In this document: positions 1-64,000 of the stretch, one piece after another
Layout: each line of letters opens with the position of its first letter
Numbering within the stretch: the stretch's first letter is position 1
Source of the DNA: Patescibacteria group bacterium
Lineage (GTDB): Bacteria > Patescibacteriota > Patescibacteriia > UBA2591 > UBA4787
Reading direction: 5' to 3'
Assembly (NCBI GenBank): GCA_028715115.1
Contig: JAQUSN010000001.1
Span: 67,314-131,313, forward strand
DNA: 64,000 nucleotides
Made by a program: the position numbers and the translations under genes
Notes under the pieces: model-generated
Database searches by the model: none
What the model was told of the DNA's origin: nothing
The model's input: the letters and a program-made list of their open reading frames with translations, nothing else

Positions 1-788
1 CCCCGGTCGAACCAATATAATGTCGTCTAATTTTATTTGATCAATAGAAACTATTTGCTCTTGATACTCACCATTAATTAAAATTAACTTGGTTGCTTCT
101 TTTGGCTGTAAACCGATTAAATTTTTAATGGCTTGGCTGGTCTTGCCTTTGGTTAAATTTTCTAAATAATCTCCTAGGGCGATAAAAACTAAAATAAAAA
201 CGGCACTTTCAAAATATATCTCAACCGATTTGTTCGTTAATCGGCCAAAAATAAATAATAAAGCAACAACCATACTGTATAAATAAGCCGCGCTAGTGCC
301 CAAGGCGATTAAAGAATCCATGTCGGGCCTCCGGCGCCACAAACCCAAAAACCCGGAACGATAAATTCTTCGATTAATGATAATAATTAAGGTTGCTAAA
401 ACCATTTCTATTAATAGCTCGACGGCCATTGAAAGCGGTAACCGCGGAAGGCCAAACATCATGCCCATAGTTAAATAAAGAATCGGTAAACTTAAAATTA
501 ATGAACCGATAAAGACATTTTTCAATTTTTTATTATTTTGCGCTTGCAGATGATCGGTATGGATAGACACCCCAACTTCATGTTCTATCGCCCGATAACC
601 AAGGGTGGCAATTAAATCCTTAATTAATTGCGCATTGCTTTGATTTGGCTCAAATTCTACTAAGACCGTTTCTTGGGCAAAATTAACACTCACCGATTTT
701 ATGCCAGCCTGCCGGCCTAAAAACTGCTCAATATTAACCGCGCAGGAAGCGCAGTGCATGCCAATAATTTTAAATATTTTTTTCATAT
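1..788 (-). CDS. copA: Heavy-metal (copper) translocating P1B-type ATPase, 5' (N-terminal) part only; gene continues leftward past window start
   Basis: Reverse translation from ATG at 788 gives MKKIFKIIGMHCASCAVNIE..., an HMA domain with the GMxCxxC motif followed by several TM helices; no stop before position 1. Sits downstream of csoR in the same orientation. Confidence 0.8.
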
Positions 789-791
789 AGA

Positions 792-1394
792 TTATTTGGT
801 TGTCTTGGCAGGATATTCTTTAAAAATACCAGCCGACAATAACTGGTCAACCGAGGTTTGCTGCGGATCGTATTTAACTTCAAAACGATTAGGCAAACTA
901 AAATAAATAGTTCCCACTCCTTTTATTTTTTGTAATTCGCTAATAATCAAAGAGCTATGTCCCGAACAAGGAATATCTACCTGAAGAATTACCGAATTGC
1001 TTTGAGCTAAAACCTGGCCGTTTTGGTTAACATTGGCTACTAACGGAAAAACAACTAAAAATAATAATAAATTAATGCCAATGGTAGTACCATAAAGGGT
1101 CAATAAGTATTTCCATTTTCTTTTAATACCTAAGCGCGAAGCTGCCTTATGGCGCCTAAGATAAAACACGGCCGATAGAGTAGCGAAAACCAAAGACAGA
1201 CCGATTAGGATGTAGAAAAAATATCGATTAAGCAATAACGCTCGAAAAACTGAAGTAAAAATTGTCACGCCCAGCACAGAAAAAATAATAAAAATCAAAC
1301 ATGGAATATGAGGGAAGGCCCCGAAAAGAGCTCCCTGCCAAAAACCTTTTTTGTTTGAATTTGGCTCTTGGCAACAATTATTATGTATATTCAT
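792..1394 (-). CDS. Membrane protein with C-terminal HMA-like (ferredoxin-fold metal-binding-like) domain; putative metal-handling accessory protein
   Basis: 200 aa ORF with 3-4 hydrophobic helices and a C-terminal ~70 aa segment (VILQVDIPCSGHSSLI...GVGTIYFSLPNRFEVKYDP) resembling a heavy-metal-associated fold. Lies between csoR and copA. Confidence 0.4.
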   Translation of the reverse strand: MNIHNNCCQEPNSNKKGFWQGALFGAFPHIPCLIFIIFSVLGVTIFTSVFRALLLNRYFFYILIGLSLVFATLSAVFYLRRHKAASRLGIKRKWKYLLTLYGTTIGINLLLFLVVFPLVANVNQNGQVLAQSNSVILQVDIPCSGHSSLIISELQKIKGVGTIYFSLPNRFEVKYDPQQTSVDQLLSAGIFKEYPAKTTK

Positions 1395-1412
1395 AAAATT
1401 TTTATTAAAAAA

Positions 1413-1691
1413 TTAACAATTATGATTTGTAGTAAAAATTGTCAATAATTCTTTGATCATTTTCTTGCGCGCCTGCTCATTGTTACTTTTAATGACTGTG
1501 GTAACACAAGTATTAAGATGATTAGCTAGAATAATATCATTTACTTTTCTTAGGGCGGCAATGACAGCTAAATTTTGTTTAATAACATTTATGCAATAAA
1601 CATCATCGGCAACCATCTGCCGGACACCCTCTAGGTGTCCTTTTAAATAATTCATGCGGTTTAGAACTTGTTTTTTAATGATGCTTTTCAT
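1413..1691 (-). CDS. csoR: CsoR/RcnR/FrmR-family metal-sensing transcriptional repressor
   Basis: 92 aa; LNRMNYLKGHLEGVRQMVADDVYCINVIKQNLAVIAALRKVNDIILANHL matches the DUF156 CsoR signature with conserved Cys/His positions; first gene of a csoR-X-copA operon. Confidence 0.8.
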   Translation of the reverse strand: MKSIIKKQVLNRMNYLKGHLEGVRQMVADDVYCINVIKQNLAVIAALRKVNDIILANHLNTCVTTVIKSNNEQARKKMIKELLTIFTTNHNC

Positions 1692-1729
1692 AGATTAATA
1701 ATTAAATTTTAATTTTTATTTTTATTCAT

Positions 1730-1742
1730 ACCCCCTGGGGGT
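1730..1742. promoter_or_regulatory. Candidate CsoR operator: perfect GC-rich palindrome ACCCCC-T-GGGGGT just upstream of csoR
   Basis: ACCCCCTGGGGGT at 1730-1742 in an otherwise AT-rich promoter region about 40 bp upstream of the csoR start; CsoR operators in Bacillus and Mycobacterium are G/C-tract pseudo-palindromes of this type. Confidence 0.5.
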
Positions 1743-1813
1743 GGGTCTATTATATAACTAAAAATAAAATAGGCAACGTTTGCCTGTGGATAAACTAAAC
1801 AAAACTATATTAA

Positions 1814-3019
1814 TTATTCGGAACAATTATTACAAAAACTGGCTGATTGCATTTCCCGACAAATATGGCATATTTCTTTGGCGTTTAAAGCGCGATTATA
1901 AATGCGCATATCATCAACAAGGCCGTTCGCATAATAACTTGAACCAAATTTCCCCGTTAGAAACTTTGATGGGCCACTCGCCAATGCGCCAGATGCCGCC
2001 GTGGGTGCTCCCGAAGCCCCATTTACATAAGCAGTTAAAAACGATCCATCCCAAACCATAACAATATGAGAGAATACAGTAGTGTCGGAAATTGAAGCAG
2101 TGGCATTTTTACTAACACCGTCCACATTAACCGTGGTGAGTATTGATGATCCCGCCTTTGGAATAAGAAATAAATTATAGCCTCCACTTCCATTAATAGC
2201 TGCAGCTATCAGATGATGTGTGCTATTTGTGCCGCCAGAGTCTCTAAGTCGTTTCCACCATACACTTACCGTAAACGCAGAGGGCGTAGAAATAGCGCTA
2301 CTCGCCTGCACGTAATTTTTGTTGGTCCCGTCAAAGTTCAAACAGCCACCAGAACCGCACCCCGAAATTTGCCAAGTCGGTGGTGTAGCGCTTAATGTTC
2401 CGTTATTGCCCGAACCCGAGTCATCCACTGTCGTTGCTCCGGCTCCACCCGTCCCCTCTTCAAAATTCCACCAGCCCAATAAACTAGAATAATTTGGATC
2501 AAGATTTGAAAGTCCGCTTGATGGCCAAACAGACTTGTAGGCAGAAAGAAGAATGGAAGAAAAACTAGAATAAGCTTCAAAGAATTGAGGATAGAGGCCT
2601 CCGTCGCCCTGAGAAGAGGTATAGCTAGAAGATGACTCTAATTTAGCAGCTATTCTGAAATTTGTGCCATCTGAGTTATATAGATAACACTGCTGATTAG
2701 GTAGAGGGTCATTAGGAATATTAGGTATTTGGGCTAAAAGGTTGGTACACCAGGCCGGAGGAGAATCAGCCACGCAAGTAGACAGACAAGCAGTAGCAGT
2801 GGGATTAGGATAGGCGCTGTTAGTGGCATAGGCTAATTCCAAGGCATTGGCAATCTGTTTAAGATCTGCCATGCGTCTCGCGTCCCTAGACTTAGCTCGA
2901 GCAGCGCTAAAGCCGGGAACCGCAAAGGCCACCAAAAGACCGATAATAGCCACGACAATGAGTAATTCAACGAGAGTAAAGGAGTGTCGAGAAAAATCAG
3001 ATTTTTCTAAACTTAACAT
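1814..3019 (-). CDS. Type IV pilin-like protein with C-terminal LamG (concanavalin A-like lectin) domain
   Basis: N-terminus ...SRHS/FTLVELLIVVAIIGLLVAFAVP is a class III prepilin leader plus the hydrophobic N-terminal helix (N-methylation motif). The C-terminal segment resembles a LamG/ConA-like domain. Confidence 0.65.
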   Translation of the reverse strand: MLSLEKSDFSRHSFTLVELLIVVAIIGLLVAFAVPGFSAARAKSRDARRMADLKQIANALELAYATNSAYPNPTATACLSTCVADSPPAWCTNLLAQIPNIPNDPLPNQQCYLYNSDGTNFRIAAKLESSSSYTSSQGDGGLYPQFFEAYSSFSSILLSAYKSVWPSSGLSNLDPNYSSLLGWWNFEEGTGGAGATTVDDSGSGNNGTLSATPPTWQISGCGSGGCLNFDGTNKNYVQASSAISTPSAFTVSVWWKRLRDSGGTNSTHHLIAAAINGSGGYNLFLIPKAGSSILTTVNVDGVSKNATASISDTTVFSHIVMVWDGSFLTAYVNGASGAPTAASGALASGPSKFLTGKFGSSYYANGLVDDMRIYNRALNAKEICHICREMQSASFCNNCSE

Positions 3020-3033
3020 AGATATTAAATATT

Positions 3034-5415
3034 TTATTTCTTCAGAGCCATGGTGGTTTTAATGACCGTGTCTGGATTAAGAGAGATGGAATCAATCCCT
3101 TCTTTGACTAAAAATTTAGCAAAATCAGGAAAGTCCGACGGCGCTTGTCCGCAAATACCAACTTTGCGCTTATATTGATGGGCGATTTTTATTAACTGAC
3201 GGATTAAAATTTTAACTGCCTCATTTTTTTCATTAGCAATGTGTGAAATTATCCCTGAATCGCGATCAAGCCCTAACGTCAACTGAGCCAGATCATTAGA
3301 GCCGATCGAAAACCCGTCAAAAATCTTACTAAACTCTTCGGCTAAAATTATATTTGACGGAATTTCTGCCATCACATAAACCTTAAGCGGTTTTAGTCCT
3401 GCTTTCTGCTTTTTTAACCCATGAGCGTTAATAATCGAAATAACTTTTTGGCCCTCTTCAATCGTTCGACAAAACGGCACCATGGCGATAACGTTGTCTA
3501 ACCCGAAAATTTCGCGAACTTTTTTAATCGCCCGGCATTCAAGATCAAAGGCTGCTTTAAATTTTTGATCATAATATCTTGAAGCGCCGCGCCAACCAAT
3601 CATCGGATTCTGCTCAACTGGTTCAAATAATTTTCCGCCAATTAAGTTGGCATATTCATTGCTCTTGAAATCAGAAAAGCGAACGATCACGTCTTTGGGA
3701 TAAAACGCAGCAGCAATACGGCCAATGCCTTCGGCTAATTTGTCGACGTAAAATTGAGTTTTATTGCTATAGCCAGCCGTAATTTGCTTGACTTGTTTTT
3801 TAACCGAGGCTGGCATTTTAGAAAAATTAAGCAAAGCCAGCGGATGAATACCGATATAATTATTAATAATAAATTCTTCTCTGGCTAATCCAACACCGTC
3901 ACTCGGAATAAAAGAAAAATTAAAGGCCTGATCTGGTTCGCCCACATTCATCATAATTTTAACTTTTGGCCGATATAAACCCTTAAGAGAGGTTTTTTTA
4001 ATTGTAAAGGGCAAAATTCCTTGGTAGATGATTCCTCGCTCGCCCTCAGCGCAACTAACTGTTACTTTTTGTCCAGAACGCAAAATTTGAGTCGCCTTAG
4101 TGCTGCCAACCACACAAGGAACACCAAGTTCGCGCGACACAATTGCCGCATGACAAGTCCGACCGCCTTCGTCAGTGATAATCGCCTTAGCCATTTTCAT
4201 AACCGGCACCCAATCTGGATCGGTCATCTTGGTCACTAAAATTTGCCCTGGCTTAAACTGTTCGATTTCTTTGACGTTCTTTATTACCCTGATTTCGCCC
4301 TGACCGATTTTTGAACCAATGGCAATGCCTTCTAATAAAACTTTTTTATTTTTTGCGGATTTGTCAAAAACATATTCTTCCAAAACGTTAACGTTTTTCT
4401 TGGATTGGACCGTCTCTGGCCGGGCCTGAATAATATATAAACTTTTATCATGGCCATCTTTTGCCCATTCGATATCCATCGGCCGGCCATAGTGTTTTTC
4501 TATGGTTATTGAATAACGAGCTAGTTCTAAAATTTCTGAATCAGTGAGAGTAAATTTTTGCCTTTTATCAATAGGTGTCGTTAAATTTTTAGTCGGCCGA
4601 CCTGATGCTTTATTGTAAATCATGGTCACTTCTTTGCTGCCCAATTTCCTTTTAATAATTGGCTGATAGCCCTTTGTTAATAACGGTTCGTAAACCATAA
4701 ATTCATCAGGCGTAACGCGCCCCTTAACAATATTCTCGCCCAGGCCCCAAGAAGAATTAATTACGGTCACGTCGGCAAAGCCAGATTCTGTATCGCAAGA
4801 AAACATCACGCCAGAATAGGCCAGGTCAGAGCGAACCATTTTTTGCACGCCAACCGATAACGCGGTTTTAAGATGATCAAATCCTTGTTCCACGCGATAG
4901 ACAATTGCTCGGTCGGTAAATAACGAAGCAATGCAAAGACGAACTGCCTTTAGAACTTCTCCTTCTCCGGAAATATTCAAATAAGATTCTTGGGCTCCGG
5001 CAAAAGAGGCGCCCGGCAAGTCTTCGGCCGTAGCCGAACTACGCACGGCGACATCCAAATTTTCCGTATCATATTTTTTTGATAACTGCCGATAATATTT
5101 TAAAACTTCTTTGGTTAATTTTTCTGGCAAAGGAGTGGCAGAAATCATCTGGCGGATGGTTTTGCCTCGATAGGCCAAATCTTTCAAATTTTTTATATCG
5201 AGGCCGGTTAGTGCTTTTTTTATTTTTTTATCTAAACCGGTTTGTGCTAAAAAATATCGATAAGCCTCGGCAGTTGTCGCGAATCCGTCTGGCACTCGCA
5301 AACCATGTTTAGTTAATTGCGTAAACATTTCTCCAAGAGATGCATTTTTACCGCCCACCCTAGAGATGTCCTTAATTCTTAGATTCTTAAATGGTAAAAC
5401 AAAATCTTTTGACAT
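3034..5415 (-). CDS. ppsA: Phosphoenolpyruvate synthase (pyruvate, water dikinase)
   Basis: 793 aa; N-terminal ATP-grasp region with GGKNASLGEM, central phosphohistidine domain (GGRTCHAAIVSRELGVPCVVG) and C-terminal PEP-utilising TIM barrel; typical length and order. Confidence 0.9.
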   Translation of the reverse strand: MSKDFVLPFKNLRIKDISRVGGKNASLGEMFTQLTKHGLRVPDGFATTAEAYRYFLAQTGLDKKIKKALTGLDIKNLKDLAYRGKTIRQMISATPLPEKLTKEVLKYYRQLSKKYDTENLDVAVRSSATAEDLPGASFAGAQESYLNISGEGEVLKAVRLCIASLFTDRAIVYRVEQGFDHLKTALSVGVQKMVRSDLAYSGVMFSCDTESGFADVTVINSSWGLGENIVKGRVTPDEFMVYEPLLTKGYQPIIKRKLGSKEVTMIYNKASGRPTKNLTTPIDKRQKFTLTDSEILELARYSITIEKHYGRPMDIEWAKDGHDKSLYIIQARPETVQSKKNVNVLEEYVFDKSAKNKKVLLEGIAIGSKIGQGEIRVIKNVKEIEQFKPGQILVTKMTDPDWVPVMKMAKAIITDEGGRTCHAAIVSRELGVPCVVGSTKATQILRSGQKVTVSCAEGERGIIYQGILPFTIKKTSLKGLYRPKVKIMMNVGEPDQAFNFSFIPSDGVGLAREEFIINNYIGIHPLALLNFSKMPASVKKQVKQITAGYSNKTQFYVDKLAEGIGRIAAAFYPKDVIVRFSDFKSNEYANLIGGKLFEPVEQNPMIGWRGASRYYDQKFKAAFDLECRAIKKVREIFGLDNVIAMVPFCRTIEEGQKVISIINAHGLKKQKAGLKPLKVYVMAEIPSNIILAEEFSKIFDGFSIGSNDLAQLTLGLDRDSGIISHIANEKNEAVKILIRQLIKIAHQYKRKVGICGQAPSDFPDFAKFLVKEGIDSISLNPDTVIKTTMALKK

Positions 5416-5417
5416 AT

Positions 5418-5750
5418 TTAATCCAAATTAATTTTTTTAGATAAAAAACTAAGCAACGGCAATTTCCATTTTTTACCAGCTAGCGCGGCAAAAAATCCAA
5501 TAACAGAAAATATTAAACAAAGAAACCAGCCCAAAATACCAATTATCCAACCAAAAATCGGGAAAACGAAAATAAAAGTAAAAATGATTTCAGCAATTAA
5601 AAGGGCCAAACCTTGGCGTAAATGATGCTTAATAAAATCGCTGCGTTGTTTTAACCCGAAGGGGATAATAACTAAAACGCCCAAATAAGAAATCGCGACC
5701 CAAAGAACATCTCGACCGCTTACTTTTACTTTGTTGGTTGTTTCGGTCAT
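5418..5750 (-). CDS. Small integral membrane protein (DUF4870-like, two TM helices)
   Basis: 110 aa with two long hydrophobic helices; ATGA overlap with ppsA suggests translational coupling. Confidence 0.4.
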   Translation of the reverse strand: MTETTNKVKVSGRDVLWVAISYLGVLVIIPFGLKQRSDFIKHHLRQGLALLIAEIIFTFIFVFPIFGWIIGILGWFLCLIFSVIGFFAALAGKKWKLPLLSFLSKKINLD

Positions 5751-5898
5751 AAAAATAATGATTACGAATTAATGAAATACAACATATCTTATTATAGCAG
5801 TCTTCTTTTAAAAAAACAATATTTCATTGACAAAAATTTACTTTTATATATCATATAAATACGCGTCTCTAGTGGTTGTAATAACTTAAGGAGAGCAA

Positions 5899-6258
5899 AT
5901 GGCGCGAAAAGCAACACCAACAAAACGAGTCCCGCCAATGGCCGGCTGCCAGAAGGTCAGCTTCGTCAGCAGCAGCGGTACCAACTGGGAAGACCTGTTC
6001 AAAGAAGGAGGGATGATCTTGTCCCTTCATCGCCCAGGAAGACGTGCCTCGGCCGCCCTTCGCCTGGTAAGCGTCCTCGACATCCCTCGCACTCAAGCGC
6101 CGATTATCGTAGTCCTGAGACCGGCGAACGAAACCGAGGACACGCTTATTCCCGGCTTTGTCTGGCCGGCATTTCCTTCGCAAGGATCAGACGGACCCAT
6201 CCGCATCAAGGGGTGCCTGCTCGTCCCAGACAACTACACAGACAAACTCAACCTCTAG
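5899..6258 (+). CDS. Hypothetical protein encoded in GC-rich island 1
   Basis: 119 aa ORF; AAGGAG RBS 5 nt before the ATG; TTGACA-type -35 upstream; followed by a strong intrinsic terminator. Coding GC about 57% by eye versus about 35% in the flanks. The minus-strand ORF 5869-6183 overlaps it and was judged spurious. Confidence 0.4.
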   Translation: MARKATPTKRVPPMAGCQKVSFVSSSGTNWEDLFKEGGMILSLHRPGRRASAALRLVSVLDIPRTQAPIIVVLRPANETEDTLIPGFVWPAFPSQGSDGPIRIKGCLLVPDNYTDKLNL

Positions 6259-6307
6259 GCGTACACCGATCAGACAAGGAGGACCAGTCCAGCGTGTATC
6301 CATTCTA

Positions 6308-6344
6308 GCCCGCCGCAGCTTATCTGCGGCGGGCCTTATTATTT
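6308..6344 (+). terminator. Intrinsic terminator (GCCCGCCGCAG-CTTAT-CTGCGGCGGGC + T-run)
   Basis: Perfect 11 bp GC stem, 5 nt loop, then CTTATTATTT. Confidence 0.65.
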
Positions 6345-6359
6345 AAAAAAATATCAATC

Positions 6360-6388
6360 TTGACAAATCACTAAAATTTTGCTACAAT
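6360..6388 (+). promoter_or_regulatory. Consensus sigma70-type promoter TTGACA-N17-TACAAT
   Basis: TTGACA at 6360-6365, 17 nt spacer, TACAAT at 6383-6388; AAAGGAGG RBS at 6411-6418 then GTG start at 6424. Confidence 0.65.
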
Positions 6389-6423
6389 TACAATATAAGC
6401 ACACAAACCAAAGGAGGAATGCC

Positions 6424-6888
6424 GTGAGAAAAACGCTTGTGGCCGTAAGCCTCGTCTGCCTTCTGACCGTCCCGACCTTCGGGTTCGACGTGGTCAAATT
6501 GACCATGTGCAGCGGTCAACCGGCCAACTTCAAGGCTGCCACTACCCTGTTCGGACCGCTGATGGCCAGGATCGGCATCCCGATCCCAGCCAAGCCTATG
6601 TCCATCAACTTGGGTCTTGGAGCCATGTTCCGGATCCAAATGAACCAGAACAGCGTCTTGAGTCTCAATCCGCTCATCGCTATGACGGTGAGCGATACCT
6701 CGCAGGGCCCAACGCCCTACGTACCGCTCATCTCATCAGACAACGTCTTGAGCCTCTGCCTCGGCAAGACAACCGGGCCAGAGTTCGAAACAAAGTTCGC
6801 GGCCGACTACTGCCTGACCGCAGCGCCGGGCGATCCCAAGATCGTTCCCTCCGGATATCTCTTCGGACTCCAACGACTCAACGGCTGA
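6424..6888 (+). CDS. Secreted hypothetical protein (signal peptide) in GC-rich island 1
   Basis: GTG start 5 nt after AAAGGAGG; N-terminus VRKTLVAVSLVCLLTVPTFG is a signal peptide. The six-frame ORF track opens at an upstream ATG (6379) that lies before the RBS. After the TGA at 6886 the same frame stays open for 61 further codons. Confidence 0.5.
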   Translation: MRKTLVAVSLVCLLTVPTFGFDVVKLTMCSGQPANFKAATTLFGPLMARIGIPIPAKPMSINLGLGAMFRIQMNQNSVLSLNPLIAMTVSDTSQGPTPYVPLISSDNVLSLCLGKTTGPEFETKFAADYCLTAAPGDPKIVPSGYLFGLQRLNG

Positions 6889-7096
6889 GCCGTTGGCGCA
6901 CAAGCCGACGCTAAGTACAAGAAAGGATTGACGTTGTACGCCGGACCGCGAGCCGATCGGATCATCGGCAAGTTCAGGCTCTACTTCGCCTGGGAACGGC
7001 TCATTACCGCGCCCAGCGCGCCCACGCCCCCAAGTCAATGGACATGGAAGGCGGAAGGCAAGTACAGCTTCTGAACTAAGACCTCATCTTCACAGA

Positions 7097-7126
7097 GGGC
7101 GTCGCAAGACGCCCTTTAATTTTATT
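7097..7126 (+). terminator. Intrinsic terminator (GGGCGTC-GCAA-GACGCCC + TTTAATTTTATT)
   Basis: Perfect 7 bp GC stem followed by a T-rich tract; marks the right edge of GC-rich island 1. Confidence 0.55.
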
Positions 7127-7130
7127 AAAA

Positions 7131-7160
7131 CAAAAACGGGTTATAAAAACCCGTTTTTGC
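7131..7160 (-). terminator. Bidirectional hairpin AAAAACGGGTT-ataaa-AACCCGTTTTT; terminator for groEL
   Basis: Perfect palindrome flanked by an A-run and a T-run, 18 bp downstream of the groEL stop. Confidence 0.6.
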
Positions 7161-7177
7161 AAAAATTTTAATAATCT

Positions 7178-8815
7178 TTAATATTCTCCGCCAGGCAAGC
7201 CCATAGACGGCGCCGCATGATTATGTTTATCTTGTTTTTCGGGCAAATCAGTAACCACGGCTTCAGTAGTTAAAAGCAAGCCGGCAATCGAAGCAGCATT
7301 CTGTAAAGCAGTGCGGGTTACTTTGGCCGGATCAATAATACCGGCTACCACTAAATCCTCGAATTTATTTGAGGCGGCATTATAACCGAAATTACCCTTT
7401 TCTTGTTTTATTTTCTGCACTACCTCGCCCTCGTCTTCATAACCAGCATTATGCGCAATTTGCTTAATTGGCTCTTCTAGGGCTAACCTTAAAATATCTA
7501 TACCCAGTTTTTCTTCTCCTTCAAGCATAAGCGTATCAAGAACCGGCAAACAGCGAATCAAGGCTACTCCGCCGCCGACCACAATTCCTTCGGCCACGGC
7601 TGCTTTGGTTGCATGCACAGCGTCTTCAACTTTAAATTTCATTTCTTTCATTTCGGTTTCTGTCGCCGCGCCAACTTTAATCACGGCTACTCCACCGGAT
7701 AGCTTTGCCAGACGCTCTTGAAATTTTTCCCGATCAAAATCAGAAGTTGTTTTTTCTATTTCTTTTTTTAAATGACTAACGCGATCTTTAAGCGCTTGCT
7801 GATCGCCCTTACCCTCGACGATAGTTGTGTTGTCTTTGGTGGAAATAATTCGGCGGGCCTGGCCCAAATCTTCAATTCTAACTGATTCTAATTTTAAACC
7901 TAAATCTTCAGTAATAACCTTTCCGCCGGTTAAAATGGCAATATCTTGCAACATTTCTTTTTTGTTATCGCCAAAACCAGGCGCCTTAACTGCTAAAACA
8001 TTAAATACGCCTCTTAGTTTATTTAAAACTAAGGTGGTCAAAGCTTCTCCTTCAACCTCATCAGCAAAAATAACTAATTCTTTCTTGCCGGCTTGCAACA
8101 TTTTTTCTAAAAGCGGAACAATTTCATTAATAGCCGAAATTTTTTTGTCAGTAATGAGAATTAATGGATCGTTATATTCTGAAACCATTTTTTCAGTATT
8201 GGTAATCATATAGGGCGAGATATAGCCCCGGTCAAACTGCATGCCCTCGGTCACTTCCAGGGACATTTCAAAAGATTGTGAATCTTCCACGGTGATTACT
8301 CCATCTTTACCGACCTTGGCCATGGCTTGGGAAATAATTTTACCGATATTAACGTCACTAGCTGAAATAGAAGCCACTTGTTCGATTTCTTCTGGGGTGG
8401 AAACCGGTTTAGCAATTTTTTCTTTTAATTCTTTAACTACTGCGGCCACACCCTTTTCAATCCCACGGCGAATTAGTATGGGGTTAGAGCCAGCCGTGAC
8501 GCTTTTTAGGCCTTGGCTGAAAATCGCTTGCGCCAAAACTACAGCTGTGGTCGTACCATCTCCTGCCACATCATTAGTTTTCGAGGCCGCCTCTTGTAAT
8601 AGTTGCGCTCCGGCATTTTCGAATCTATCCTCAAGCTCAATTTCTTTGGCTACGGTCACGCCATCGTTAGTAATGGTCGGCGAACCATAACCCTTATCTA
8701 GGGCTATGTTGCGACCCTTGGGGCCTAAGGTAATTTTTACGGCCGCGGCTAATTTATCAATGCCGCGCTTCATGGCCGTACGAGCCTCTTCGTTAAATAA
8801 AATTTGTTTTGCCAT
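7178..8815 (-). CDS. groEL: Chaperonin GroEL (Cpn60)
   Basis: 545 aa; [41 protein letters not shown]...[15 protein letters not shown] are canonical GroEL motifs. Confidence 0.95.
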
Positions 8816-8835
8816 AAATGTTAGAAGTTTACGAG

Positions 8836-9126
8836 TTATGAAATAATTGCTAAAATTTTGTCTTCGCTAACAATAATAAATTCTTCTTTGTTTATTTTTA
8901 TTTCTTCGCCGCCATATTTATCGAAAATCACTTTGTCGCCAGGCTTTACGCTCATCGGTGCACGCGAACCATTGTCTAATAATTTACCGGGGCCGACGGC
9001 AACAACCTCGCCCTTGTCGGATTTTTCTTCGGCTGTTTGCGGTAAAAAAATGCCAGCTGCGGTTTTTTCGTTCTCTTTGAGCGGCTTAATTAAAACTCTA
9101 TCATTAATGGGTTGTAGATTTGACAT
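8836..9126 (-). CDS. groES: Co-chaperonin GroES (Cpn10)
   Basis: 96 aa; [26 protein letters not shown]...GEVVAVGPG is the GroES signature; immediately upstream of groEL. Confidence 0.9.
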
Positions 9127-9229
9127 AAAACTTCCTTTTAAAAATTAAATTGGCGTTCATTGCCTATTATTAATTATTATAAACTATTTTAAAACCATGT
9201 CTAGGGTTCTGCGTTTATGGCCCTCTTTC

Positions 9230-9257
9230 TTGACGCTAAAAAATATCGTGCTATAAT
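9230..9257 (+). promoter_or_regulatory. Promoter TTGACG-N16-TGcTATAAT (extended -10) for secG
   Basis: TTGACG at 9230-9235; TG at 9249-9250 then TATAAT at 9252-9257; the secG ATG is at 9289. Confidence 0.5.
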
Positions 9258-9288
9258 GAAATAGCTTAAAAATTAATCCTTTATTATT

Positions 9289-9507
9289 ATGACTAAATAT
9301 CTGGATATTGCTCAAATTATAGTAACCGCCCTGCTTGTTATTTCTGTTTTATTGCAATCTCGCGGCAGCGGTTTATCGTCTCTTCTTGGTGGCGGTGGGG
9401 AGTTTTATAGCACTAGGCGCGGCCTGGAAAAAAAGATCTTCATTGCTACTGTTGTTTTGGCTGTCATTTTCTTAGGCTTAGGCGTCGCTCGCTTGCTCAT
9501 AAGGTAA
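9289..9507 (+). CDS. secG: Preprotein translocase subunit SecG
   Basis: 72 aa; two TM helices separated by the Gly-rich LLGGGGEF loop; typical SecG size and LLQ motif. Confidence 0.7.
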   Translation: MTKYLDIAQIIVTALLVISVLLQSRGSGLSSLLGGGGEFYSTRRGLEKKIFIATVVLAVIFLGLGVARLLIR

Positions 9508-9554
9508 AGAATATTAAACTCTTTATTGTCTGGGCTCGCTTAATAATAAACACT

Positions 9555-11297
9555 ATGTTTCTTCATGATATAAAATTTCAGCAGAAGCTGATTCAAAATG
9601 TTTTTCCGACAAAATGGCCCAAAATTAAACAACTAAAATATCTACCCCGCTTCCTTAGTCGCAAAGAAAAAATAATTATTAGTTCGGCAACGATTTTGGC
9701 CATTTTGAGTTTAATCGGATTAGTAGTGGGCACGCCCAACTCGGCGCTGAAAACTGCTCCGCGCAGCGGCGGACAATATACCGAAGGAATGGTGGGCGAA
9801 CCGCAATACTTAAATCCGATTTTGGCAAAAAACAACGAAGTAGATTTATCATTAACCAGAATTATTTTTTCTGGTTTATTTAAATACGATGAAAATTTAG
9901 AAATTGCGCCTGATTTGGTAAAAACCTATAAAATCAGCGAAGATAATCTGCGCTATAAAATAGAGCTGAAAAATAATGCAGTTTGGCAAGATGGTGAACC
10001 GCTTAATGCCGATGACATCTTATTTAATATCGCCACGATTCAAGACCCGCAAATAAAAAATCCTTGGAGCCCATATTTTGAAGACGTAAGGGTTAATAAA
10101 ATAGACGATTATAACATTGAGTTTATCTTAAAAAAACCGAATCAGAGTTTTTTGAAAATTTTAACAGTTGGTCTGATCCCAAAACATATCTGGCAAAATA
10201 TTCCAGCCAAACAATTTTCTTTGAACGATTATAATATCAAGCCCATCGGCAGCGGCCCGTTTCAATTCAAAAAAATTAGCCGCACCGAAAGTGGATTTGT
10301 AAAATCTTATACGCTGGAACGTAATAATAAATTCTACGACCAGAAAGCATATTTAAGCACCTTGGTTTTAAATTTTTATTCAGATTTTGATTCCTTAGCC
10401 GAGGCAGTTAAAAAAAGACGGGTTGGCGGCATTAGTTATGTACCTAAATACTTTGAAGAACAATTGGGCCTTACTAGTACTTTTAAAAAATATAATCTGC
10501 AACTCCCGCAATACACGGCTATATTTTTCAATGCTAATAGCAACAACGAACTTGCCTCTAAAGCTGTTCGCAAAGCCCTGACCTACGCCACACCAAAAGA
10601 AAAAATCTTAAACGAAGTTTTAGTGGGCAACGGCCAAATTGTCGACGGCCCCATCCTGCCTTTGTCGAGCGATTATAACCCGGCTATTACAAAATATAAT
10701 TATGACGTTGATAAGGCGGCTAAGTTCCTGGAAAATGCCGGCTGGGAAAAGGGAGATGACGAACTTTGGCATCAAAAAGAAAGAACCCTGTCTATAACCC
10801 TAACTACGGTTCAACAGCCGGAGCTAGAAAGAGTCGCCCAAATAATACAAGAGTCTTGGCAAACATTGGGAATAAAAACTAAGCTGGTTACTGTGCCGGC
10901 CGACGCGATTCAAAGAGATATTATTTCTACCCGGAATTACGAAGCGCTTGTCTTCGGCGTCATCCAAAATTTTGACAGCGACCCCTATCCCCTCTGGCAT
11001 TCTTCTCAACAAAAAAGCCCTGGACTAAACCTGACCTCTTTTAGTAATGCCAGAGTCGACGAATTATTGATTAAGGCCGAAGAAACACCGTTTCCCGAAG
11101 TACGAAAGAAAAAATATTTAGAATTCCAAACAATTATTACTGACGAAGTTCCGGCTATCTTCCTCTATAGCACCTCTTACACTTATTTGGTGGACAAAAA
11201 TATTAAAGGAATTCATTTAACAAAAATTAACCAACCGGCGGACCGATTTAATGGCATTGCCAACTGGTATATTAAAACCAAAAAAGTGGTAAAATAG
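9555..11297 (+). CDS. ABC transporter substrate-binding protein, family 5 (oligopeptide/nickel, OppA/DppA-like), membrane-anchored
   Basis: 580 aa; N-terminal TM anchor, then a family 5 solute-binding-protein fold (GGQYTEGMVGEPQYLNP..., ...DPYPLWHSS...). Confidence 0.75.
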   Translation: MFLHDIKFQQKLIQNVFPTKWPKIKQLKYLPRFLSRKEKIIISSATILAILSLIGLVVGTPNSALKTAPRSGGQYTEGMVGEPQYLNPILAKNNEVDLSLTRIIFSGLFKYDENLEIAPDLVKTYKISEDNLRYKIELKNNAVWQDGEPLNADDILFNIATIQDPQIKNPWSPYFEDVRVNKIDDYNIEFILKKPNQSFLKILTVGLIPKHIWQNIPAKQFSLNDYNIKPIGSGPFQFKKISRTESGFVKSYTLERNNKFYDQKAYLSTLVLNFYSDFDSLAEAVKKRRVGGISYVPKYFEEQLGLTSTFKKYNLQLPQYTAIFFNANSNNELASKAVRKALTYATPKEKILNEVLVGNGQIVDGPILPLSSDYNPAITKYNYDVDKAAKFLENAGWEKGDDELWHQKERTLSITLTTVQQPELERVAQIIQESWQTLGIKTKLVTVPADAIQRDIISTRNYEALVFGVIQNFDSDPYPLWHSSQQKSPGLNLTSFSNARVDELLIKAEETPFPEVRKKKYLEFQTIITDEVPAIFLYSTSYTYLVDKNIKGIHLTKINQPADRFNGIANWYIKTKKVVK

Positions 11298-11314
11298 AAA
11301 TAGTGCTCAACGAT

Positions 11315-11400
11315 GCCCACGTGGCGGAATTGGTATACGCGCAGGTCTCAGAAGCCTGGCCCGCAAGGGCATGTCGGTTCGACCCCGACCGTGGGCACCA
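11315..11400 (+). tRNA. tRNA-Leu (anticodon CAG), type II with long variable arm, CCA encoded
   Basis: Acceptor stem GCCCACG/CGTGGGC; D arm GCGGAATTGGTATACGC; anticodon stem-loop CAGGT-CTCAGAA-GCCTG; long variable arm GCCCGCAAGGGCAT; T arm GTCGG-TTCGACC-CCGAC; 3' ACCA. Confidence 0.85.
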
Positions 11401-11422
11401 TATTAAAATTTTATATCATTTT

Positions 11423-12418
11423 ATGAGCCGTTTATTTAGCGGTATACAACCAACTGGAGTTATCCATATCGGCAATTATTTAGGCGCTATCAAAAATTGG
11501 GTGGCCTTGCAAGAAAAATACGATAGCCTTTTTTGCGTGGTCAACTATCACGCCATGACCGTGCCTTATGACGCCAAAAAAATGCCTCAAATGACTTTAG
11601 ATTTAGCTATTGATTTAATGGCTTGCGGCATTGACCCATCCGCCAGCCGGCGGACTATTTTATTCGTCCAATCTGACGTGCCAGAAACTACCGAATTAAC
11701 CTGGATTTTAAACACGGTTACTCCGATTGGTGATTTAAAAAGAATGACACAGTTCAAAGATAAATCAGAAGAACATCCAGAAGCCGTAAACATGGGTTTA
11801 TTTGATTATCCGGTTCTTATGGCCGCTGATATTTTACTTTATAAGGCCACTGTTGTGCCGGTCGGAGAAGATCAATTACAACACTTGGAACTATCGCGTG
11901 AAATCGCCCGCCGATTTAACAATGCTTTTGGTAAAACCTTCGACGAACCTAAGCCGCTTTTAACCAAAGCCGCCCGGCTAATGAGTTTAACCGACCCAAC
12001 TAAAAAAATGAGCAAATCTATGGGCCCGGAAAGTTATATTGCCATTACCGACAGCCCGGAAGTAATTGAAAAAAAACTGGCCACAGCCGTGACTGATGAA
12101 GCCAGAAAAAAAAGAACCGACCCTGGCGCGCCGGAAAAATGCAATATTTATGCTTTACATAAATTTTTCTCTTCTAAAGATGAGATTGATTATATTGCAA
12201 CTAATTGCCAAAAAGCCAGTATCGGCTGTTTGGATTGTAAAAAGCTTTTAGCCAAAAATATTATTAAAGAACTTGAACCGATACAAAAAAAGCGAGCCGA
12301 ATTAATTAAAAATCTCAACCAAGTTAAAAAGATTTTAGCTGACGGCGCTATCCGAGCTAGAGCCATAGCTAGGAAAAATATCGAAGAGATAAAAAATAAA
12401 ACCGGCTTATTCTATTAA
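11423..12418 (+). CDS. trpS: Tryptophan--tRNA ligase
   Basis: MSRLFSGIQPTGVIHIGNYLGAI (HIGH-type motif) and KMSKS (KKMSKSMG). The track ORF 11303-12418 has an artefactual N-terminal extension that covers the tRNA; the real start is the ATG at 11423. Confidence 0.9.
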   Translation: MSRLFSGIQPTGVIHIGNYLGAIKNWVALQEKYDSLFCVVNYHAMTVPYDAKKMPQMTLDLAIDLMACGIDPSASRRTILFVQSDVPETTELTWILNTVTPIGDLKRMTQFKDKSEEHPEAVNMGLFDYPVLMAADILLYKATVVPVGEDQLQHLELSREIARRFNNAFGKTFDEPKPLLTKAARLMSLTDPTKKMSKSMGPESYIAITDSPEVIEKKLATAVTDEARKKRTDPGAPEKCNIYALHKFFSSKDEIDYIATNCQKASIGCLDCKKLLAKNIIKELEPIQKKRAELIKNLNQVKKILADGAIRARAIARKNIEEIKNKTGLFY

Positions 12419-12473
12419 ACGCAATATATAATATAGCACTATTTATCGATGGCTATTTTATTTTCATCAACTA

Positions 12474-12508
12474 AAAAACGCATATTTTCTCGACCGAGAA
12501 AATATGCG
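12474..12508. repeat. 35 bp exact repeat copy 1 (AAAAACGCATATTTTCTCGACCGAGAAAATATGCG), containing a 14 bp perfect hairpin
   Basis: Identical to 13132-13166; the two copies bracket the single gene 12564-13115. Confidence 0.8.
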
Positions 12509-12563
12509 CATAATTAAAATTTAAATAATTAAGTAACATTCTAATTATTTATAAAATTATCTT

Positions 12564-13115
12564 ATGAAGTTATCGATAAACGAAAAAATTTTATGGACAA
12601 TTTTTAAATACCTCGAAAAAGCTGATCAAGTCACCTCTTCTAAACAATTTCTAAGCATCGCTCGACCTAAAACTGCTTTTTACAACAAAGGGTATGTCGA
12701 TTACCTATCGATAAAACATCTTACCCAAAAATCTTTACGTAAGAAAAATTTTAGCGCTCTTATCTATCGACTTAAAAGAAGTGGATTTATTAAAACTACT
12801 AAAATAAATAATGCCAAGGCTATTATCCTGACTCCGAAGGCTAAAGATAAAATCCTGCAAATCAATTTAAAACAAACCGACATGCAGTGCCGTAAAGATA
12901 AAAAATGGCAAATGGTTATCTTCGATATCCCCGAAGAATTTAGAAAAAACCGAGATCGTTTCCGATTATCTTTAAAAATAATGAGTTATCAAAAATTACA
13001 GCAAAGTATATGGATTTGTCCCTACGATGTCGCCGAAAAAACCCAACTATCTATTAAATATTTTTCTTTGGAGAATTATGTTAAGTTGCTGTTGGTTGAG
13101 GAAATAAAAATATAA
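12564..13115 (+). CDS. Hypothetical protein, N-terminal winged-helix-like region plus C-terminal Cas2-like/PaaX-C-like ferredoxin-fold segment (weak)
   Basis: 183 aa; the C-terminal KWQMVIFDIPEEFRKNRDRFRLSLKIMSYQKLQQSIWICPYD resembles the VxxYDV...RRK..K.L...G.R.Q.SV core of Cas2/PaaX_C-type domains. No cas genes or CRISPR array are nearby. Confidence 0.35.
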   Translation: MKLSINEKILWTIFKYLEKADQVTSSKQFLSIARPKTAFYNKGYVDYLSIKHLTQKSLRKKNFSALIYRLKRSGFIKTTKINNAKAIILTPKAKDKILQINLKQTDMQCRKDKKWQMVIFDIPEEFRKNRDRFRLSLKIMSYQKLQQSIWICPYDVAEKTQLSIKYFSLENYVKLLLVEEIKI

Positions 13116-13131
13116 AAATCAGTAAATATAG

Positions 13132-13171
13132 AAAAACGCATATTTTCTCGACCGAGAAAATATGCGTTTTT
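13132..13171. terminator. 35 bp repeat copy 2 plus T-run: hairpin terminator
   Basis: CGCATATTTTCTCG/CGAGAAAATATGCG stem followed by TTTTTATTATT. Confidence 0.65.
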
Positions 13172-13295
13172 ATTATTATTTATTATCTATTATTTATTAT
13201 TAATTATGTATTATGTATTATTAATAACTATTACTCTCGACTGTTTATTCTTAACTAACTTTTTTAATTAACCTTAAATTGAGCTCTCCGCAAAA

Positions 13296-13330
13296 CCAAG
13301 CCCCCTCACTCTGATAGAGTGAGGGGGTTG
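13296..13330 (-). terminator. Hairpin CCCCCTCACTC-tgata-GAGTGAGGGGG downstream of the large surface-protein gene
   Basis: Perfect 11 bp stem about 80 bp 3' of the stop at 13411 on the minus strand. Confidence 0.55.
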
Positions 13331-13410
13331 GTTGTTAGACTAAGTACTTTTATTGTACTTCTAACTGCGAATCGTTATTCGTACGCTACGATCAAAACGT
13401 TAAAGTGTGA

Positions 13411-16400
13411 TTACCTGGACAATGTCTGGTTATCAGTCGGTAAACCGGTAACCAAGTAACCATTGGTCCAATCCATATAAGTTGACTGATAGGTCTCAGC
13501 ATGGTTAATACCTTTGGCCTTATCAGACCATAAGAAATCAACCGTAGACTGAGTAGAACCATCGTCAAGTTGGGCTAACTCGGTGTCATGATCGCTCAAG
13601 CCACCGGTTAGAGGACTGGTATCATTGGAAACTGGCATGCTGGTTAAGACTGAATCGTATTGAGTGGAGTTGGAAACAACGGCCTTCAAGATAAAGCTCT
13701 TGGTAGAACCGGCGCCAACTTCTTTCTCGTTAGTTAATTCAATCTGCATGGTCTTAGCAGCGGTGATAGAAATAGCACCGGTGGTAGAGGTAGAAGTACC
13801 ATTAGACCATGTACCAGCTAAAGCAGTAGACTGATCATCATAATCGTATAATTTCCAGGTGTTAAGAGTAAGAGCTCCACCAGTACCCGCATCATTGGGG
13901 GTAACGTAGAAGCTCAACTTCTTGACAGTTAACGCACCAGAGGTACTGGCAGCAACATTGAACTTATAGAGAGTCATCGTGCCATCAGCTAGAATAGTGT
14001 TCGAAAGAGCAGTTAAAGTAACGGTTGGTTTGGTGGCTCTTAAGTACATATTATTGCCATAAATATCGCTGGCATTGGTCGGAGCAGATAAGACGGTTTG
14101 TGAAGTACCCACAGCTTCGAAAACGTCGGCAGTGGTTCCATCAACACCAATCTTTAAGTTACGACCAGTAGCGTCAATAGTAGAAAGAATGGTAGATAAT
14201 TTAGCCGAGATCGTTAAGACCTTGGTACCATCGGCCGGAATAGTCCAACCAACGTTGCTGAAGTTAGCATAACCAGAGGTTAACGAACTGGTTTGAGCAG
14301 TGCCGCCTTCTGGAGAGATGGTGACAGTGTCAATACTACCATCGTTAGTAGCGGTATTTAATTTAACTCTGAATTTATTAACCACAAATTGCTCGGTCGC
14401 AGCCGTGAATTTAATCTTGGCCAAGACAACATTGTCGTTACCGGCTAAGACGATACCAGCCACAGGAGTATTAGCATCCTGAGCAGTGGTTAAAGTACCA
14501 GTCGTAGAAACGGTAATGGCGATCTTGTTAGCAGCGGAAGCGGCAATAGCGTTAGCATCACTAGCAGCAGACATATCAATGACATTGCTGTCGCCGTCAT
14601 AGGCGGTAATATTAGCGCCTAAGACAGAAGTCAAAGTATAAACAGCCGCAGATTGACTGCTAACGTCGAATTTGACGGTTAATTTTTTAGTAGCCGATTT
14701 AGTAATATTGACATTTAAATTGTCAAAAGTAACTAAACCGTAATCATGGGTTGATGCCGTATTACTAAGAGTCTTGGTAGATAGCAAAGTAGTGCCATCA
14801 TACAAATAAATCGAAGTAATGTTAGCATTCGGTGTGGTCACTTCAGTAGCGCCATTGCCAGTCGTTGGTGTGGCGGCAGTGTTAACGTAAACTCTAGCTT
14901 GAAGCTGAGTTATTTTAACATCTGAAGCATTGCCAGCAGTCAAATTAACACCCAAAGCTTCAACTTTAGAAGCGCCCTTAACTACAGTTTGAGAAACTGG
15001 AGTAGAGGCAGCGCCAACAGTTAAGCTGGAAGCCTGGATGGTTTGATTGTCACCGGTAATGCTAGTAGGAATAACGTCGGCTAATTTGATATAATCGCCC
15101 GTATTCACATCGCGGAATTCATAATCAGTAGCCGCGGTGTGTTCAACGGCGAAAACGTCAGCGCGAATATATTCAGTCGGCAAGGTAGCACTAGTACCAA
15201 CGTCAACAGTAACAGCTAGGTGTCTAGTAACACCAGCAGATAAGTTGAAAACGTCAGTTAAATCCCATCGATTAGTATCGGCATCAGCATTGGCGGTAAC
15301 GCAGGAATCTGCGTTCACACAATTCGAGGTACTGATTGATTTAGACATAACAGTAGCGCCAGTGTCTAAATCTTTAATTCTTAAATCAGTAATGCCGTTG
15401 GTAATAATAAGATTAGTGCCATCGCTTCTTAACACAACTCTTAATTTTTTAACTTCAACATTTCTGCCAGAAGTTAAAGAGAACTTAGTTAAGACAACGT
15501 CTTGAAGATTCCTGCCGATATAGCTGGCGGTCGGACCATTGTCAGCTATACTCACCACGCCACCCTGCATAGTTATGCTGCCGACAGAAATGGAAGGACC
15601 GCTAACAGCGGCGCCATAACCGGAAATTTTGTCGATAGCAACTAAGTGATCAACATCATCAACCTTAACAGTCAAAGTTTCAGCAACTCGACCAGCTAAG
15701 TCGGCTTTAACCGTGAAAATGCGGTTATTGCCCTTGGTAATGGTGAATGGAGTGGCTAAAGTGAAGGTAACAGTATCGTTAGAGGCAACACTAGCCGCAG
15801 TGGCTAATAAAGTGCCTTCCTGATATAGCTTCAAGTTAGTAGCTGAGCTACGAGCTAAGCTGCCGCTCAAAGTCAAAACGACTTCCTTAAAGTCAATATC
15901 ATTGGCTCCGGCAGTTAATTTGAATGAAGCAATCTCAGCTGCCTGAGCGCCAATGGTTGGATTGCTGATGGAAGTACCAGCGGCAACAGTAACAGTGCTA
16001 CCACCAGTCACACCGATAACGAATTCGTTACCAGAAACTGGTAGGCCGGTTACAGTAGCAGCAGTAGTCACAGTCTTCAAAGAGAAGGCGTGACGACCAC
16101 CAGTAGTACCAGGATTACTAACAGTACCTCTTAAGCTAATAACTTTAGAGGAATTGGCAGGAATAGAAATATCGAGGGTCGGGAACTCTACATCATTAGT
16201 ATCAGAACTAATGGTTCGACCGGAAGAAACTAAGCGGACGCCATCGGCGTAAACCGCCATAGAGGTCCAGTCGGTAGTAGCACCAACGCCAGTTCGATGG
16301 AAAACTAAACCGGTCACGTTAACTGCGGTCGCACCAGCGGATAAACGAACCTTTAACAGGTCAACGTTGGCCGCGGTAGGAGGTAGAGTGGCGCCAGAAA

Positions 16401-17160
16401 TATATTCGGCGACGCTAGCAGTTAAACCGCCGACAGTAGGAGTACCAACCCAACCAGGGGTTAATAAACCGGATTCGGCGCCGGTAATAGTGGTGCCAGT
16501 CGAATAAACTTCAGTATCTCCAATTAAGATGATATTTGAAGTTAAATAACGATTGGCAGTGAAAGCAGCAGTAGAGGCGAAAGGTCTCTTAACGCCGCCG
16601 GAGATCAAATAGATCGTACCACCCTCATCGTATCTGACTAAAGAGCCATCTGAATGAGTAGTAGAAGAGGTAATTAAATCTCCTAAAGGATAAGTGAACT
16701 TATCCAATAAGTCACTCGGGACCCAAGTAACCTTCAACCAGTTTGGATCCTTGAATAAGGCCTGATAAACGGCAGAAGACACAACGGGTCTAAGTGTTGC
16801 ACCCTGAACAAAATAAACAGCTTCTTTGGCGTATCCACCAATGCCCGAGCTAGTCCCACGGAAAAGTGAGCCATCGCGGAAAGGCATCGCATTGCCATCA
16901 CTATAAGCGGCTAAATCAGTAGCAGTTACAGTTTTGACAGTGCTATAGTTTGATGGATATCCCCATGATAAATAAACATTAGCATGAGGGAAAACGCGTT
17001 TAGTAGCTCCCTGGATGTAGTAGACAGCTGGAGAACCAGCAACCTTAACTAAATCGCCATCAGAGATGGTCACGGCACTGGCAGTTAAAACACCGCCCAT
17101 GCTGGAAAGCACTAAAGCAGCGCTAGCACCAAAGTATAACGCTTTCTTTAGGTTTGACAT
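13411..17160 (-). CDS. Very large secreted, Thr/Ser/Ala/Val-rich repetitive cell-surface protein (S-layer-like/adhesin-like)
   Basis: About 1249 aa from the ATG at 17160 (MSNLKKALYFGASAALVLSSMGG signal peptide; the track ORF begins at an upstream TTG). Low-complexity beta-rich repeats throughout; no enzymatic motifs. Confidence 0.6.
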   Translation of the reverse strand: MSNLKKALYFGASAALVLSSMGGVLTASAVTISDGDLVKVAGSPAVYYIQGATKRVFPHANVYLSWGYPSNYSTVKTVTATDLAAYSDGNAMPFRDGSLFRGTSSGIGGYAKEAVYFVQGATLRPVVSSAVYQALFKDPNWLKVTWVPSDLLDKFTYPLGDLITSSTTHSDGSLVRYDEGGTIYLISGGVKRPFASTAAFTANRYLTSNIILIGDTEVYSTGTTITGAESGLLTPGWVGTPTVGGLTASVAEYISGATLPPTAANVDLLKVRLSAGATAVNVTGLVFHRTGVGATTDWTSMAVYADGVRLVSSGRTISSDTNDVEFPTLDISIPANSSKVISLRGTVSNPGTTGGRHAFSLKTVTTAATVTGLPVSGNEFVIGVTGGSTVTVAAGTSISNPTIGAQAAEIASFKLTAGANDIDFKEVVLTLSGSLARSSATNLKLYQEGTLLATAASVASNDTVTFTLATPFTITKGNNRIFTVKADLAGRVAETLTVKVDDVDHLVAIDKISGYGAAVSGPSISVGSITMQGGVVSIADNGPTASYIGRNLQDVVLTKFSLTSGRNVEVKKLRVVLRSDGTNLIITNGITDLRIKDLDTGATVMSKSISTSNCVNADSCVTANADADTNRWDLTDVFNLSAGVTRHLAVTVDVGTSATLPTEYIRADVFAVEHTAATDYEFRDVNTGDYIKLADVIPTSITGDNQTIQASSLTVGAASTPVSQTVVKGASKVEALGVNLTAGNASDVKITQLQARVYVNTAATPTTGNGATEVTTPNANITSIYLYDGTTLLSTKTLSNTASTHDYGLVTFDNLNVNITKSATKKLTVKFDVSSQSAAVYTLTSVLGANITAYDGDSNVIDMSAASDANAIAASAANKIAITVSTTGTLTTAQDANTPVAGIVLAGNDNVVLAKIKFTAATEQFVVNKFRVKLNTATNDGSIDTVTISPEGGTAQTSSLTSGYANFSNVGWTIPADGTKVLTISAKLSTILSTIDATGRNLKIGVDGTTADVFEAVGTSQTVLSAPTNASDIYGNNMYLRATKPTVTLTALSNTILADGTMTLYKFNVAASTSGALTVKKLSFYVTPNDAGTGGALTLNTWKLYDYDDQSTALAGTWSNGTSTSTTGAISITAAKTMQIELTNEKEVGAGSTKSFILKAVVSNSTQYDSVLTSMPVSNDTSPLTGGLSDHDTELAQLDDGSTQSTVDFLWSDKAKGINHAETYQSTYMDWTNGYLVTGLPTDNQTLSR

Positions 17161-17549
17161 AAGTAAAAACTCTTTTGAGTACAAATCATTTATTTTGAAT
17201 AGAACAGATAATAACCAATTAAATTATTAGATGTCCTGTCAAATTAACAATCTGCACTATTTAATTAAGTTAGTCCTATCTTAATGGTTTAAACCTTCAA
17301 GGGTTAACCCGATTTGAAAGTTTAACTCGTTTTTAAGACTCGACCTTTAATAGTCCGTCCTAATTCGCTCCGTCATCCGTCATCCGTCAATTGACGGAGA
17401 CGGAGATGGGTGGCGAACGGATTAGGGCTTAACCTTAACCCAATTCAGGTAATTAAAGGAGAAATGGATTAAGATCAGAGGACTTATAATTGGTAGATTA
17501 TAAAAAATAATATATAAACCAATTGTAATCCTTAAATATTAAAATTAAA

Positions 17550-18458
17550 TTATTTTTCAAAAATGACGTCTCCGTTAAATGTGTTTTCTTTGACGATGTC
17601 TATTTTAACCTCGTCAACCGGCTTAATCAACGAGTTATTAGTATTTACGGGTTTTTCGCTGGGCTTAACCACCGGAACGGTGGGGATGATTACCGTATCT
17701 AACTGGTTGATAACCGGAGTAGAGGTAGAATTGTCGCCAGTAACCGTTGGATCGGTTGCATCAACTTGACCGGAAACAGCGCTAATCTTATCGGTAATTT
17801 CACCGGCCTTGGTTAAAGCTGTATTTAAATCTTTTTTGACCAACGAAGCCTTGGTTTCATCTAAAGATTTTTGTACATCAGACGATAAAATAAGGCCGGC
17901 CATAGTTTTGCCGTCTTGAATTGGCAAAGATCCTTGCTCAACCTGTTTAACATTGTCGTCGACTGGGCTATTGGCGTTTAATTCGTTTTTCAAGGTGCTG
18001 ATATCTGATTTAATGTTAGTGACCGCGGCCACTAAGTTCTTTTCGGCATTGCCGTCAGCGCCACCTTGGATTTGGCGTGCCAAAACTTTTACTTCTTCAA
18101 CGCGGGTAGTTATTAATTCAGCACGTAAAACATTTTTTTGGTTTTGGTTGGTGGTCATGGCTAACCTAACTTGCTCGGTCAGTCTCTTTACTGTATATAA
18201 AGGTTGTCCGGGTAAACTGTTTTTAGCGGCAAAAATTGTTGAGACGCCGGTAAAACAAACAACTCCAAGAAGCACAAAAGTGGCAATAGCTGGACGTAAA
18301 TTAAAATAAAAAACCGGACCGCTTGATTGGGCTCCCGTATTCTCGGACAAATAAGTCAACAAATGTTGCTTATTGCTATCAGCCCACAAATGGTCTGGCT
18401 TTTTATGATTTAATTTTTTTAAGCCTGTTAACAGGCTATAATTATTTGACATAGGCAC
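17550..18458 (-). CDS. Membrane-anchored coiled-coil protein, putative anti-sigma factor (ECF partner)
   Basis: 302 aa; one TM helix (residues ~55-75); the 54-residue N-terminal segment would be cytoplasmic and the long extracytoplasmic part is coiled-coil with a Pro/Thr-rich tail. Encoded 2 genes downstream of an ECF sigma in the same orientation. Confidence 0.4.
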   Translation of the reverse strand: MPMSNNYSLLTGLKKLNHKKPDHLWADSNKQHLLTYLSENTGAQSSGPVFYFNLRPAIATFVLLGVVCFTGVSTIFAAKNSLPGQPLYTVKRLTEQVRLAMTTNQNQKNVLRAELITTRVEEVKVLARQIQGGADGNAEKNLVAAVTNIKSDISTLKNELNANSPVDDNVKQVEQGSLPIQDGKTMAGLILSSDVQKSLDETKASLVKKDLNTALTKAGEITDKISAVSGQVDATDPTVTGDNSTSTPVINQLDTVIIPTVPVVKPSEKPVNTNNSLIKPVDEVKIDIVKENTFNGDVIFEK

Positions 18459-18581
18459 TTTTTGGGTTTTAACTTACACTAAATAAGACGTAAAAAGGCC
18501 AAAAACGTGACAAAAGACCCCGATTAAGGGATCTCTTTTACCCAAAAACCTTATAAAATAAAGGGTTTAAGGCTTATGCGG

Positions 18582-19337
18582 TCATTTAAAACCAACACCA
18601 ATCGGGCAATGATCTGATCCTAAAACTTTACTATATATGTAAGCGCCTCTTAAGCGCTTAATTAAATTTTTGGAAATAAAAATATAATCTATGCGCCAAC
18701 CCAAATTTCTCTGCCTAGCTTTGGCAAAATACGGCCACCAAGTATAATAACCGCCCTCTTGATTAAAATTTCTGAAAGTGTCGATGAATTTTAAATTAAT
18801 TAAATCGCTAATTTGTTTCCTTTCGGGTGAAGTAAACATAATATTGTGGCGATTAGATTTTGGCCGGGCTAAATCTATGTCTTCATGAGCTATATTAAAA
18901 TCGCCGCAAATAATTATTTTTTTATTTTTTATTTTTTTAAGATGATTTAAAAAATATTTATAAACTTTTAATTTATATTTTAAATTCTTTTTATCTCTAC
19001 TGCCATGCGGCATATAAATGTTAATTAAGATAAAGTCTGAGTAAACTAATTCTAAAAACCTGCCCTCTTGGTCGAACCTTTTAAGCCCCAACTTATTGAT
19101 TATTTTAAGCGGCGCTTTTTTAGCAAGGATTATAATGCCGCTATAACCCTTTCTCTCGGCTAAATTCAGATATGAAAAATACCCTTGATATTTAAGTAAA
19201 ATATGGGGTATGTCGCTCTCCTGAGCTTTAATTTCCTGGAAACAAACAATATCCGGCTTAAGGCTTTTTAGACTTTTAATCAGGCCCTTTTTATAAACTG
19301 ACCTTAATCCGTTAACATTCCAACTTAATATTTTCAT
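18582..19337 (-). CDS. xth: Exodeoxyribonuclease III (AP endonuclease)
   Basis: 251 aa; MKILSWNVNGLRS, CFQEIK, GDFNIAH and SDHCPI motifs of the ExoIII/APE1 family. Confidence 0.85.
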   Translation of the reverse strand: MKILSWNVNGLRSVYKKGLIKSLKSLKPDIVCFQEIKAQESDIPHILLKYQGYFSYLNLAERKGYSGIIILAKKAPLKIINKLGLKRFDQEGRFLELVYSDFILINIYMPHGSRDKKNLKYKLKVYKYFLNHLKKIKNKKIIICGDFNIAHEDIDLARPKSNRHNIMFTSPERKQISDLINLKFIDTFRNFNQEGGYYTWWPYFAKARQRNLGWRIDYIFISKNLIKRLRGAYIYSKVLGSDHCPIGVGFK

Positions 19338-19347
19338 GAAGGAGGTT

Positions 19348-19893
19348 TTATTTGGCTGGCGCGCCCAATTTATCGCGCAGCATCTTTAGTCCGCGATGAG
19401 CCAGCATGCGCGCATTATCTTCTTTAATATTCAATGTTTTGGCAATCTCTTTAAAGGGCAGATCTTCGATAAATCTTAAAACCAAAACATCTCGATAGGG
19501 ATTTGAAACTTGCCCCAGAGCAGATTCAATCTGATTCAGATTAAATTTCTCGTCCAGCATTTCGTCGACATCTTCGTCGGAAACATTTTCACTAATTGAT
19601 TCGTCAAGCGGCATTTCTTCTTGGCCGCGACTGCGATAAAAATCAATGACTAAATTTTTTGCCACCTGATAGGCGAAACTTTGAAAATTCTCTACTTCTT
19701 TTCCGTTAATTAAGTATTGTAAAATTTTTATAAACGTTTCGCTGGTTAAATCTTGAGCCAAACTTTCATTGGAAACACGAAAAAAAATAAAACGATAAAT
19801 TTTATCTTGATAACGATCATAAAGCCGAGAAAAGGCCGTTTGATTGCCTCTTTTAATCTGTTGTAAAAGGATTTTCTCTTCGAATTTAAACAT
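19348..19893 (-). CDS. ECF-type RNA polymerase sigma factor (sigma-70 family, regions 2 and 4)
   Basis: 181 aa; region 2 (LAQDLTSETFIKILQYL) and region 4 HTH (LPFKEIAKTLNIKEDNARMLAHRGLKMLR). Confidence 0.8.
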   Translation of the reverse strand: MFKFEEKILLQQIKRGNQTAFSRLYDRYQDKIYRFIFFRVSNESLAQDLTSETFIKILQYLINGKEVENFQSFAYQVAKNLVIDFYRSRGQEEMPLDESISENVSDEDVDEMLDEKFNLNQIESALGQVSNPYRDVLVLRFIEDLPFKEIAKTLNIKEDNARMLAHRGLKMLRDKLGAPAK

Positions 19894-20049
19894 ACCAGGT
19901 AGTAAAAATTTGATGTTTCTTAATTAGTGCGATTTATTTGCACGGGTTAAAAAATAATAATTTAATCGATTTAAAATAAACCAGCCAAGATAGTACGAAG
20001 CTAAAAGCACTATCAAACTTCTACTACCTGGCATAAATTATCTTGTATT

Positions 20050-21636
20050 TTAGGCTAAGCTGGTACCAGTCATTTCCGGCGACTTAGGCAAACCCATTAA
20101 TTTTAAGATGGTCGGCGCCACATCGGCCAAAACGCCGCTCGGCGTTAAAGCGCTTAAATCAACGGGCTGATCCAAATGCGGCGACAACTCAAAATCATTA
20201 CCTACTATAATAAAGGGTACTGGACTGGTTGAATGTTCTTTGTTTATTTCGCCATTGCGCAAATTGACCATTTCCTCAATATTGCCATGATCAGCAGTAA
20301 TTAAGGCCACACCGCCCTGCTTTAAAACTTGCAATAAAATTTTGCCCAATTCTTCATCAACTACCTGCAGGCTTTTTTGCGCAGCCTCTAGATTGCCAGT
20401 GTGGCTGACCATATCAGCATTGGCAAAATTAACTACGACAAAATCATAGACCCCTAAATCCAAGGCCTTAATGACAGCTGCTGAAATTTCTGACGCAGCC
20501 ATGGCTGGTTTTTGATCAAAAGAAGAAATTCGCGGCGAAGGAATCAACAATCGGTCTTCTTGTTTAAACGGTTTTTCCGCGCCACCATTAAAGAAAAAAG
20601 TTACATGGGCATATTTTTGCGTTTCGGCTACATGAAGCTGCCGCCAGCCAGCATCGCTAATAATTTTTGCCAAAGGCTGCTCTACCCTTTCCGGAGGAAA
20701 GGCGACTTGAACCGGCAAGCCCGGTTCATATTCGGTCATAGTAACAAAGAATGAATCAGCTAATAATTTGGCGCGAGTAAAATTCTTAAAATTCAAAACG
20801 GTTATGGCGCGAGTAAGTTGTCGCATTCTTTCTGGTCGAAAATTAAAGAAAATTACCGCATCTTTATCGTCAATTGTGGTGATCGGCTGATTTTTTTCAT
20901 CGACAATAACCGTGGGTAAAAATTCTTCATCAAAAATTTTCTGCTCATAAGAATCTAAAACCGCCTGTATTGGATTTTGGCTTGTTTTATCAGCCTTGCC
21001 ATTGATCATAGCTTCATAGGCTTTTTGCGTTCTATCCCAATAATTATCTCTGTCCATGGCATAAAAACGGCCGCAAAGGGTGGCGATCTTACCGCAACCT
21101 AGGCGCTGGCACTTATCTTGTATTTGTTTAATAAACGACTCGCCAATATTAAAAGCCGTATCTCGACCATCTAAAATAGCATGAACAAAAACATTACTAA
21201 GATCATGACTTTTAGCTAAATCCAATAAAGCAGATAGATGTTCGAGTGAAGAGTGAACCGCGCCGTTAGAAGTTAAACCAATTAAATGTAATTTTGAATT
21301 ATTTTTTTTGACTGATTCAATAGCTTTTATAAAAGCGGAGTTTTTAAAAAACTCTCCATCGGCTATGGATCTATTTATTTTAGGTAAACTTTGCCAAACG
21401 ATTTTACCGGCGCCTAAATTTAAATGTCCGACCTCTGAGTTACCAGCTTCGCCAAAAGGCAAACCAACGGCTTCGCCAGCAGCCTGCAAGGTCCAGGCAG
21501 AATAATTGGTTAAAAGTTTTTGCCAAACCGGCAGATCAGTTAAAGTAACGGCGTTCCCCTGAGAGGGCGCAGCCACGCCCCAACCATCTAGAACAACCAG
21601 AACGACCGGCTTAATTTTAGGTTTAATTTCTTCCAT
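20050..21636 (-). CDS. gpmI: 2,3-bisphosphoglycerate-independent phosphoglycerate mutase
   Basis: 528 aa; VVLVVLDGWG, GNSEVGHLNLGAG and ADHGN motifs of iPGM. Confidence 0.9.
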   Translation of the reverse strand: MEEIKPKIKPVVLVVLDGWGVAAPSQGNAVTLTDLPVWQKLLTNYSAWTLQAAGEAVGLPFGEAGNSEVGHLNLGAGKIVWQSLPKINRSIADGEFFKNSAFIKAIESVKKNNSKLHLIGLTSNGAVHSSLEHLSALLDLAKSHDLSNVFVHAILDGRDTAFNIGESFIKQIQDKCQRLGCGKIATLCGRFYAMDRDNYWDRTQKAYEAMINGKADKTSQNPIQAVLDSYEQKIFDEEFLPTVIVDEKNQPITTIDDKDAVIFFNFRPERMRQLTRAITVLNFKNFTRAKLLADSFFVTMTEYEPGLPVQVAFPPERVEQPLAKIISDAGWRQLHVAETQKYAHVTFFFNGGAEKPFKQEDRLLIPSPRISSFDQKPAMAASEISAAVIKALDLGVYDFVVVNFANADMVSHTGNLEAAQKSLQVVDEELGKILLQVLKQGGVALITADHGNIEEMVNLRNGEINKEHSTSPVPFIIVGNDFELSPHLDQPVDLSALTPSGVLADVAPTILKLMGLPKSPEMTGTSLA

Positions 21637-21637
21637 A

Positions 21638-23236
21638 CTATTTAGTGATTAACGACTTACCCTTCATGTCCGAGGGCCGCTCAACTCCCATTAAATCTAA
21701 AATAGTTGGCGCCACGTCGGCTAAATTGCCGCCCGGTCTTAGCTCGGCCTTTTTATATTCAGAACTAACCAAAATGCAGGGCACAGGGTTGGTTGAATGT
21801 TGAGTGTCAATTTCATCAGTGGCTAAATTAATCATCTCTTCGGCATTACCATGATCGGCGGTAAGCACCAGGGAACCATTTAATTCCTTTAACTTATCAA
21901 CTATTTTAGCCAAACAGTGATCGGTAAATTCAAGGCCTTTTATGGTGGCCTCTAAATTTCCAGTATGGCCCAACATATCGGGATTAGCAAAATTAATAGC
22001 CATAAAATCAAACTCGGAAATATTTTTTAGAATATTTTTTGTTATTTCGGCCGCGCTCATTTCTGGCTTCAAGTCATAAGATTTAACCTGGGCCGAAGGA
22101 ACCATTAAACGTTGTTCTCCATTGACTGGATGATCGTAACCGCCGTTAAAAAAGAAAGTCATATGCGCGAATTTCTCGCTTTCGGCTAAATATAATTGGC
22201 GATAATTTTTTAAAACAAGAGGTAAGCTATCGGTAATTAAACGGCTGGGATAAGCTGTACGCACCAAATCAAGATCCGGACCAAAATCACTTAAAGCGAT
22301 AAAAAATATTTCCTCTGACCAGCGGCGGCGATGAAAAGAACCGGGATTTTGTTTGTTAAAATCTTTTTGCGTAAACGCTTTAGCTAATTCTCTGGCGCGG
22401 TCAGAACGCAAATTCATAAAAACAACCACATCTTTATCGCCGATGGTTGCGACCGGCTGATTATTCTTACAAATAATGCTAGGCAAAATAAATTCATCTG
22501 TCTCGCTGCGATTATAAGCTTGAACAATGGCCTCTTCGGCTGATCTGACTTTTAGCCCTTCGCCCAAAACCAATAAATTATAAACCTTTGAAATTCTGTC
22601 CCAATCTTTGTTGCGATCCATGGCGTAAAAACGACCGCAAATACTAGCGATTTTTACCTGACCACGGCCGCTTTTATTCACGCCATAATGACTATTATAT
22701 TCGTGGGTATTTCTAAGTTTATTTTCAAAACGGCGAATAATATTAATGGCTGCATGTTGGGGCGAATCTCTGCCGTCGGTAAAAAGATGAAGATAAACTT
22801 CATTAACTTTACGTTGGTCCAAAAAATTCAACATAGCCAGCCAATGTTCAGGCGAAGAATGGGCGCTTTGTTCTTCGGTAATAAGACCCATTAAATGAAT
22901 TTTTGAATGATTTTTTTTAGCGTAGTTAATGCCCTCTAAAAAAATTGGATTCTTCGAAAACGTACCATCTTTGATGCTCTCTGAAATATAAACCGCATCG
23001 GCTTTAACTATGCGACCGGCGCCTAGATTAAGGTGTCCGGCTTCGGAGTTTCCATCTTGCTTAACAGGTAAACCAACGCATTTGCCACTAGCGCATAATT
23101 CTGTGTAGGGGTATTTATTTTTTAAATCTAAAAAGGTCGGGGTCTTAGCTAAAGTAATAGCATTACCGCGCGAAGGCGGCGCCACGCCCCAACCGTCTAA
23201 AATAATAAGAAGTGTCGGACTTGTTTTTTTAGGCAT
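21638..23236 (-). CDS. gpmI: Second iPGM paralog (tandem duplicate of gpmI)
   Basis: 532 aa; LLIILDGWGVAPP, GNSEAGHLNLGAG and TADHGNAEEM. By eye about 40-45% identical to the neighbouring copy, so an old duplication. Confidence 0.85.
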   Translation of the reverse strand: MPKKTSPTLLIILDGWGVAPPSRGNAITLAKTPTFLDLKNKYPYTELCASGKCVGLPVKQDGNSEAGHLNLGAGRIVKADAVYISESIKDGTFSKNPIFLEGINYAKKNHSKIHLMGLITEEQSAHSSPEHWLAMLNFLDQRKVNEVYLHLFTDGRDSPQHAAINIIRRFENKLRNTHEYNSHYGVNKSGRGQVKIASICGRFYAMDRNKDWDRISKVYNLLVLGEGLKVRSAEEAIVQAYNRSETDEFILPSIICKNNQPVATIGDKDVVVFMNLRSDRARELAKAFTQKDFNKQNPGSFHRRRWSEEIFFIALSDFGPDLDLVRTAYPSRLITDSLPLVLKNYRQLYLAESEKFAHMTFFFNGGYDHPVNGEQRLMVPSAQVKSYDLKPEMSAAEITKNILKNISEFDFMAINFANPDMLGHTGNLEATIKGLEFTDHCLAKIVDKLKELNGSLVLTADHGNAEEMINLATDEIDTQHSTNPVPCILVSSEYKKAELRPGGNLADVAPTILDLMGVERPSDMKGKSLITK

Positions 23237-23238
23237 AA

Positions 23239-23580
23239 TTAATTAACTAGCGTCTCTTCTTGCTCTGACCGAAAAGGAGGAGTGGCCGTAGCAATCATTT
23301 TTAATTTTCCTTTATAAGTAAACCGGTTATTGTGGGGAATTATTACTAAATCGCCTTTGGCGCACTCTTCTTTGATATTATTAATCAAAAAATAACCGCT
23401 ACCTTCTAAAACATAATAAATAAAATCTGATTCATGCTCTAAAATAGTTGTACCATGACCGGTCTCAGTCTCAATTAAAAAGTAATGCGTTTTGTCGGTT
23501 AAATTTTTAATGGGAAATATTTTACCCTTAATGCCAATTCTTTCGAAGGAAAAATTATCTGGCTCATGAATAACGTGCAT
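23239..23580 (-). CDS. Cupin-domain protein
   Basis: 113 aa; two-His/one-Glu cupin motif region (THYFLIETETGHGTTILEHESDFIYYVLEGSGYF). Confidence 0.6.
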   Translation of the reverse strand: MHVIHEPDNFSFERIGIKGKIFPIKNLTDKTHYFLIETETGHGTTILEHESDFIYYVLEGSGYFLINNIKEECAKGDLVIIPHNNRFTYKGKLKMIATATPPFRSEQEETLVN

Positions 23581-23616
23581 AATTTTATATTTTTATAAAA
23601 CTATTTATTAAAATTT

Positions 23617-24879
23617 TTATTTTAATTCTTGCTCAATTTCCAGTAAACGATTATATTTGGCCACTCTTTCGCCGCGATTGGGCGCGCCAGTTTTAATATA
23701 ATCAGCATTAATAGCTACGGCCAAGTCGGCGATGAAATCATCGTTAGGTTCGCCGGCGCGCTGCGAAACAACTATTTTATAGTTATTCTTTTTCGCCTCT
23801 TTAACGCAATTGATTACTTCAGTAATAGTGCCTACTTGATTGGGTTTAATAATCATGGCGTTAGCCGTTGATTCACTCAAGCCGCGCTGTAATCGTTTTA
23901 AATTAGTGCTAAAAATATCATCACCTATAACCGCCGCCCCCGGCCGAATCGATAAAACTTCTTTGGTAAAAATCGGCCAACTCTCCCAATCATCTTCGGC
24001 TAAAGGGTCTTCGATGACTAAAAACGGATATTTTTTAAACCAACTAAGATAAATCTCGATCATTTTTTTGCTTGAATAATTTTTATTCTCAAAACGATAT
24101 TGTTTTTTATTTTCTTGATAAAAAACCGAAGCGGCTACGTCTAGGGCAAAGAAAACTTCTTCACCTAATTTGTAATGCGTATAATTAGAAATATCTATCA
24201 TTAAATCCAGGGCATTCTTGACTGTTTTAGCCCTTGGAGCAAAGCCACCCTCATCTCCCACGGCTGACCTTAGGCCTCTTTTTTCTAGAACCATCCTTAG
24301 AGCACTAAAAATTTCTACTCCCATCCTTAATTTTTCCGCAAAAGTATCGCGAGCTTGCGGAATAATCATAAACTCCTGAACCGCCAAACCGGCATCTGAA
24401 TGTTTACCGCCTTCCATTACTAAAAACATCGGCGTCGGCAAAGAAAAAGTAGTTAAAGGTAAAGAATAGGCGCTACGAATATATTTATAAAGCGGGGTTT
24501 GTTCGTTTAAACTAGCGGCGCGGCAACAAGCCAACGATACACTTAAAATAGCATTAGCGCCTAGTTTGCTTTTATTTTCCGTTCCGTCTAAATCTAGCAT
24601 TTTTTGATCGATCACGGAAAGTTGGTTGATCTCTAGGTCAAGTAAGGTCGGAGCGATTATCTCATTAACATTAGCCACGGCCTTTAAAACGCCTTTTCCT
24701 AAAAACCGATTCGGATCACCATCGCGAAGCTCGACCGCCTCATGGACGCCAGTTGAAGCGCCAGAAGCCACGGCGGCGCGGGCCGTAAGGCCATTGTCCA
24801 AAATAACCTTGGTCTCCACGGTAGGAATGCCGCGTGAATCTAAAATTTCTCGAGCTATAATTTGTTTGATTTTTGCCAT
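23617..24879 (-). CDS. eno: Enolase (phosphopyruvate hydratase)
   Basis: 420 aa; MAKIKQIIAREILDSRGIPTVE..., SGASTGVHEA, IKPNQVGT and SQRAGE motifs. Confidence 0.95.
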   Translation of the reverse strand: MAKIKQIIAREILDSRGIPTVETKVILDNGLTARAAVASGASTGVHEAVELRDGDPNRFLGKGVLKAVANVNEIIAPTLLDLEINQLSVIDQKMLDLDGTENKSKLGANAILSVSLACCRAASLNEQTPLYKYIRSAYSLPLTTFSLPTPMFLVMEGGKHSDAGLAVQEFMIIPQARDTFAEKLRMGVEIFSALRMVLEKRGLRSAVGDEGGFAPRAKTVKNALDLMIDISNYTHYKLGEEVFFALDVAASVFYQENKKQYRFENKNYSSKKMIEIYLSWFKKYPFLVIEDPLAEDDWESWPIFTKEVLSIRPGAAVIGDDIFSTNLKRLQRGLSESTANAMIIKPNQVGTITEVINCVKEAKKNNYKIVVSQRAGEPNDDFIADLAVAINADYIKTGAPNRGERVAKYNRLLEIEQELK

Positions 24880-25020
24880 ATAAAAAATTTTTACTTATAA
24901 TAAATTAATATTTTAACAAAATTTTAAGACTTAATCAAAGAAACGGCCATCAAATTATAACATAAAATAAAATTAAATTAAAGATCTTCTACTATAATTA
25001 ATCAAAAACTAATAAAAAGT

Positions 25021-25053
25021 AAAACGGCCCCAGGTAAAACCCAGGGCCGTTTC
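25021..25053 (-). terminator. Hairpin AAACGGCCC(CAGG)...(CCCA)GGGCCGTTT downstream of the GC-rich island 2 gene
   Basis: 7-10 bp GC stem followed on the minus strand by TTTTACTTTTTATT. Confidence 0.5.
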
Positions 25054-25067
25054 TGCGATTTGGAGGC

Positions 25068-26562
25068 CTAGCGAATAAGGACGAGCCTGACTGGCGGCGA
25101 ACCATCCGAGGTTCTTGCTTCGTAAACGCCATTCGGCGCCGCGAAACCGCCATCGTCTCTTCCATCCCAGAGACGCCCTGATTCTCGTCCAGCAACATGC
25201 CTGACGCACCGGCCGGTAGAGTTATAGATTTTAACCGAGTTGACGCTGGTTAAAAACCTAAACTCCCTGCCAATCGTCGGCTTAACGACCAGCGGCTTTC
25301 CGGCATGGATTAAGGTCGAGCTTTCTTCGATGCCCATGGCTGGCACAACCAGACGAACGCCATAGCCAAGGTGATGAGCCACTTTGTGGCGCCGACCCAC
25401 GGCTATAATCGTATCTCCCCTGGCTATCCAGTCGCGAAGACAGAAACTCGGTAGGAAACTGTCTGATCCATGGAATGTCCAGAGGGTATCTTGATTCGCA
25501 TAGTCGAATGCCACAACCAGGCCGTGGCCAAAGGCGCCGCCACCCTGACCGACTGCTATTACTACGTGCCCGCTGGCCCATTTCTTCAGCCTATACAAAA
25601 CCGAAGGGTTGCCGTATGAGAAGTAGGATTTGGTCCAAAGCGTATCGCCATTTCTTAGGTCAACAGCCATAAACCAGAATCTTCCTTCATCGTAACGCGA
25701 AGTCTTTGCTACCACTAGGGCGATAGTATCATCCAGTTGCTCGACGTCGGCGGCGTCATCGGCCGAATCGGGATTGCCGTAAGTGCGACTCCATAACAGC
25801 TCCCCCGCCGTATCCAAGCGGGTAACAGATATGTCCCAAGCATGCATTTCGTTGGTGTCGGCGACAGTGCCAACAACAATAAAATCGCCATTGGTAAGAC
25901 GCCGCATGCTTCTAACGCTGTCCTTTCTGGCAAGACTATAGGTCCGACGCCAAATCGGAACAGCGTGACAGTTGATCTTCATCAACAGCAGATTGGACAT
26001 GCCGAGTTCTTTGCGGGTAACCGAATCAACCGGACGGTTCTCTCCAGCCACCATGATGTTACTATCGTTGGGCAACATGACTGCGGCTCGGACGTAGTCA
26101 TCGCTCGGGAGTACGGGTAGATGGTAGAAGAAGTTGATGCTGTCGAATCGCTCGTTAACAGCTGCCTGAACCGCGAAAAAGCCGCAGAAAGGATGGTCCC
26201 CCGAGAGGTTCACGCCAACCGCATAGAAAGTATCCCTGTGACTAAATAGCTCACAGGGATCTTCGTGGGTGTAGACGTAGGGGGGCGGAACATTATAGGC
26301 ACGCCGTCCCAATACCTCCCCCTGTGTATTCATCCGGAACAGAGCAACTGGTAGCGTCGCGGCTCCTGGCGGAGTCGGCTCCCAATCAAAAGTACCCAAC
26401 ACTATGAGCTCATTGCCCCAGGGAGCTTCATAGATCCGATAGTACAACGACCCAAGAATGCATGTATCCCGAAACTCCCCCCAGGTTGATAGGCGCTACA
26501 GCCGACGCAGTCGTGGCCAGAAAGACCACGACCAGACAGACGACCATTATCAGGTGTTTCAT
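25068..26562 (-). pseudogene. Frameshifted gene for a secreted beta-propeller-like protein with T9SS-type C-terminal sorting-domain-like tail (GC-rich island 2)
   Basis: The ATG at 26562 with an AAGGAGG RBS gives signal peptide MKHLIMVVCLVVVFLATTASAVA, and that frame stops after 44 codons. The 459-codon body is in the +1 frame with no start of its own (the track uses an internal TTG). Deleting one G from the G6 run (C6 on the plus strand, 26477-26482) fuses the two. The C-terminus VKIYNSTGRCVRHV...LWDGRDDGG...GVYEARTSDG...RLVLIR matches the Por/T9SS CTD or FlgD-Ig-like pattern. Coding GC is about 58% by eye. Confidence 0.55.
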
Positions 26563-27142
26563 TTTCTGCCTCCTTAGCAGAGTTTGTTAAAGATCTCCTC
26601 CTGATTGAGCCATAATAGGCCCATGATTCGGTTTTATCGCGTTTTAAAATAATGTCAAGCCCATTTAGAACAACTTTACCCCGTTAATCAGGAAGCTGTC
26701 ATTAAAACTAGGCATAAATTAATTTTAATATTCGAGTAGAATATTCCTTTTTAAAAAATAGGGATTAACGGGGATTACTAACTGCCTTTGTTTTGACTTT
26801 AATATATTACTTTAATGCATTAATGTTAACATTTTGACTCATATTTCTACGGCCGTTAAAATGTGAGTCAAAAAACAATTTATGCCATTTATTTACATAT
26901 ATATAAATAAGGGCCATGTTTACGACGTTATAAAAGAGAAATATAAAATTTTCTAACTGGGTAAAGGTACAATTTTCTGCTATAATAAATAGTATCAAAC
27001 GTACAATTTATAGTATATAACCTATAATATTTAATAAATATGCGTATTGGCATAGACGCTCGCCCCCGGTCACAAGCAGGGCATGTGAGGGGACGTCGCT
27101 CGTTTAAACCAATTACGTTATCATGATTAAATAATTAATAAT

Positions 27143-27682
27143 TTGGCTTTGTTTATGAAGATAGGAATAGACGCTCGCTTCTTTGGCCCACAGGGCAAAG
27201 GAATCGGCAGATACACAGAGAAGTTGATTGAATCTTTGGAAAAGCTCGATCAAAACAACGAGTATTTTATCTTTTTAACTAAAGAGGGGTTTGATTTGTA
27301 TGAACCTAAAAACAAGAACTTCCATAAAGTTTTAGCTAATTATCCTTGGTATTCTTTTAAGGAACAATTGCTTTTGCCAAGACTACTAAACCAATATCAT
27401 TTGGATTTGATGCATTTCTTACATTTTAATAAACCACTACTCTACAAAGGAAAGTATGTGGTGACTATACATGATTTGACCTTGTTGGATTTCTCGACAA
27501 AAAAAAACACCCAGGGAAAATCCTGGTGGTGGTTTAAAAATATTATTTTTAAAATCGTCATCAGTCAGTCAATAAAAAGCTCGGAAAGAATTATCGCTGA
27601 CTCGCAATTTATAAAAAACGATCTATTGAAAAGGTTTAAAATACCAGAAGATAAAATTAAGGTTATAGAGTTGGCAGTGTAA
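27143..27682 (+). pseudogene. Glycosyltransferase family 4, N-terminal fragment only (truncated)
   Basis: 179 aa; MKIGIDARFFGPQGKGIGRYT is the canonical GT4 N-terminus, but the ORF ends after the first Rossmann half. The 5' end of the gene is partially duplicated at 27041. Confidence 0.55.
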
Positions 27683-27791
27683 AAAATAAATCAGGAGCTC
27701 CTTAATTACTGTCGTGGTTGCCATGCGGTTTCTGCCGGTACGACGGGTAGTTTCTTTGACAAAGATCCACAATGTTGGCGCTGCTAACCCA

Positions 27792-27836
27792 AACAGCGAT
27801 AGTTACCAAAAGTGCTATCGCTGTTCTTTATCTAAA
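27792..27836 (+). terminator. Hairpin AACAGCGATAG-N12-CTATCGCTGTT + CTTTATCT
   Basis: Perfect 11 bp stem in a short GC-richer stretch downstream of the GT4 fragment. Confidence 0.45.
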
Positions 27837-27856
27837 AAATTTACTAAAATATAGGC

Positions 27857-28495
27857 ATGAAATATAATCAAATATATCAAAATAATAATGTTTGGGGACA
27901 ACAACCAAACAGACTCTTACGGAAACTTCATGGCCTCTTTAATATTAGCGGGGGGTTCTTGGATTTGGGCTGCGGGCAAGGAAGGGATTCTTTGTTTATG
28001 CTACAAAAGGGATTCAAGGTAGACGCTGTAGATAATTCTCAAGAAGGCATAAATAAAATAAAAGAGCAAATTCAAGTAAATAATTTACTGCCCACTAACA
28101 TAACTCTATTTTGCGATAGGATTCAAAATTTTAATATTGCGAAAGATAAATATGGCATCATAAATGCTTTCAACTCATTGCAGTTTTTGTCCAAGCAAGA
28201 GGCTTTAAAAATAATTAATAACATTAAAAGTAATATAAAAAACAACGGATATGTTATTATTTCTAGCTTTACTACGAATGATCCACTTTATATAAAAATA
28301 AACAACGATAAACGCTGTTTTTTTGAACCTCAGGAATTAAAAAAAATATTTTCTGACTTTAATATTATTGAATATGAAGAAAAAATTATCGAAGATAAGG
28401 GACACCCCGGCACCCCAAAACCGCACCATCATGGGATTGTAAAATTAATTGCACAAAAGATAAGAAGTATTCCAAACAATAATACTATTATTTAA
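27857..28495 (+). CDS. Class I SAM-dependent methyltransferase (TehB-like)
   Basis: 212 aa; motif I LDLGCGQGRDS, small Rossmann fold. Confidence 0.7.
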   Translation: MKYNQIYQNNNVWGQQPNRLLRKLHGLFNISGGFLDLGCGQGRDSLFMLQKGFKVDAVDNSQEGINKIKEQIQVNNLLPTNITLFCDRIQNFNIAKDKYGIINAFNSLQFLSKQEALKIINNIKSNIKNNGYVIISSFTTNDPLYIKINNDKRCFFEPQELKKIFSDFNIIEYEEKIIEDKGHPGTPKPHHHGIVKLIAQKIRSIPNNNTII

Positions 28496-28546
28496 TAATT
28501 CTATTACTAAATATTTTAAAAAAATATTTAACTAAAACTAATTGGG

Positions 28547-28578
28547 GGCCCGCGGCAGGATACCGCGGGCCCTTTCTG
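28547..28578. terminator. Bidirectional hairpin GGGCCCGCGG-caggatac-CCGCGGGCCC between convergent genes
   Basis: Perfect 10 bp GC stem; left edge of GC-rich island 3. Confidence 0.6.
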
Positions 28579-28639
28579 ATCGAAATCGAGCTACGAACCT
28601 CCAGTCGTAGTCGAAGGGATGGTAGATGTCGTCTAGGAA

Positions 28640-30157
28640 TTAACGAACGACGATAACCTTGTGAGTCTTTTCCAGGTCAGTATCAAACAGGAAGAACACT
28701 CCCTGCTCGATCGGGTCCTGAATTCGCCGTCCATTGACGTCGAAGATGACGAACTTGTGTTGAGCGAAGACGCGCTTGAAAGACGCGAACGGGATGACGG
28801 TAGGAAGGGGCGCCTCGTGATTAAGCACATTTGCCTGCTCTTCAAGTATACTGGTTGGTAGTATGTAGATGCTGTCGACAAGGGTGTCGTTGTGTGGCGA
28901 CTGGTCGCCCGAGAGCTGAGTGACACAGCGAACGCGCACCCATCCAGTAGTGCTATCGCTACGGGACGAAAAGCTGATGAGAGCTTCGTGGTTGGGAAGT
29001 ACTTGCGAACTGGTGTCTAGATAGCGGTTGGAATCGACGTAGAGTTCAGCTGGAATGACAGTGGGGTAAATGCCGTGATTTTTGACGTTGATGTTAATGC
29101 CAAACGAGACGTTGAGATTCACAGTGTCTGGAACGACCAGCTCCAGCGGCTGAGCATCGATTGAGTCGATGATAGCTGGCCGAGGCCACAAGACAAAGAT
29201 GTCTTTAAGGTGGCCCGGATCGACAATCTGGTAATCCTCGTATCCTGGCCTGGTGTTTCGAGCTCGAATCCAGGTAGAACACTTGGCTACAGAAAGTCGG
29301 CTGTCGTTAAAGCCAGGTAGATCGCGGCCATTAACCGTATCAATCGCAGTCAACCAATAGCCGGGCGGAGTGCCGTTCGTGCTGCGATACCAGCTCGGTT
29401 CAATCCCACCGCACAGCACTGTTCCCAGATGAGTCCAAAACTCAAGCTGGTAGTTGACGTCATTCTCGCATCCTGGCGTATATGGTGCGCCGGGATACTC
29501 GTAGTCATCAGCCCAGCCTGGAGACCAGGCTGGCTGGGGTCCGGCCGCGCTTACGACTACAGTCTTATAACGGATGGCTTCCGGCGCTTTACAGCCAAAC
29601 CAGGTAGCAATGCCCTGGTGCAAACTGTCTACACCAGTACCAAAGGCGAAACAAGACCAAACGGCAACGAACTTGTAGCCAGGCACTGCACAGCACCAAG
29701 CAGCTAACATACTGTCGGTCAGGACTTCGTTGTTCCACAGAACCGTCTGCCAGAGATGCTCTGGTGGAGGGCAACCATGGCCGATAACCTGAACAACCAG
29801 GATGTCGTTGGAGTCCATCTGACTACCATAGCTGCTAAGGTGGCGCTGAATGCTTGCGAGCGTAGTCGAATCATCAATCGGCGATCGCCGATATTTCACA
29901 CTAACGCCCGAAAGGGGATTTCCCCGCTGTGGCCAAGCATTGCCCATCAGATTGACGTTAGTATCGACCTGAAACCGGCCGTCCTGGCAAGCCGAGTCAT
30001 ATCCTTTCACCTGATACCACATGCAAATGTCGTCACTCATGTTCTGAGCATTGGACGTGCAAATGGTCAGACTGAAAACCTTCTGGGAGTCCGGCGTCTG
30101 GGCAAAACCCAAGCCGAACAGCACCAGAACGAACAGAGCGGGAAAGAGCTGTTTCAT
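28640..30157 (-). CDS. Secreted protein with T9SS-type C-terminal sorting-domain-like tail (GC-rich island 3)
   Basis: 505 aa; signal peptide MKQLFPALFVLVLFGLGFAQ; Cys-rich body; C-terminus KFVIFDVNGRRIQDPIEQGVFFLFDTDLEKTHKVIVVR resembles a T9SS CTD. AAGGAG RBS 7 nt before the ATG. Coding GC about 55% by eye. Confidence 0.6.
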   Translation of the reverse strand: MKQLFPALFVLVLFGLGFAQTPDSQKVFSLTICTSNAQNMSDDICMWYQVKGYDSACQDGRFQVDTNVNLMGNAWPQRGNPLSGVSVKYRRSPIDDSTTLASIQRHLSSYGSQMDSNDILVVQVIGHGCPPPEHLWQTVLWNNEVLTDSMLAAWCCAVPGYKFVAVWSCFAFGTGVDSLHQGIATWFGCKAPEAIRYKTVVVSAAGPQPAWSPGWADDYEYPGAPYTPGCENDVNYQLEFWTHLGTVLCGGIEPSWYRSTNGTPPGYWLTAIDTVNGRDLPGFNDSRLSVAKCSTWIRARNTRPGYEDYQIVDPGHLKDIFVLWPRPAIIDSIDAQPLELVVPDTVNLNVSFGININVKNHGIYPTVIPAELYVDSNRYLDTSSQVLPNHEALISFSSRSDSTTGWVRVRCVTQLSGDQSPHNDTLVDSIYILPTSILEEQANVLNHEAPLPTVIPFASFKRVFAQHKFVIFDVNGRRIQDPIEQGVFFLFDTDLEKTHKVIVVR

Positions 30158-30226
30158 TGGATTTCTCCTTATTTCTTGGGTTTTTCTGTTTCTTTGCTTG
30201 CTCTGACACTTGTCAAAGAGCTATTT

Positions 30227-30258
30227 ATTATAATACACCAAAAATTGACAAAAGTCAA
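30227..30258 (-). promoter_or_regulatory. Promoter TTGACT-N17-TATTAT(AAT) for the island 3 gene, overlapped by TTGAC-N4-GTCAA palindromes
   Basis: Minus strand reads TTGACTTTTGTCAA-tttttggtg-TATTATAAT...TTGACAAGTGTCA...AAGGAG...ATG. Confidence 0.55.
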
Positions 30259-30455
30259 CCCGTAAAGCTAACTTTTGCACTATGAGGTTTTCTCGCTACA
30301 TTTGGTCTAATATTTATATTTTTAGTAATTTTCATTAACTATGACGCCACGGGTCACGGCCCGTAAAGCTAACTTTTGCACCGCGGATTTTTTTGATTAA
30401 TTAGCTTACTTTTAGTCCAGAATCTAACGCAACACTCTTGACGCCACGGGTCACG
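30258..30455. repeat. Interleaved direct repeats: A = (A/G)CCCGTAAAGCTAACTTTTGCAC x2 (30258-30280, 30359-30381); B = TGACGCCACGGGTCACG x2 (30342-30358, 30439-30455)
   Basis: Exact 22/23 bp and 17 bp copies spaced about 100 bp apart, in the order A-[B A]-B, upstream of the island 3 promoter; a degenerate third A-like copy lies at 30511-30530. Confidence 0.75.
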
Positions 30456-30699
30456 AGTCCTTTAAAAATTATATACTTCTCTAATTTTAACGGGTAAATG
30501 ATAAAAATTGGCCGCAAAAAGCTAATTTTGATATTAAAACAATGGTAATTAAAGAAAAATTAATAATTATTTACTATTTAAAGAAAATAAATAACTCGCC
30601 TTTTGTTGACGAGTTATTTATTATAATTATTTTATATTCCGTGTTCTACGTTCTATTTTACCTGCCGGCAGGCAAGTAAATTCTAGATCCTATTCCTGA

Positions 30700-33600
30700 T
30701 TATCTTTCTTTTTCTTGAACCCTGGCCTGACAAGTAGTTTTATCGCATCCGTAACGATACCACTCAGCGTTAACCGTTTTACAGCTGGTTGTATCGCGCG
30801 GTCCTTTAGCCGACGATTCCCCAGCGCCGCTAGTTTGCGTTAATGAGTAATAATAGATCGTATTCGGATTAACGCGAGAGTCAACAAACTGGCAGCAAGG
30901 ATTTTGCTCTGTGCAGGCAAATTCAGTCTGACTAGCGCCATATAAAAATGGCTGATTGGTTGTTAACTGGCAAGAAGCGGATAATGAATTCGATAAACTT
31001 TCCACCAAAAGTGAAGTATGGGAACGCACTTCTTTATAAGCAGAAACATTATCAAGCATGGCGCTTAAAAGCACGCTAGTGCCAGCCATATTAAACGAAG
31101 CCGTGTTAGATGTGTCTCCAACTAAAGAAATATCAGCTGGCGTACCTTCAAAATTTTTATCAACAAATAATTTTAAATTAACACCGTGGCTGGCTACGCA
31201 AGCAAGATAATGCCAATTATTATCATTAACCGTGGTAGTGCCGGTAACCTGAGCTTGATTGGTGCCATCACTAATAAAACATTTAGCCTTGCCGCTAACT
31301 ATACTCAATTGATAACCATTGTTCCCGCTTATTTTCTCGATAACCATGCCGTCAGTATCAGTCGTTTTAACCCAAGCGCTAATAGTAAACGATTCTGTGG
31401 TTAAATTAACATCCAAAGAATCACTATCAGCAACGGCTAAGTGGCCACCATCAAAATAGCCAGAGCGATTAAATTTTGCGCCTTCGGTAGTAGGATAAGG
31501 CGAGCCATTGGCCGTAGCATCATTATTATAATAAGAAGAATCTTTAGCCGCGCCCTGACCAGACCAAGATGTTTCATTCATTTTCCATTGGCCGACTAAA
31601 TTTTCGCCACCCGGTAAACCCTCGCCTAAATGTCCGACAATAATACAATTACTGCCAGTTAAAGAATCACAGCCATTAGACCTGACCGAACGATAAATAT
31701 TATAACCATCTATGTTATTACGTTCATCAGCTGTTGGCGCCCAGAACAATTTTAATTGACCACAAGTATTACCTTGAACCATTACATCTTCTACTAAAGA
31801 GCAGGGTACGGTTTTAACGCAAAAAGGCTGAGGATGATTTGGCAAAGTATCAGTAGCCCAACGGTTGCCATTATTGTTCCAAGCTTGCATTTTATAACAA
31901 TAACGGGTGTTTGGCTCTAAATACCAATCATCAATAGTTTGACACTCATCATTAGTACAAGCATCCTTAGAAATAGAATAAGGAGAATAATCATAACCGC
32001 CAAGGCACTCATCAAGAGTGGCGTGAGCTGGGCAGCGCCAAAATATATATGAAGTGGCGCCTTCAGAGGCCTCCCAAGTTAAATTCATACTAGCATATCC
32101 TCCCCCATCGCAACTTAAATTAGTAATAGGCGCAGCTGAAAAAGTATCAAATGCCTTAGGGGATGCTCCAGAAAATACATGTGACCCAGTAATCCAACCA
32201 AAATAATTAGAATTCCAAGACCAGGTGCGCCAGTCATAATGGCCCGACGGAGAATACCATCCGCCAAAAGTATAATAACCGCCACCTTGTGAATGGTCAT
32301 TTAAAAATAAACCCCAGGCATAATCATCAACACCCGGCTCACTAACTTGACCATTATTATTATAAATATCAGTTTGATAATTATTAACCACTCCGCTTAA
32401 TCCGACCCAACCATCAGAACTACCACTAGCCCGCACCCTGGCCCAACCGGTCACTTCTTGCTTGGCATCTTGCCAAAGCTCTTGGGCAGTCTTTACCCGA
32501 TTATAAATAACCACATCATCTAAATAACCGCTTAGATGCGCGCCGGTTTGTTCGCCGCCTAAATATAAAGGAGATGTAGTAGCTATATTAACGCTTCCTG
32601 ATTGAGCGTAAACTCTGTCTAAAGCGCCATCTAAATATAGTCTTACGTAAGCGCCGTCATAAGTCATAGCCACATGGCGCCATTTATCCTGATAATTAAC
32701 TCTAACTTCACTATCGCTAAAATTATAAGCATTCCAAGTGCCGTCAATGTATAATTTGGCTTGAAAATTATCATAAGTTGCCGGAATCACGCCCAAGGCA
32801 TAGGCATCGGCCTTACGTAACATAATTTGCTCTGCGCCAGTATCTCCTTTTAAATTAATCCAGCCTTCAAGAGTAAAATTGCTTGTTAAATTTAGAGGTG
32901 AACTGCTCTGTACTTGAGCCCAAACCGCATCAGGCGCCAAAGGATTATTATCAACATCAAAATCCAAAGCGCTATTAAATTTGCCGGTAATAAGAAATGG
33001 AGAAAAGGTCGGATAAGTCGGACCAAGAGTAGCGTTAAGCCCTGTACCAACTGAACTTGGAGTAGTGCCATTCCTAGTATCAATCTCATTAAATTTCCAT
33101 TGAGCCACTAAATCTGGATCTGGCGTGCTATCAGTGCAGCTACTATTATAATTAAAATCTTCACCGCAATCACCTAAACAGCTGCCATTGGACAATCGAG
33201 ATCCTATACAAGCCCAAGTCGAAAAGCCATCAGGCGCAGTACCGCCACAAGTTTCACCAAAACAAACATAGCCGTCTCTGGTAGCCGTTAAATCTCCGGC
33301 CGAGCCAAGATTGGCCATATAAGCATAACCATTTAATTTGTTGGTTGCCGTCGCGCCCAAATCAACATTAAGACCATAATCATTGGAAGCTACTGAATAA
33401 GGACAAGCTCCGGCTTCAGCCGGACAATAGCCGGCATCAGGGCAACAACAATCAAACGTCCCGTCATTATTATAGTCATTATAGCAATTAGTGTTCAACC
33501 AGCCGTAATTTTCCGACCAAAGCCAACCACGGATATTGTGAGTAGAACCGCCGCGAGCGGAAAAAAGTTTCGTCAGCCAGCCGTCAAATACAAAACGATT

Positions 33601-33717
33601 CATCGGATCAAGGAAAGACAAAACCCTAGTAGACGTAAAGGTCTGAATCAGCATCATGATTAAAACCAAGAGTATGATACTGCAAACCGCCAAAAGTATT
33701 TTTTTTGATTTAGACAT
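30700..33717 (-). CDS. Large membrane-anchored extracellular protein with two LamG/ConA-like lectin domains and FN3-like modules
   Basis: 1005 aa; N-terminal TM helix; two segments ending in ...YLDDVVIYNRVKTAQEL and ...MLDNVSAYKEVRS that are typical of LamG; Cys-rich linkers. Confidence 0.6.
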   Translation of the reverse strand: MSKSKKILLAVCSIILLVLIMMLIQTFTSTRVLSFLDPMNRFVFDGWLTKLFSARGGSTHNIRGWLWSENYGWLNTNCYNDYNNDGTFDCCCPDAGYCPAEAGACPYSVASNDYGLNVDLGATATNKLNGYAYMANLGSAGDLTATRDGYVCFGETCGGTAPDGFSTWACIGSRLSNGSCLGDCGEDFNYNSSCTDSTPDPDLVAQWKFNEIDTRNGTTPSSVGTGLNATLGPTYPTFSPFLITGKFNSALDFDVDNNPLAPDAVWAQVQSSSPLNLTSNFTLEGWINLKGDTGAEQIMLRKADAYALGVIPATYDNFQAKLYIDGTWNAYNFSDSEVRVNYQDKWRHVAMTYDGAYVRLYLDGALDRVYAQSGSVNIATTSPLYLGGEQTGAHLSGYLDDVVIYNRVKTAQELWQDAKQEVTGWARVRASGSSDGWVGLSGVVNNYQTDIYNNNGQVSEPGVDDYAWGLFLNDHSQGGGYYTFGGWYSPSGHYDWRTWSWNSNYFGWITGSHVFSGASPKAFDTFSAAPITNLSCDGGGYASMNLTWEASEGATSYIFWRCPAHATLDECLGGYDYSPYSISKDACTNDECQTIDDWYLEPNTRYCYKMQAWNNNGNRWATDTLPNHPQPFCVKTVPCSLVEDVMVQGNTCGQLKLFWAPTADERNNIDGYNIYRSVRSNGCDSLTGSNCIIVGHLGEGLPGGENLVGQWKMNETSWSGQGAAKDSSYYNNDATANGSPYPTTEGAKFNRSGYFDGGHLAVADSDSLDVNLTTESFTISAWVKTTDTDGMVIEKISGNNGYQLSIVSGKAKCFISDGTNQAQVTGTTTVNDNNWHYLACVASHGVNLKLFVDKNFEGTPADISLVGDTSNTASFNMAGTSVLLSAMLDNVSAYKEVRSHTSLLVESLSNSLSASCQLTTNQPFLYGASQTEFACTEQNPCCQFVDSRVNPNTIYYYSLTQTSGAGESSAKGPRDTTSCKTVNAEWYRYGCDKTTCQARVQEKER

Positions 33718-33816
33718 AACAAAAAATCAAAGGATTATTCAAAAATTAAATACATCTAAATTCCTTATGATAAAATTCCTCCTGGTAAATAAAAACTCCG
33801 TAAAACAAACCTAATC

Positions 33817-35430
33817 CTATAAAGGACAGCAGGTTATAGATACTGTCATCTCTAAACCGCCGCCGCCGCCACTATCAAGAGAAACTCCTGTCACCACATG
33901 ACCTGCTGGACAAGAGGCCAATGGCGACTCAGGCGTTGAGCTAACTACTACACAAGGAGTTAATGAATTGTTTATAGTTGTTAATTCGCCATTAACTGTT
34001 AAATCTCCATTTATGGTAGTATCACCATTGGCATCAACATATATGTCATTAATTGAACCAGTACGACGAATCAGGAAATTATCAGTTGAATTATCCATGC
34101 CAACGTACCATTTTTCCGTAGATTGACGATCCATACGCACACCAGTATAAAGTTTAGTGGCATTATTTTGATTAAGCCTAACCATGGCCGTGCCAGTAGC
34201 GGCAGAATTTTTAATATCTAGCTCATAACCCGGTGACTCTTCCCCAATACCAAGTTTAGTAGAGAAGAAACCATCCCCGAGAAAATAACCTGCCCAGCCA
34301 CCATTGGCAGCCTGAGATAGAATAGCCTTTCCGTTAGCAACATCTGTATAACCAAATACGCCTGCATAATCAGCTGAGTTCGTTTTACCATATACCCCGT
34401 ATTCATTGCTCTCGCCAAATATTGCGTAATTATCTCCTCCTAAAACAGTTAATTTATAGTTTGGACTTGTCGTCCCAATACCGACCTTGCCGCCGGTAAT
34501 GGTCATGTCGGTGTGACCCTGCCCGCCGAATTGGACAATCCGGTTAGCTGCACAAATTGCCGCACCATTAGCATCACCGCCGCCGCATAAATCGCCCCAG
34601 CCAAACTCGGCTTTTTCTGTCCCATTTTTTTGGAAACTGGCAAAACCGCCTACAGCCGCAGCGCTAGTGTTAACAAACAATGGACTTTCATTGGCTCCCG
34701 CGCCAGCCGTTGGCGTAAGTGTCAAAATTTGAGTAGTTTTATTATAAGTCATGCCGATCGCACCGCCAAAACTATCGCTATCGTTAAATTGTATTTGGGT
34801 ATTGCTACCGCCGGGCGTGGCGCTGCCGCCGGTTCCGCAACTTCCCCAGGTTAATGCACCGGCCCCATCATTCGTTAGACATTTAGTTCCACTAGCCTGA
34901 GAAGCCGGCCAAGTATAGTCTACATTGTTAATTCTGGTAATATCTCCGGCGGCCGTAACAAGAAATTTTTCGGGTGAAGCGCCCTGACTAATACCAATAG
35001 TGCCTCTTGTAGCCACGTTGCCACTAATATCAACCGAAAGGGCAGTAACGGCGCCTTCACAAATGTTGGCGCCGGTGCCGCTACAGTTTTCTAATTTCAG
35101 CAAAGTGCCAGTCGAGGTACTTTTGGCATTGCCGTAAATAACATTCTTACCACCACCGACAACCAAATCGCCCTTACCAACAATTAAACCAACATTGGCC
35201 CCTGAATTTCCCTCAATATTTAAACTTCCGGTTTTGGTCTGATAAGTTGAACCAATATTAACCGGAAAATCCGGATTGCCACCAGGTGGGGGCGCGGACG
35301 GTTCAGACCAGGCAGCTAGGCCCGGCAAAATGCCAATAAAAAATACTCCAACGAGGAGTATAATCAAAAAGCCAAATAAACCTTTTAAGGCAATTTGACC
35401 AGCTTGATTAGAAGAAGGTCTTCTTGTCAT
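33817..35430 (-). CDS. Gly/Thr/Asn-rich membrane-anchored fibre-like surface protein
   Basis: 537 aa; N-terminal TM helix; repetitive G-rich beta-helix/tail-fibre-like composition. Confidence 0.45.
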   Translation of the reverse strand: MTRRPSSNQAGQIALKGLFGFLIILLVGVFFIGILPGLAAWSEPSAPPPGGNPDFPVNIGSTYQTKTGSLNIEGNSGANVGLIVGKGDLVVGGGKNVIYGNAKSTSTGTLLKLENCSGTGANICEGAVTALSVDISGNVATRGTIGISQGASPEKFLVTAAGDITRINNVDYTWPASQASGTKCLTNDGAGALTWGSCGTGGSATPGGSNTQIQFNDSDSFGGAIGMTYNKTTQILTLTPTAGAGANESPLFVNTSAAAVGGFASFQKNGTEKAEFGWGDLCGGGDANGAAICAANRIVQFGGQGHTDMTITGGKVGIGTTSPNYKLTVLGGDNYAIFGESNEYGVYGKTNSADYAGVFGYTDVANGKAILSQAANGGWAGYFLGDGFFSTKLGIGEESPGYELDIKNSAATGTAMVRLNQNNATKLYTGVRMDRQSTEKWYVGMDNSTDNFLIRRTGSINDIYVDANGDTTINGDLTVNGELTTINNSLTPCVVVSSTPESPLASCPAGHVVTGVSLDSGGGGGLEMTVSITCCPL

Positions 35431-35568
35431 AAAAAATAACCTCTTACTGTCCCTTTAGGGACAAAATTATTTTGTTTAAAAAAAATAACTTACAAAACCT
35501 ATATTAATATTATAGATGTTAAAAGATTAATGTTAAGTGCTCAGCAGTGGAAAAGTCTACCAGACAAA

Positions 35569-36312
35569 TTAACTGCCGCCAATGATTTGCCAGCGCGGAA
35601 AAATCATTTCTATCACTCGCTGAAAGGTTTTATAAGTACCAACCGACTTAGAAATCTTTAAACTCTTGGGCAAATTCCCAGTCCAATTAATAGTGTAATC
35701 CTGACTAATAACTCCACTATTATGCAAGGTTATTTTATAATATGAATTTAAATAATAGGGACTAGCCCCCACGCTAATCGGAACCACAAAAGACGAAGAA
35801 AAATCAGTATAAATAGTTTCTGTTTGAATCCCTGTGGCAATCACCTCTTCTAAAACAACCATATCACTCGAACAGCCGGCCGTAAGACAACTAACCGTTA
35901 GCCCAGCGCTAGGATAACCAACTCCACGAATATCTAAATAAAGAACAAATGATTTCCCGGGCGTCAAAGTAATATTACCGAACGATGCGTCTGCGTTTTC
36001 TACTGTAATATCATTGTTGCCTTCCACTAAATATTCCGCGCCATTGCTTAAAGTATCATTAGACCCGCAGCTATTCGGATCGCCAAGCTCGCAATGATTT
36101 TTTAAAACCTTATAAGCAGTTTCTTCGGCCCCGGACTCGGCGGCGTAAAGCGCCGCCTCTGAATTAGCCGAACCTTTGGTCATGCGCGCCTGGCGGATTA
36201 AAACATCTGCTACTAGGGCCGCCGAAGTTAAAAGCGAACTGATGACAAAAATTACCAACAAAATAGTAATGGAGCGCTTATCCCGTAACATATAACGTGA
36301 TATGTTTATCAT
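35569..36312 (-). CDS. PilX-like type IV pilus minor pilin
   Basis: 247 aa; N-terminus RDKRSITILLVIFVISSLLTSAALVA resembles the PilX N-terminal domain. Confidence 0.5.
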   Translation of the reverse strand: MINISRYMLRDKRSITILLVIFVISSLLTSAALVADVLIRQARMTKGSANSEAALYAAESGAEETAYKVLKNHCELGDPNSCGSNDTLSNGAEYLVEGNNDITVENADASFGNITLTPGKSFVLYLDIRGVGYPSAGLTVSCLTAGCSSDMVVLEEVIATGIQTETIYTDFSSSFVVPISVGASPYYLNSYYKITLHNSGVISQDYTINWTGNLPKSLKISKSVGTYKTFQRVIEMIFPRWQIIGGS

Positions 36313-36401
36313 AAAAATAAATTTTCAATTTCTAATAAATGATTTTATTTGTAAAAATTCGCGAATAATTTGTAGCTAATTCGCGTGATTGGGGCTGCTC
36401 T

Positions 36402-37007
36402 TTACCTTTTTTCTTCATAACGTTGACTAATTGTTTGTTGCAGTCGAACGTATTTTTGCCCAAAGCGCTCCTTTTGCGAACTTAGTTCCAAAACCGTTGT
36501 TACGCGCGGTACCGTAAAGGTGGTCGCTCCGGCCGTATACGGATTTGTAGTGGGGTCAATGTAAAAATTTAATTTTTCAACCTGAATATCAAGCATAGTT
36601 ACTGGTTCAAAGTTAACGGAAACACTATCACAGTAAGTTGCGTTACCGACGGATTCACAGCGCTCAGCGCGTTTACTGAATGCATTAAAATAATAAACCG
36701 TATAAATATAATTAGCCGAACTGCTATCGTTGTCATTTATTAAGGCCAAGGCGTCTTCTGGCGTATCAACTCCCGCGGTATAATAACTGTAATTTATGCG
36801 TTTATCGCGAATATCTTTGGTAATTTTGCTTAATAAATTTTGGCCATCCTGCTGAAGATCGGCGTTGACCGAAGATTTTTGTTGACTGCCGATGGCATAA
36901 ATATAAATTCCAGTCGCCACAACGATAATAATCGAAATTAAGCCGACAGAAACTATTAATTCTAATAAACTGAATCCTCGGCGATGTAATTTATTTTTAA
37001 GACTCAT
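36402..37007 (-). CDS. Prepilin-type N-terminal cleavage/methylation domain protein (pseudopilin)
   Basis: HRRG/FSLLELIVSVGLISIIIV class III leader plus hydrophobic helix. Confidence 0.6.
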   Translation of the reverse strand: MSLKNKLHRRGFSLLELIVSVGLISIIIVVATGIYIYAIGSQQKSSVNADLQQDGQNLLSKITKDIRDKRINYSYYTAGVDTPEDALALINDNDSSSANYIYTVYYFNAFSKRAERCESVGNATYCDSVSVNFEPVTMLDIQVEKLNFYIDPTTNPYTAGATTFTVPRVTTVLELSSQKERFGQKYVRLQQTISQRYEEKR

Positions 37008-37031
37008 TATAAATTGATAATTAAATTAATC

Positions 37032-37580
37032 TTAACGCCAATCGGTAAACTTCTTCTCTAGGGTCACTTGATGGGGACGATCTTTTTCCGTCCATTTAAC
37101 CAAAACCGTAGCCACTTTTTCACAATTAGCGCTGCAATTAGTGCCTAAGTCGTCGCCAGTGGCTATAGTCACAATCCGTCGAAAGAGGGTCTTGGTTAAA
37201 CCTACGGTGCAATTACCGCTATCATCGGCGTGTGAATAAATTTTAGTAGTCGGATCAAAACAAAGTTTGCAATTTAAACAACTATCTATATTGCCATTAG
37301 CCGCGGTGTCAAAATCAGTATCACCATAATCAAAAACATAAACCCCGTTATCTAAACCAAAAGACCAGGTCTGGCCTTCATTAAACCAGTTAGTTGATCT
37401 AACCGCTTGGCAAACCTCAACACCTTCTCGAGCTAAAGTAATCGCCTGAACCCATTCGGTGGTTTGTCCACCCAAAGACAATGTTGAAAGGGCTAAAGAC
37501 AAAATGCCAACCAACGCTATGATCACAATAGCGGTAGCCACAATAGTTTCAATTAAAGTTTGAGAAGATTTTCTCTCCAT
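37032..37580 (-). CDS. PilV-like minor pilin
   Basis: 182 aa; N-terminus QTLIETIVATAIVIIALVGIL is a PilV-type N-terminal helix. Confidence 0.5.
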   Translation of the reverse strand: MERKSSQTLIETIVATAIVIIALVGILSLALSTLSLGGQTTEWVQAITLAREGVEVCQAVRSTNWFNEGQTWSFGLDNGVYVFDYGDTDFDTAANGNIDSCLNCKLCFDPTTKIYSHADDSGNCTVGLTKTLFRRIVTIATGDDLGTNCSANCEKVATVLVKWTEKDRPHQVTLEKKFTDWR

Positions 37581-37600
37581 GAAAATATCTTAATAATATA

Positions 37601-38155
37601 CTAAGATTGCGAAGTAACAACGTCTATTCTGCCCTTGGAATTAATGCGTATATATAGGTAAGTTTGATTGCCGGAACTTTTAATGCTATAGAAAATGTTT
37701 GCTCCACTGGTCAAAGCGGCTCCATCGCAATAAACTTGTCCTTCCGGCCGAGTAAAAACCAAGTCTTTACAGCCGGCATTCTCGATAATTAAGCCCGGAG
37801 ACAAAGTATAATCCTCTATTGATTCATCACTTGCGCTCGCGTCCCATTTATAATTATTGGGCGCGCCTTGATCAATATAAAGCTTATAGGTCGTGCTATT
37901 ATTAGATGGCACATATATGCCATAGCCATAATTGGTTAAATTGCTCGTTTGTTTATAACCAGTCAAGGCCATACTTTGCGATCGCTTGATTACGCTGAGC
38001 ATCTCCTTGCTGTTGGTCAATAAATCGTCTTTTCTTTGACCCGTGCGATAGTTGACAATAGTCATGGCGCTTAAGACGCCTATAATAAAAACAACCACCA
38101 CTAATTCAATAATCGAAAATGCTTTTGATTTTTTTTTATTATTACCTTCCGCCAT
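37601..38155 (-). CDS. Prepilin-type pseudopilin (GspH/FimT-like)
   Basis: KKSKA/FSIIELVVVVFIIGVLSAM prepilin leader plus helix. Confidence 0.6.
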   Translation of the reverse strand: MAEGNNKKKSKAFSIIELVVVVFIIGVLSAMTIVNYRTGQRKDDLLTNSKEMLSVIKRSQSMALTGYKQTSNLTNYGYGIYVPSNNSTTYKLYIDQGAPNNYKWDASASDESIEDYTLSPGLIIENAGCKDLVFTRPEGQVYCDGAALTSGANIFYSIKSSGNQTYLYIRINSKGRIDVVTSQS

Positions 38156-38172
38156 CTACTTATTTTATCTAA

Positions 38173-38943
38173 TTATAAAAAAGTATGCAAATACCAACCT
38201 ATGATTTTTTGGCCAAAAAACATTGTCACCAAACTTCCAATAACCAAAAAGGGGCCCAAGGGAACTTGAGAGGCCCATTTTTTTTGACGAGTAAGAATTA
38301 GGGCTAGGCCTATTAAGCTGCCGATCAGATAAGAAGCTAAAATCGCCGCCAAAATGTTCGGCCATCCGAAATAAACGCCCAATAAAATCCCGATGCGAAA
38401 GTCTCCCAAGCCGATTCCTTTGCCACGGGTAATTAAATATTGGACGATAAAGAACAGGCCTGCCCCCAAGCCAGCTAAAACAATATTCAACCAGTATATT
38501 TTTAATAAAAATAAATTAATAAATAAAATAACAGCTGCGATCGGCATTAAAACAGTATCTTCTATAATATAAAACTTAAGATCGTAGACAAAAGTAAATA
38601 TTAGCGCAAAAATCATCAACCAGTCGCGCAGTAAATAAATTACCACATCGCTCGACCCCGAAGCCAATTGATGATAAGCGGCCGCTAAAAATAAAAAACC
38701 AGTAGCAAGCTCCACGAGTGGATATTGCCAGGAAATTTTTTGCCGACAAGAACGGCAGCGGCGTCGCAGTAAAAAAAAGCTTAAAACCGGAACATTATCA
38801 TACCAACTTATTTTTTTAGAACAACGAGGGCAAAACGACCTGCCTAAAATGCTTTTTTTATGATACAAACGATAAATGAGGCAGTTTAAAAAGCTCCCCA
38901 TTATCAACCCGATGACAAAAGAAAATACGAAAAGTAAAATCAT
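38173..38943 (-). CDS. pilD: Prepilin peptidase (A24 family)
   Basis: 256 aa; N-terminal CxxC...CxxC zinc motif (CPRCSKKISWYDNVPV...CRSCRQKI) and 8 TM helices of PilD. Confidence 0.85.
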   Translation of the reverse strand: MILLFVFSFVIGLIMGSFLNCLIYRLYHKKSILGRSFCPRCSKKISWYDNVPVLSFFLLRRRCRSCRQKISWQYPLVELATGFLFLAAAYHQLASGSSDVVIYLLRDWLMIFALIFTFVYDLKFYIIEDTVLMPIAAVILFINLFLLKIYWLNIVLAGLGAGLFFIVQYLITRGKGIGLGDFRIGILLGVYFGWPNILAAILASYLIGSLIGLALILTRQKKWASQVPLGPFLVIGSLVTMFFGQKIIGWYLHTFL

Positions 38944-40295
38944 GATTCTATTTTAACATAATCCCCGAAAAAAAGAAGGGCTCCGTAAAAAATAGTCAAA
39001 GGCGCAATCGTTAAAAGATTTCTTTGGTCAATAACGCCAACCAATAAATAATAATTATTTGAATCGGTAAAAACATAAAGAGCTAAATAGAAAATCAAGC
39101 AGCCCAAAACGGAAAAAAATAAAAATGAATTTTCTCTATGCCAAAGAGATCGCCAATTAAAAATAATTAGCAAAATAAATATCAACCACCAAATGTTCCA
39201 ATTTGAAATGACAATAAGCCGATTAAATAAAATGCTTAAAGCGCCGAAGCTATGAATTAATTTGAACGAATTTTCGTTGTTTGCCCAGCTTAAATGATGG
39301 CTAAATTTAAAAATTAACCACGGCAAAACCAGAGCAATAAGTAAACCAGCGCTAATTAAATGTTTTACTCTGAATTTTTTCTTTACTAATGAATAAATCA
39401 AGGAAGAGACTAAAATAATAATCGATAGGGCCAATCCTTCATTTTTGGTCCAAGCCGCACTGGCAGCTAGAATTGCGCCTAAAATAAAATATCCCCTGTT
39501 TTCCTCCCGCCAGCCACGCCAAAAATAAATCGCAGTGGCTAAAACATAAAAAGATAAAATTAAATCTGCATAATCATGCCTGGCATGATAAACCACAAAC
39601 GGCATAGTCGCCAAAAAGAAAGTAAAAATCATGGCGCGAAAACGCGAAGCGGTGCGGCGCAAAGCGCTATAAAGAATAATTAATAATGATAAATAATAAA
39701 TGGGCAAAGTAAGTTTTATGGCCGGCTCAAACCAGCTCCCGACCAAAACAGATTGCCAATCCTGCCACAATGGCAGTTGTAAAGGATAGCCTAATAAATG
39801 GATACCCAAGAAATATGGATGGTCTTGGTTAAGAATAATTTTATTTTGGCTAAAAAATATTTTTGCTTTTAATGACCAGGTGGCCAAAGCGTCATACTGA
39901 ATAATCGGCCGCCACCAGGCTGAGAAAAAAACAAAAATTATTGTTGCGGCGATAATAATAAATAAAATTATTGTTAAAATCTTGGTTAACAACTTAATTT
40001 TTTGTTCATTTGGCTTATGGTTAATGTGAGAATCAACAGCAACTCGGCGTAAAATTATAAAAACAATACTTAAGAATAATAGTGCCAATAAAATATTTAC
40101 CGACAAGGTTAGCAATAGACCCAGCCAAGAAAAAATAAAAATTAACATAGTTATAAAAAACACGCCCAAGGCAAAACTTAAAGCAAAAATTTCGCTTAAG
40201 AAAAATTTTGTTTGGCGAGCGATTAAAGTTATTAAAACCAAACCAAAAATTATCGGCGCTAAAATCCCTAAAATAGTTGAAGCTATTATTATCAT
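38940..40295 (-). CDS. Polytopic membrane protein, possibly GT-C-type glycosyltransferase
   Basis: 451 aa, 10 or more TM helices; ATGA overlap with pilD; adjacent to the GT2 and methyltransferase cluster. Confidence 0.35.
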   Translation of the reverse strand: MIIIASTILGILAPIIFGLVLITLIARQTKFFLSEIFALSFALGVFFITMLIFIFSWLGLLLTLSVNILLALLFLSIVFIILRRVAVDSHINHKPNEQKIKLLTKILTIILFIIIAATIIFVFFSAWWRPIIQYDALATWSLKAKIFFSQNKIILNQDHPYFLGIHLLGYPLQLPLWQDWQSVLVGSWFEPAIKLTLPIYYLSLLIILYSALRRTASRFRAMIFTFFLATMPFVVYHARHDYADLILSFYVLATAIYFWRGWREENRGYFILGAILAASAAWTKNEGLALSIIILVSSLIYSLVKKKFRVKHLISAGLLIALVLPWLIFKFSHHLSWANNENSFKLIHSFGALSILFNRLIVISNWNIWWLIFILLIIFNWRSLWHRENSFLFFSVLGCLIFYLALYVFTDSNNYYLLVGVIDQRNLLTIAPLTIFYGALLFFGDYVKIES

Positions 40296-41413
40296 TTTCT
40301 ATAATAGATTAATTGATTAGGCGCGACGACTATTTTTTCAAAGCCATCATAGTTTGCCTCTAGAGCAAAATAAGACAAAACATATTTGGCCAGATTGATA
40401 TCGCCGACAACTTGGTATTGATCTATTAAATCATAAATTAAAACAATGCGGCGATAATCAGTCGATGGCGGCAGGAAAATCTTACTGCCCAAGGGTATTT
40501 TTTCTTTAACCGCCCTCAAATAACTATTTAAGTCCGTACCTGAATTGTCCTGTAAAAAACTGTTGATTAAAATTGCCCTTTTTTGATCGTTTGATTTGGA
40601 AGACAAATTATAATCATCTTTAAATTCTAAAAACCAAGCGCGCAAAAAATAAATTCCGCTACAAAACCAAGCAACTAAAACGACGATTAAAAATATTTTT
40701 TGCCAATGGGCGCGCAAAGCGCTATCGCGACAATTAAAAAGATACAAAACTATCAAAATAATTGCGGTGAAAATTAAAATATAATATGAAAGAGGTGTAG
40801 CGTAAACAAAAATCGGCGGCAGCATATTAATCCAAGATAATCCTTCGGCTGGCAAAGAAAAATATTCCTGCCATAGGGTTTTTAAAACTAAACCAGGCGT
40901 GCCTGAAAGTAAAGAAAAAGAGTCAACTTCAATTTGTGATGGATTAAACTTTAAATATAGGCGGTCGACCATGCCATACCAGGCGTCAAAATTAGATAAA
41001 TTAAAATAATAATCGGTGAATTGATTATTCTTTTTATTAAAAATAAAATTATTTAACGGCTTGGCTCCTCCTTGTGGATTTAAAAAATTTACCGATAATT
41101 GAGAAAAATCCGCGGTGGTTTTTAATCTTAGAGCTAAAAAATGGTATTTATCAGCGGCAAAATTTAATTTTTCCTGCGGAGGTAAATAAAATATTAGTCC
41201 GGCATTCTCTTTGATAATCAAGGGATCGCCTGCAATGTTTTTTTGGCAATTAAGACCACGGTCGTTCACAAGACAACGTGGTTTGTTTTCATTATTTTGC
41301 GCTTCAAAAGCAATAACTGATATTGATTTCAAAATAAAACTTCCGGCCAAGAAAACAATGACCAGGCCTAAAAGAATTATCGTTTTTTTATTTTGCCGAA
41401 GCCACTTGAGCAT
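40292..41413 (-). CDS. Membrane protein of unknown function
   Basis: 373 aa; N-terminal TM, large extracytoplasmic domain, 3-4 TM helices in the middle. Confidence 0.35.
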   Translation of the reverse strand: MLKWLRQNKKTIILLGLVIVFLAGSFILKSISVIAFEAQNNENKPRCLVNDRGLNCQKNIAGDPLIIKENAGLIFYLPPQEKLNFAADKYHFLALRLKTTADFSQLSVNFLNPQGGAKPLNNFIFNKKNNQFTDYYFNLSNFDAWYGMVDRLYLKFNPSQIEVDSFSLLSGTPGLVLKTLWQEYFSLPAEGLSWINMLPPIFVYATPLSYYILIFTAIILIVLYLFNCRDSALRAHWQKIFLIVVLVAWFCSGIYFLRAWFLEFKDDYNLSSKSNDQKRAILINSFLQDNSGTDLNSYLRAVKEKIPLGSKIFLPPSTDYRRIVLIYDLIDQYQVVGDINLAKYVLSYFALEANYDGFEKIVVAPNQLIYYRK

Positions 41414-41416
41414 AAA

Positions 41417-42106
41417 TTAACTATACCTATATTTAGCAATGGCCCAAATAGCCCTTAGGCCATCGGTATATTTTATCTTTTTGCCGTCTTTATAAAGGCG
41501 CGGATGATAAGAAATTGGTATTTCTAAAATTTTATGTTTTTTCTTTAAAAAATCAGCTGTTAGTTCTATCTCTAAATCAAACCCGTTTGACTCTAATTCT
41601 AAACTTTGGATCAAATTTCTTTTAAAAACTTTATAACAGGTCCAGGGGTCGTTGATTTTATGCCCATAAAAAAGATAAAAAAGAAAAGACAAAAAACGAT
41701 TGCCTAAATAAAATATTTTATAAATCGGGCGATGTTTGGTTAAAAAACGCGAACCATAAACCACCTCAGCCCTGCCCTCTGAAATGGGCCTAACAAGATC
41801 GGGCAACTCTTGCGGATTATATTCTAAATCAGCATCTTGGATGGCAATAATATCGCCGGTTGCTTCTTTAAATCCTCGACGCAAAGCAAGCCCCTTGCCC
41901 TGATTAACCTCTTGAAAAAATATTTTATAATTATTTTGCTCTTCTTGGGCAACGTTTTTTAAAATTTCTCTGGTTCCATCAGTAGAGGCATCGTCAATAA
42001 TTATTATTTCCGAATCAATATCAAATTTAACAGCTTTAATTCTTTCAAGTAAATCTAAAATCGTTTTTCTCTCGTTATAAACCGGGATAATGATTGATAA
42101 TTTCAT
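41417..42106 (-). CDS. GT2 glycosyltransferase, polyprenyl-phosphate sugar synthase (DPM1-like)
   Basis: 229 aa; MKLSIIIPVYNE...IIIIDDASTDGT...DADL motifs. Confidence 0.8.
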   Translation of the reverse strand: MKLSIIIPVYNERKTILDLLERIKAVKFDIDSEIIIIDDASTDGTREILKNVAQEEQNNYKIFFQEVNQGKGLALRRGFKEATGDIIAIQDADLEYNPQELPDLVRPISEGRAEVVYGSRFLTKHRPIYKIFYLGNRFLSFLFYLFYGHKINDPWTCYKVFKRNLIQSLELESNGFDLEIELTADFLKKKHKILEIPISYHPRLYKDGKKIKYTDGLRAIWAIAKYRYS

Positions 42107-42109
42107 ATT

Positions 42110-42655
42110 TTATTTTTGCGCCACGATAAAATTATTAAAACCAAACTGAAATTGTTGTGCCTTAACAATTTTAAAACCTAATTTTATTAATAAATCTTTA
42201 AGTTCGCTTAAATTAAAATAGCGGAGATGGCTGCCAATTTCTTCTTGGCTCAAAATATTAAACTTAAAGGCTAAAAATTCTAAAAGATTTTTTGATCTGG
42301 GAGCTGGAGTGGTAATAATAATCCGACCACTATCTTTCAAAGGTCGATAACAGTCCTTTAAGATATCTTCCGGGTATTCAACATGCTCTAGAACCGCCAA
42401 AAGAGTAATGACGTCAATAGAGTTAGACGGCAGGTTAATTTCTTTGGCTAAATTACTGTGGCAAATTTCTAAATTGTCTTTTTTGAGATTGTCGATTTTT
42501 TTATCAAATCCGTAACCTTTCGAAATTGAATTCTTAATAGACTTTAAAAGAAAGGCTGATTGGCCGCAACCAATATCACAAACTACTGCACCATTTTTAA
42601 TATATTTTTTAATCTTATTAACCCTTAGTCTTCTTAAGACTTCTTCTAAGAACAT
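42110..42655 (-). CDS. Class I SAM-dependent methyltransferase
   Basis: 181 aa; VVCDIGCGQSAFLLK motif I. Confidence 0.7.
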   Translation of the reverse strand: MFLEEVLRRLRVNKIKKYIKNGAVVCDIGCGQSAFLLKSIKNSISKGYGFDKKIDNLKKDNLEICHSNLAKEINLPSNSIDVITLLAVLEHVEYPEDILKDCYRPLKDSGRIIITTPAPRSKNLLEFLAFKFNILSQEEIGSHLRYFNLSELKDLLIKLGFKIVKAQQFQFGFNNFIVAQK

Positions 42656-43428
42656 AAAAGATAAATAAAGCGTATTACTTTAAGTAAATTTGACCTTATG
42701 GCTCCGTAATGTTTTTGCCAATAATAGTTTTGCGACTGGTAATAAAGGGTTTTGCGTTTTTTATCGCTAGTCAGGCTTTGGCCACCCAGGTGAATTATTT
42801 TTGTAGTAATCAAAACAATAATTTTATAGCCCAAATTTTTAACTCGGCGGCACAAATCGCGATCCTCAAAGTACATGAAAAAATTCTCATCAAAACCGTT
42901 GATTTGTTCAAAAATTTTTCGGCGGATTGCCAGGGCCGCGCCACTAACCCAATCAGTGAATAAATAATTATTTTTCTTGATTAATTGCGTTTGATTGCCT
43001 CGATATATTTTATCGATCATTTTGTCTCGGCCAAACGAATAGGGCTGAAGTTGACCGTTGTCCAAAATCAATTGCGGCGATATAACTCCTACCTCTTTGT
43101 TATTTTTAAAGCATTCGCTGATTTTTTCAAATATGTCTTCAATAAAAATCGTGTCTGGATTTAAAAAAAACAAAACATCTCCTTTGGCCTGCTTGGCTGC
43201 CATATTATTGGCGGCGGCAAAACCAAGATTTTGTTTTAATAATATTAAATTAATAAAAGGATACTTTTCTTGATAACCAAAAAGGGCGGATTCTTGAGAA
43301 TTGTTGTCAACAATAATAACCTCTGTTTCAATCCGGCTAATGAATTTGATCAACGAATTAAGGCATTGATCCAAAAATTTCCAGCTATTATAATTGACGA
43401 TGATAATAGATAATTTCATTGATCGCAA
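42646..43428 (-). CDS. GT2 glycosyltransferase
   Basis: 260 aa; MKLSIIIVNYNSWKFL...VIIVDNNS...FLNPD motifs. Confidence 0.75.
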   Translation of the reverse strand: MRSMKLSIIIVNYNSWKFLDQCLNSLIKFISRIETEVIIVDNNSQESALFGYQEKYPFINLILLKQNLGFAAANNMAAKQAKGDVLFFLNPDTIFIEDIFEKISECFKNNKEVGVISPQLILDNGQLQPYSFGRDKMIDKIYRGNQTQLIKKNNYLFTDWVSGAALAIRRKIFEQINGFDENFFMYFEDRDLCRRVKNLGYKIIVLITTKIIHLGGQSLTSDKKRKTLYYQSQNYYWQKHYGAIRSNLLKVIRFIYLLCS

Positions 43429-43473
43429 GTTTTATATATTCTAACCAAGAACGATTACCGAGAGAGCGTAAAT

Positions 43474-44832
43474 TCAATGTATAAAATTTTTTCTAATTTT
43501 ATTTTTTATAAAATTTATTGTCTCTTTCGGCCGTCTAAAAAAATATTTTACTAAGAGATAAAAGCGCCTTTTTTTGCGTTCCTTCAAAAATAGATCGTAT
43601 AAACATTTTAATTCTTCTCGGTCTAATTTTTCTGACAAAATTAGATAATTTTTATAATTATTTGAAAAATCAATACTTAATTTATTCCAATCCATATCAT
43701 TAGAAACCAATCGCCTCCCTAAGGCATATTCCCAAATAGGCGTACCTGGCAAAGGCAGAAGAGCATAAACATCAAAAGAATCTAGTTTACTCTTCTTAAT
43801 AAAATTTAAAGTATCCATGATTTCTTCTCTCGTCTCGTCCGGCGAACCTATAATAAACGAAGCACTAACCTGCAAATTATATTTTTTCAAATAATTAATA
43901 GCATCCATATTGTCTTTGACTGTTACCAAATCGCCCTTAAGAAATTTAAATATTCTCTCGTTCCCAGACTCAAGCCCCATAGAGACTATGTCAACCCCCA
44001 TCTCTTTAAGCAATCTGGCAGACTCATTATTAACCAGATTGGCACGCACTGAAACGGTAAATTTTATCTTTTTATAAAATTTCTGTTTTTTTATTAATTC
44101 AACTATCTTTTTTAATCTTTTTTTGTCGGCGATAAAAAGATCATCGCAAAACGTTATTCTGGGAGAATTATAACGATCGACAAGATACCCTATCTCCTTG
44201 ATCACATATTCTGCCGAATTAAACCTGGTCTTATCCCAAAATCTCGAAGAAAAACAAAACCTACACTTATAGGGACATCCCCTTGAAGTAAACATATAAA
44301 CATTGTCTCCCTTTTTGATGTTAAAAAGATTTCTGTCGGGAAAGGGAATTAAGTCTAAATTTTCTATAAGAGGACGACTCTCTGTTTGAACAAGTTTGCC
44401 CTCATCATGGAACACCACCCCTTTAATCATCCTAAGATTTTCCTTAGTAAATTTTTTATCAATAAATAGCTTTATAATCTCGCCAAAGGTTTGCTCTCCT
44501 TCGCCGATAATTCCCACGTCCATATTACTGTCCAGGCTTGAGGGAATGGCGGTAATGTGGCTTTTCCCAATAATTACGGCTATATTTTTATCTTTACAAA
44601 ACCTAGCTATCTGCTTCGCCCTGTTGAAATTTTGCGAAACGCAAGAAAGGCCCACCATATCCGGACCAAAAGAAACAATCTTCTCTTCGACTTGGCTGTT
44701 AACAACCTCAACTTCGATCTCTTTTCTGACATCTTTGGGTAAAAAAGAAATTAGATAACCAAGCCCCAAAGAATCATATTTAGTTTGAATTTTATCCTGA
44801 TTGTCGATGACGTCCACTAAAATAAGTTTCAT
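43474..44832 (-). CDS. B12-binding radical SAM protein (class B radical SAM methyltransferase-like)
   Basis: 452 aa; N-terminal cobalamin-binding Rossmann segment, then the radical SAM CxxxCxxC motif (SRGCPYKCRFC). Confidence 0.8.
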   Translation of the reverse strand: MKLILVDVIDNQDKIQTKYDSLGLGYLISFLPKDVRKEIEVEVVNSQVEEKIVSFGPDMVGLSCVSQNFNRAKQIARFCKDKNIAVIIGKSHITAIPSSLDSNMDVGIIGEGEQTFGEIIKLFIDKKFTKENLRMIKGVVFHDEGKLVQTESRPLIENLDLIPFPDRNLFNIKKGDNVYMFTSRGCPYKCRFCFSSRFWDKTRFNSAEYVIKEIGYLVDRYNSPRITFCDDLFIADKKRLKKIVELIKKQKFYKKIKFTVSVRANLVNNESARLLKEMGVDIVSMGLESGNERIFKFLKGDLVTVKDNMDAINYLKKYNLQVSASFIIGSPDETREEIMDTLNFIKKSKLDSFDVYALLPLPGTPIWEYALGRRLVSNDMDWNKLSIDFSNNYKNYLILSEKLDREELKCLYDLFLKERKKRRFYLLVKYFFRRPKETINFIKNKIRKNFIH

Positions 44833-44840
44833 AAAAATTT

Positions 44841-45533
44841 TTACTTAAAAAAACCGTCCGAACAAGTTTGTTCTACGTTTTTAATACACAAGATCTGAAA
44901 GGCTATTTCCGGCCAATAATATGCCATGAGTTGCGTCAACGAAGCCGCTTTTTTCCAAAAAACAGCTGGCCAAAATTTAATATCTCCCTTTTCTCTCCTT
45001 AAAAACTTTAACCCGCTTATGCCAAAAACTAAATATCCCATATTTCTCATTTCTTTAACACTGTAGCCCGACAGATGAACCTGCCCGGTATTGCCATCAA
45101 ATGTTTCTTGCTTCAAAAATCCATTTGGAGTAAAGATTATAACTCTTTTTTTTGCTATTCTTTCCGCCTCTTTTATCAATTTCAGACCATCGGTCTTATC
45201 TAAATGCTCAATTAAATCTAGCGCCACAACACAATCAAAAGATTTATCCTTGATTTTTCGACAAGCGTCAAAAACATTAGAAATCAAATAGTCTGAGTGA
45301 ATTCTTGAATTTTTACTTCGCTCAATATAAGGGACAAAATTATCAATGCCCAAGCTATATTCTAATTTGTCAGAAAATAATTTAATGGGCGATTGTTCTC
45401 CGCATCCTAAATCCAAAACAGTTTTGCAGGAATCTAAAATCTCTTTTTTTAATTTAAATTGGTATCTGAAATCATTAAAATAATCGCTAATTTTTTTGAA
45501 AGGATTCATAAATAAATATTTTACTATATTCAA
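44841..45533 (-). CDS. Class I SAM-dependent methyltransferase
   Basis: 230 aa; VLDLGCGEQSP motif I. Confidence 0.65.
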   Translation of the reverse strand: MNIVKYLFMNPFKKISDYFNDFRYQFKLKKEILDSCKTVLDLGCGEQSPIKLFSDKLEYSLGIDNFVPYIERSKNSRIHSDYLISNVFDACRKIKDKSFDCVVALDLIEHLDKTDGLKLIKEAERIAKKRVIIFTPNGFLKQETFDGNTGQVHLSGYSVKEMRNMGYLVFGISGLKFLRREKGDIKFWPAVFWKKAASLTQLMAYYWPEIAFQILCIKNVEQTCSDGFFK

Positions 45534-45548
45534 GACCTCTTCATCTAT

Positions 45549-47861
45549 TTACTTTAATCGCTCTAAAAATATTTTTATGGTCTGCGCATCTGGTTTTAAT
45601 TTTAGGGCCTGCTGGGCATAATCACGAGCCATTTGAAGACTTCCTTTTTCATAATACAATAAAGCTACGGCCCACGGCCAATTAAAATCGCCTGGATTTA
45701 AAACCATTCCGTGTAAATTATAACCGATGGCTGAATTTAAATCGTGACGTAAATAATAAATATCGGCGATTTTTTTATAAATATTATATTTTCGCGGATT
45801 TAACTTCAAAATTTCCTGATAAACAATCAAGGCTTGATCATAGTTGCGTTGATCCATATAAATTTCAGCCAGTTGCTCTTTTACTAGACCCTCTTCATTA
45901 GTAATCTCTAATCGCTGGGTTGGCCCAAGTTGCGGCGTAGCTAAATCAGGATAAAGACTAAGGGCCGTATTGCACTTATCTGTTGCCTCATCTAAACGCT
46001 TTTCATAAAACTTTAATCGGCACCAATCATAATATAAAACCGCCATCTTGGGTGAAAGCGAAATTAAGCGGCCAAGATCTTGCTCGGCAACCTGAAAATC
46101 GTCTAACTTTTGACTGTCTTCGGCTTTTAGGGCGCGCAATCTGGCCCGATAAGCCTGAGCTTCGAAGCTGATTTGATTGGCGGGAATGTCATCAATAATT
46201 TGAATAGCTAAACTAAATAGTTTTATTCGCTCATCTTTATTTTTTTCCGGCACCGAATAGGTAAGATCTAATAGATCCCTGGCAAAACTTTCTCGGTAAT
46301 AAGATTCTTCTGGTTGTCGATTTATAGCTTTATAATAATAATCAATGCCTTGGGAAATTTTTTGACTGCGAATAGAGACAATGGCCTGTTTGTAATACCA
46401 ATCAGCCATAATCATTTTGGCGCTGAATTGCCAAATAAAAAATATAGTAATGAGAAATAGGATTATAGAAATAACAATCCTCTTAAAATCTATTTTTATA
46501 TTTTGTAAATAATAATCTTCACTAAAATCTTTATCCAGGTTTATAGTGACAGCATAAATCAGCGCCAAATAAAGCCAAAAATATAAGCCGGTTTGCACGA
46601 CGTGAAAGCCAAACTGTAAAGCCACTAGATAGCCTATCAATCCCAATAAAACAGCGCCGATTAAGGCATAAGCGCGAGGCCCGTCTTTAAGTTTATTTTT
46701 AAGAAACCCAAGAACTTGCCAAAAAAAAGTAATAAGTAAATAAAAATATGCTATTAAACCCAAAAGTCCGGCTATTAATAATGTATCCAAAATATCATTA
46801 TGAGCCCTATCGGGATAACTATTAATAGCCTCATAAATCGCATTATCAGGTTGGTAGTATTTGACGGCATGTAAACCAAAAATTTCTTGACCGTAGCCCA
46901 AGAGAGGCTTTTGGCTAATTTGGTCTATGGCTGCCTGCCAGGCAAGTAAACGAGTGTGGCCGGTAATCGCCCTTTGCAAAAAAACAAAGCTTACTAAACG
47001 GTCTAAAATTGGTGGTTCTAAGGCTTTTTGAGGATGCCAGGGTAAACTAGCGGCCCATGACCATAGCAGTAAAACTGTCGCAATTATTAAAAACCATAAA
47101 ATAGTTTTTCTTTTGTTGCCCCGAGACCATATCCAAAGCAACAAAAAACAAAAAAGCTCTGCCACTAGGCCCATCCAAGCGGCTCGTGATAAGGTTAATA
47201 ACAAAGAAATAAATATACTAACAATCAAAAAACCTATGGGTAAACGCGCCGAAGCGGATTTGAAATAATAAAAACAAAAAAACACTAACGGCAGAACCAG
47301 CAGCAGCCATTGGCCCAAAAAAATTGGTTGGCCTAAAGAAGAAAATATTCTATAACCTATCGTCGCGTTATTAAGACCCCAATCAATAATATCTAATCCT
47401 AAAATCTGCAAAAATCCATACAAACAAACCAGGCCGGCAGAAATTAAAATTACTAATAAAATTCTTTTAATTTGTGTTGATCTCCTTATCTCGGAAATAA
47501 ATACTAGAAAAAACAAAAAATAATGTATCCAGGTGATTAATCCCATCTTTCTGGCATAGCTGCCCAGAAAACTTAATCGCGGCGATTGCGAAAAAATTGT
47601 CGCCAGAGATAAGGCGAACAAAAACAAAAAGGCCGGTAAGATTAATTTTAAAGATAACCTTGACGGGCGCCAACCGAAGATAACCTTTAATAACCAAAAC
47701 AACGTTGCTAGCTCAATTAAAACTTGGATTAAAAAAAGCTGGTTTGTTTCCCAGCAGCGATATGTTAAACACTGGAAAAAGACCGGGCTTAAGCCAATGA
47801 TTAACAACAAACAGACTTCTATAGCAATATTTAAATATTTTATTAATCTCATAGGTGGCAA
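45549..47861 (-). CDS. O-antigen ligase/Wzy_C-family polytopic membrane protein with C-terminal TPR repeats; candidate pilin O-oligosaccharyltransferase (TfpO/PglL-like)
   Basis: 770 aa; about 12 TM helices with a Wzy_C-like loop in the N-terminal two-thirds, then TPR repeats at the C-terminus; located immediately downstream of the major pilin gene. Confidence 0.6.
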   Translation of the reverse strand: MPPMRLIKYLNIAIEVCLLLIIGLSPVFFQCLTYRCWETNQLFLIQVLIELATLFWLLKVIFGWRPSRLSLKLILPAFLFLFALSLATIFSQSPRLSFLGSYARKMGLITWIHYFLFFLVFISEIRRSTQIKRILLVILISAGLVCLYGFLQILGLDIIDWGLNNATIGYRIFSSLGQPIFLGQWLLLVLPLVFFCFYYFKSASARLPIGFLIVSIFISLLLTLSRAAWMGLVAELFCFLLLWIWSRGNKRKTILWFLIIATVLLLWSWAASLPWHPQKALEPPILDRLVSFVFLQRAITGHTRLLAWQAAIDQISQKPLLGYGQEIFGLHAVKYYQPDNAIYEAINSYPDRAHNDILDTLLIAGLLGLIAYFYLLITFFWQVLGFLKNKLKDGPRAYALIGAVLLGLIGYLVALQFGFHVVQTGLYFWLYLALIYAVTINLDKDFSEDYYLQNIKIDFKRIVISIILFLITIFFIWQFSAKMIMADWYYKQAIVSIRSQKISQGIDYYYKAINRQPEESYYRESFARDLLDLTYSVPEKNKDERIKLFSLAIQIIDDIPANQISFEAQAYRARLRALKAEDSQKLDDFQVAEQDLGRLISLSPKMAVLYYDWCRLKFYEKRLDEATDKCNTALSLYPDLATPQLGPTQRLEITNEEGLVKEQLAEIYMDQRNYDQALIVYQEILKLNPRKYNIYKKIADIYYLRHDLNSAIGYNLHGMVLNPGDFNWPWAVALLYYEKGSLQMARDYAQQALKLKPDAQTIKIFLERLK

Positions 47862-47973
47862 TTGGATTGACTAATTTTATCATGAACCGTTAAATAAATC
47901 AATCTTATTTTATAAACATAAAAACAAATCTGCCTCTTTCTGGGGCAGACTTGTTTAAACTTTCGCAATTCAA

Positions 47974-48448
47974 TTACAGGCCAGCTGGACTCGCTGTACG
48001 AGTACCAGCGGTTAAACCGCCGGTTGCCGAACCGAGACAATACTTAATAGTGTAACTGGCTCCGCTATTGTCATAACTATAAGTATAAACAGCACCAACG
48101 CCGGTTGAGGGACAGCTGCCATCGTTAACCGGAGTAGGGTTTGACGGAGCAACGGCCATATAAGTAGTGCCCGTGCAAGGCGCGGCAGACCAACCAGAAA
48201 TGCTACTTAGGCATTTGCCTTCAATGGTTCCTGTATTAGTACCACCAGTAATGTTGGGGTAGGCATTATTGTCCAAAAAATACATTTCTAAGGCAGTTTG
48301 GACTTGTCTAACATCCGAAACACGTCGAGCGTCGCGCGCTTTAGCTCGAGCATTGCTTAGGGCGATAACCGCCATCGCGGCTAATAGACCAATAATAGCT
48401 ACAACCACCAATAATTCGATAAGTGTGAAACCTTTTTTGTTGTGTCGC
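47974..48448 (-). CDS. pilA: Type IV pilin (major pilin candidate)
   Basis: MRHNKKG/FTLIELLVVVAIIGLLAAMAVIALSNARAKARDARR is a canonical class III prepilin leader with the conserved Glu5, and the length is short. The track ORF begins at an upstream ATG (48468). Confidence 0.75.
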
Positions 48449-48623
48449 ATATATTTTCTAAATTTCAAATAAAACGACCTTTAGCTAAAGATAAACATAC
48501 TATATCATATCTATTATTTTTGGGTAGTAGTTATCCACAGAATAAGATTTAACGGTCTCGCCTTGCTAAAAAATAAAATTTTTGCTAACATAAAAACAAA
48601 TTTAGAAATATTAAATCTTCTTC

Positions 48624-50090
48624 ATGAAAGATTATCAGGTAAATCTTATCGACGGCATCAGACCGATAGATAAGATACAACTGGGCTACACAAAACCAAC
48701 TAAGCCGGGCGGCCGCAGCAAGGTTGGTCGTTTTTTGTTTCGTATTTCAGTAATAGTAGTAATCATTGTCGTCTTCTTTTATACTAATATTAATTTTTCA
48801 TCTCAAGGGCTAATCGGCGGCGTTGGCCGTTTGTCGTTTTGGGAAGGTATGGCCCGCCTAGCCTTAGGTAAAGATAAAATCTTAAAAGGAGAGCTGGGCG
48901 ATCGTATTAATATTTTAATTTTAGGCATAGGCGGAGCTGATCATGAAGGGGCCAACCTAACTGATACTATTATCTTAATGAGCATTAAGCCCTCAACTAA
49001 CGAAGTGGTTCTATTTTCTATACCGCGCGATCTGTACGTGCCAACCAAAGAATATGGTTGGCAAAAAATAAACGCCATAAATAGCCTGGCTTCGGCAAAA
49101 GCCAAAGACGGATCAGCCGTAACCAGTAAGATTATCGGCAATCTTTTTGGGACTACGGTTAATTATTGGGTTAAAATAGACTTCGCGGCTTTTAAAGATT
49201 TTGTTGACTGGATGGATGGCGTAGAGATTAATGTCGAAAGATCTTTTATAGACACGCAATATCCGGCCGCCAATTACGAATTCAAAGTAGTAAGTTTTAG
49301 AACCGGCCAGCAACATATGGATGGAACCACGGCCCTACAGTATGCCCGCTCCAGACATGGCAATAATGGCGAGGGCAGCGATTTTGCCCGAATGAAACGA
49401 CAACAAAAATTGTTGTTAGCCATGAAAGAAAAAATGCAACAAAAAAACTATATCACTTCGGCTACCAAACTTTGGGAGGCTTATAATATTTTTAATCGGC
49501 GCATCGCCACCAACCTGGATTTTTCTGAAATGATCAGGCTCGGCAAAATGATGACCAGCTTTACCGAAAATAAAATTAAAAATTATACTTTTGAAGAAGA
49601 ACCAACCGGCCCCCTGTATTCAGAAATCATTTCTACCGGCGCCTATGTGTTAAGACCTAAAGACGGTAATTTTAACCTATTGGCCGAACCAATAAAAAAT
49701 GCTTTTAAAAATAACGCCGCTTCTTTGCCGACTCAAGGCCAAACAAACAATGAAAATATTAACGAATCGCCAATAACCAATATCACAAATAATGAAACGA
49801 GTCCTGCCGGCGCCAAACCGCAAATAATTATTTTGAACGGCACGAAAATTACCGGCCTAGCCCAGCAAATAAAAGGGCAATTAGAAAAACTTGACTACCA
49901 AATAATTAGTATAGGCAATGCGAGCACACAAAATTATACCAAAACAATAATTTACACTGTTGGTTCAGAGACCAACAGATTAAACGAATTAAAAAACGTC
50001 TTACGGGCCGATGCCGAATCTCTGCCCAATGCACTTAAATATTTAGTCACGCCGAATATTAATTTTTTGATTATTTTAGGTACTAACTAA
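48624..50090 (+). CDS. LytR-CpsA-Psr (LCP) family cell-envelope polymer transferase
   Basis: 488 aa; N-terminal TM anchor; LCP core ...INILILGIGGADHEGANLTDTIILMS...FSIPRDLYV. Confidence 0.8.
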   Translation: MKDYQVNLIDGIRPIDKIQLGYTKPTKPGGRSKVGRFLFRISVIVVIIVVFFYTNINFSSQGLIGGVGRLSFWEGMARLALGKDKILKGELGDRINILILGIGGADHEGANLTDTIILMSIKPSTNEVVLFSIPRDLYVPTKEYGWQKINAINSLASAKAKDGSAVTSKIIGNLFGTTVNYWVKIDFAAFKDFVDWMDGVEINVERSFIDTQYPAANYEFKVVSFRTGQQHMDGTTALQYARSRHGNNGEGSDFARMKRQQKLLLAMKEKMQQKNYITSATKLWEAYNIFNRRIATNLDFSEMIRLGKMMTSFTENKIKNYTFEEEPTGPLYSEIISTGAYVLRPKDGNFNLLAEPIKNAFKNNAASLPTQGQTNNENINESPITNITNNETSPAGAKPQIIILNGTKITGLAQQIKGQLEKLDYQIISIGNASTQNYTKTIIYTVGSETNRLNELKNVLRADAESLPNALKYLVTPNINFLIILGTN

Positions 50091-50098
50091 CACATTGT

Positions 50099-51454
50099 AT
50101 GGCATACCCAAAAGTAGTTCTTGTCGGACAGATCAATGCCGGAAAATCTTCCCTTTTTAACCGTATTATCTCTAGGCAAAAAGCGTTAGTTTCAAAAACT
50201 CCCGGAACAACACGTGATCGCAATTATGCGGAAAGCGAATGGCAAGGAAAAAAATTTACTTTAGTTGATAGCGCCGGTTTTGAAAAAAGAATTAGCTTGG
50301 CCCAAGATTCTCTGTCGGCTGAATATTCTTCAATATTACAACAAGCCATTAAAAAACAAATCGAGCTTGCCATTGCCGAAGCAGATTTGATTTTATTTCT
50401 AATCGATATTCAGCAAGGCACTAACCAATTAGACATTGAGATGGCTAAGATGATTAAAAAAAATAAAAAACCTGTTATCTTGGTTTTGAATAAAGCTGAC
50501 AGCTCTAAGTGGGTAAATGAAGCAAATGACTCTGCTTATTGGAATCTGGGCTTAGGTGAACCGCGAGCAGTCTCGGCCGTCACCGGATTAGGAATAGGCG
50601 ATTTGCTTGACGAAGTCGCCAAAAAAATAAAACGCGGAGCGGGCGATAAAAAAAACACCATGCCAGCTATTCGCGTCGCCATCGCCGGCAGGCCTAACGT
50701 GGGCAAATCCAGTTTGATTAATGCCATCTTGGGAGAAGAGCGGGTTATTGTTTCGCCGGTTGCCCACACCACGCGCGAACCACAAGACACGCTTTTTTAT
50801 TTTAACGATAAGCCAATTGTTTTTATTGATACGGCTGGTATTAGAAAAAAATCTAAAGTTAAACCGGATATTGAAAAAACCGGCGTATTAATGTCGCTTA
50901 AAGCTATTCGTAAAGCTGATATTATTGTTTTGGTCTTGGATATTAGCGAAAAAATTAGCCATCAAGACAAGGCTTTGGTTGATTTGATAGTCGAAGCTGG
51001 CAGAGGATTAATCCTGGCTATAAATAAAATCGACCTAGAAAACAACTTTAATAATAAGTTCGAAAAGTTTATCGAATATTATCAATGGAATTTGCCCGGA
51101 GCTAGTTGGGCGCCAATTATATTTATTTCTACTAAAACGAAGCAAAACGTCAATGAAATTTTAAACCTGATTGAATGTGTCGAAACCAATCGTCAACGAA
51201 AAATCTCCGAAAAAGATTTAACCGATTTTATAAAACAAGTCGTCTTAACTAAAAAATTCCGCGATAAATGGTGGGCTCAAGTAAAATTTACTCAAATTGA
51301 CATTAACCCACCGCAGTTTTTACTTCTGATTCCACCTCTGGCGGCTAAAAGAAAGTTGCTCTCCCCGGCTCAACTTGCTATAATAGAAAAAAGCCTGCGA
51401 CAAAAATGGTCCCTTGAGGGCACTTCCATTAAAATTAGCACTGGCGTTTTATAA
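50099..51454 (+). CDS. der: Ribosome biogenesis GTPase Der (EngA), tandem GTPase domains plus KH-like C-terminus
   Basis: 451 aa; two G1 P-loops (GQINAGKSS, GRPNVGKSS), DTAG motifs and NKAD/NKID G4 motifs. Confidence 0.9.
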   Translation: MAYPKVVLVGQINAGKSSLFNRIISRQKALVSKTPGTTRDRNYAESEWQGKKFTLVDSAGFEKRISLAQDSLSAEYSSILQQAIKKQIELAIAEADLILFLIDIQQGTNQLDIEMAKMIKKNKKPVILVLNKADSSKWVNEANDSAYWNLGLGEPRAVSAVTGLGIGDLLDEVAKKIKRGAGDKKNTMPAIRVAIAGRPNVGKSSLINAILGEERVIVSPVAHTTREPQDTLFYFNDKPIVFIDTAGIRKKSKVKPDIEKTGVLMSLKAIRKADIIVLVLDISEKISHQDKALVDLIVEAGRGLILAINKIDLENNFNNKFEKFIEYYQWNLPGASWAPIIFISTKTKQNVNEILNLIECVETNRQRKISEKDLTDFIKQVVLTKKFRDKWWAQVKFTQIDINPPQFLLLIPPLAAKRKLLSPAQLAIIEKSLRQKWSLEGTSIKISTGVL

Positions 51455-51499
51455 AGGGCTTCGCCCCTTGTTGCCAGCGCTCATTCGGCAATAAATTTT

Positions 51500-52057
51500 A
51501 TGTTCGCTATTATTGGTTTAGGCAATCCCGGAAAAAAATACGCCGACACGCGCCATAACGCGGGCTGGCAAATTTTAGATTCGCTGTCTGGCAAATTAAA
51601 ATGGTCAAGCAGCAAACATTCTCCTATAAGCTATTGCTGGAAAGACATTAATGGGCAATCAATTGAACTAGTTAAACCGACTACTTTCATGAATAAATCC
51701 GGCCTAGCCATCGGTCATCTTGTTAAAAAACACCAGCTTAAGCCCCAAGATCTTATTGTCGTTCATGATGACAAAGACTTGCCCTTGGGAAAATTAAGAA
51801 TTCAAATTAATCATGGAGCCGCCGGCCACAACGGCGTTAAATCTATCATCGAACATCTGAAATCAACCAACTTTATCCGTGTTCGCATCGGTATTCAGTC
51901 GGACGAAACAGAAAACACGCCGGCAGAAAAATTAGTATTACAAAAATTCTCAAAAAAAGAAAAATTGATTTTAAAAAAAGTGATTAACCAGGCCAACGAA
52001 GCGATAAAAATGATTATTGAAAAAGGATTAAATAAGGCCATGAGCAAGTTTAATTAA
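51500..52057 (+). CDS. pth: Peptidyl-tRNA hydrolase
   Basis: 185 aa; MFAIIGLGNPGKKYADTRHNAGW motif, VVHDD. Confidence 0.9.
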   Translation: MFAIIGLGNPGKKYADTRHNAGWQILDSLSGKLKWSSSKHSPISYCWKDINGQSIELVKPTTFMNKSGLAIGHLVKKHQLKPQDLIVVHDDKDLPLGKLRIQINHGAAGHNGVKSIIEHLKSTNFIRVRIGIQSDETENTPAEKLVLQKFSKKEKLILKKVINQANEAIKMIIEKGLNKAMSKFN

Positions 52058-52069
52058 AATTTTTCTTAA

Positions 52070-52104
52070 GTAAAAATCGCTAAACTATTTTTGGCGATTT
52101 TTAC
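52070..52104 (+). terminator. Hairpin GTAAAAATCGC-N13-GCGATTTTTAC (pth terminator)
   Basis: Perfect 11 bp stem 12 bp after the pth stop. Confidence 0.55.
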
Positions 52105-52114
52105 TTAACACAAA

Positions 52115-52136
52115 AGGGGCTGCGTTAGCAGCCCCT
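52115..52136 (-). terminator. Hairpin AGGGGCTGC-gtta-GCAGCCCCT downstream of the island 4 gene
   Basis: Perfect 9 bp GC stem, 22 bp 3' of the minus-strand stop at 52159. Confidence 0.55.
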
Positions 52137-52158
52137 AAGTCGTATTCATAACCACCTC

Positions 52159-52536
52159 CTATCGAACAATCTGGTAGTACGTGGTTAGCGTATCGCCCAG
52201 ACCCTTGCGCCAGAACATTATCATTACTTCGTCTCCATATTCCACGAAACAGTCGCGGCGCGCTTCTCCATAGCAGCTGAGATAGACCCAGAACTTACTG
52301 CTGTAGGTGCCGTCGTTCTCGCGGACCGAAACCTCCAACCACATGGGCTGTTGGCCCTCATTGTACACTTCGGCGCTCTGGTTGGGAACGTGCAAGTACA
52401 AATACACATCCCCAGAAAAGACCAAACCCTGCTGGTCGACGTTCCACGTTTCTACGGGGAAAAACGACTGACAGGCTGGGCCACCAAAGAGAACCAGGGC
52501 CGAAAAGAACAAGAACAGCCTCCCGGCTGTTTTCAT
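52159..52536 (-). CDS. Small secreted protein (GC-rich island 4)
   Basis: 125 aa; signal peptide MKTAGRLFLFFSALVLFGGPAC; AAAGGAG RBS 8 nt before the ATG; coding GC about 55% by eye. Confidence 0.5.
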   Translation of the reverse strand: MKTAGRLFLFFSALVLFGGPACQSFFPVETWNVDQQGLVFSGDVYLYLHVPNQSAEVYNEGQQPMWLEVSVRENDGTYSSKFWVYLSCYGEARRDCFVEYGDEVMIMFWRKGLGDTLTTYYQIVR

Positions 52537-53042
52537 GATACTCTCCTTTCGTGAAGGCTTGTTTGTCCCTCACTCTTATGCCCCTCAGCCTATGACCTAC
52601 GCTAGATAAACTAGATCAATCATAAATTGTGGCTACTTCCTGACTAGGAGGGATTGTCAGTTTCACCGCTGAGGAGCAGAAGAGTAAAGAACAATTCATT
52701 CATTCATATTAATATCATAACAGATTTTTTGACTTTTGTCAACCCCCCACCCTAAACTTTTTGGCGGGGTTAAGCCCGCACTTGAAATTTATAGGTAAGA
52801 GATCAAGAGGAAGGTGTTGCCTATAATAATTTTTTTTAATATAATAAAGGTAGTCCCTCCTCGCCCAGCTAGCTGATTCGAGGTGCTCCCGCCAGCCGTC
52901 GCCTGCCAGATGTTATAGTAAATAAAATTTAGATACGCCCTGCTAATAATAAACATTGAAAACACTTTGACTTATGGTAGGCAGGCCAAAATTCTAAGAA
53001 AAATTTTACAAATTGTGTGCTTAATTTTCTAATAATCTTAGT

Positions 53043-54731
53043 ATGAAAAAGCTTCTGCCTTACATTATAATTTTCCTGCTAGTTTTAGGATTTTTCACCT
53101 TTTTGCAGTCCGCACCGCGACTAGGCGACGGTGATTCTTTTTATCACGCCAAAATTACCGAATTAATGATTCAGGGTCGTGCACCGGTTAAAATTTTTCC
53201 TTGGCTGCCTTACACAATTTTAAACAACTTCTATTACGACCATCATTTTTTGTTTCATATCTATCTTGTTCCTTTTCTTCTACTGATTGGCCAACCGTTG
53301 GTAGCTATTAAGGTCGGGACGATAATTTTGGGCGCACTTTTTGTCACCGTGCTCTATTGGTTTTTACGCCGCTATCAAATTAAATACGCACTGCTTTATC
53401 TTATTCCAGCCATCACTTCATATGTGCTAATCGTCAGATTAAATTTAGATAAAGCACCTGGCGCTTCGCTAATTTTCTTCTTGCTGGGCATTTATTTCAT
53501 TTTACAAAGAAAAAAAATTGCCCTAGCAATTTTGTCTTTTTTGTATGTTTGGCTTTATGACGCCTGGCCGATTATTTTAATCACCACCCTGGCTTATTGC
53601 TTGGCTGTCGCCATTAAATCCGTTATCGATGATTGGCCCGCCTTAAGCAAAACTTTGGATAAAAAACTACTAAAGCAGGTTTTATTCTTTATTAAAAAAA
53701 CCTTTGTTGGTTTTTTCAGTAAATCAAATCTAGCTCTCTTGGGGTCGTGCCTGATTGGCTTGATAGCCGGTATTGTTATCAATCCATACTTCCCTAATGA
53801 TTTAAAGTTTTTCTGGGTTCATATCGTCAAAATCGGCATTTTCACACCAGGCTTAAAATACGGAGTTGGCGCTGAATGGTATCCTTACGACACCATTGCT
53901 CTGGTAAAAGAAAATATTTTAATCATGGCTCTTTGGCTATTTACAGTAGCTTGGTTCTTGGTTAGTTTTAAAAAACCAAGTAAAACCTTTCCTGAGGTAG
54001 AACCGCTTTTACCTCAACTCGGGCAAAGCAAAGAATCACTGTTTCTTGTTATTCTAAATACCTTTTTCTTTTTATACACGCTTAAGGCCAGGCGCATAGC
54101 TGAATATTTTATTCCGCTCACGGCCATCACCGCGGCTTTTGTTTTAAATAAAGCCATAAAAAATATTAACTTTAAAGAATTTTGGCAAGAAATAAAAAAC
54201 GTATTCCTTAAGCCACGATTCATTTTAATAAGCATGCTCATCGCCCTGTTGATTGTAGTCTCGCTGGGCGCCCTAATCGGATCAATCATAAAAATTCAGC
54301 AAAATACTTTTAATTATTTCCGTCAAACCGCGCCAGCTTTTGACAGATTCTCCGGCGTCACTAACTTTATGAAAAACAACACGCCGGCCCGTTCGATCGT
54401 TTTCCATAATTCCTGGGCTTCATTTCCTGAATTCTTCTATCACGACGATAATAATTATTATATCACCGGCCTCGACTCAACGTTCTTCTATGACCCTAAT
54501 CCTAGATTATATAATCTTTGGAAAGATATTACTCAGGCAAAAATTTCAAACAACTTAGCCGCAGAAATAAAAAATAACTTTAAAGCCGATTATGTTTTGG
54601 TCCAAAAAGAAGATGCTTTGTATAGAAATAACGAAACTCAAAATCTCATAAATATCATAAACGCCGATTCTCATTTTCAAAAATTATACGAAGATAAAGA
54701 AGCTATTTTTTATCAAATTAGCGGGATATGA
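53043..54731 (+). CDS. Polytopic membrane protein, GT-C-type (ArnT/PMT-like) glycosyltransferase candidate
   Basis: 562 aa; 11 or more TM helices; first extracytoplasmic loop carries GDGDSFYH, where GT-C enzymes have an acidic loop motif. Confidence 0.4.
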   Translation: MKKLLPYIIIFLLVLGFFTFLQSAPRLGDGDSFYHAKITELMIQGRAPVKIFPWLPYTILNNFYYDHHFLFHIYLVPFLLLIGQPLVAIKVGTIILGALFVTVLYWFLRRYQIKYALLYLIPAITSYVLIVRLNLDKAPGASLIFFLLGIYFILQRKKIALAILSFLYVWLYDAWPIILITTLAYCLAVAIKSVIDDWPALSKTLDKKLLKQVLFFIKKTFVGFFSKSNLALLGSCLIGLIAGIVINPYFPNDLKFFWVHIVKIGIFTPGLKYGVGAEWYPYDTIALVKENILIMALWLFTVAWFLVSFKKPSKTFPEVEPLLPQLGQSKESLFLVILNTFFFLYTLKARRIAEYFIPLTAITAAFVLNKAIKNINFKEFWQEIKNVFLKPRFILISMLIALLIVVSLGALIGSIIKIQQNTFNYFRQTAPAFDRFSGVTNFMKNNTPARSIVFHNSWASFPEFFYHDDNNYYITGLDSTFFYDPNPRLYNLWKDITQAKISNNLAAEIKNNFKADYVLVQKEDALYRNNETQNLINIINADSHFQKLYEDKEAIFYQISGI

Positions 54732-55948
54732 CTTTAAACAAAAATAATTCCAATAAAATAACCATTGTTTTTTTAATCGGAATAGCCATAATTATCCGCT
54801 TGATTTTGGCCCTTATTAATGTCTATCCGTTTGATTTTTGGTGTTTTGGCCAATGGACGGCCAGAATCTTATCGTTAAACAATGCTTTTAATTGGTCAGA
54901 TCTTTATCTCAACCTGCCACCTGAAACGGTTTATCCGGTACTGCCAGTCGCCCTTTATGGCTATGGATTATTCGGTTTTTTGGGAAAAATAATTTTCGGC
55001 CATCAGCTTTTTACTTCGCCGTTTATTGCCCGCATTGTTTTAAAACTACTAGCCATTGTTTCCGATTTATTAGTCGGATTTTTTATTTATAAACTGCTAG
55101 TACCGAAATTTTCTAAGACAAAAGCCATAGTTATTTCTTTGTTTTTCTTACTTAATCCGGCGGTGTTTTTTGTCTCCAGTTTATGGGGGCAAATCGACGC
55201 CTTGGGCGCTTTAATGGTTTTAATCAGTGTTTATTTTTTGAATAAAAAATTCTACCGCTGGGCCTGGATTTTTATTTTCTTAGCTATTTTAGCAAAACTG
55301 CAAAGTATTTTTTTCCTGCCCTTAATTTTTGTTCTGGACTTCTGGAATAATCACTGGCGTAAAACTATTATTAATGTCGCGGTTGCTTCTTTAGCTGTTT
55401 TTGTAATTTTGTTGCCCTTTATGGCCGCTTTATTAAAATTATTATATATTATGTTTTCCGGTGCTGGTTTTTACGCCTATTTATCGATCAATGCCTTCAA
55501 TTTTTGGCAAATTTTTCAATGGCGGCCAATCCATCTGAATTTCATCGCAGAAAACCATTGGTATCTTTTCGCGGCCCTGATTATTTTCGCTGTTTTCTAT
55601 TTTTTGATTTTGAAAAAATTACTCAAAAATCAAAATACTTATAATTTAACTTTTGCTTGCCTGCTGATCGCCTTTAGCGCTTTTATGTTTTTAACGAAAA
55701 TGCATGAAAGATATCTTTTCCCGGCGATTATGTTTATGCCGATTCTTTTGTCTTGGCAAAAAAAATATTTGGCCAACTATATTCTAATTTCCTTGTGTTA
55801 TTTGGCTAATTTGATTTACGCGCTTTTTGCCATTAAAGCCCTCTACCAAATATCTATTGTTTTTGCGATATTGAATTTAGCTAATTTTGCGCATCTTTTT
55901 TATGATTACTACCAACAAAAAAATTCTAATCGTCCTACCCACCCTTAA
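54728..55948 (+). CDS. Polytopic membrane protein, GT-C-like (DUF2029/mannosyltransferase-like)
   Basis: 406 aa; about 10 TM helices; ATGA overlap with the upstream gene. Confidence 0.4.
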   Translation: MTLNKNNSNKITIVFLIGIAIIIRLILALINVYPFDFWCFGQWTARILSLNNAFNWSDLYLNLPPETVYPVLPVALYGYGLFGFLGKIIFGHQLFTSPFIARIVLKLLAIVSDLLVGFFIYKLLVPKFSKTKAIVISLFFLLNPAVFFVSSLWGQIDALGALMVLISVYFLNKKFYRWAWIFIFLAILAKLQSIFFLPLIFVLDFWNNHWRKTIINVAVASLAVFVILLPFMAALLKLLYIMFSGAGFYAYLSINAFNFWQIFQWRPIHLNFIAENHWYLFAALIIFAVFYFLILKKLLKNQNTYNLTFACLLIAFSAFMFLTKMHERYLFPAIMFMPILLSWQKKYLANYILISLCYLANLIYALFAIKALYQISIVFAILNLANFAHLFYDYYQQKNSNRPTHP

Positions 55949-56642
55949 TGAAGAAAGGGCCTTGAGCGAAAACGTTAAGCGTGTTTTTGATTTCTGCCAA
56001 GATAATTTAAGTAATTATGATTGGCAAATTTTAATTGCCGACAATGGTTCAACTGACAACACGGTTTACATTTCACAGAACCTAACCAACCAACACCCCA
56101 GAATAACATATTTTCATCTAGATCAACCAGGGCGCGGCCGAGCCATGAAAAAGGCCTGGCTAGAAAATGAAGCTGATGTTTATTTATATATGGATGCTGA
56201 CCTGGCTACGGATTTAAAATATTTACCCCCGCTAATTAAAGCAATTACTGATGAAGGTTTTGATTTGGCGACCGGTTCACGATTAAAAAGAGGAGCAAAA
56301 ATTTCGCGATCTCTATTTAGAGAAATATCGTCACGAACTTATAATTTAATTTTGAGAGTTATTTTTCCGAAATATAAAATCCAGGATTCCCAGTGCGGCT
56401 TTAAAGCTATTTCTCAGCGCGTAAAAATTAAGGTTTTACCTTCAGTCAAAGATCCAATTTGGTTTTTTGACACCGAATTATTTATTCGAGCCAATGAATT
56501 GGGTTTCAAAATTAAAGAAATTCCTGTCGAGTGGCAGGACAATAAATTCGTCAAAAGAAAGACTCGAGTTAAAATTTTAAAAACCGTTACCGACGATTTA
56601 AGAGAAATTATAAAATTAAAAATAGAATTACTAAAAAAATAA
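55902..56642 (+). CDS. GT2 glycosyltransferase, polyprenyl-phosphate sugar synthase (DPM1/DPG-like)
   Basis: KKILIVLPTLNEE...ILIADNGSTDNT...YMDADL motifs. The likely start is the ATG at 55902; the track ORF begins at 55887. Confidence 0.75.
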   Translation: MITTNKKILIVLPTLNEERALSENVKRVFDFCQDNLSNYDWQILIADNGSTDNTVYISQNLTNQHPRITYFHLDQPGRGRAMKKAWLENEADVYLYMDADLATDLKYLPPLIKAITDEGFDLATGSRLKRGAKISRSLFREISSRTYNLILRVIFPKYKIQDSQCGFKAISQRVKIKVLPSVKDPIWFFDTELFIRANELGFKIKEIPVEWQDNKFVKRKTRVKILKTVTDDLREIIKLKIELLKK

Positions 56643-56805
56643 AAGTAGCTTTACGGACTTGCCCAGTTAGAACAACTTTACTAATACCCTAGTTTCGACC
56701 CATTTTGGTCGTTTTTTAAATTAATATAATATTTTAGTGAATAAACTATTTAACAATACTAGATGAGGCATTGAGGGGGAGAAACGTAAAATTTTCTAAC
56801 TGGGG

Positions 56806-56834
56806 TTGACAAAAAGACAAAAATATGATAGAAT
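56806..56834 (+). promoter_or_regulatory. Consensus promoter TTGACA-N17-TAGAAT for the island 5 lipoprotein gene
   Basis: TTGACA at 56806-56811, TAGAAT at 56829-56834; directly preceded by the 18 bp repeat TAAAATTTTCTAACTGGG. Confidence 0.6.
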
Positions 56835-56903
56835 CTTAATAAGATATGGGGCCGTACTAGGAGGTATGGCCTTCTATGTCGAAGTAGAAACAAAGGAGGT
56901 ACT

Positions 56904-57711
56904 GTGAAGTTCGTTACCACCCTACTGATCGCCATAATGGCGGTCATGTTCGTCGGCTGCGCCACCACCGGCATTACGCCGAATCCCACCGCCGGCTTCA
57001 GGTTTGAGTCGCAGGTAGTCGGTGACCCCCGAGACCGGCCTGCAGACACCAATCGCCAGCGCCGAAGTCTCTATCTCCGGCGCCAACATCCAAGACAGAG
57101 CCCTGCGGGATACGATCATAAAGAACGTCAAGGGCAAATTCGACGAGTTGGTTGACCAATGCCTTCAGTTCAACAACCTCGTCCTAACCAAGGCTGTTCT
57201 GGATATAAAAAAGCGGGATGCCGAAGACTCTATCTTAAGAGCGCAGGGCGTGATCAAGGCCAAGGTGGGCATCATCAACGGCTCTAACCAAGAGCTGTAT
57301 GTGGTGGTCCCATCTCAAGACCGAGGCGTTCGAGTCTGTCCAATACAGACTGCCAAGGTTAACAAGGTGAATGGCAACATTCTCTACCTGACACCAAATT
57401 CCAAAGTACCCCTCGTTGTTCAGAGCAAAGTCAACGGGCGCTGGAGCAAAACGTACACCACTGTCATCGACGTTCCCTACGCAGCTCCAGAAGACCGCAA
57501 GCCCTATCGTGACCTAAACAACGAAGGCTACGACCTCATCTACATCATCAACCTCGACGAGATGAAGCCCGCTTCAACCTCAATCGGAGCTGGCGCAACC
57601 GGAAGTATTGGTGGGGTAGAAAATACCCGTTGCTGCCACAACGACCCAGCCTACTGGCGAACAGCCGGATTCAATGTATATGGGTCCGGACCCGGCGATC
57701 GATTGCGGTAG
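56904..57711 (+). pseudogene. Frameshifted lipoprotein gene (GC-rich island 5)
   Basis: GTG at 56904 after AAGGAGG gives VKFVTTLLIAIMAVMFVGC (lipoprotein signal with lipobox Cys), but that frame becomes Arg-rich nonsense and stops at 57155. The 229-codon protein-like body (57022-57711) is in the +1 frame. Deleting one C from the C5 run at 57026-57030 fuses them (...ESQVVGDPETGLQTPIASAEV...). Confidence 0.55.
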
Positions 57712-57742
57712 ACAAGTGCGGTAGGCAAGAACTTCGAAACAA

Positions 57743-57775
57743 AAGGGACGCCCCTACGGGCGTCCCTTCCATTTT
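57743..57775 (+). terminator. Hairpin AAGGGACGCCC-ctac-GGGCGTCCCTT + CCATTTTACT
   Basis: Perfect 11 bp GC stem 31 bp after the stop; right edge of island 5. Confidence 0.6.
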
Positions 57776-57805
57776 ACTATATTGATATTATTTTTTAGCC
57801 ATCAA

Positions 57806-58225
57806 TTAGGGAGTCGGCGCAACCACGTATTTGATTCTGGAAAGAACAAACATGGCCAAGGCGTAAGAAATCAAAATAATAAATAGGCCGATCACGCCGT
57901 TCATCATTAAAGATTTAGCCTTAGTAATCTTTTCTTCATTGCCGCCGGAGGTCATCCACTGGAAACCACCGATAATGATAATGACCACGGCAATTAGGCC
58001 AAGGAAGCCTAAAACAATGCGAACAATTCGGCCAACAATAATGGCTAGGTCGGTTTGTCCGCAAATTTCCGCCGTACAAGCAGTTCTCTCTAGCTCTTCA
58101 ACTTGAGCATAAGAGGTTAGTACCGGCGCTATGGCTAAAAATATCATAATTAAAAGGCTAACCGCAATTAAATGACGGCTAACCTTTTTAGTTATACTAA
58201 TATTCATTAAATGCTTCATGAACAT
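57806..58225 (-). CDS. Small membrane protein, TrbC/VirB2-pilin-like architecture (paralog 1 of 4)
   Basis: 139 aa; signal/TM segment, then IGRIVRIVLGFLGLIAVVIIIIGGFQWMTSGGNEEKI, then a second TM helix. Confidence 0.45.
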   Translation of the reverse strand: MFMKHLMNISITKKVSRHLIAVSLLIMIFLAIAPVLTSYAQVEELERTACTAEICGQTDLAIIVGRIVRIVLGFLGLIAVVIIIIGGFQWMTSGGNEEKITKAKSLMMNGVIGLFIILISYALAMFVLSRIKYVVAPTP

Positions 58226-58255
58226 TAAAATGAATTATAAAAAATCACTCAATTA

Positions 58256-58651
58256 CTAGTGCTGGGTATTGGTATCAACGATTCTGGTAATCGCGTTCAT
58301 GATGAAAAGCGAAGCAGCGTAAGCAATGACGATAATGAACAAACCGATCACGCCGGCGCCCATTAACTTTTTGGCACCGCCAATCTTTTCTTCATTGCCG
58401 CCGGAGGTCATCCACTGGAAACCACCGATAATGATAATGACCACGGCAATTAGGCCAAGGAAGCCTAAAACCAAACGAACGATACGAGCAATAACCACGG
58501 TTAAGTCGGCATTGCTTAATTCAGTCTGTGTTTCAAACTGTTCCAATCCTTCGTTCATTGGAGGTAGGGCCATGACTATTAGAGGGGCCACCACCATAGC
58601 AGTTAAAGCTGTCGCGATAAGAACTTTTTTCATAGATCCTCTTCGCGCCAT
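58256..58651 (-). CDS. Small membrane protein, TrbC/VirB2-like (paralog 2)
   Basis: 131 aa; same IARIVRLVLGFLGLIAVVIIIIGGFQWMTSGGNEEKI core. A stretch of about 90 bp is nearly identical to paralog 1 at the DNA level. Confidence 0.45.
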   Translation of the reverse strand: MARRGSMKKVLIATALTAMVVAPLIVMALPPMNEGLEQFETQTELSNADLTVVIARIVRLVLGFLGLIAVVIIIIGGFQWMTSGGNEEKIGGAKKLMGAGVIGLFIIVIAYAASLFIMNAITRIVDTNTQH

Positions 58652-58775
58652 TAAGAAATAATGGCGTTTTTAATTAATTTTTAAAAATTAAGAGACTAAT
58701 TAAAAGACTATCTTATATTATTAATATTAAATTAAAATTTTACTTTGTCAATTATTTATCCACACCAGCCCTAAA

Positions 58776-59156
58776 TTAGGGGACTGGACTGACTGATCGG
58801 AAAATAATACTAAAGACAAAGTTAAGAATCGAATAACTGGCAAAAATCAAGGCCAGACCCAAGGCCGCCCAAACCATAGTATCGCGCCCACTTCTGATTT
58901 TATCTTCACTGCCGCCGGAGGTCATCCATTGAATACCACCCCAGATAAACATCACCAAGGCCAAAATTCCCAAAACATTTAAAACGCCGCGAATAATTCT
59001 GCCAATAATAAGCGATAAATCAGTCGTGCATAAAGGGTTGGGCAATTCCCCTGGACCAGCTGTACAACTAGCGGCCTCGGCGAAAACGGGAATGCCCGTC
59101 AAAGACAAAATGATAATTAAGCTAAATGATAAAACTATTTTTTGCCAATTCTTCAT
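58776..59156 (-). CDS. Small membrane protein, TrbC/VirB2-like (paralog 3)
   Basis: 126 aa; IGRIIRGVLNVLGILALVMFIWGGIQWMTSGGSEDKI core. Confidence 0.45.
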   Translation of the reverse strand: MKNWQKIVLSFSLIIILSLTGIPVFAEAASCTAGPGELPNPLCTTDLSLIIGRIIRGVLNVLGILALVMFIWGGIQWMTSGGSEDKIRSGRDTMVWAALGLALIFASYSILNFVFSIIFRSVSPVP

Positions 59157-59184
59157 AAAAATTATAATGAATCAAGTATTAAAT

Positions 59185-59862
59185 TTAATTACCGCATGGC
59201 TGAGCTGTATCACCGAATAAAACAGTGTTGGTAGTTTTATCCATTTTGCCATCCTGGCGATTACAGCTGGTGTTTTTTTCTTGAAAGGCCTTTAGCGCTG
59301 CTTTGGTTTGATCGCCAAAACAGCCATCAATAATCGGTTCTCCGCATTTAAAGGTGGTTAATTTCTGCTGAACGTTGCGAACGGCCGTGCTTTTACAGGG
59401 CACGTCCCAAACGCCGCTATCAACCACTGGGCATTCATTCCATTTTTCAAAACATTTTGGTTGTTGAAGCGAATATTCTTCGTCCACACCTAAAATTTTC
59501 ATAAAATTGAAGACGATTACATAGGCAGAAAGCACTATCACAATGCCGATGACGGCGCCGATAATGGCATTTTTACCGTCAGAAACTTTTTGCGCATTGC
59601 CAGCCGAAGTCATCCAAAGTATCCCGCCATAAATAAAAACCACCAAAGCGGCTACGCCCAAAAATTTTAAAATAATAGAGGCAATATTGATGGCAAATCG
59701 CTCAGCGCTAGTTAGGGTACATTCGCCGTTATCGCGACAATCTTCTATTCCAGACCAAAGATTAATCGATTGGGCCTGAGTGGTTTTTAAAATAAAAAAT
59801 AGGCCACCCACCACTAAAATTATCGCCATCAAAACAATAAATGTTTTTTGTTTATTAAACAT
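59185..59862 (-). CDS. TrbC/VirB2-like membrane protein (paralog 4) fused to a C-terminal Cys-rich putative peptidoglycan-binding domain
   Basis: 225 aa; VVFIYGGILWMTSAGNAQKV core; the C-terminal DGCFGDQTKAALKAFQEKN... matches the PG_binding_1 G.D..T..A...FQ pattern. Confidence 0.45.
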   Translation of the reverse strand: MFNKQKTFIVLMAIILVVGGLFFILKTTQAQSINLWSGIEDCRDNGECTLTSAERFAINIASIILKFLGVAALVVFIYGGILWMTSAGNAQKVSDGKNAIIGAVIGIVIVLSAYVIVFNFMKILGVDEEYSLQQPKCFEKWNECPVVDSGVWDVPCKSTAVRNVQQKLTTFKCGEPIIDGCFGDQTKAALKAFQEKNTSCNRQDGKMDKTTNTVLFGDTAQPCGN

Positions 59863-59866
59863 AATT

Positions 59867-60493
59867 TTACCTTTCTTCTATTAACGGCACGAAAATAAAA
59901 CCGGGAAATTTTTTAGTTTGATAGTCGGTTTGTGTTTTTCGTTCAATTATATATATCTCTTGTCTGTCTATGCCAACCGGCACGACAATACGGCCGCCAA
60001 TTCTTATTTGTGAAAAAAGTTGTTTTGGCAATTCAGCGGAGGCTGCGCCCACATGGATAATATCATAGGGTGCGAATTCGGGCAAGCCTTTCGAGCCATC
60101 GGCAGTCATAAAAACAGCTCGACCGCTGGAAACAAATTTATATTTTTCTGCATTCTGCTCGCCAAATTCTTTAAGTTCATTAATCCTTTCTAGGCCATAA
60201 ATCTTACCCTCTGGTCCGACGATTTCTGAAAATAAAGCTGTAGTCCAACCCGATCCAGAGCCAATGTCTAAGACCCTGTCTCCCCTTTTAGGTTGGCAAA
60301 GCTCCAACATAAAGGCTACTGTTGAGGGCTGGGAATTAGTTTGGCCATAACCAATTTCCTGTGGCACGTCTAAATCAGCCACGCCCCGATTCAAGGATAA
60401 AATAAAATCGGAACGTTTTATCCTTTTAAAAGCCTCGATAATAATCGAAGTTTTAAGAATATCTGATTGTATTAATTGTTCAGCTAAATCCAT
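59867..60493 (-). CDS. pcm: Protein-L-isoaspartate O-methyltransferase
   Basis: 208 aa; VLDIGSGSGWTTALFSEIVG motif I and the pre/post motifs of PCMT. Confidence 0.85.
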   Translation of the reverse strand: MDLAEQLIQSDILKTSIIIEAFKRIKRSDFILSLNRGVADLDVPQEIGYGQTNSQPSTVAFMLELCQPKRGDRVLDIGSGSGWTTALFSEIVGPEGKIYGLERINELKEFGEQNAEKYKFVSSGRAVFMTADGSKGLPEFAPYDIIHVGAASAELPKQLFSQIRIGGRIVVPVGIDRQEIYIIERKTQTDYQTKKFPGFIFVPLIEER

Positions 60494-60588
60494 AACTTTA
60501 TTGCTAGTGGAGTTGGCCCGCTTCGACTTGCGTTAAGCGAGGCAATTAATGAGAGACCTACCCGACAGTAGACAGGGTTTAATACCCC

Positions 60589-61107
60589 TTATTTTTGCAT
60601 AATTTCTTTAATTAGCCAAGTGGAAAAGAGGGCTATTAAGATTCCGCCCAACACATCAGAAGGATAATGCACGCCCCCAACCACGCGAGCCAGACCAATA
60701 ATAAGGGCCGAAATTACAAAAATTATTCCCAAAATTCTGTTAACTCGCCAAAAGTTAAGCGAAAAAACAAATCCTAAAATAGTATGGTTAGAGGGAAATG
60801 ACTGAGAGCTGGTGATGTTGATTAGCTGATCAGAGATTCTATAAACCAAAAACGGGCGGTGGCGGTGATAAAATAAACCGATTAATAAATAAACTAATTC
60901 TGCCAAGGCTAAACTTAGAATCAAACTTAATAAGGCCCGACCATATCTTACCTTTCTCGCTCGAGGCACTAAAAAATAGGACAAAACGGCGATCATCGGC
61001 AGAAAAGCAATCAAGAAATCAGCGAAAAAAATAATCAAACCGTCCAGCCATAAAGAATGCCCAGCTAAACCGTTTAAAAAATTAAAGATGTAATAATCTA
61101 AAGTCAT
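60589..61107 (-). CDS. PAP2-family phosphatase (undecaprenyl-diphosphatase-like)
   Basis: PSNHT and GGVHYPSDV PAP2 motifs. The likely start is the ATG at 61107, which overlaps the upstream stop as ATGA; the track ORF begins at 61212. Confidence 0.7.
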   Translation of the reverse strand: MTLDYYIFNFLNGLAGHSLWLDGLIIFFADFLIAFLPMIAVLSYFLVPRARKVRYGRALLSLILSLALAELVYLLIGLFYHRHRPFLVYRISDQLINITSSQSFPSNHTILGFVFSLNFWRVNRILGIIFVISALIIGLARVVGGVHYPSDVLGGILIALFSTWLIKEIMQK

Positions 61108-63494
61108 AAGGCCTTTTTTAATTTTAAGAATAAACCAAATAAAAACAAGGCCAAGGTCGCGGCGATAAAAATTAAATACTTCGTCGCCTGGCCGTTGGTT
61201 AATTTTAGCCAAAGATTGCCAATTGAAGAAGATAAATTATTTATTTCAGCATTTTTCCCTAAAGGTTCATCTGCTTCAACCGTCTCCATCACAGAATTAT
61301 TTTGAATAATTAAATCACTATTAAATCGCGGTAAAATTTTCCAACCGATCTGATCGGGCAATAAAATTCCTTGTGCTATAACTTCTTGACCTTCTTTAAA
61401 TATTTTTTTATCGATGTCTATTTTATTAGAAATAGAAACAACCACTTCGTCGTTGCCGTCGTCTATAAAAAACTTATTACCTTGTTTATCAATTAATTGC
61501 CCTTGAATTTTTACTAAACTACCAATCAAATCTTCATTTAAATCGCTAATGGTCGTCGATTTTACTTCTGCCGGCTGCCTAACGGAAACTATAACTAAAT
61601 CTTCGGGCTGTTTTATTTTTATGCGATGTTGTGATAAAACAGAAGACAACAAACCCTTAACTTCAACTAAGTCGCCAATTTCTAACGGCGGAAAATCGCA
61701 TCGCGAACAATAAACCTGCAAACCATTTAAATAAAAATATGTTTTGGCGAACATATTTGGCGGCGCGACAACTACGCCTTGAAAAATAATCTTATCATTT
61801 TCCGATAAATCGCTTAAATCAAATAATTCAATGGGCTTATAATCAGAATCACCGCCGGTTTGCTTAAAATTATCATCATTTTCTTCTCTTTCTTCATCCG
61901 AACTAAAAACATTAGCCAATCCCGGCGTAGGATTATTTGTGTAAGCCCAGGTGCCAAAAATATTTTTAGCATAACTGGCTCCCTTGGGCGAATCTTTATA
62001 GTCGATTTGTTCTTGAATGGTTTTATCGGGACGAATGAGGCGAACCGAATCAAAAGTATTATTAAGAATTAGTTTAGTTTGCTGGCGACCTAAAACTAAA
62101 TAATTTTGCGGGGAAATTTTAATGCCGCTGGTAACAATATAAGCGCGGCTGCCTCCTTCGCTATCGTCTAATTGCCAATTACTCAAATCAACTTCTGTTA
62201 AGCTTGGATTAAACAATTCCACCCACTCATTTTCGGCAGCGTCTTTAGGATTGGGCAAAAACTCAGAAATAAAAATTGACGACGTTAGACTTGCGGACTG
62301 CCCGTTTTCCTCACTGGCGGAAAGATCTAAATTATTTGCCTGGCCCGGGGTTGGAATCAAACTAAAATAAAAATCGTTTTTATCGTTATTAGTATCAATA
62401 CCGTTTTGTCGTCCGATAGATTTGCTTTTGCCGGGCCGCAGCGCATTGTCGTCCAGATTCCCATCTTCAAAATCACCGTAAGTAATTTTATCGATAATTG
62501 TTGATCCGTTCTTTAAAATTAAAACGTCACCGCTATTATTTAAAGTAAAAGTAAAATCACCGCTATCCAAAACCTTATATTGTTGAGGAGATAAAATAAT
62601 GTTCGACAAAATTTTTAGTTTAGCAGTATTGTCTTCAATGGTCCAATTATTTAAATCTATTACTTGGTTGGTTGAATTATAAAACTCCGTCCATTCTTTT
62701 TCGTTTTTAGTCAAATCCGGTTCAGGAAAAATTTCACTGATCAAAATGTCTCCCGATTTAATTTCGTATGGCGCACTTCCGCCACCGCCCCCGGAAGGCG
62801 GCATACCGCAATCAGCCGAACAATTCATCTGGTTTTCTCCTGATTCGCAAACGTCATTGCCGCAAACTGGTCCGACAATGGGCGGCGTGGAAGAAGCTTG
62901 TGAATTCTGCGGATTGGGCGTGGTTTGTAAGAAAAAATCATTAAAATTATTATCAGTATCTTCTCCGTTGCCATCGGACGCGCCAGGTTTTCTCTCTAAA
63001 CTTTGGCTAACTCCGGGATTAGCCGGAGTTGAGCTTGTCTCGCCCTCAAAGAAAGGATTAATATGCCTGGTTCCCCAAATTAAAGCATCGATTAAAACAT
63101 CGGTGTCGTCCAATAAACCAATACTATTATTATTGGCGATGGAGGCAGTACTTGTCTCATCGGCAGCAAGGCCCTGACCATAACCATCTTCCGAATTAGC
63201 CCAAAGAAAATGCCCATGAGCTGGGATAGATTTACCGCTAGAAAATACTTTTATAGAATATTCTGCGCCTGATTGGGTTCGTTTATGTAATTTCCACCCT
63301 CCGACATCAACCGCCGATTCGGTGGGATTATATACTTCTATAAAATCATTAGTGGTTTGATCTCCGGTAATCTGTGTTTCGCTAATAACCAAATGATTTG
63401 ACCAGTCAGCTTTAGCAAAATTAAAATAAAAAAAGCCGGAGCACAAAAAGACTCCGGTTAAAACAATCCTAAACGCTATGCTGGACTTGGGCAT
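61104..63494 (-). CDS. Large secreted protein with three lamin-tail-domain (LTD) repeats and a C-terminal TM anchor
   Basis: 796 aa; three segments of the form ISE(T/I/F)...NDFIE(V/F)YNP...VDL..W.L that are typical of LTD; C-terminal hydrophobic helix; N-terminal signal peptide. Confidence 0.65.
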   Translation of the reverse strand: MPKSSIAFRIVLTGVFLCSGFFYFNFAKADWSNHLVISETQITGDQTTNDFIEVYNPTESAVDVGGWKLHKRTQSGAEYSIKVFSSGKSIPAHGHFLWANSEDGYGQGLAADETSTASIANNNSIGLLDDTDVLIDALIWGTRHINPFFEGETSSTPANPGVSQSLERKPGASDGNGEDTDNNFNDFFLQTTPNPQNSQASSTPPIVGPVCGNDVCESGENQMNCSADCGMPPSGGGGGSAPYEIKSGDILISEIFPEPDLTKNEKEWTEFYNSTNQVIDLNNWTIEDNTAKLKILSNIILSPQQYKVLDSGDFTFTLNNSGDVLILKNGSTIIDKITYGDFEDGNLDDNALRPGKSKSIGRQNGIDTNNDKNDFYFSLIPTPGQANNLDLSASEENGQSASLTSSIFISEFLPNPKDAAENEWVELFNPSLTEVDLSNWQLDDSEGGSRAYIVTSGIKISPQNYLVLGRQQTKLILNNTFDSVRLIRPDKTIQEQIDYKDSPKGASYAKNIFGTWAYTNNPTPGLANVFSSDEEREENDDNFKQTGGDSDYKPIELFDLSDLSENDKIIFQGVVVAPPNMFAKTYFYLNGLQVYCSRCDFPPLEIGDLVEVKGLLSSVLSQHRIKIKQPEDLVIVSVRQPAEVKSTTISDLNEDLIGSLVKIQGQLIDKQGNKFFIDDGNDEVVVSISNKIDIDKKIFKEGQEVIAQGILLPDQIGWKILPRFNSDLIIQNNSVMETVEADEPLGKNAEINNLSSSIGNLWLKLTNGQATKYLIFIAATLALFLFGLFLKLKKAL

Positions 63495-63499
63495 AAAAT

Positions 63500-63880
63500 C
63501 TATCTAAAGAAATAGTCCCACCAATTGATTGGATTAATTTGCTGAAATTGTTTTTTATCTATTTGAGAATTTTTATCTTTCTCGGGAATAATTATAGCCA
63601 CTTTTTCATCCGGCCTCTGCAGGCCGAATTTGAGACGAGCCTCTCTTTCCTTATAGAAGTCCGTATTAGCCTGCATTAATAAATTATTTAGCTGGCCGTT
63701 TTTTTCTTCCAAGGCCACGATATTCTTTTCTAAATCTCTTATTTGAGACCTGATGGATAAAAATTTTATCGTCTGCTTGCCCAGGGCTATTAAACAAAAA
63801 ATGAAAATAACGGCCAAAAGAATAGTAAGGTTCGTAGAAGAAAAAAACATTTTTAGTCCGTTATTTTTTCTGTCCTTCAT
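63500..63880 (-). CDS. Septum formation initiator (FtsB/DivIC-like)
   Basis: 126 aa; N-terminal TM helix followed by a coiled-coil region (RSQIRDLEKNIVALEEKNGQLNNLL). Confidence 0.55.
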   Translation of the reverse strand: MKDRKNNGLKMFFSSTNLTILLAVIFIFCLIALGKQTIKFLSIRSQIRDLEKNIVALEEKNGQLNNLLMQANTDFYKEREARLKFGLQRPDEKVAIIIPEKDKNSQIDKKQFQQINPINWWDYFFR

Positions 63881-64000
63881 ATATAATAATTTTACTGCTC
63901 TTTTTTATTAAAAAGACTGCGCCAAACCTGTCGATCAAAGCCCTTTAAATAGTATAAACAAATAAGATAAATCAGCCAAGCTAAGCCGGTTAATATAAAT

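Follow-up and report, generated by a model that had tools for sequence, protein, structure and literature searches.

Why should a low-GC genome of the Patescibacteria (CPR) hold a scatter of short, GC-rich genes with the hallmarks of exported proteins, and from where might those genes have come? The question was raised by a 64,000-nucleotide stretch of DNA (the window), in which an earlier note had described five islands of horizontally acquired cassettes, placed behind host promoters and perhaps in part decaying or switchable, in a host that it took to be a member of the CPR; the names of the database matches bear out that last assignment. The analysis described here indicates that the cassettes are probably accessory families that circulate within the clade, of ultimately foreign, diderm ancestry and with a fast turnover, rather than recent imports.

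The five islands are truly present and are compositionally foreign, and in this respect the earlier description was correct. The overall GC content of the window is 39.5%, and the islands stand out from it with sharp edges (Table 1); island 2 (approximately 25020-26628) is 52-54% GC in 500-nt windows, while a 150-nt scan fuses it with the GC-richer start of the enolase gene (24623-26628, mean 50%). Codon usage is equally far from uniform: GC3 is 0.58-0.75 in the island ORFs versus 0.28-0.52 (median 0.36) in 48 host ORFs, with zero overlap between the ranges (Mann-Whitney p = 5e-9), and the shift affects all three codon positions, not GC3 alone. The RSCU correlation of the islands with the host is -0.09, versus 0.71-0.73 with the GC-rich contigs that contain distant homologues. 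The coding GC previously estimated (about 55-60% in islands, about 35% in neighbours) conveyed the contrast properly and the values less so, the island genes being mostly lower (53-60%, and 53-54% in islands 2-5) and the host genes ranging from 31% to 46%; likewise island 4, once drawn at 52115-52960, loses its GC-richness near 52620 and has its promoter at 52742.

Stretches of high GC, 1-1.7 kb long, within an AT-rich genome resemble rRNA or misjoins, and the islands might accordingly be regarded as chimeric assembly, contamination, structured RNA or rRNA fragments. However, no Rfam family matched any island, which indicates that the islands are not RNA genes, and they contain long ORFs that have homologues and show codon-position structure. 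The same island-host junctions of islands 3, 4 and 5 emerge from independent assemblies of five runs (SRR22315505-09) and are found again in the NCBI MAG GCA_028713815.1, an agreement that argues against chimeric assembly, and analogous cassettes are present in relatives from other projects. A reading of the islands as artefacts or non-coding RNA is scarcely credible and is effectively refuted.

The five islands comprise six monocistronic units, two of which (1a and 1b) make up island 1. Every unit displays a promoter of the form TTGAC(A/T)-N16-17-TAnnnT, followed by an (A)AGGAG(G) ribosome-binding site, and ends in a GC hairpin of 8-15 bp and a T-rich tail (weak for T3). The near-consensus promoter, ribosome-binding site and hairpin formerly attributed to each island are therefore all present, and most of the terminators are indeed perfect stems of 8-11 bp; the term 'perfect' fails for T2, which reaches 15 pairs with G-T pairs counted.

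Table 1. Coordinates of the GC-rich islands, their units and associated features in the window
Feature	Position	Strand	Description
Island 1, GC >0.50	5851-7157		54% GC (150-nt windows)
Unit 1a promoter	5827..5854	+	TTGACA-16-TATCAT
Unit 1a CDS	5899..6258	+	119 aa, GC 0.58, GC3 0.65
Unit 1a terminator	6308..6334	+	11-bp GC stem, then T-rich tail
Unit 1b promoter	6360..6388	+	TTGACA-17-TACAAT, TG extension
Unit 1b CDS	6424..7074	+	Signal peptide; GC3 0.73-0.75
Unit 1b premature stop	6886-6888		TGG>TGA
Unit 1b terminator	7094..7117	+	About 20 nt from groEL terminator hairpin
Island 2 terminator hairpin	25021..25053	-	
Island 2 CDS	25068..26562	-	ATG at 26562, signal peptide
Island 2 +1 frameshift	26477-26482		G6 run (C6 on + strand)
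Island 2 promoter	26631..26658	-	TTGACA-16-TAAAAC
21-nt element upstream of island 2 promoter	26659-26679	-	GTAAAGTTGTTCTAAATGGGC
Island 3, GC >0.50	28529-30181		53% GC (150-nt windows)
Island 3 terminator hairpin	28546..28572	-	10-bp perfect GC stem
Island 3 CDS	28640..30157	-	505 aa, intact, signal peptide, GC3 0.60
Island 3 promoter	30230-30258	-	Core TTGACTTTTGTCAA
19-mer upstream of island 3 promoter	30260-30278	-	GCAAAAGTTAGCTTTACGG
Second copy of 19-mer	30361-30379		GCAAAAGTTAGCTTTACGG, with decayed -35
Island 4, GC >0.50	52111-52618		52% GC (150-nt windows)
Island 4 terminator hairpin	52115..52136	-	
Island 4 CDS	52159..52536	-	125 aa, signal peptide, GC3 0.69
Island 4 leader	52537..52713	-	Highly structured, -61.6 kcal/mol, z = -4.8
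Island 4 promoter	52714..52742	-	GGGGGG-TTGACAAAAGTCAA...TATGAT
Second copy of 21-nt element	56661..56681	-	Followed by decayed -35
Island 5, GC >0.50	56831-57795		52% GC (150-nt windows)
Island 5 promoter	56806..56834	+	GGGG-TTGACA-17-TAGAAT
Island 5 CDS	56904..57711	+	GTG start, lipobox-type signal FVGC
Island 5 +1 frameshift	57026-57030		C5 run, then 229-codon ORF
Island 5 terminator hairpin	57745..57766	+	

These promoters had been thought to be resident host promoters, a view that was not borne out: the promoter is part of the cassette and inserted with it, is common to several cassettes and genomes, and includes a module (TTGACAAAAGTCAA) found only in the clade of the window's genome. 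An upstream 21-nt element (GTAAAGTTGTTCTAAATGGGC) is present in two copies, one at the island 2 promoter and the other beside island 5, where it is likely a promoter relic. No flanking direct repeats were found at the islands.

Export signals were judged from hydropathy, basic residues and a cleavage or lipobox motif. The maximum 11-residue hydropathy is 2.8-3.7 in the products of 1b, 2, 3, 4 and 5, versus 0.73 in that of 1a; N-terminal hydropathy is compatible with signal peptides in the first four, and the fifth bears a lipobox-type signal. Sec-type signals are thus predicted in five of the six products, which are therefore expected to be secreted or surface proteins, while 1a, which lacks a signal peptide and has a single weak homologue (P0154, 31% identity), departs from the original claim that the islands encode exported proteins only. 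A low-confidence model makes a 12-stranded beta-barrel of the KdgM/NanC-like porin type a possible fold for the 1b product. The island 4 protein, encoded behind a leader with no Rfam match, matches only itself among 1.84 billion representatives, and no homologues were found for that of island 5, so the case for a foreign origin of these two ORFans is purely compositional.

A more specific indication of ancestry is provided by the C-terminal tails of islands 2 and 3. In hhalign comparisons with T9SS C-terminal domains (CTDs), the tail of the island 2 family, which follows a beta-propeller-like body, aligned with 11 CTDs at 98.2% probability (E = 4e-14), and that of the island 3 family, T9SS-type but shortened, aligned at 94.6% (E = 7e-8) with a gap of approximately 22 residues. 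The motifs 'YD..GR.V' and 'G.Y...K..V.R' are visible in both tails. The T9SS or FlgD-Ig identity proposed earlier consequently holds at the level of homology (98% and 95%) and not at Pfam or TIGR04183 thresholds: TIGR04183 gave zero matches at E<=1 to the tails of islands 2 and 3, or to P0002, P0003, P0005 and L099, and the island 2 scores in the window (FlgD_ig 19.4 bits, CHU_C 14.9 bits) lie under the 27-bit cut-offs. The distant island 2 homologues P0006, P0008, P0011 and P0024 score 24-39 bits, above the TIGR04183 cut-off of 23, and such positive homologues carry the names WOR-3, Calditrichaeota and Gemmatimonadales. Typical T9SS type-A cargo (TIGR04183 / PF18962, FlgD_ig PF13860) has the same arrangement of Sec signal, body and C-terminal beta-sandwich-type tail; islands 2 and 3 differ from it in their sub-threshold scores, a degenerate 'PNPF' motif and their location in a Patescibacterial genome. 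Neither an outer membrane nor a T9SS is known in the Patescibacteria, and none of the T9SS machinery (PorK/L/M/N, SprA, PorU/V) was met among approximately 25 annotated host genes of the 64-kb window, which is part of a contig of at least 479 kb. The tails had on such grounds been called useless; their conservation in all Patescibacterial copies speaks against plain uselessness.

The distribution of the cassettes among relatives bears directly upon their age. The islands lie beside genes for PPDK, a DUF4870 protein, groEL, enolase, a GT4 enzyme, a methyltransferase, a LamG protein, pth, a GT2 enzyme and T4SS-pilins, and the corresponding intergenic slots of related Patescibacteria contain 35-61% identical, still GC-rich versions of 1b, 2 and 3. 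The groEL slot, which holds island 1 in the window, is occupied in L104 by an intact 1b orthologue (61% aa identity, GC3 0.67) that adjoins the groEL 3' end, and in L093/L095 by another cassette, of 96 aa, that brings its own promoter and terminator; in L096-98 it is empty. The GT4-enolase slot, occupied by island 2 in the window, holds a NUDIX cassette (GC3 0.51-0.56) in L099/L101, and the corresponding gap in L103 also contains a GC-rich patch. P0005, 51% identical to island 2, preserves the same divergent spacing (578/580 nt) to a 175-aa GT4 gene, while in L099/L101, whose enolase is 67-73% identical, island-3-like genes of 35% identity lie tail-to-tail with the GT4 gene. A relative with an 89% identical GroEL has a 1b-family cassette at another locus, with GC3 0.74, adjoining a gene with GC3 0.34.

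These observations weigh upon the possibility that the cassettes are recent, independent imports from GC-rich FCB diderms, captured behind host promoters and now decaying, with their tails as baggage. The strong compositional contrast, the T9SS-type tails of islands 2 and 3, the location of homologues of islands 3 and 2 (P0003 and P0006) on contigs of 60-61% GC, the disruption of three genes and the empty groEL slot would all be expected of such imports. Recent arrival is nevertheless unlikely, given the diverged versions in the relatives' slots, a promoter inserted with the unit and common to cassettes and genomes, UTRs that the window and L011 have kept alike despite their differing protein cores, and tails kept in every Patescibacterial copy; moreover, none of the islands yielded a high-identity donor, and 5.8 billion proteins included none above 57% identity. 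The closest relatives of 1b, 2 and 3 belong to the same Patescibacteria clade and not to the FCB group, an outcome close to the same-phylum pattern that the earlier note had set against its own proposal; of that proposal, the foreign composition stands and a recent, independent acquisition is not supported.

An opposite reading is that these are native, fast-evolving surface-protein genes whose GC arose in place, with FCB homologues being recipients or kin through the tail only; GC-biased conversion at recombination hot spots or mRNA selection, for example, could supply the GC in that case. The island 3 family, by sequence comparison, is a mosaic, in which conserved UTRs, signal peptide and tail flank a divergent core: identity to L011 is approximately 85-95% (nt) across the 5'UTR and signal peptide and 77% in the tail, versus 35-55% in the core. 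Such recombining structure agrees with a native origin, as do the persistent GC-richness of cassettes in several diverged relatives and the lack of outside homologues for islands 4 and 5. So too does P0003, whose GC is slightly below that of the adjacent genes on L010 (GC3 0.64 versus 0.71-0.82) and which nests near the L011 allele, resembling it more than the window's allele does; its composition and this closeness render the direction of transfer in family 3 ambiguous. A native origin is distinctly improbable, however, in view of the GC shift at all three codon positions, the correlation of codon usage with GC-rich contigs, the diderm-envelope hallmarks represented by the tails and possible outer-membrane barrel, and the membership of the island 2 family, which includes many TIGR04183-positive FCB-type proteins and only two Patescibacterial ones.

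Of the six genes, three have been inactivated, each by a single lesion, in accord with the earlier suggestion that some cassettes may be decaying. In 1b a Trp codon, present in the intact 222-aa homologue P0150, has become a TGA beyond which the frame stays open to 7074; islands 2 and 5 harbor homopolymer frameshifts, that of island 2 being followed by a 459-codon ORF ending at 25068. Both frame-changing tracts (G6 and C5) follow directly on the signal peptide or lipobox, a further GC-rich cassette, found in a relative (L093, at approximately 17880), shifts frame at a G6 run, and no gene has more than a single lesion, all of which might suggest phase-variable contingency loci, turned on and off by G/C homopolymer slippage behind the signal peptide. 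Against this, longer tracts would be expected for efficient slippage, 1b is disrupted by a point nonsense change, three assemblies (L004-L006, made up of the NCBI MAG and two sequencing runs) agree on the island 5 tract and its frameshift, and L094, a second sample, has the same tract as L093. Phase variation is accordingly highly improbable, and the label 'switchable' finds no support at island 5. With half of the genes broken, several may be without current function.

Several known systems resemble the cassettes in part. Phage morons, the autonomous extra genes of lambdoid prophages (reportedly described by Hendrix, Juhala and colleagues in about 2000), are likewise single genes or pairs that are inserted between resident genes with their own sigma-70 promoter and factor-independent terminator, differ from their neighbours in composition, often encode surface or secreted products and vary between relatives. 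The cassettes share the promoter, terminator and unlike composition, but have chromosomal housekeeping neighbours (groEL, PPDK, enolase, pth), with no phage genes seen nearby; they also have a clade-specific promoter module in common and return to identical slots in diverged genomes. Integron cassettes are also small, mobile single-ORF units with a 3' hairpin, recurring positions and variation from relative to relative; the present units, in contrast, have their own promoters, end in GC stems with T tails instead of attC (none was seen by inspection) and are scattered rather than arrayed. The annotated neighbours of the islands include no integrase, and the only tRNA (11315-11400), which might mark a classical genomic island, lies far from every one of them. 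The vsp/vlp genes of Mycoplasma, which encode variable surface lipoproteins, combine a conserved 5' UTR and signal peptide with a variable mature region and homopolymer-linked on/off states. The cassettes are similar in their host-dependent, small-genome bacterium, conserved 5' end, variable core and homopolymer-linked changes of frame, and differ in being compositionally foreign and scattered singly, without tandem repeats or invertible elements. A broader precedent is a study (PMC12455944) that ascribes up to 13% of Patescibacteria genome length to horizontal transfer, mostly from other Patescibacteria and also from Bacteroidota and Omnitrophota; a search of its text found neither 'promoter' nor 'secreted', and GC-rich units of one gene that bring along a promoter and a terminator are apparently not among what it describes.

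Taken from the composition, anatomy, synteny, slot variability, tail homology, mosaicism and lesions directly observed, the circulation of families within the clade would proceed as follows. Six complete single-gene units, each with a clade-type sigma-70 promoter, leader, strong Shine-Dalgarno sequence, GC-rich ORF and intrinsic terminator, would have lodged in intergenic slots among the housekeeping genes of a Patescibacteria genome, the promoter travelling with the cassette as a common module. The ORFs would derive ultimately from a diderm, FCB-type source, with the direction of transfer presumed: all have codon usage like that of the GC-rich contigs holding distant homologues, two keep T9SS-type C-terminal domains, and one may be a porin-like barrel. 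Small, fast-evolving families would then circulate in the clade, leaving in any one slot a diverged version, another cassette or nothing, and the loss of three genes to single, presumably recent lesions would be part of the same fast turnover. The products, if expressed and exported as predicted, would most plausibly act at the interface with a host cell.

The maintenance of GC-richness would need a separate cause. Amelioration alone should have wiped out a GC3 of 0.6-0.75 if the cassettes had been resident since the lineages split. Such a long residence in the slots (enolase 67-73% identical) combined with that GC3 would call for a process beyond amelioration, for which recurrent recombination with external GC-rich alleles, GC-biased gene conversion or selection are candidates. 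A bolder and decidedly unlikely version is that the clade keeps a dedicated mobile cassette pool aimed at a diderm host's envelope, its GC upheld by recombination with host DNA. Complete units with the common promoter module would insert just downstream of terminators in recurrent slots; their T9SS-tailed, porin-like and lipoprotein cargo would act on or insert into the host's outer envelope using the host's own sorting signals, and the symbiont would take up host DNA.

Members of the CPR/Patescibacteria are believed to live in attachment to other microbes, with the host and the contact molecules known for only a minority of lineages, and the cassettes are concrete candidates for such interface proteins. 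The signature of GGGG/CTTTACGGG-TTGACA...TAnAAT, a GC-rich ORF and a hairpin could be used to find genes of this kind across the clade, and the diderm-type sorting tails hint at the kind of donor, and possibly at the host. The persistence, apparently over a long period, of a GC3 of 0.6-0.75 in genomes with a GC3 of approximately 0.36 furthermore offers a clean natural test case by which amelioration can be told from GC-biased gene conversion, selection and the repeated import of alleles.

Against a window average of 39.5% GC, five blocks (islands 1-5) stand out. In the corrected frames, the seven ORF segments of the islands displayed GC fractions of 0.53-0.60 and GC fractions at the third codon position (GC3) of 0.58-0.75, whereas the 48 host ORFs ranged from 0.31-0.46 in GC and from 0.28-0.52 in GC3 (median GC3 0.36). 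The two sets showed zero overlap (Mann-Whitney p = 5e-9), and the RSCU correlation between island and host codon usage was r = -0.09; the compositional distinctness that the earlier note had estimated by eye was therefore upheld, with neither GC nor codon usage uniform and with island and host ORFs fully separated. The possibility that the blocks represent rRNA or other structured RNAs was rejected, because a search of the full window at the Rfam gathering thresholds returned no family matching any island and a permissive scan of 52500-53060 returned nothing relevant; the sole RNA gene in the window encodes a tRNA-Leu. Nor are the islands an assembly artefact: the intact proteins of islands 3 and 4 recur with unchanged flanks on contigs from independent assemblies of five runs (SRR22315505-09), the island 4 protein was found with those flanks on the NCBI metagenome-assembled genome GCA_028713815.1 as well, and the island 5 region (1,171 nt) is 100% identical across three of these assemblies. 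The island 3 and 4 proteins carry the NCBI label 'Patescibacteria group bacterium'.

Positions of the islands, the parts common to their units, and further features of the window and of the compared loci (L-numbers)
Feature	Locus	Coordinates (strand)	Description
Island 1 (units 1a and 1b)	window	5851-7157	52-54% GC
Island 2	window	~25020-26628	52-54% GC in 500-nt windows
Island 3	window	28529-30181	52-54% GC
Island 4	window	52111-52618	52-54% GC
Island 5	window	56831-57795	52-54% GC
Promoter	every unit		TTGAC(A/T)-N16-17-TAnnnT, from consensus scans
Leader	every unit		30-180 nt
Ribosome-binding site	every unit		(A)AGGAG(G)
GC-rich ORF	every unit		between ribosome-binding site and hairpin
Terminator-type end	every unit		GC hairpin, then T-rich tail
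tRNA-Leu	window	11315-11400	
Identical palindromic hairpins	window	12474-12508, 13132-13171	AAAAACGCATATTTTCTCGACCGAGAAAATATGCG, 35-40 nt
Gene flanked by the hairpins	window	12564-13115	183 aa, low GC (31%)
Phosphoglycerate mutase tandem pair	window	20050-21636, 21638-23236	
GT4 N-terminal domain protein	window	27143-27682	179 aa
Duplicated upstream elements	window	30361-30379, 56661-56681	decayed -35 boxes
Island 4 leader	window	52537-52715 (-)	179 nt
GC-rich patch in AT-rich spacer	window	52850-52920	~60 nt; upstream of 562-aa gene at 53043
ORF called in that spacer	L006	5000-5167	55 aa
Four T4SS_pilin/TrbC genes	window	57806-59862 (-)	small, VirB2-like
Repeat within two of these genes	window	57861-58053, 58317-58509	193 nt, 81% identity
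ORF run around P0003	L010	926-12778	
ORF between PPDK and cysteinyl-tRNA synthetase	L093	14844-15074	
ORF between PPDK and cysteinyl-tRNA synthetase	L096	11327-11569	
Pilin-like cassette	L093	17548-18230	identical in L094
FabH-like (ACP_syn_III) gene	L105	793-1872	
FabH-like (ACP_syn_III) gene	L106	2923-3456	

Within the five islands lie six monocistronic units, each built from the same set of parts, and the earlier description of them as self-contained cassettes for exported proteins, foreign in composition, proved correct in its anatomy. The further statement that they encode only exported proteins held for five of the six products, which possess signal-peptide-like N-termini (in island 5 with a lipobox of the type FVGC), but failed for protein 1a, where such an N-terminus is absent, as it is from the only homologue of 1a. 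A search around the islands for target-site duplications and inverted terminal repeats found none at any of them. The leader of island 4 forms a long hairpin of very high stability (-61.6 kcal/mol, z = -4.8 relative to shuffled sequences) that matches no Rfam entry and may be regulatory or stabilising. A separate GC-rich patch, lying in a spacer in which the gene caller of one assembly placed a small ORF, gave no Rfam matches above noise. Directly adjoining island 5 are four consecutive TrbC-like genes, two of which are recent paralogues.

The arrangement of these units in related genomes, identified by GroEL identity (89% for L093-95 and 83% for L096-98), provided the comparison on which their reinterpretation rests. 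The slot between groEL and PPDK is empty in L096-98, where the PPDK promoter directly follows the groEL terminator; in L093 and L095 it is occupied by a different unit, encoding a 96-residue membrane ORF of 50% GC with a TTGACA promoter, an AAGGAGG site and a hairpin, and in the window by a low-GC DUF4870 gene together with island 1. L104, an 896-nt contig that belongs to the ENA series of L095 and L097, carries P0150, an intact orthologue of 1b (61% amino acid identity, GC3 0.67), and since the 3' end of this contig reads as the reverse complement of the 3' end of a groEL gene, P0150 occupies the same slot and orientation as 1b in the window. P0153, a third member of the 1b family, originates from the two samples that also yielded the 89% GroEL relative and resides at a different locus, where its unit (GC3 0.74) displays the same promoter type and a hairpin beside an RNase J-like gene with a GC3 of 0.34.

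A second slot, between the GT4 and enolase genes, holds island 2 in the window, a NUDIX cassette (GC3 0.51-0.56) in L099 and L101, and a GC-rich patch within the gap in L103; the contig encoding the island 2 homologue P0005 has the same divergent arrangement, with a 175-residue GT4 gene and a gap of 578 nt (580 nt in the window). L099 and L101 contain island-3-like genes, adjoining the GT4 gene in a tail-to-tail arrangement, whose products are 35% identical to the window protein and whose GC3 (0.49 and 0.63) exceeds that of their neighbours (0.37-0.46); the enolases of these loci are 67-73% identical to that of the window, and the GT4 proteins 57-59%. An enolase scan of GTDB genomes yielded nearest relatives at about 52% identity, too distant for empty-site analysis. 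The GT4 protein, which contains only the N-terminal domain and marks the slot common to islands 2 and 3, is a conserved stand-alone domain protein rather than a fresh truncation, because its relatives share the short form (175-181 residues, 57-59% identity).

Additional GC-elevated units of the same architecture were encountered in the relatives, including a 185-residue ORF (L096), a pilin-like ORF (L093) and ORFs of 76-80 residues. One of the last kind, a conserved ORF between PPDK and cysteinyl-tRNA synthetase (76-80 residues, GC3 0.56-0.64), is a cassette-like unit common to L093 and L096 and is not variable. Immediately downstream of a 1b-family cassette in L105 and L106 is a FabH-like gene that has its own TTGACA promoter and a moderately raised GC (0.49-0.50), so that metabolic genes may also have the cassette architecture.

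The earlier note had read the islands as horizontally acquired, host-promoter-driven cassettes. The data do not fit recent, one-off imports that captured host promoters: the families are resident in the clade and the slots recur, and a comparison of L093 with L096, in which the PPDK promoter region is conserved beyond the promoter, shows that the promoter belongs to the inserted unit. When the window and four relatives were scanned for TTGAC-N17-19-TAnnnT followed by a Shine-Dalgarno site and an ORF, ORFs of at least 45% GC lay behind 14 of the 18 matches, and GGGG or CTTTACGGG stands ahead of many of these promoters. Two copies of the palindromic core TTGACAAAAGTCAA are present in the window, where chance would give 0.05; they form the -35 elements of islands 3 and 4. 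The core is also present in L093/L094 and L101 but was absent from all of the roughly 80 unrelated control loci (the 80 loci of the enolase scan). The string CTTTACGGG(N)TTGAC recurs at the NUDIX unit of L099 and at L101, and the island 3 promoter carries a close variant, CTTTACGGGTTGAC, that omits the spacer base. Repeats of 21 nt and 19 nt near island edges, with two occurrences each, were considered as transposon ends or recombination sites and rejected as such, since they resemble duplicated or decayed promoter-upstream elements; the 21-nt element, searched by its 15-nt core, was found only in loci of this organism, and the two copies with decayed -35 boxes look like promoter relics.

Relatives of the island proteins are few. 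In a collection of 5.8 billion proteins, island 3 has only two homologues (each about 39% identical) and island 2 has one at 51% (P0005) together with about 20 distant ones, which carry PF18962 and PF13860 and of which those with names derive from candidate division WOR-3, Calditrichaeota and Gemmatimonadales. A joint exhaustive HMMER search of 1.84 billion representatives with the 1a, 1b, 4 and 5 proteins returned self-matches only for islands 4 and 5, one weak match for 1a, and two matches (61% and 38%) for 1b. A first metagenome scan with the island 2 alignment found no relatives, and Pfam and NCBIfam gave only sub-threshold matches among the six proteins, confined to island 2. Two homologues, P0003 of family 3 and P0006 of family 2, come from contigs of 60-61% GC in one JGI sample; genes for a FlgD_ig-tailed peptidase and a sigma-54 activator are present on one of these contigs as well. 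Island codon usage correlates with that of the genes on these contigs at r = 0.71-0.73. These observations support an ultimately foreign, FCB-type origin at least for families 2 and 3, in line with the ancestry suggested in the earlier note. P0003 (GC3 0.64, versus 0.71-0.82 for its neighbours) resides in a series of about 17 ORFs on the same strand, most of them small, in which toxin-antitoxin modules (Gp49/HTH, DUF2281/PIN, HicA, PemK) are frequent and whose layout is reminiscent of a chromosomal integron cassette array.

Family 3 displays a mosaic structure. Between island 3 and a 1.6-kb contig encoding P0002 (L011), nucleotide identity is approximately 85-95% over the 5' leader and signal peptide, falls to 35-55% between the signal peptide and the tail, and is about 77% in the last 60 or so codons and 70% in the 3' UTR. 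P0002 and P0003 share 57% identity over their full length and are almost the same in their centres; the window protein and P0003 have a different block in common, and the UTR sequences of the window have no counterpart in L010, the contig of P0003. Such a pattern is consistent with allelic recombination through conserved ends, a process that may also explain why the contigs L011 and L104 break exactly at cassette edges.

The C-terminal tails of islands 2 and 3 did not match TIGR04183, nor did those of their nearest relatives, although the curated cut-off was passed by P0006, P0008, P0011 and P0024; Pfam matches on island 2 were below threshold. Profile-profile comparison with 11 bona fide tails returned probabilities of 98.2% (E = 4e-14) for the island 2 family and 94.6% (E = 7e-8) for the island 3 family, from which both tails are judged homologous to the T9SS type-A/FlgD-Ig domain as divergent members, bearing out the earlier identification. 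The island 3 family tail, kept in all five known family members, lacks about 22 residues between two conserved motifs. Cassette function is largely inferred: the island 2 protein is beta-propeller-like with a sorting-type tail, and that of island 3 has conserved GHG...SC(W/F) motifs, which we take to resemble a His/Cys protease dyad. The AlphaFold2 model of island 3, built from three sequences, was unusable (pLDDT 30), and in family 1b (pLDDT 47) the matches to barrel folds are a hint only, with no support found at the sequence level. As a whole, the cargo resembles the envelope proteins of diderm bacteria.

Lesions disrupt three of the six genes. In island 2, a G6 run immediately behind the signal peptide carries a +1 insertion, and the reconstructed product aligns perfectly with intact P0005 across the junction; in island 5, the frame shifts by +1 within the C5 run that immediately follows the lipobox, and all three assemblies covering the site show the identical change; and 1b carries an in-frame TGA opposite a tryptophan of the intact 222-residue P0150, corresponding to a TGG>TGA change. 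Reassignment of TGA was rejected, as this codon ends 6 of the 48 host genes. With a single lesion per gene, the inactivations are recent. Some of the cassettes had been described as possibly decaying or switchable, and disruption was confirmed; phase variation is possible, but comparison of tract lengths between assemblies (island 5; L093 versus L094) gave it no support. The pilin-like cassette of L093, GC-rich and encoding a type IV pilin-like protein with an N_methyl motif, contains G8, G6 and G5 runs, changes frame at the G6 run near 17880, and has a promoter core almost identical to that of island 4.

Elsewhere in the window, the gene flanked by two identical hairpins has a 56%-identical homologue in L101, and the hairpin pair could be bidirectional terminators or the ends of another small mobile unit. 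In a tandem pair, Pfam assigns the first gene to cofactor-independent phosphoglycerate mutase, and sequence similarity marks the second as its paralogue (about 43% protein identity, and 72-76% in aligned DNA repeats); the pair is conserved in L099, L101 and L103.

Horizontal transfer into Patescibacteria is a published general phenomenon (PMC12455944), in a paper where a keyword check alone counts zero occurrences of 'promoter' and 'secreted'; limited full-text keyword searches, which do not establish absence from the literature, returned no paper on T9SS-type tails in CPR proteins. The cassettes were rated as moron-like HGT cassettes. Their GC-richness might reflect a GC-rich pool from which alleles are imported repeatedly, GC-biased gene conversion at recombining loci, or selection. 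They are complete units, promoter included, of families resident in this Patescibacteria clade, and they occupy recurrent intergenic slots, turn over quickly through empty, alternative and broken states, and recombine.

Follow-up and report, generated by a model that had tools for sequence, protein, structure and literature searches.

The gene in the second of four GC-rich islands in the 64-kb stretch of DNA analysed here (the window) is probably a recent frameshift pseudogene or null allele, produced by a G5 to G6 insertion at codon 28/29 of what was formerly a gene for a 497-aa exported protein. Recent pseudogenisation is the best supported of the explanations offered in a preliminary description of this locus: an intact, colinear and syntenic ortholog exists, the gene carries a single lesion, and two sibling genes in the window also have single lesions.

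Organization of the island-2 gene

The island-2 gene lies on the minus strand, where the region reads CTAAGGAGGCAGAAAATG. Minus-strand reading confirms the start reported previously, with AAGGAGG at 26575–26569 followed by ATG at 26562 and a stop after 44 codons; the frame-0 ORF reads MKHLIMVVCLVVVFLATTASAVAPINLGGVSGYMHSWVVVLSDL and is terminated by TGA at 26430–26428. The body was said to occupy the next frame and to comprise 459 codons, which agrees with a 459-aa ORF in the mechanical ORF listing that begins with TTG at 26447, and the +1 frame as a whole is open for 470 codons, from 26495 (following TAG at 26498–26496) to TAG at 25070–25068. Deletion of one G from GGGGGG at 26482–26477 (C6 at 26477–26482 on the plus strand) joins the two frames, as had been proposed, into a 497-aa ORF (MKHL…APINLGEFRDTC…RLVLIR) to which the ortholog P0002 aligns through the junction. 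The reading frame is likewise restored by addition of two Gs to the run (G8, 498 aa). The features of the locus are as follows.

26631–26670, minus strand: putative promoter, inferred from sequence (TTCTAAATGGGC-TTGACA; −35 at 26658–26653, 16-nt spacer, TAAAAC at 26636–26631)
26569–26575, minus strand: Shine-Dalgarno sequence AAGGAGG with a 6-nt spacer to the ATG, from sequence reading
26500–26562, minus strand: start codon (26562–26560) and predicted 21-codon Sec-type signal peptide, MKHLIMVVCLVVVFLATTASA with cleavage before VAP, by the AxA rule
26477–26482, minus strand: run of six Gs (C6 in plus-strand reading) where the 1-bp insertion occurred, placed by the NLGEF conserved in P0002
26428–26430, minus strand: premature frame-0 TGA closing the 44-codon product, from sequence reading
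25349–26480, minus strand: +1-frame body, a putative degenerate beta-propeller (repaired residues ~28–405), from weak profile matches, repeats and a structural model
25068–25319, minus strand: putative C-terminal sorting-type beta-sandwich (…IYNSTGRCV…WDGRDD…NGVY…RLVLIR) and TAG at 25070–25068, from sub-cut-off Pfam matches and homologs
25021–25053, minus strand: predicted intrinsic terminator with a 15-bp stem, 3-nt loop and T-run, from a terminator scan

As judged from these signals, the island-2 gene is a complete transcription unit with a plausible putative promoter and a strong predicted terminator. The putative promoter was missed by a consensus scan because its −10 hexamer has a final C. 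An 18-nt motif that ends in the −35 hexamer is identical at its 16 specified positions upstream of the island-4 gene and is found nowhere else in the window. A signal peptide is present as originally reported, but its length is better given as 21 than as 23 residues, with cleavage between ASA and V after residue 21; the site was set by the AxA rule, which is a rule of thumb and not a signal-peptide predictor.

The body was also described as having no start codon of its own. This holds in that inspection of its start codons revealed no visible Shine-Dalgarno sequence, no signal peptide and no ATG with a ribosome binding site, but not literally, as TTG (26447) and GTG starts are present in the frame. 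Such starts are the ones used by gene callers, which give a 381-aa product at NCBI and a 444-aa product in Logan; both calls begin at a Val encoded in the window, and the NCBI start is GTG. Two Logan contigs also have a gene call for the 44-aa product itself, and a third has one for a 39-aa version of it.

Runs of six or more G or C residues are scarce, with four in the 64 kb and a maximum length of 6. One shift can join the two frames only within a zone of 65 nt, and the chance expectation of a run falling there is ~0.004, so the coincidence of the run with this zone is not attributable to chance. The G6 run spans codons 27–29 of 497 and is thus a 5′ coding tract that determines the frame by its length. 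Another run of 6 nt in the island-2 gene (C6, 26280–26285) is in frame, and further runs lie at 27950–27955 and 52743–52748.

A syntenic ortholog is colinear through the G run

Searched against 5.8 billion protein clusters, the repaired protein gave two close matches. The first, P0001, is the window's own truncated product (381 aa), deposited as 'MAG: hypothetical protein PHV78_00475, Patescibacteria group bacterium'. The second, P0002 (JGI, 485 aa), is the sole close full-length relative in these clusters, with 51% identity (BLASTP, E = 2e-160) between its residues 1–485 and residues 1–497 of the repaired protein, and a single indel accounts for the split in the island-2 gene. P0002 begins with MKHLMIVCLFVVLAITSAPGA, with predicted cleavage before SP. 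The alignment is unbroken at the junction, where the query reads …AVAPINLGEFRDTCILGS… and P0002 reads …GASPTNLGEFQDTSFYGS…. Frame 0 of the island-2 gene reads NLGGVSGY and the +1 frame GEFRDTC, and NLGEF is conserved in P0002; the colinearity of P0002 through NLGEF places the frame switch between Gly28 and Glu29, inside the G run. We infer that the ancestral tract was G5, with CTG GGG GAG encoding L G E. The structural reading of the preliminary description, in which a +1 shift within the G run divides a single secreted protein, is right, and the ortholog is in frame throughout.

The P0002 contig (4,956 bp, JGI metagenome 3300075153) has the same divergently transcribed short GT4 gene next to the P0002 gene, with a spacer of 578 bp compared to 580 bp in the window, and the neighbouring GT4 protein (P0033) is 83% identical to that of the window. 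The common divergent neighbour and the matching spacer identify P0002 as a syntenic ortholog. A contig scan of genomes gave remote matches only, 66 of 67 of them confined to the C-terminal region, and no close ortholog; two metagenome scans for the DNA encoding P0002 gave no match. In more distant relatives, with GT4 proteins 59–62% identical, PGK and NUDIX genes lie between enolase and GT4 and the island-2 gene is absent, which points to a lineage-specific acquisition that only the genome carrying P0002 shares. The island-2 protein has diverged far faster than its neighbour, with 51% compared to 83% identity to the counterparts in that genome.

The G6 allele is the only one assembled

Homopolymers are classical sites of indel error, and all of the data come from one study and presumably from one platform, such that the true tract could be G5 and the gene intact, as the preliminary description had allowed. 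We compared the window with run-level Logan contigs (L068, L069 and L070) from three SRA runs, which were built with a different assembler from that used for the window. The assemblies of SRR22315507 (6,053 bp), SRR22315508 (5,189 bp) and SRR22315509 (1,335 bp) are each 100% identical to the window, G6 included. The lesion is thus reproduced in three separate read sets that were independently assembled and agree over up to 6 kb, and this identity rules out an error-prone long-read platform. The same truncated gene call is present in three to four NCBI MAGs, and the P0001 cluster contains three NCBI accessions with an identical truncated product, one partial sequence, and one 444-aa Logan product. 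The housekeeping genes of the window show no visible splits, and the C6 run further downstream is read in frame. A sequencing or assembly artefact is thereby effectively refuted, and we regard it as highly improbable.

We also looked for the in-frame alternatives. Exact look-ups in a collection of ~15 billion proteins retrieved the 44-aa product but neither of the in-frame products, G5 (497 aa) or G8 (498 aa); in the homology search, the matches with 100% identity were all truncated forms. As the sole allele recovered by assembly, in three samples or more, G6 is probably fixed, or close to fixation, in the strain. The samples, which were all taken from adjacent SRA runs and do not differ (100% identity), probably represent one clonal population, so that 'fixed' is valid for that population only.

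The repaired product is predicted to be a secreted beta-propeller

The repaired product is predicted to be secreted and to consist of a beta-propeller followed by a C-terminal domain of weak FlgD-Ig/T9SS-like character. Profile matches in the body are all sub-threshold, and include PQQ_2 of the BamB-type propeller family (Pfam, E = 8e-4) and SBBP/delta-60 repeats (NCBIfam). The C-terminal domain has Pfam matches below cut-off to FlgD_ig (E = 1e-3, 19.4 bits versus a cut-off of 27) and CHU_C (E = 0.03). Neither of the T9SS sorting-domain profiles, PF18962 and TIGR04183, matches above its curated threshold, and TIGR04183 gave no match at all in the NCBIfam search of the repaired protein.

Remote homologs (E = 1e-20 to 1e-4, ~370–810 aa) mostly carry PF18962, the T9SS sorting tail, together with PF13860; both are present in P0003–P0022. 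This suggests that the island-2 C-terminal domain is related but degenerate. The homologs come mostly from the FCB group and allied candidate phyla: the few that are named belong to candidate division WOR-3, Gemmatimonadales and Calditrichaeota, and the genome-scan matches are mainly from Eisenbacteria, Krumholzibacteria, Gemmatimonadota, Fibrobacteraceae and Calditrichia. Their consensus (alignment A2) consists of ~45–50-residue repeats of the form D..L.KTD..GDTLWT..YGG…QT.DGGY, followed by a tail, PNPF…YD..GR.V…WDG.DD…LP.G.Y…K..L.R, whose motif is common to the island-2 protein.

Modelled with AlphaFold2, the body is all-beta (pTM 0.68). A sequence search of the PDB gave no match; the top Foldseek matches in the PDB are CylK and Sec12, and many of the best matches are beta-propellers (YncE, BamB and WD-repeat proteins). 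Most of the fold matches are those of beta-propellers in general and suggest no particular function. The possibility that the island-2 and island-3 proteins are paralogs was considered and rejected (BLASTP E = 0.76).

Single lesions in other GC-rich genes of the window

The island-2 gene appears, from its composition and distribution, to be foreign or accessory in character. Its GC3 is 0.58 and that of the other three GC islands is 0.60–0.75, compared with 0.36 for host genes. The window otherwise resembles a monoderm Patescibacteria segment, with LytR_cpsA_psr, Laminin_G_3, LTD and Wzy_C domains, and Patescibacteria are generally considered to be without an outer membrane. A search of the island borders revealed no mobile-element repeats, and one tRNA was the only Rfam family in the window. 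The GC-island genes form a small and unusual class, lineage-specific and fast-evolving, in which persistently GC-rich exported-protein genes with diderm-style features reside in the AT-rich genome of an uncultured Patescibacterium, and the GC-rich state is kept in a relative despite saturated synonymous sites.

Two other island genes have lesions of their own. The island-1 gene has a ribosome binding site, a GTG start at 6424 and a signal peptide, and is interrupted by an in-frame TGA at 6886–6888, beyond which it continues in frame to 7074 and a terminator. Its syntenic ortholog, P0152 (222 aa), is 60% identical across the whole read-through and has Trp at the position of the TGA; the corresponding DNA (L076) has TGG there and a GC3 of 0.67. 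Between the island-1 gene and this ortholog dS is ~1.2 and dN/dS is ~0.24 on both sides of the stop. The island-4 gene has a ribosome binding site, AAAGGAGG, a GTG start at 56904 and a lipoprotein-type signal (MKFVTTLLIAIMAVMFVG preceding C) in one frame, and a 229-codon body in the +1 frame. Its sole G/C run of at least 5 nt (C5, 57026–57030) falls in the zone where the two frames overlap, and a +1 shift at this run is probable on sequence grounds. The gene is an ORFan that matches only itself in the 5.8 billion clusters. The island-3 gene (505 aa) is intact and has no G/C run of 5 nt or more. An alternative code in which UGA is a sense codon was rejected, as the housekeeping genes are intact under table 11 and TGA ends 6 of 46 host genes.

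Three of the four GC-island genes in the window, with island 4 as a probable case, therefore carry a single fresh inactivating lesion, which suggests rapid turnover or switching of the exported repertoire in an episymbiont.

Tract length and the question of reversibility

A different interpretation of the G6 run is that it is a phase-variable contingency switch, in which slipped-strand mispairing alternates between ON states (G5 and G8) and OFF states (G6 and G7), with the sampled population being mostly OFF. The tract follows immediately on the signal-peptide region, at the 5′ end of the gene for a fast-evolving exported protein, and the rest of the island-2 gene is intact. The gene for a second GC-island secreted protein, that in island 4, also appears to be shifted at a 5′ C5 run, and in these two of the four GC-island genes the shift lies at a G/C run shortly after the signal peptide, 5% and 15% of the way along the gene, which is where a contingency tract would be expected (PMC2831843). 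Short 5′ tracts can switch reversibly, as in the A6/A7 tract of Listeria inlA, where reversion occurs at ~1000 times the frequency of point mutation (PMC2831843).

The distribution of alleles and the properties of the tract argue against such a switch. The window, the three run-level Logan contigs and the NCBI MAGs all have the G6 state alone, and the collection of 15 billion proteins contains no in-frame product; at the assembly level, therefore, there is no length polymorphism, with four assemblies and the MAG calls all having one state. Six residues is short for a G/C contingency tract, and a mycobacterial 7G tract shifts at ~3e-8 per generation (PMC10334774). The longest G/C runs in the 64 kb are of 6 nt, and the island genes have no excess of runs of at least 5 nt over shuffled sequences (5, 0, 1 and 1 observed versus 3.1, 3.0, 2.1 and 1.8 expected), so neither the length of the tract nor its context is that of a hypermutable sequence. 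In addition, the third lesion in this class of genes, that in island 1, is a nonsense codon and not a reversible tract. Slipped-strand phase variation, which had been raised at the outset, finds no positive support here, with one allele per assembly, neither of the in-frame products detected and no enrichment of runs, and we consider it unlikely. A broader proposal, in which the G6 run and the island-4 C5 run, with their common promoter motif, would act together as reversible ON/OFF switches and the GC-rich exported proteins would be contingency genes, strikes us as quite unlikely. If it were true, phase variation of surface or secreted proteins would be seen for the first time in the candidate phyla radiation, with possible roles in host attachment or phage evasion. 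A literature search on phase variation or T9SS in Patescibacteria found nothing relevant.

Decoding at the G run

The gene might instead be expressed as it stands, by programmed +1 frameshifting or leaky decoding, if Gly-tRNA re-pairs from GGG to the overlapping GGG in CUG-GGG-GGA so as to make some full-length protein. The P-site sequence is indeed slippery: GGG-G allows perfect +1 re-pairing, as does CCC-C in island 4, and the shifted product would read NLGEF, as does P0002. GGG is the rarest Gly codon in host genes (9%), and a G run is Shine-Dalgarno-like, as at the prfB site. Under leaky decoding, the CCC-C of island 4 and the UGA of island 1, decoded as Trp, would be leaky sites of the same sort.

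Several observations are difficult to reconcile with programmed or leaky decoding. The arrangement is not conserved, since the sole ortholog, P0002, is encoded by a single in-frame ORF. The 0-frame A-site codon, GGA, is neither rare nor a stop, and accounts for 19% of host Gly codons, and there is no stable RNA structure downstream (z = 0.2). TGA serves as an ordinary stop in host genes and there are no in-frame TGAs in housekeeping genes. We view programmed or leaky decoding as having very little probability.

A probable recent null allele

The interpretation that we favour, a recent null allele, requires only ordinary replication errors, such as the gain of one residue by a G/C run or a G→A transition. 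Replication slippage in the G run would have extended G5 to G6 as a 1-bp insertion. Translation from the intact ribosome binding site and ATG would then stop after 44 codons, and a mature peptide of no more than 21 to 23 residues would be exported. The body, having no signal peptide and no credible start, would be either untranslated or cytoplasmic, and no functional exported protein would result. The insertion may be part of a wave of single-hit inactivations that includes island 1 (TGG→TGA) and probably island 4. This points to relaxed or reversed selection on accessory exported proteins in the strain.

Apart from its one lesion, the island-2 gene is well preserved, and the promoter, the ribosome binding site, the signal peptide, the 470 open codons and the terminator are all still perfect. 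This is what would be expected of a very recent pseudogene, although it fits a reversible OFF state equally well. The 381-aa 'hypothetical protein' of the deposited MAGs should be re-annotated as a pseudogene in which a frameshift interrupts the coding sequence of an exported 497-aa beta-propeller protein.

Comparison with known systems

The programmed +1 shift in prfB (RF2) resembles the island-2 site in that P-site re-pairing may be possible beside a G-rich, Shine-Dalgarno-like sequence. It differs in that the island-2 site has no 0-frame stop or hungry A-site codon, no conservation in the ortholog, and no autoregulatory logic.

Poly-G/C contingency tracts are typically 7–13 nt long and visibly polymorphic within populations, whereas the island-2 tract is 6 nt and monomorphic in every assembly examined. 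The likeness to the poly-G/C loci of Neisseria, Campylobacter and Haemophilus, and to the 7C tract of Mycobacterium tuberculosis glpK (PMC10334774; PMC8355987), is that the length of a coding G/C run sets the frame. A closer parallel in tract length is the 5′ poly(A) tract of Listeria monocytogenes inlA (A7→A6; Orsi et al. 2010, PMC2831843), in which a short homopolymer of 6–7 nt also follows the start and signal region of an exported protein, and a 1-bp change in length yields a very short product while the rest of the gene is intact. The inlA tract is composed of A, whereas that of island 2 is composed of G and is put into the OFF state by insertion. Moreover, for inlA both alleles are present in related isolates and the reversion rate has been measured, whereas for the island-2 gene neither an ON allele nor independent recurrence was seen.

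The unitary frameshift pseudogenes of reduced or host-associated bacteria show no essential difference from the island-2 gene. In these too there is a single indel in a run and an intact ortholog in a close relative, regulatory signals persist, and other accessory genes carry single lesions. What is unusual at island 2 is the class of gene affected, which is GC-rich and diderm in style. Homopolymer frameshift pseudogenes are thus of a known kind, and the island-2 locus is a new and currently mis-annotated instance of it.

GC-rich islands and their genes

The window contains four discrete GC-rich islands, numbered by position, with GC contents of 52–58% and GC3 values of 0.58–0.75, compared with 39.5% GC for the genome and a GC3 of 0.36 for the host genes, the ordinary genes of the window.

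6401-7100: island 1
25001-26600: island 2
28601-30100: island 3
56801-57800: island 4

Every one of these (4/4) consists of one exported-protein gene, preceded by a strong RBS of its own. In a relative, the ortholog of the island-1 gene (L076, the DNA encoding the 222-aa protein P0152) is likewise GC-rich, with a GC3 of 0.67, even though dS is saturated at about 1.2, so the GC-richness is being maintained and does not merely reflect recent transfer without amelioration.

The gene of island 3 is intact.

28640-30157, minus strand: island-3 gene, 505 aa

Its product has a signal peptide (MKQLFPALFVLVLFGLGFAQ) and a C-terminus resembling a sorting-domain tail (…FDVNGRRI…KVIVVR); Pfam and NCBIfam searches gave no match, and no similarity is detectable to the protein of island 2, an exported beta-propeller protein encoded on the minus strand and split by a G6 run at 26482-26477.

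A disrupted reading frame in island 1 and a probable one in island 4

6424-7074, plus strand: island-1 secreted-protein gene, with an in-frame TGA at 6886-6888
56904-57711, plus strand: island-4 gene, apparently split like the island-2 gene

In the syntenic ortholog (P0152) the position of the island-1 TGA is occupied by TGG (Trp), and the 61 codons 3' of the TGA remain conserved, with a dN/dS of about 0.24 both before and after it. The TGA is the product of a recent nonsense mutation. A perfect inverted repeat with 7-bp arms (CAACGGC-TGA-GCCGTTG, 6879-6895) has this TGA in its loop.

The island-4 gene is an ORFan. AAAGGAGG, the GTG start at 56904 and a lipoprotein signal (MKFVTTLLIAIMAVMFVG followed by C) belong to a first frame that stops at 57155, and the body of 229 codons lies in the +1 frame relative to it. 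The sole G/C run of at least five in the gene is a C5 run at 57026-57030, and deletion of one C from it would fuse the signal frame and the body at this putative junction.

An upstream motif common to islands 2 and 4

26653-26670, minus strand: 18-nt motif upstream of the island-2 gene
56794-56811, plus strand: 18-nt motif upstream of the island-4 gene

Both frameshifted island genes are preceded by a common motif with a -35 hexamer at its end (TTCTAAATGGGCTTGACA and TTCTAACTGGGGTTGACA respectively), which has no further occurrence within the 64-kb window. Both leaders also carry a second AGGAGG 30–40 nt 5' of the true RBS, and these common elements may reflect either co-regulation or a common origin.

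A tRNA gene overlapped by an open reading frame

11303-12418, plus strand: mechanical ORF with a GTG start
11315-11400: tRNA-Leu(CAG)

Because this ORF overlaps the tRNA gene, its true start must lie downstream of tRNA-Leu(CAG).

The GT4 gene beside island 2

26832-26873: near-perfect 42-nt palindrome in the 580-bp island-2/GT4 intergenic region
27040-27105, plus strand: relic of a GT4 gene start
27143-27682, plus strand: short GT4 (glycosyltransferase-type) gene, divergent from the island-2 gene

The palindrome, a candidate operator, has 21-nt arms that are 86% complementary and no spacer. The relic, 115 nt 5' of the real GT4 start (MKIGIDAR, 27155), reads ATG CGT ATT GGC ATA GAC GCT CGC (MRIGIDAR) and continues with GC-rich sequence for some 60 nt; it is probably a rearrangement scar next to the island. 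The GT4 protein (175–179 aa) corresponds to the N-terminal domain alone, and we considered whether its gene is a truncated pseudogene; we reject this, since the short form is a widespread and conserved family in Patescibacteria, with 173 matches, nearly all of about 175 aa.

A relative (JGI 3300045146) is represented by contigs from more than one assembly, and in one of these (L072 2189-3781) a single iPGM gene is split into parts of 344 and 185 aa.

In the other contig of this relative (L071 7638-13804), the genes that come after GT4 encode a protein with a PKD domain, the DGR accessory protein bAvd and a Laminin_G protein of 1041 aa, and the GT4 neighbourhood is thus a variable surface-protein region.

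Follow-up and report, generated by a model that had tools for sequence, protein, structure and literature searches.

The locus raises the question of why the same 18-mer, TAAAATTTTCTAACTGGG, stands at two sites of the 64,000-nt stretch of Patescibacteria DNA analyzed here (the window), both times on the plus strand (26944–26961 and 56787–56804) and both times close to a promoter. The first-pass annotation had reported this exact repeat and considered its recurrence in 64 kb very unlikely to be due to chance. A scan of the window agreed on both counts: with up to three mismatches allowed, three matches were obtained where 0.31 were expected, and three were reached in 0 of 100 shuffles. The third match (1952–1969) lies within a coding ORF and looks like a chance occurrence. 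The longer, near-exact match of ∼26 bp with two mismatches was recovered as well, GAGAAAtaTAAAATTTTCTAACTGGG (26936–26961) and GAGAAAcgTAAAATTTTCTAACTGGG (56779–56804) being identical at 24 of 26 positions (written as GAGAAAnnTAAAATTTTCTAACTGGG), and the surroundings were as described before. At island 5, one of five GC-rich genes of the window (see below), the motif stands beside a −35 TTGACA, a single G separating the 18-mer from TTGACA-17-TAGAAT with its TG extension (56806–56834, 11/12); beyond 26961 follow the extended −10 TGCTATAAT (26978–26986) and then a 28-codon ORF (27041–27127). From these facts, the annotation had proposed either a promoter-proximal module (UP element or activator site) traveling with the cassettes, or a cassette boundary.

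A feature absent from that annotation leads to a different reading. Upstream of each 18-mer lies an inverted partner, CCCATTTAGAACAACTTTAC at 26660–26679 and CCCAGTTAGAACAACTTTAC at 56662–56681, at a distance of 285 bp for the 26944 copy and of 125 bp for the 56787 copy; including the flanking G, the two partners share 20 of 21 nucleotides. Because each 18-mer is paired in this way, it constitutes the right-hand terminal inverted repeat of an element, and two units bounded by inverted repeats are found in the window. Very probably, these two units are copies of a non-autonomous transposable element (MITE) with a consensus of ∼143 nt, the outer part of its right terminal inverted repeat being the 18-mer, and were inserted at existing promoters. 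The features of the two loci are as follows:

26660–26961, plus strand: copy A of the putative MITE, 302 nt, degenerate, with nested insertions, between the island-2 promoter (leftward) and the extended −10 promoter (rightward)
26660–26679, plus strand: left terminal inverted repeat of copy A, CCCATTTAGAACAACTTTAC
26679–26773, unstranded: nested small palindromic element (∼95 nt) in copy A, arms CCCCGTTAATC/GATTAACGGGG, TTA repeats on both sides
26832–26873, unstranded: 42-nt imperfect palindrome TTTTGACTCATATTTCTACGGCCGTTAAAATGTGAGTCAAAA in copy A, not in the family consensus
26943–26961, plus strand: right terminal inverted repeat of copy A, ATAAAATTTTCTAACTGGG, including the 18-mer 26944–26961
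26978–26986, plus strand: extended −10 TGCTATAAT, beginning 17 nt past the right arm of copy A
56643–56661, plus strand: displaced upstream half of the island-5 promoter module, AAGTAGCTTTACGGACTTG, ending in CTTG
56662–56804, plus strand: copy B of the putative MITE, full length, 143 nt, flanked by the GT2 glycosyltransferase gene (stop codon at 56642) and the island-5 promoter
56662–56681, plus strand: left terminal inverted repeat of copy B, CCCAGTTAGAACAACTTTAC
56696–56717, plus strand: intrinsic-terminator-like hairpin in copy B, CGACCCATTTTGGTCG followed by TTTTTT, the 5′ half being the family-conserved CGACC
56786–56804, plus strand: right terminal inverted repeat of copy B, GTAAAATTTTCTAACTGGG, including the 18-mer 56787–56804
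56806–56834, plus strand: core promoter of island 5, TTGACA-17-TAGAAT with TG extension (11/12), outside the element

Copy B matched the element model over its entire length (nhmmer, 107 bits, E = 1e-30, model positions 1–143), could be aligned with eight other copies, and has a terminal stem folding at −32 kcal/mol on the plus and −38 kcal/mol on the minus strand. Its terminator-like hairpin is located 54 nt past the GT2 stop codon and could, judging from this position, now end the GT2 transcript; inside three other scanned copies (L158 and L136 a and b; L numbers denote contigs and loci from other assemblies), no terminator-like sites were listed. The interior of copy A, with a 99-nt insert gapped out, scored 134.6 against the family consensus, compared with 114.5 ± 4.7 for the shuffled interior. 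Its nested palindromic element is placed at the conserved junction CTTTAC/TAAC, which is also where the insertion in L136a is found. On the minus strand, the left arm of copy A adjoins C followed by TTGACA (26658–26653), the −35 box of the island-2 gene. The succession of right arm and extended −10 has a similar counterpart behind a solo arm in L136 (5802–5812). Both copies are flanked by imperfect target duplications, CTTTA/CTTGA in the case of copy A and CTTG (left)/GTTG in the case of copy B. They also have an arm variant in common, TAAAATTTT, whereas most copies elsewhere carry TAAAGTTTT; one degenerate L136 copy has the A variant of the arm, too. Copies A and B are therefore probably derived from a recent common source, which would account for the 18-mer being exact.

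The DNA to the right of copy A has peculiarities of its own. The 28-codon ORF begins with MRIGIDAR and is GC-richer than the glycosyltransferase gene ∼110 bp downstream (27155–27682), which begins with MKIGIDAR, encodes 179 aa comprising only the N-terminal domain of a GT4 and is apparently truncated. The small ORF may be what a recombination event left of a second GT4 gene, of foreign origin. Logan contigs from different samples stop at 26641, 27316, and 27452, and these contigs lack the segment 27317–27451, which is part of the truncated GT4 gene; strain heterogeneity or low coverage around copy A may be the cause.

The element is not confined to the window. With both arms and the conserved interior, it recurred in metagenome contigs of related Patescibacteria, which make up eight further families and in which the flanks are unrelated. 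Among the matches listed from an arm-motif scan of JGI metagenomes, paired inverted arms 93–215 nt apart occurred in L136/L175, L152, L155, L158, and L183, and nhmmer added L162 (two copies) and L150 to the family. L136 contains at least four copies within 7.9 kb, of which one is a short variant of 97 nt and another has nested insertions, and L152 one full copy and a partial left end. As the RNase Y of L136 is 81% identical to that of the 479-kb contig harboring the window, L136 stems from a related Patescibacterium. Individual copies are between 93 and 302 nt long, and none contains an ORF. The consensus is CCCAGTTAGAAcAACTTTAC-TAAyGCC-TTrGTTTCGACC...GCGGCrTTA-AGGGAGAAAC-GTAAArTT-TTCTAACTGGG, of which the arms of 19–20 nt (CCCAGTTAGAAcAACTTTAC and GTAAArTTTTCTAACTGGG) are paired in 98.5% of cells. 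Among full-length copies, GTTTCGACC is invariant but for one substitution (GCTTCGACC in L162a), and GCGGCrTTA-AGGGAGAAAC is kept across the family with a few substitutions. The edges are sharp at CCCAG...CTGGG, outside of which the flanks of different copies are unlike each other. Sites occupied in other genomes include the 3′ end of ftsH, the region upstream of clpP, and spaces between housekeeping genes. In L152 (1995–2005), the element sits in the extreme 3′ end of ftsH, so that the reading frame now ends at the TAG of the arm (CCC AGT TAG). A further small palindromic repeat (L136, 4864–4935) is nested in or beside the MITE, and the block CCCCGTTAGCGCCCACATTTACCTT, likewise in or beside the MITE, is common to L158 (7228–7255) and L136 (5760–5790). 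This lineage seems to harbor several related families of small repeats.

Broader searches yielded no additional members. The degenerate arm motif had 111 single, scattered matches in 185,579 species-representative genomes, a collection without the source genome; they were spread over all phyla at chance level, and none had a partner arm, an adjoining TTGAC, or a match to the element HMM. In IMG/VR viral contigs, at least 118 single arm matches were obtained, and among those listed, none fitted the element HMM. The element had no blastn match in 72,556 plasmids or 50,697 phage genomes.

That the element arrived at its sites by insertion is indicated by its flanks. Exact direct repeats of at least 3 bp, without any shift of the boundary, flank four of the 10 full copies and are 4 bp long in three of them: CAA (L136a), TCAA (L136d), CAAG (L162a), and TTTG (L152). 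In simulations, the mean of such cases was 0.28, and the observed count was reached in 0 of 3,000. When the boundary was shifted by one base, TTTC (L155) and TTG (copy B) were added; three of the 10 full copies are without any target duplication. The clearest case is the orthologous site upstream of clpP, which is filled in L136/L364–366 and in L370–372, with a perfect 5-bp duplication (GATAA–element–GATAA) in L370, and empty with a single GATAA in L367–369, that is, in the genome of the window. In a pairwise alignment, the reconstructed empty site scored 103 against the natural one, compared with 66 ± 7 for shuffles.

For copy B, the empty state was approached in silico. Removal of 56662–56805 joins AAAGTAGCTTTACGGAC to TTGACAAAAAG (−35 TTGACA), which matches the uninterrupted arrangement at island 3, AAAGTTAGCTTTACGGG joined to TTGACT; with copy B and one TTG removed, the joint is AAAGTAGCTTTACGGAC to TTGACAAAAAGAC, its island-3 counterpart being AAAGTTAGCTTTACGGG to TTGACTTTTGTC. 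In the relative L121, whose GT2 is 64% identical, the GT2 gene is followed directly by the T4SS-pilin genes, both island 5 and the element (∼1.15 kb) being absent. The GT2 of the closest relative, contig P0002, is 78% identical. The window belongs to a metagenome-assembled genome, and its sequence is also contained in GCA_028713815.1 and in the Logan assemblies SRR22315506–09 with 99.9–100% identity and identical junctions, which are therefore not assembly artifacts. A chimeric assembly of the islands was accordingly rejected, the independent Logan assemblies of four samples all giving the same junctions.

Small size, lack of coding capacity, terminal inverted repeats, target duplications, multiple copies, and presence/absence polymorphism (the last seen at the clpP site) are the defining features of a MITE, and the element has all of them save an identified autonomous partner. 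Among the ORFs of the window, no transposase or recombinase was found, and an autonomous insertion sequence with the ends of the element (CCCAGTTAGAA...TTCTAACTGGG) was found neither in the window nor, among the matches listed, in the retrieved loci. The element would thus be mobilized by a transposase encoded elsewhere, and its insertion would duplicate 3–5 bp of the target. Each copy in the window would have inserted directly at the 5′ border of an island promoter's −35 hexamer, replacing the DNA upstream of approximately −37. The new upstream DNA would consist of an A/T tract at approximately −44 to −51 and a 19–20-bp hairpin-forming arm, to which copy B would add its internal terminator. 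Insertion of copy B would also have moved the original upstream block of island 5, AAAGTAGCTTTACGG, ∼145 bp off.

Five GC-rich genes are present in the window (5899–6888, 25068–26562, 28640–30157, 52159–52536, and 56904–57711; see also L125). In the GC-rich segments, GC at the third codon position is 0.58–0.73, compared with 0.3–0.4 elsewhere in the window, and each segment has its own AT-rich, near-consensus sigma-70 promoter and its own terminator. Consensus TTGACA-N17-TATAAT sites are few in the intergenic DNA of the window, and most of them belong to these genes, which mostly encode proteins with signal peptides or lipoprotein signals. Only two homologs of the island-3 protein were found, both 39% identical, one of them on a non-CPR contig with 59% GC. 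Taken together, the islands look like horizontally acquired genes. Those of islands 5 (56904–57155/57022–57711) and 2 (26428–26562/25068–26447) each consist of two overlapping frames, the signal peptide part in one and the body in the other, which is the same in independent assemblies; they may be frameshifted pseudogenes or subject to programmed frameshifts.

The islands do share a recurring block upstream of their −35 boxes, although it is not the 18-mer. It reads AAAGT(T)AGCTTTACGG, with (G) at the end, followed by a −35 region of the TTGAC-N4-GTCAA type, and occurs twice upstream of island 3 and once at island 5, where it is split by the MITE. Sites of this promoter module are as follows:

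30245–30275, minus strand: island promoter module
30346–30383, minus strand: island promoter module
52714–52770, minus strand: island promoter module
56643–56661 with 56806–56834, plus strand: island promoter module
L162, 1–60: island promoter module
L136, 3070–3128: island promoter module

The core promoter of island 5 is homologous to those of island 4, L162, and L136. In islands 3 and 4 and in L162, the −35 region is the palindromic TTGAC-N4-GTCAA, followed by ...CAAAAAT.TG.TA.A.T, and nearly the same promoter (TTGACAAAAGTCAAAAAAT.TGTTATG.T) was present in contigs from other metagenomes. The AAAGT(T)AGCTTTACGG module, rather than the 18-mer, is thus the candidate for a shared promoter of acquired genes, and its TTGAC-N4-GTCAA palindrome could be an operator. 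Identifying the MITE thereby helps to define the true shared architecture of the island promoters and removes a false lead, namely the idea of the 18-mer as a regulatory mark of the GC-rich islands.

Still, the position of the element relative to promoters is not random. TTGACA or TTGCCA, with a −10 at the proper spacing, follows an arm after 0–1 nt at the left end of copy A, the right end of copy B, and in L136a, L136d, L162a, and L162b. In other words, five to six of ∼12–15 independent insertions adjoin a sigma-70-like −35/−10 site, whereas a promoter-like site (at least 10/12) begins at only ∼4% of the intergenic TTG sites in the window, which corresponds to a binomial P of ∼1e-4 for at least five of 12 insertions. 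Where the duplication is cleanest (three insertions), it consists of TTG(A) or CTTG from the −35 region. Because the flanking duplications include part of the hexamer, the promoters are older than the insertions, and because TTG(A) is duplicated, the −35 box stays whole while touching the end of the element. A target of 3–5 bp alone does not account for the enrichment, which is best explained by target preference (for TTGAC-like sequence or promoter DNA) or by selective retention; in the latter case, insertions could have been kept where they are least harmful, or where they are useful. The insertions at clpP, in ftsH, and in L158 show that the preference is not absolute. In the promoter-adjoining copies, the A/T tract of the arm, AAAATTTT, comes to lie at approximately −44 to −51, ∼8–15 nt upstream of the −35 box, which we take to be about where UP elements of sigma-70 promoters are located. 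The element may exert a secondary, acquired effect on the adjoining promoters. A more far-reaching proposal would be that it inserts preferentially, or is selectively retained, immediately upstream of consensus −35 boxes and acts there as a portable upstream module (e.g., a hairpin/terminator insulator plus A/T tract), rewiring horizontally acquired genes for GC-rich exported proteins in a CPR bacterium; we consider this rather unlikely. In any event, arms flush against −35 boxes provide a test case for distinguishing the targeting of promoters by a transposon from mere tolerance of its presence there.

The same observations are what speaks for a functional promoter-proximal module (UP element or activator site) native to the promoters of the GC-rich islands and traveling with them: six arms directly adjoin a −35 box, they do so more often than random intergenic TTG sites would, and AAAATTTT lies roughly where UP elements are located. 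However, these six are out of ∼24 arms, most of which have no adjoining promoter, and the promoters of islands 3 and 4 work from this same core but have no such motif. The duplications lie around the inverted repeats and take in part of the −35 box, and the element also occurs in the 3′ end of a gene (L152) and at least 20 nt away from the −35 box (clpP). As an account of its origin, the module is contradicted by the filled and empty sites, which leaves it very improbable. The first-pass annotation itself had named copies at unrelated sites as the mark of a generic repeat, and such sites (ftsH, clpP, housekeeping genes) are where the element was found in related genomes. Of the proposed module that travels with cassettes, the mobile unit and its enrichment beside promoters thus stand, whereas an intrinsic UP element or activator site does not. 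The other proposal, a cassette boundary, finds some echo in copy B, which begins 20 nt past the GT2 stop codon, where the ∼1.15-kb insertion lacking in L121 has its left edge, and in L136, where a GC-rich ORF (2747–3073) lies between element copies; in addition, the arm core TCTAAC/GTTAGA resembles what we take to be the core sites of integrons, YYYAAC/GTTRRR. Against an attC- or att-like recombination site that captured the GC-rich cassettes, islands 1, 3, and 4 are without a copy, and the element occurs at island-free sites (such as ftsH, clpP in L370, and L158). Its core sites are in the wrong order (GTTAGAA left and TTCTAAC right, as opposed to 5′-RYYYAAC...GTTRRRY-3′), neither an integrase nor a cassette array was found, and, as the displaced promoter half at 56643–56661 shows, sequence belonging to the island itself extends leftward beyond the element. 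The boundary reading was rejected on the order of the core sites and the lack of an integrase, and its probability is minimal.

Inverted repeats of 11–20 bp around short intergenic segments, beside genes for surface or exported proteins and glycosyltransferases, are also what an inverton would look like, in which the repeats serve as recombination sites and the segment of 125–285 bp flips to switch the neighboring genes. Relative to the neighboring island gene, the asymmetric inner parts of the arms indeed point in opposite directions in the two copies, and promoter-like sites are present on both strands within copy A. Yet the strong promoters are outside the repeats and not between them, no invertase or recombinase is among the ORFs of the window, and all independent assemblies spanning the sites have a single orientation (L001–L004 at copy B, L124 at copy A). 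The opposite orientations belong to two different loci and simply reflect two insertions. As target duplications and the comparison of filled and empty sites indicate insertion as well, the inverton was rejected as exceedingly improbable. Somewhat less remote, though still very improbable, is a multicopy structured non-coding RNA that requires the long terminal helix, the element being either no transposon at all or an RNA as well. Folding z-scores are between −2.7 and −5.8 with a closing stem of 19–20 bp, 95% of cells are paired, and the conservation of GTTTCGACC and AGGGAGAAAC would fit an RNA, too. At three arm or subterminal positions, both sides of the pair change together (GC/CG, CG/UA, UA/CG), which could reflect a constraint on a hairpin (RNA or DNA) or equally well one protein recognizing both ends. 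Against an RNA, there was no Rfam match to the element even at E values up to 5 (the best, E = 0.42, being far below the gathering score of that family), and a scan with Rfam 15 at gathering thresholds returned a tRNA-Leu as the sole match above the gathering score. RNAalifold recovered little beyond the terminal stem (−4.6 kcal/mol, with a positive, i.e., unfavorable, covariation term), the two strands fold equally well, and the unit has neither a promoter or terminator of its own nor conserved neighbors. The comparison rests on nine related sequences, too few to decide.

As a MITE, the element resembles several bacterial MITEs and palindromic repeats, namely the Correia elements of Neisseria, ERIC/IRU of enterobacteria, RUP of Streptococcus pneumoniae, and the palindromic elements of Rickettsia. 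It has in common with them the non-coding size of 100–150 nt, terminal inverted repeats of ∼20 bp able to form a long hairpin, short target duplications, nested insertions, and many copies at unrelated, mostly intergenic sites. Like the Rickettsia elements, it clips the 3′ end of a gene in some insertions (here ftsH in L152), and like Correia elements, copies of which have been reported beside promoters, it is found next to them. To our knowledge, its sequence is not similar to that of any of these families, and contact with the upstream edge of a −35 hexamer, as seen here in about half of the insertions, is not a property described for them. The host, a small-genome lineage of Patescibacteria (CPR), is different as well. 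The duplication of 3–5 bp is variable, unlike a fixed TA. Some insertion sequence families (ISfinder), such as IS1380 (4–5 bp), have ends starting with CC and short, variable duplications; the element is similar to them in its CCC ends and 3–5-bp duplications, and neither a transposase gene nor a full-length insertion sequence with these ends was found. With UP elements of sigma-70 promoters, it shares the A/T tract AAAATTTT, and differs from them in that its sequence arrived by insertion and in that most copies are away from promoters. A search of the literature on MITEs in CPR/Patescibacteria and on mobile promoters returned no relevant report. The element would thus represent a new family of a well-known kind in a lineage for which no earlier description was found, and would mean that a small-genome Patescibacteria lineage carries a MITE family, with nested insertions, that is active or has recently been so.

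Two other repeats of the window were noted. Identical 35-nt palindromes, AAAAACGCATATTTTCTCGACCGAGAAAATATGCG (12474–12508 and 13132–13166), surround an ORF of 183 aa with a PaaX central (Cas2-like) domain; the palindromes may represent either a terminator present in duplicate or the termini of a further small element. A direct repeat of 193 nt with 81% identity (57861–58053 and 58317–58509) lies in two adjacent T4SS-pilin-like genes, which are tandem paralogs, and it is in this region, at 57955, that Logan contigs break.

Follow-up and report, generated by a model that had tools for sequence, protein, structure and literature searches.

The promoter of island 3, one of six compact units (islands) in the 64-kb stretch of Patescibacteria DNA analysed here (the window), carries an inverted repeat, TTGAC-N4-GTCAA, over its -35 box and a second, similar one just past the predicted start site, and the first recurs at the promoter of island 4. 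The underlying TGAC-N4-GTCA pattern is real and not due to chance; it is local to these two promoters, and no signal of a window-wide regulon was observed. The dyad is tentatively taken for an operator of a dimeric repressor, of the 5-4-5 type known from FNR and HcpR.

The window comes from a MAG labelled "Patescibacteria group bacterium", in which the island 3 gene PHV78_00490 lies on a 479-kb contig, and identical DNA is also present in Logan assemblies of SRR22315506-09 and in two NCBI assemblies, GCA_028713815.1 and GCA_028686935.1. The genome has a G+C content of about 38%. Each island is composed of a near-consensus promoter, a 5' UTR, a strong Shine-Dalgarno sequence, a G+C-rich ORF and a G+C-rich terminator-like hairpin; the 3'-end hairpins, checked for four islands, were recognized by eye in islands 1a, 1b and 5 and called by a scan in island 4. 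The GC3 of the island ORFs (0.58-0.75) is above the range of native genes (0.29-0.41), and the coding parts are therefore compositionally foreign. A signal-peptide-like N-terminus is present in five of the six island ORFs, the exception being island 1a. Coordinates are collected in Table 1.

Table 1. Positions of the island ORFs, promoter elements and repeats in the window.
Feature	Position	Strand	Details
Six island ORFs	5899-7075, 25068-26562, 28640-30157, 52159-52536, 56904-57711		
Dyad 1, TTGAC-TTTT-GTCAA (gene strand)	30245-30258		left half is the -35 hexamer TTGACT (30258-30253); centre ~-28.5
-10 region, perfect 10-bp palindrome TATTATAATA	30226-30235		gene-strand -10 TATTAT (30235-30230), 17 nt from the -35
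Dyad 2, TGACA-AG-TGTCA (TGAC-N4-GTCA)	30204-30215		centre ~+13.5; 42 bp from dyad 1
5'-UTR stem-loop GCUCUUUGAC-AAGU-GUCAGAG..AGC	30196-30221	-	10 pairs; holds dyad 2
Mirror-image promoter-like site, CTGACA-N17-TATTAT	30203-30231	+	10/12
Upstream module, 22-mer GTGCAAAAGTTAGCTTTACGGG twice	30259-30381	-	copies at 30381-30360 and 30280-30259, 101 nt apart
Island 3 gene PHV78_00490	28640-30157	-	505 aa; signal peptide; GC 0.53; GC3 0.60
Island 4 dyad, TTGAC-AAAA-GTCAA (gene strand)	52729-52742		-35 TTGACA (52742-52737); extended -10 TGnTATGAT (52722-52714)
Island 4 gene PHV78_00590	52159-52536	-	125 aa; secreted; GC3 0.69
Island 5 promoter, TTGACA-N17-TAGAAT	56806-56834	+	homologous to that of island 4; GACAAAAA twice in place of the dyad
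Inverted repeat TTTTGACTCA-N21-TGAGTCAAAA	26834-26871	+	10-bp arms; left arm is a -35

Promoters and dyads of islands 3, 4 and 5

The minus strand of island 3 from 30258 to 30204 had been described as TTGACTTTTGTCAA-N9-TATTATAAT-N9-TTTGACAAGTGTCA, and this reading was confirmed, the full gene-strand sequence being TTGACTTTTGTCAA / TTTTTGGTG / TATTATAAT / AAATAGCTC / TTTGACAAGTGTCA. This segment forms the core of a strong promoter of the sigma-70 type, TTGACT-17-TATTAT, which agrees with the consensus (TTGACA and TATAAT, 16-18 bp apart) at 10 of 12 positions. Its -10 is symmetric, with elements on both strands: the palindrome is accompanied by -35-like hexamers at 17 bp on either strand, and the 56-nt promoter segment is self-complementary in three blocks that cover 34 of its 56 positions. 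Dyad 2 shares 9 of 10 half-site bases with the TTGAC-N4-GTCAA type (30203-30216). As RNA, dyad 1 forms a small hairpin (-6.6 kcal/mol, z -2.5), and the 5'-UTR stem-loop with dyad 2 reaches -13.1 kcal/mol (z -3.4), a stability equalled by none of 200 shuffled sequences. In the upstream module, the first 22-mer copy is followed by CCGTGACCCGTGGCGTCA. The Shine-Dalgarno sequence of the island 3 gene is AAGGAG (30170-30165), and the C-terminus of its product resembles, by eye, a sorting tail and the tail of the island 2 protein, with no Pfam hit.

The 14-mer of dyad 1 had been said to occur again at 52729-52742. This recurrence is exact, but it holds only for the plus strand, and the island 4 gene is on the minus strand; in gene orientation the island 4 dyad reads TTGACAAAAGTCAA, in which the half-sites are unchanged and the A/T spacer is inverted. 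Exact 5-4-5 dyads of the form TTGAY-N4-RTCAA are present at both positions. The island 4 promoter, TTGACA-17-TATGAT with TG, agrees with the sigma-70-type consensus at 11 of 12 positions. A homologue search with the island 4 protein returned none.

Two further sites named in the preliminary description fared less well. The sequence TTGACAAAAAGACAA at the island 5 promoter (56806-56820) was read correctly, but with N5 and GACAA it is not the same dyad; Tandem Repeats Finder reports it as GACAAAAA in two copies, and a search of this promoter for a hairpin found none. The inverted repeat assigned to 26833-26877 does exist, but it lies at 26834-26871, and the arms quoted for it are 18 nt apart, not 20. 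Its left arm serves as the -35 of TTGACT-N17-TAAAAT, the only plus-strand promoter candidate for the glycosyltransferase gene at 27143.

Rarity of the dyad and the promoter family of the lineage

TGAC-N4-GTCA occurs four times in the window, against an expectation of 0.18, and none of 100 shuffles reaches four; three of the four matches fall in the promoters of islands 3 and 4. With up to two mismatches, the 14-mer is found six times (1.03 expected). When TTGAC-Nk-GTCAA was counted with at most one mismatch, k = 4 gave 10 sites, as compared with 1-6 sites at every other k from 0 to 15. The seven k = 4 sites outside the two promoters are all intra-ORF, six of them in native genes and one (25240) in the island 2 ORF. 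A window-wide regulon was rejected, the intragenic one-mismatch sites that were read (17154 and 38052) looking like ordinary coding sequence. Among the six island promoters, those of islands 3 and 4 have the dyad, those of islands 1a, 1b and 2 lack it, and that of island 5 has the direct repeat. The exact dyad was found once in 945 kb of unrelated viral DNA and was absent from 47 kb of related Patescibacteria loci and from the 13 kb flanking the window. Two wider scans stayed at chance level: the 17-mer AAAGTTAGCTTTACGGG had 17 matches, in unrelated taxa, in a genome contig collection that does not contain the source genome, and GCTTTACGGG(N)TTGAC had 107 matches in viral contigs, two with a properly spaced -10 and neither of these related.

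The setting of island 3 is conserved among relatives. The adjoining LamG gene has orthologues at 44-48% identity, and in each of the six relatives inspected LamG is followed by a homologue of the island 3 protein (in L022 at 34% identity, E 6e-52; the others share the signal peptide and the C-terminal tail), thus island 3 occupies a conserved slot. A 39% homologue of the protein was also found in a contig with 60% G+C. The promoters of islands 3, 4 and 5 and of the L022 orthologue can be aligned along an A/T tract (CAAAAGTT-like), a G-run and TTGAC; an extended TG precedes the -10 in islands 4 and 5 and in L022, and island 3 is without it. All six promoters of the family hold CAA at about +12 to +16 from the start of TTGAC.

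A metagenome scan with GGTTGAC-W4-GTCAA-N9-TATNAT returned 109 loci. One of these, L063, comes from the same sample as the relative L025 and reads AGCTTTACGGGGTTGACAAAAGTCAATAAAAATATTATAAT before an L,D-transpeptidase gene. L063 also has GCTTTACGGG, which abuts the -35 of island 3 and is absent from the scan pattern. Furthermore, island 3 (window 30259-30458) and L063 (2913-3030), which belong to two distant genomes, have in common a 28-nt element, AGCTTTACGGGCC.GTG.CCCGTGGCGTC. In both loci its distance to the GCTTTACGGG copy next to the promoter is exactly 101 nt, the element being upstream, and the sequence between is unalignable. RNA folds of this element are not significant, and Rfam gives no hit for it. 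The NUDIX promoter of L022 starts with GCTTTACGGGCTTGAC. The elements common to island 3, L063 and L022 indicate that the promoter module is the lineage's own, with foreign ORFs placed behind it; the promoters are native to this Patescibacteria lineage and were not carried in with the foreign genes.

The dyad itself is less constant than the module. It is found at two promoters in 77 kb, is present in L063, and is nearly matched by the same-slot promoter of L250 (9 of 10 half-site bases, same spacing); the same-slot promoters of L022, L024, L025 and L249 are without it. Overall, in four of the six same-slot promoters of relatives the dyad is missing or the inverted repeats have another geometry. 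L250 has AACCCTTGA-N6-TCAAGGGTT over the -35, a 9-bp stem of -14.2 kcal/mol (z -4.6); L251 has CCTTGA-N5-TCAGGG there, a 6-bp stem that precedes T8 and TATAAT; and in L249 the repeat is 16 bp long and its loop measures 17 nt.

Several other candidates were rejected. An alternative long hairpin at island 3, GCAAAAGT...ACTTTTGT, has no conserved counterpart in L063. Two TGAC-N7-GTCA repeats (30342-30356, 30439-30453) were dismissed as further sites of the same motif because L063 does not retain the TGAC/GTCA ends and keeps ACGGG...CCCGTGGCGTC. Recognition by an ECF sigma factor was discarded because the -10 boxes are TATAAT-like, mostly with extended TG. At gathering thresholds Rfam detected only a tRNA, and permissive scans of both upstream regions gave noise.

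Readings of the dyad

Four readings of the dyad were compared, which are not mutually exclusive. The operator reading ranks highest, as a tentative possibility to which the other three are serious competitors; RNA hairpins and a relic of repeats share the next rank, each of them doubtful; and mirror-image promoters are ranked last, as distinctly unlikely.

Under the operator reading, a dimeric helix-turn-helix protein would sit on the dyad, whose left half coincides with the -35 box, and would thereby block RNA polymerase, and the same dyad would expose the island 4 promoter to the same control. At island 3, the second core at +13.5, 42 bp or four helical turns downstream, would lie on the same face of the helix and may permit cooperative binding, and the bases of dyad 2 also form the predicted 5' stem-loop of the mRNA. 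As judged from the sequence, such binding, repression and co-regulation of islands 3 and 4 are plausible. Five sites fit TTGAC-N4-GTCAA with at most one mismatch, namely the -35 and +13 sites of island 3, island 4, L063 and L250, and this consensus agrees with published HcpR and Anr boxes. Spacer and flank are flipped between island 3 (TTTT, TTTTT) and island 4 or L063 (AAAA, AAAAA) and the half-sites stay fixed, as expected of a dyad read by a protein. The exact dyad of L063 precedes a different gene. In L055, an unrelated contig with a Penicillinase_R (BlaI/CopY, PF03965) repressor gene, the dyad stands upstream of that gene at the -35 and again right past the -10, and L124 contains the exact dyad twice, at -35 and +1.

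Several findings weigh against the operator. The island 5 promoter, homologous to that of island 4, has lost the dyad and retained the direct repeat. The repeats of L249, L250 and L251 vary in arm and loop length, which suggests structure and not a fixed protein site, and dyad 2 extends to a 10-bp stem, beyond the need of a 14-bp operator. A second dyad was found near 2 of 68 independent metagenome promoters, therefore the two-site layout is not general. The preliminary description had proposed that one TGAC/GTCA regulator controls several cassettes. The dyad shared by islands 3 and 4 speaks for this proposal as regards these two, and beyond them it is not supported: only two of the six islands have the dyad and the spacings at island 5 and at 26834-26871 differ; one dimeric regulator could not read the N4, N5 and 21-nt-gap sites alike. 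A fitting regulator gene was also sought, and none of CRP/FNR, BlaI or other type was found in about 77 kb (the scanned window ORFs plus the Pfam tables of the flanking 13 kb), where the only regulators found are an ECF sigma factor and two genes that resemble CsoR and PaaX. As for PF03965, a tblastn query with the L055 repressor gave no match in the window, and Pfam scans were likewise negative.

The variable geometry of the repeats could be explained by dyads acting as RNA hairpins, such that the -35 hairpin and its T-run stop or reduce read-through from upstream (a terminator-promoter) and the +13 stem-loop stabilises the mRNA. We regard this reading as doubtful. In its favor, the +13 stem is long and stable, and unrelated 5' hairpins occur at the matching position in islands 1a, 2 and 5. 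The -35 stem of island 3 reaches eight pairs through G-U pairing, on the sense strand only, and is followed by T5, which a scan calls a terminator-like site; L250 and L251 keep -35 hairpins that differ in sequence and geometry. Among 76 distinct metagenome promoters with the dyad, the palindrome is at least one pair longer in 29 and at least two pairs longer in 19, far above chance, and the extension tends to GGGTTGAC-N4-GTCAACCC; TTTTG-TATAAT usually comes next, which gives the outline of a terminator merged with a promoter. The terminator-like call at island 3 depends on a long stem, mostly of A-U and G-U pairs, and island 4 has no T-run. The hairpins of island 4 and L063 are weak (5-6 pairs, -5.0 and -5.5 kcal/mol) and run into A-runs, so termination is impossible there; LamG has its own terminator (30622-30586); and a hairpin free in sequence gives no reason for TGAC/GTCA to appear again in the +13 stem. 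An operator inside a 5' stem-loop could combine the two readings.

The flip of the spacer, which fits a protein-read dyad, would also be accounted for if the dyad had no function of its own and were a by-product of the promoter family, made of the -35 TTGAC and one or two A-tract heptamers (NNCAAAA / TTTTGNN), with an accidental GAC/GTC palindrome and with islands 3, 4 and L063 alike by descent. In this case the swap of TTTT and AAAA would correspond to two array orientations. The same-slot promoter of L024 and L025 is situated at the end of TTTTGAC/TTTTGAT/TTTTGCC arrays, which flank a 23S_rRNA_IVP gene in inverted orientation, and where a -35 lies within TTTTGNC arrays, two adjoining units yield GAC-TTTT-GTC automatically. 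L024 reads TTGACTTTTGATTTTTGCC and island 3 reads TTGACTTTTGTCAATTTTTGG; island 4 can be written as GACAAAA+GTCAAAA and island 5 as GACAAAAA twice; and the conserved CAA of the six family promoters likewise speaks for such a relic. We nevertheless consider this origin rather improbable, to the same degree as the hairpins. The +13 dyad has no A-tract and is left unexplained, as is the exact N9/N9 mirror spacing around the -10; the window has no long array of this heptamer, and a pair of units does not suffice as proof of periodicity.

The last reading takes the TTGAC/GTCAA pairs as -35 boxes on both strands of pseudo-symmetric, bidirectional or overlapping divergent promoters. Island 3, with its 10-bp palindromic -10, reads TTGACT-N17-TATTAT on the gene strand and CTGACA-N17-TATTAT on the opposite strand, and the predicted start sites, about 15 bp apart, are inside the 7-25 bp range of bidirectional promoters (PMC10268837). 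For island 4 the intergenic region is divergent and reads TTGACT-N18-TAAACT on the plus strand, the TTGAC...GTCAA repeats at 26834-26871 and at L022 16266 are also in divergent intergenic regions, and the 16-bp repeat of L249 forms two back-to-back promoters. This reading covers only the outer half-sites of island 3, however, and leaves the inner ones aside. No plus-strand promoter is needed upstream of island 3 or L063, because the neighbouring genes point the same way, and the gene at 53043 has a better plus-strand promoter at 52817. Mirror-image promoters are an unlikely account of the dyad.

Known systems and further features of the window

FNR-type activating sites centre at -41.5, and the island 3 dyad is instead at -28.5. 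In layout, the island dyad is identical to the 5-4-5 boxes of FNR (TTGAT-N4-ATCAA), HcpR and Anr, and its half-sites are those of HcpR (consensus wyTTGACnnnnGTCAArw; PMC1274295) and Anr. The Anr box at katAp2 (TTGac-N4-gtCAA) overlaps the -35 and is centred at -29 (PMC4974557), much as dyad 1 at island 3. Unlike in these systems, no CRP/FNR gene was found in the 77 kb examined, and the dyad targets foreign secreted proteins and not redox or nitrogen-oxide genes. A second likeness is to the two-dyad operators of BlaI/MecI/CopY, since two dyads bracket the core promoter at island 3 as well. The inner core of the +13 site, ACA-NN-TGT, matches the cop-box core. In contrast to those operators, the window is without PF03965, the downstream genes are not the repressor's own operon, and just one ACA/TGT half is present in the -35 dyads.

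5'-terminal stem-loops stabilise mRNA, and combined terminator-promoter sites exist. Island 3 resembles such systems in the stable hairpin within the first ~30 nt of its predicted transcript and in the hairpin and T-run over the -35 and spacer, but the -35 hairpins of the window are weak (5-8 pairs, at most two of them G-C) and island 4 lacks the T-run. With pseudo-symmetric bidirectional promoters, island 3 shares the near-perfect -10 symmetry and, on either strand, a -35-like hexamer at 17 bp. For these promoters (Warman et al. 2021, as described in PMC10268837 and PMC12825309), start sites are usually 18 bp apart, as opposed to about 15 bp predicted for island 3, where furthermore no gene lies on the reverse side and the inner half-sites are unaccounted for. 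On the whole, the architecture is conventional for bacteria and is ordinary regulatory architecture.

Patescibacteria have few regulators and are not culturable alone, and to our knowledge next to nothing is known of how transcription is controlled in this group (the candidate phyla radiation). Should the dyad prove to be an operator, a small regulon of surface or secreted proteins gained by horizontal transfer would be marked by it, and the regulator could be fished out with a concrete DNA probe. If it is a hairpin or a repeat relic, the foreign genes are still shown to stand behind a native, conserved promoter family. One may speculate further on a portable expression module of the lineage (A/T tract, GCTTTACGGG or G-run, TTGAC-N4-GTCAA, usually an extended -10) that carries newly acquired foreign genes for secreted proteins, such a set being switched by one dyad-reading regulator and possibly by phase switches in homopolymers located just behind the signal peptides; we rate this picture as very improbable.

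A textbook operator was observed elsewhere in the same genome. A CsoR-type box, ACCCACCCCCAGGGGGT, directly follows TATATAAT at ~1735-1760 on the minus strand, upstream of the CsoR-like gene (1413-1691), a 200-aa ORF and a copper ATPase. Given this box, placed after a -10, the genome does use classical operators. The gene for the PaaX-like regulator (Cas2-like domain; 12564-13115) is flanked by identical 35-nt hairpins, AAAAACGCATATTTTCTCGACCGAGAAAATATGCG, at 12474-12508 and 13132-13166, and L063 likewise encodes a PaaX-like protein.

Composite hairpins and promoters of the form aaaaaaGGGGTTGAC-N4-GTCAACCC-TTTTG-TATAAT are shared by low-G+C metagenome contigs (L034, L038, L044, L046, L049, L056 and others; L052, L064, L084, L098, L123), and in several contigs with the aaaaaaGGGGTTGAC composite very G+C-rich, structured-looking sequence follows immediately. 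Arrays of NNCAAAA or the inverse TTTTGNN were located in L024 (3180-3390 and 3930-4000) and L025 (8260-8440 and 9150-9200), where they flank the 23S_rRNA_IVP gene (four-helix-bundle, Avd-like) inserted between LamG and the island 3 homologue, and the downstream -35 is in the array. In the window, an inverted heptamer array, CTCCGTCTCCGTCAATTGACGGATGACGGATGACGGAG, occupies 17369-17420 in the 365-nt gap upstream of a 1257-aa gene, and its centre is the perfect palindrome CCGTCAATTGACGG.

Some island ORFs show irregular reading frames. In islands 2 and 5 the frame of the signal peptide differs from that of the main ORF, and loss of one base (G6 to G5, C5 to C4) from a homopolymer (G6 at ~26480 in island 2, C5 at ~57026 in island 5) would fuse the two frames. 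These may be phase-variable switches or early pseudogenes; for island 5, comparison with a second assembly (L242) found the sequence unchanged. The island 2 protein has a weak FlgD_ig-like tail at its C-terminus. Island 1b contains an in-frame TGA at 6886-6888, after which the frame stays open and G+C-rich for 62 further codons to 7075, and this codon could represent a nonsense mutation or read-through. A poly-A run at 51532-51538, in the 5' part of the gene for peptidyl-tRNA hydrolase, at its very end, differs by one A between assemblies (A7 vs A6), and the called length of the protein varies with it (185 vs 157 aa).
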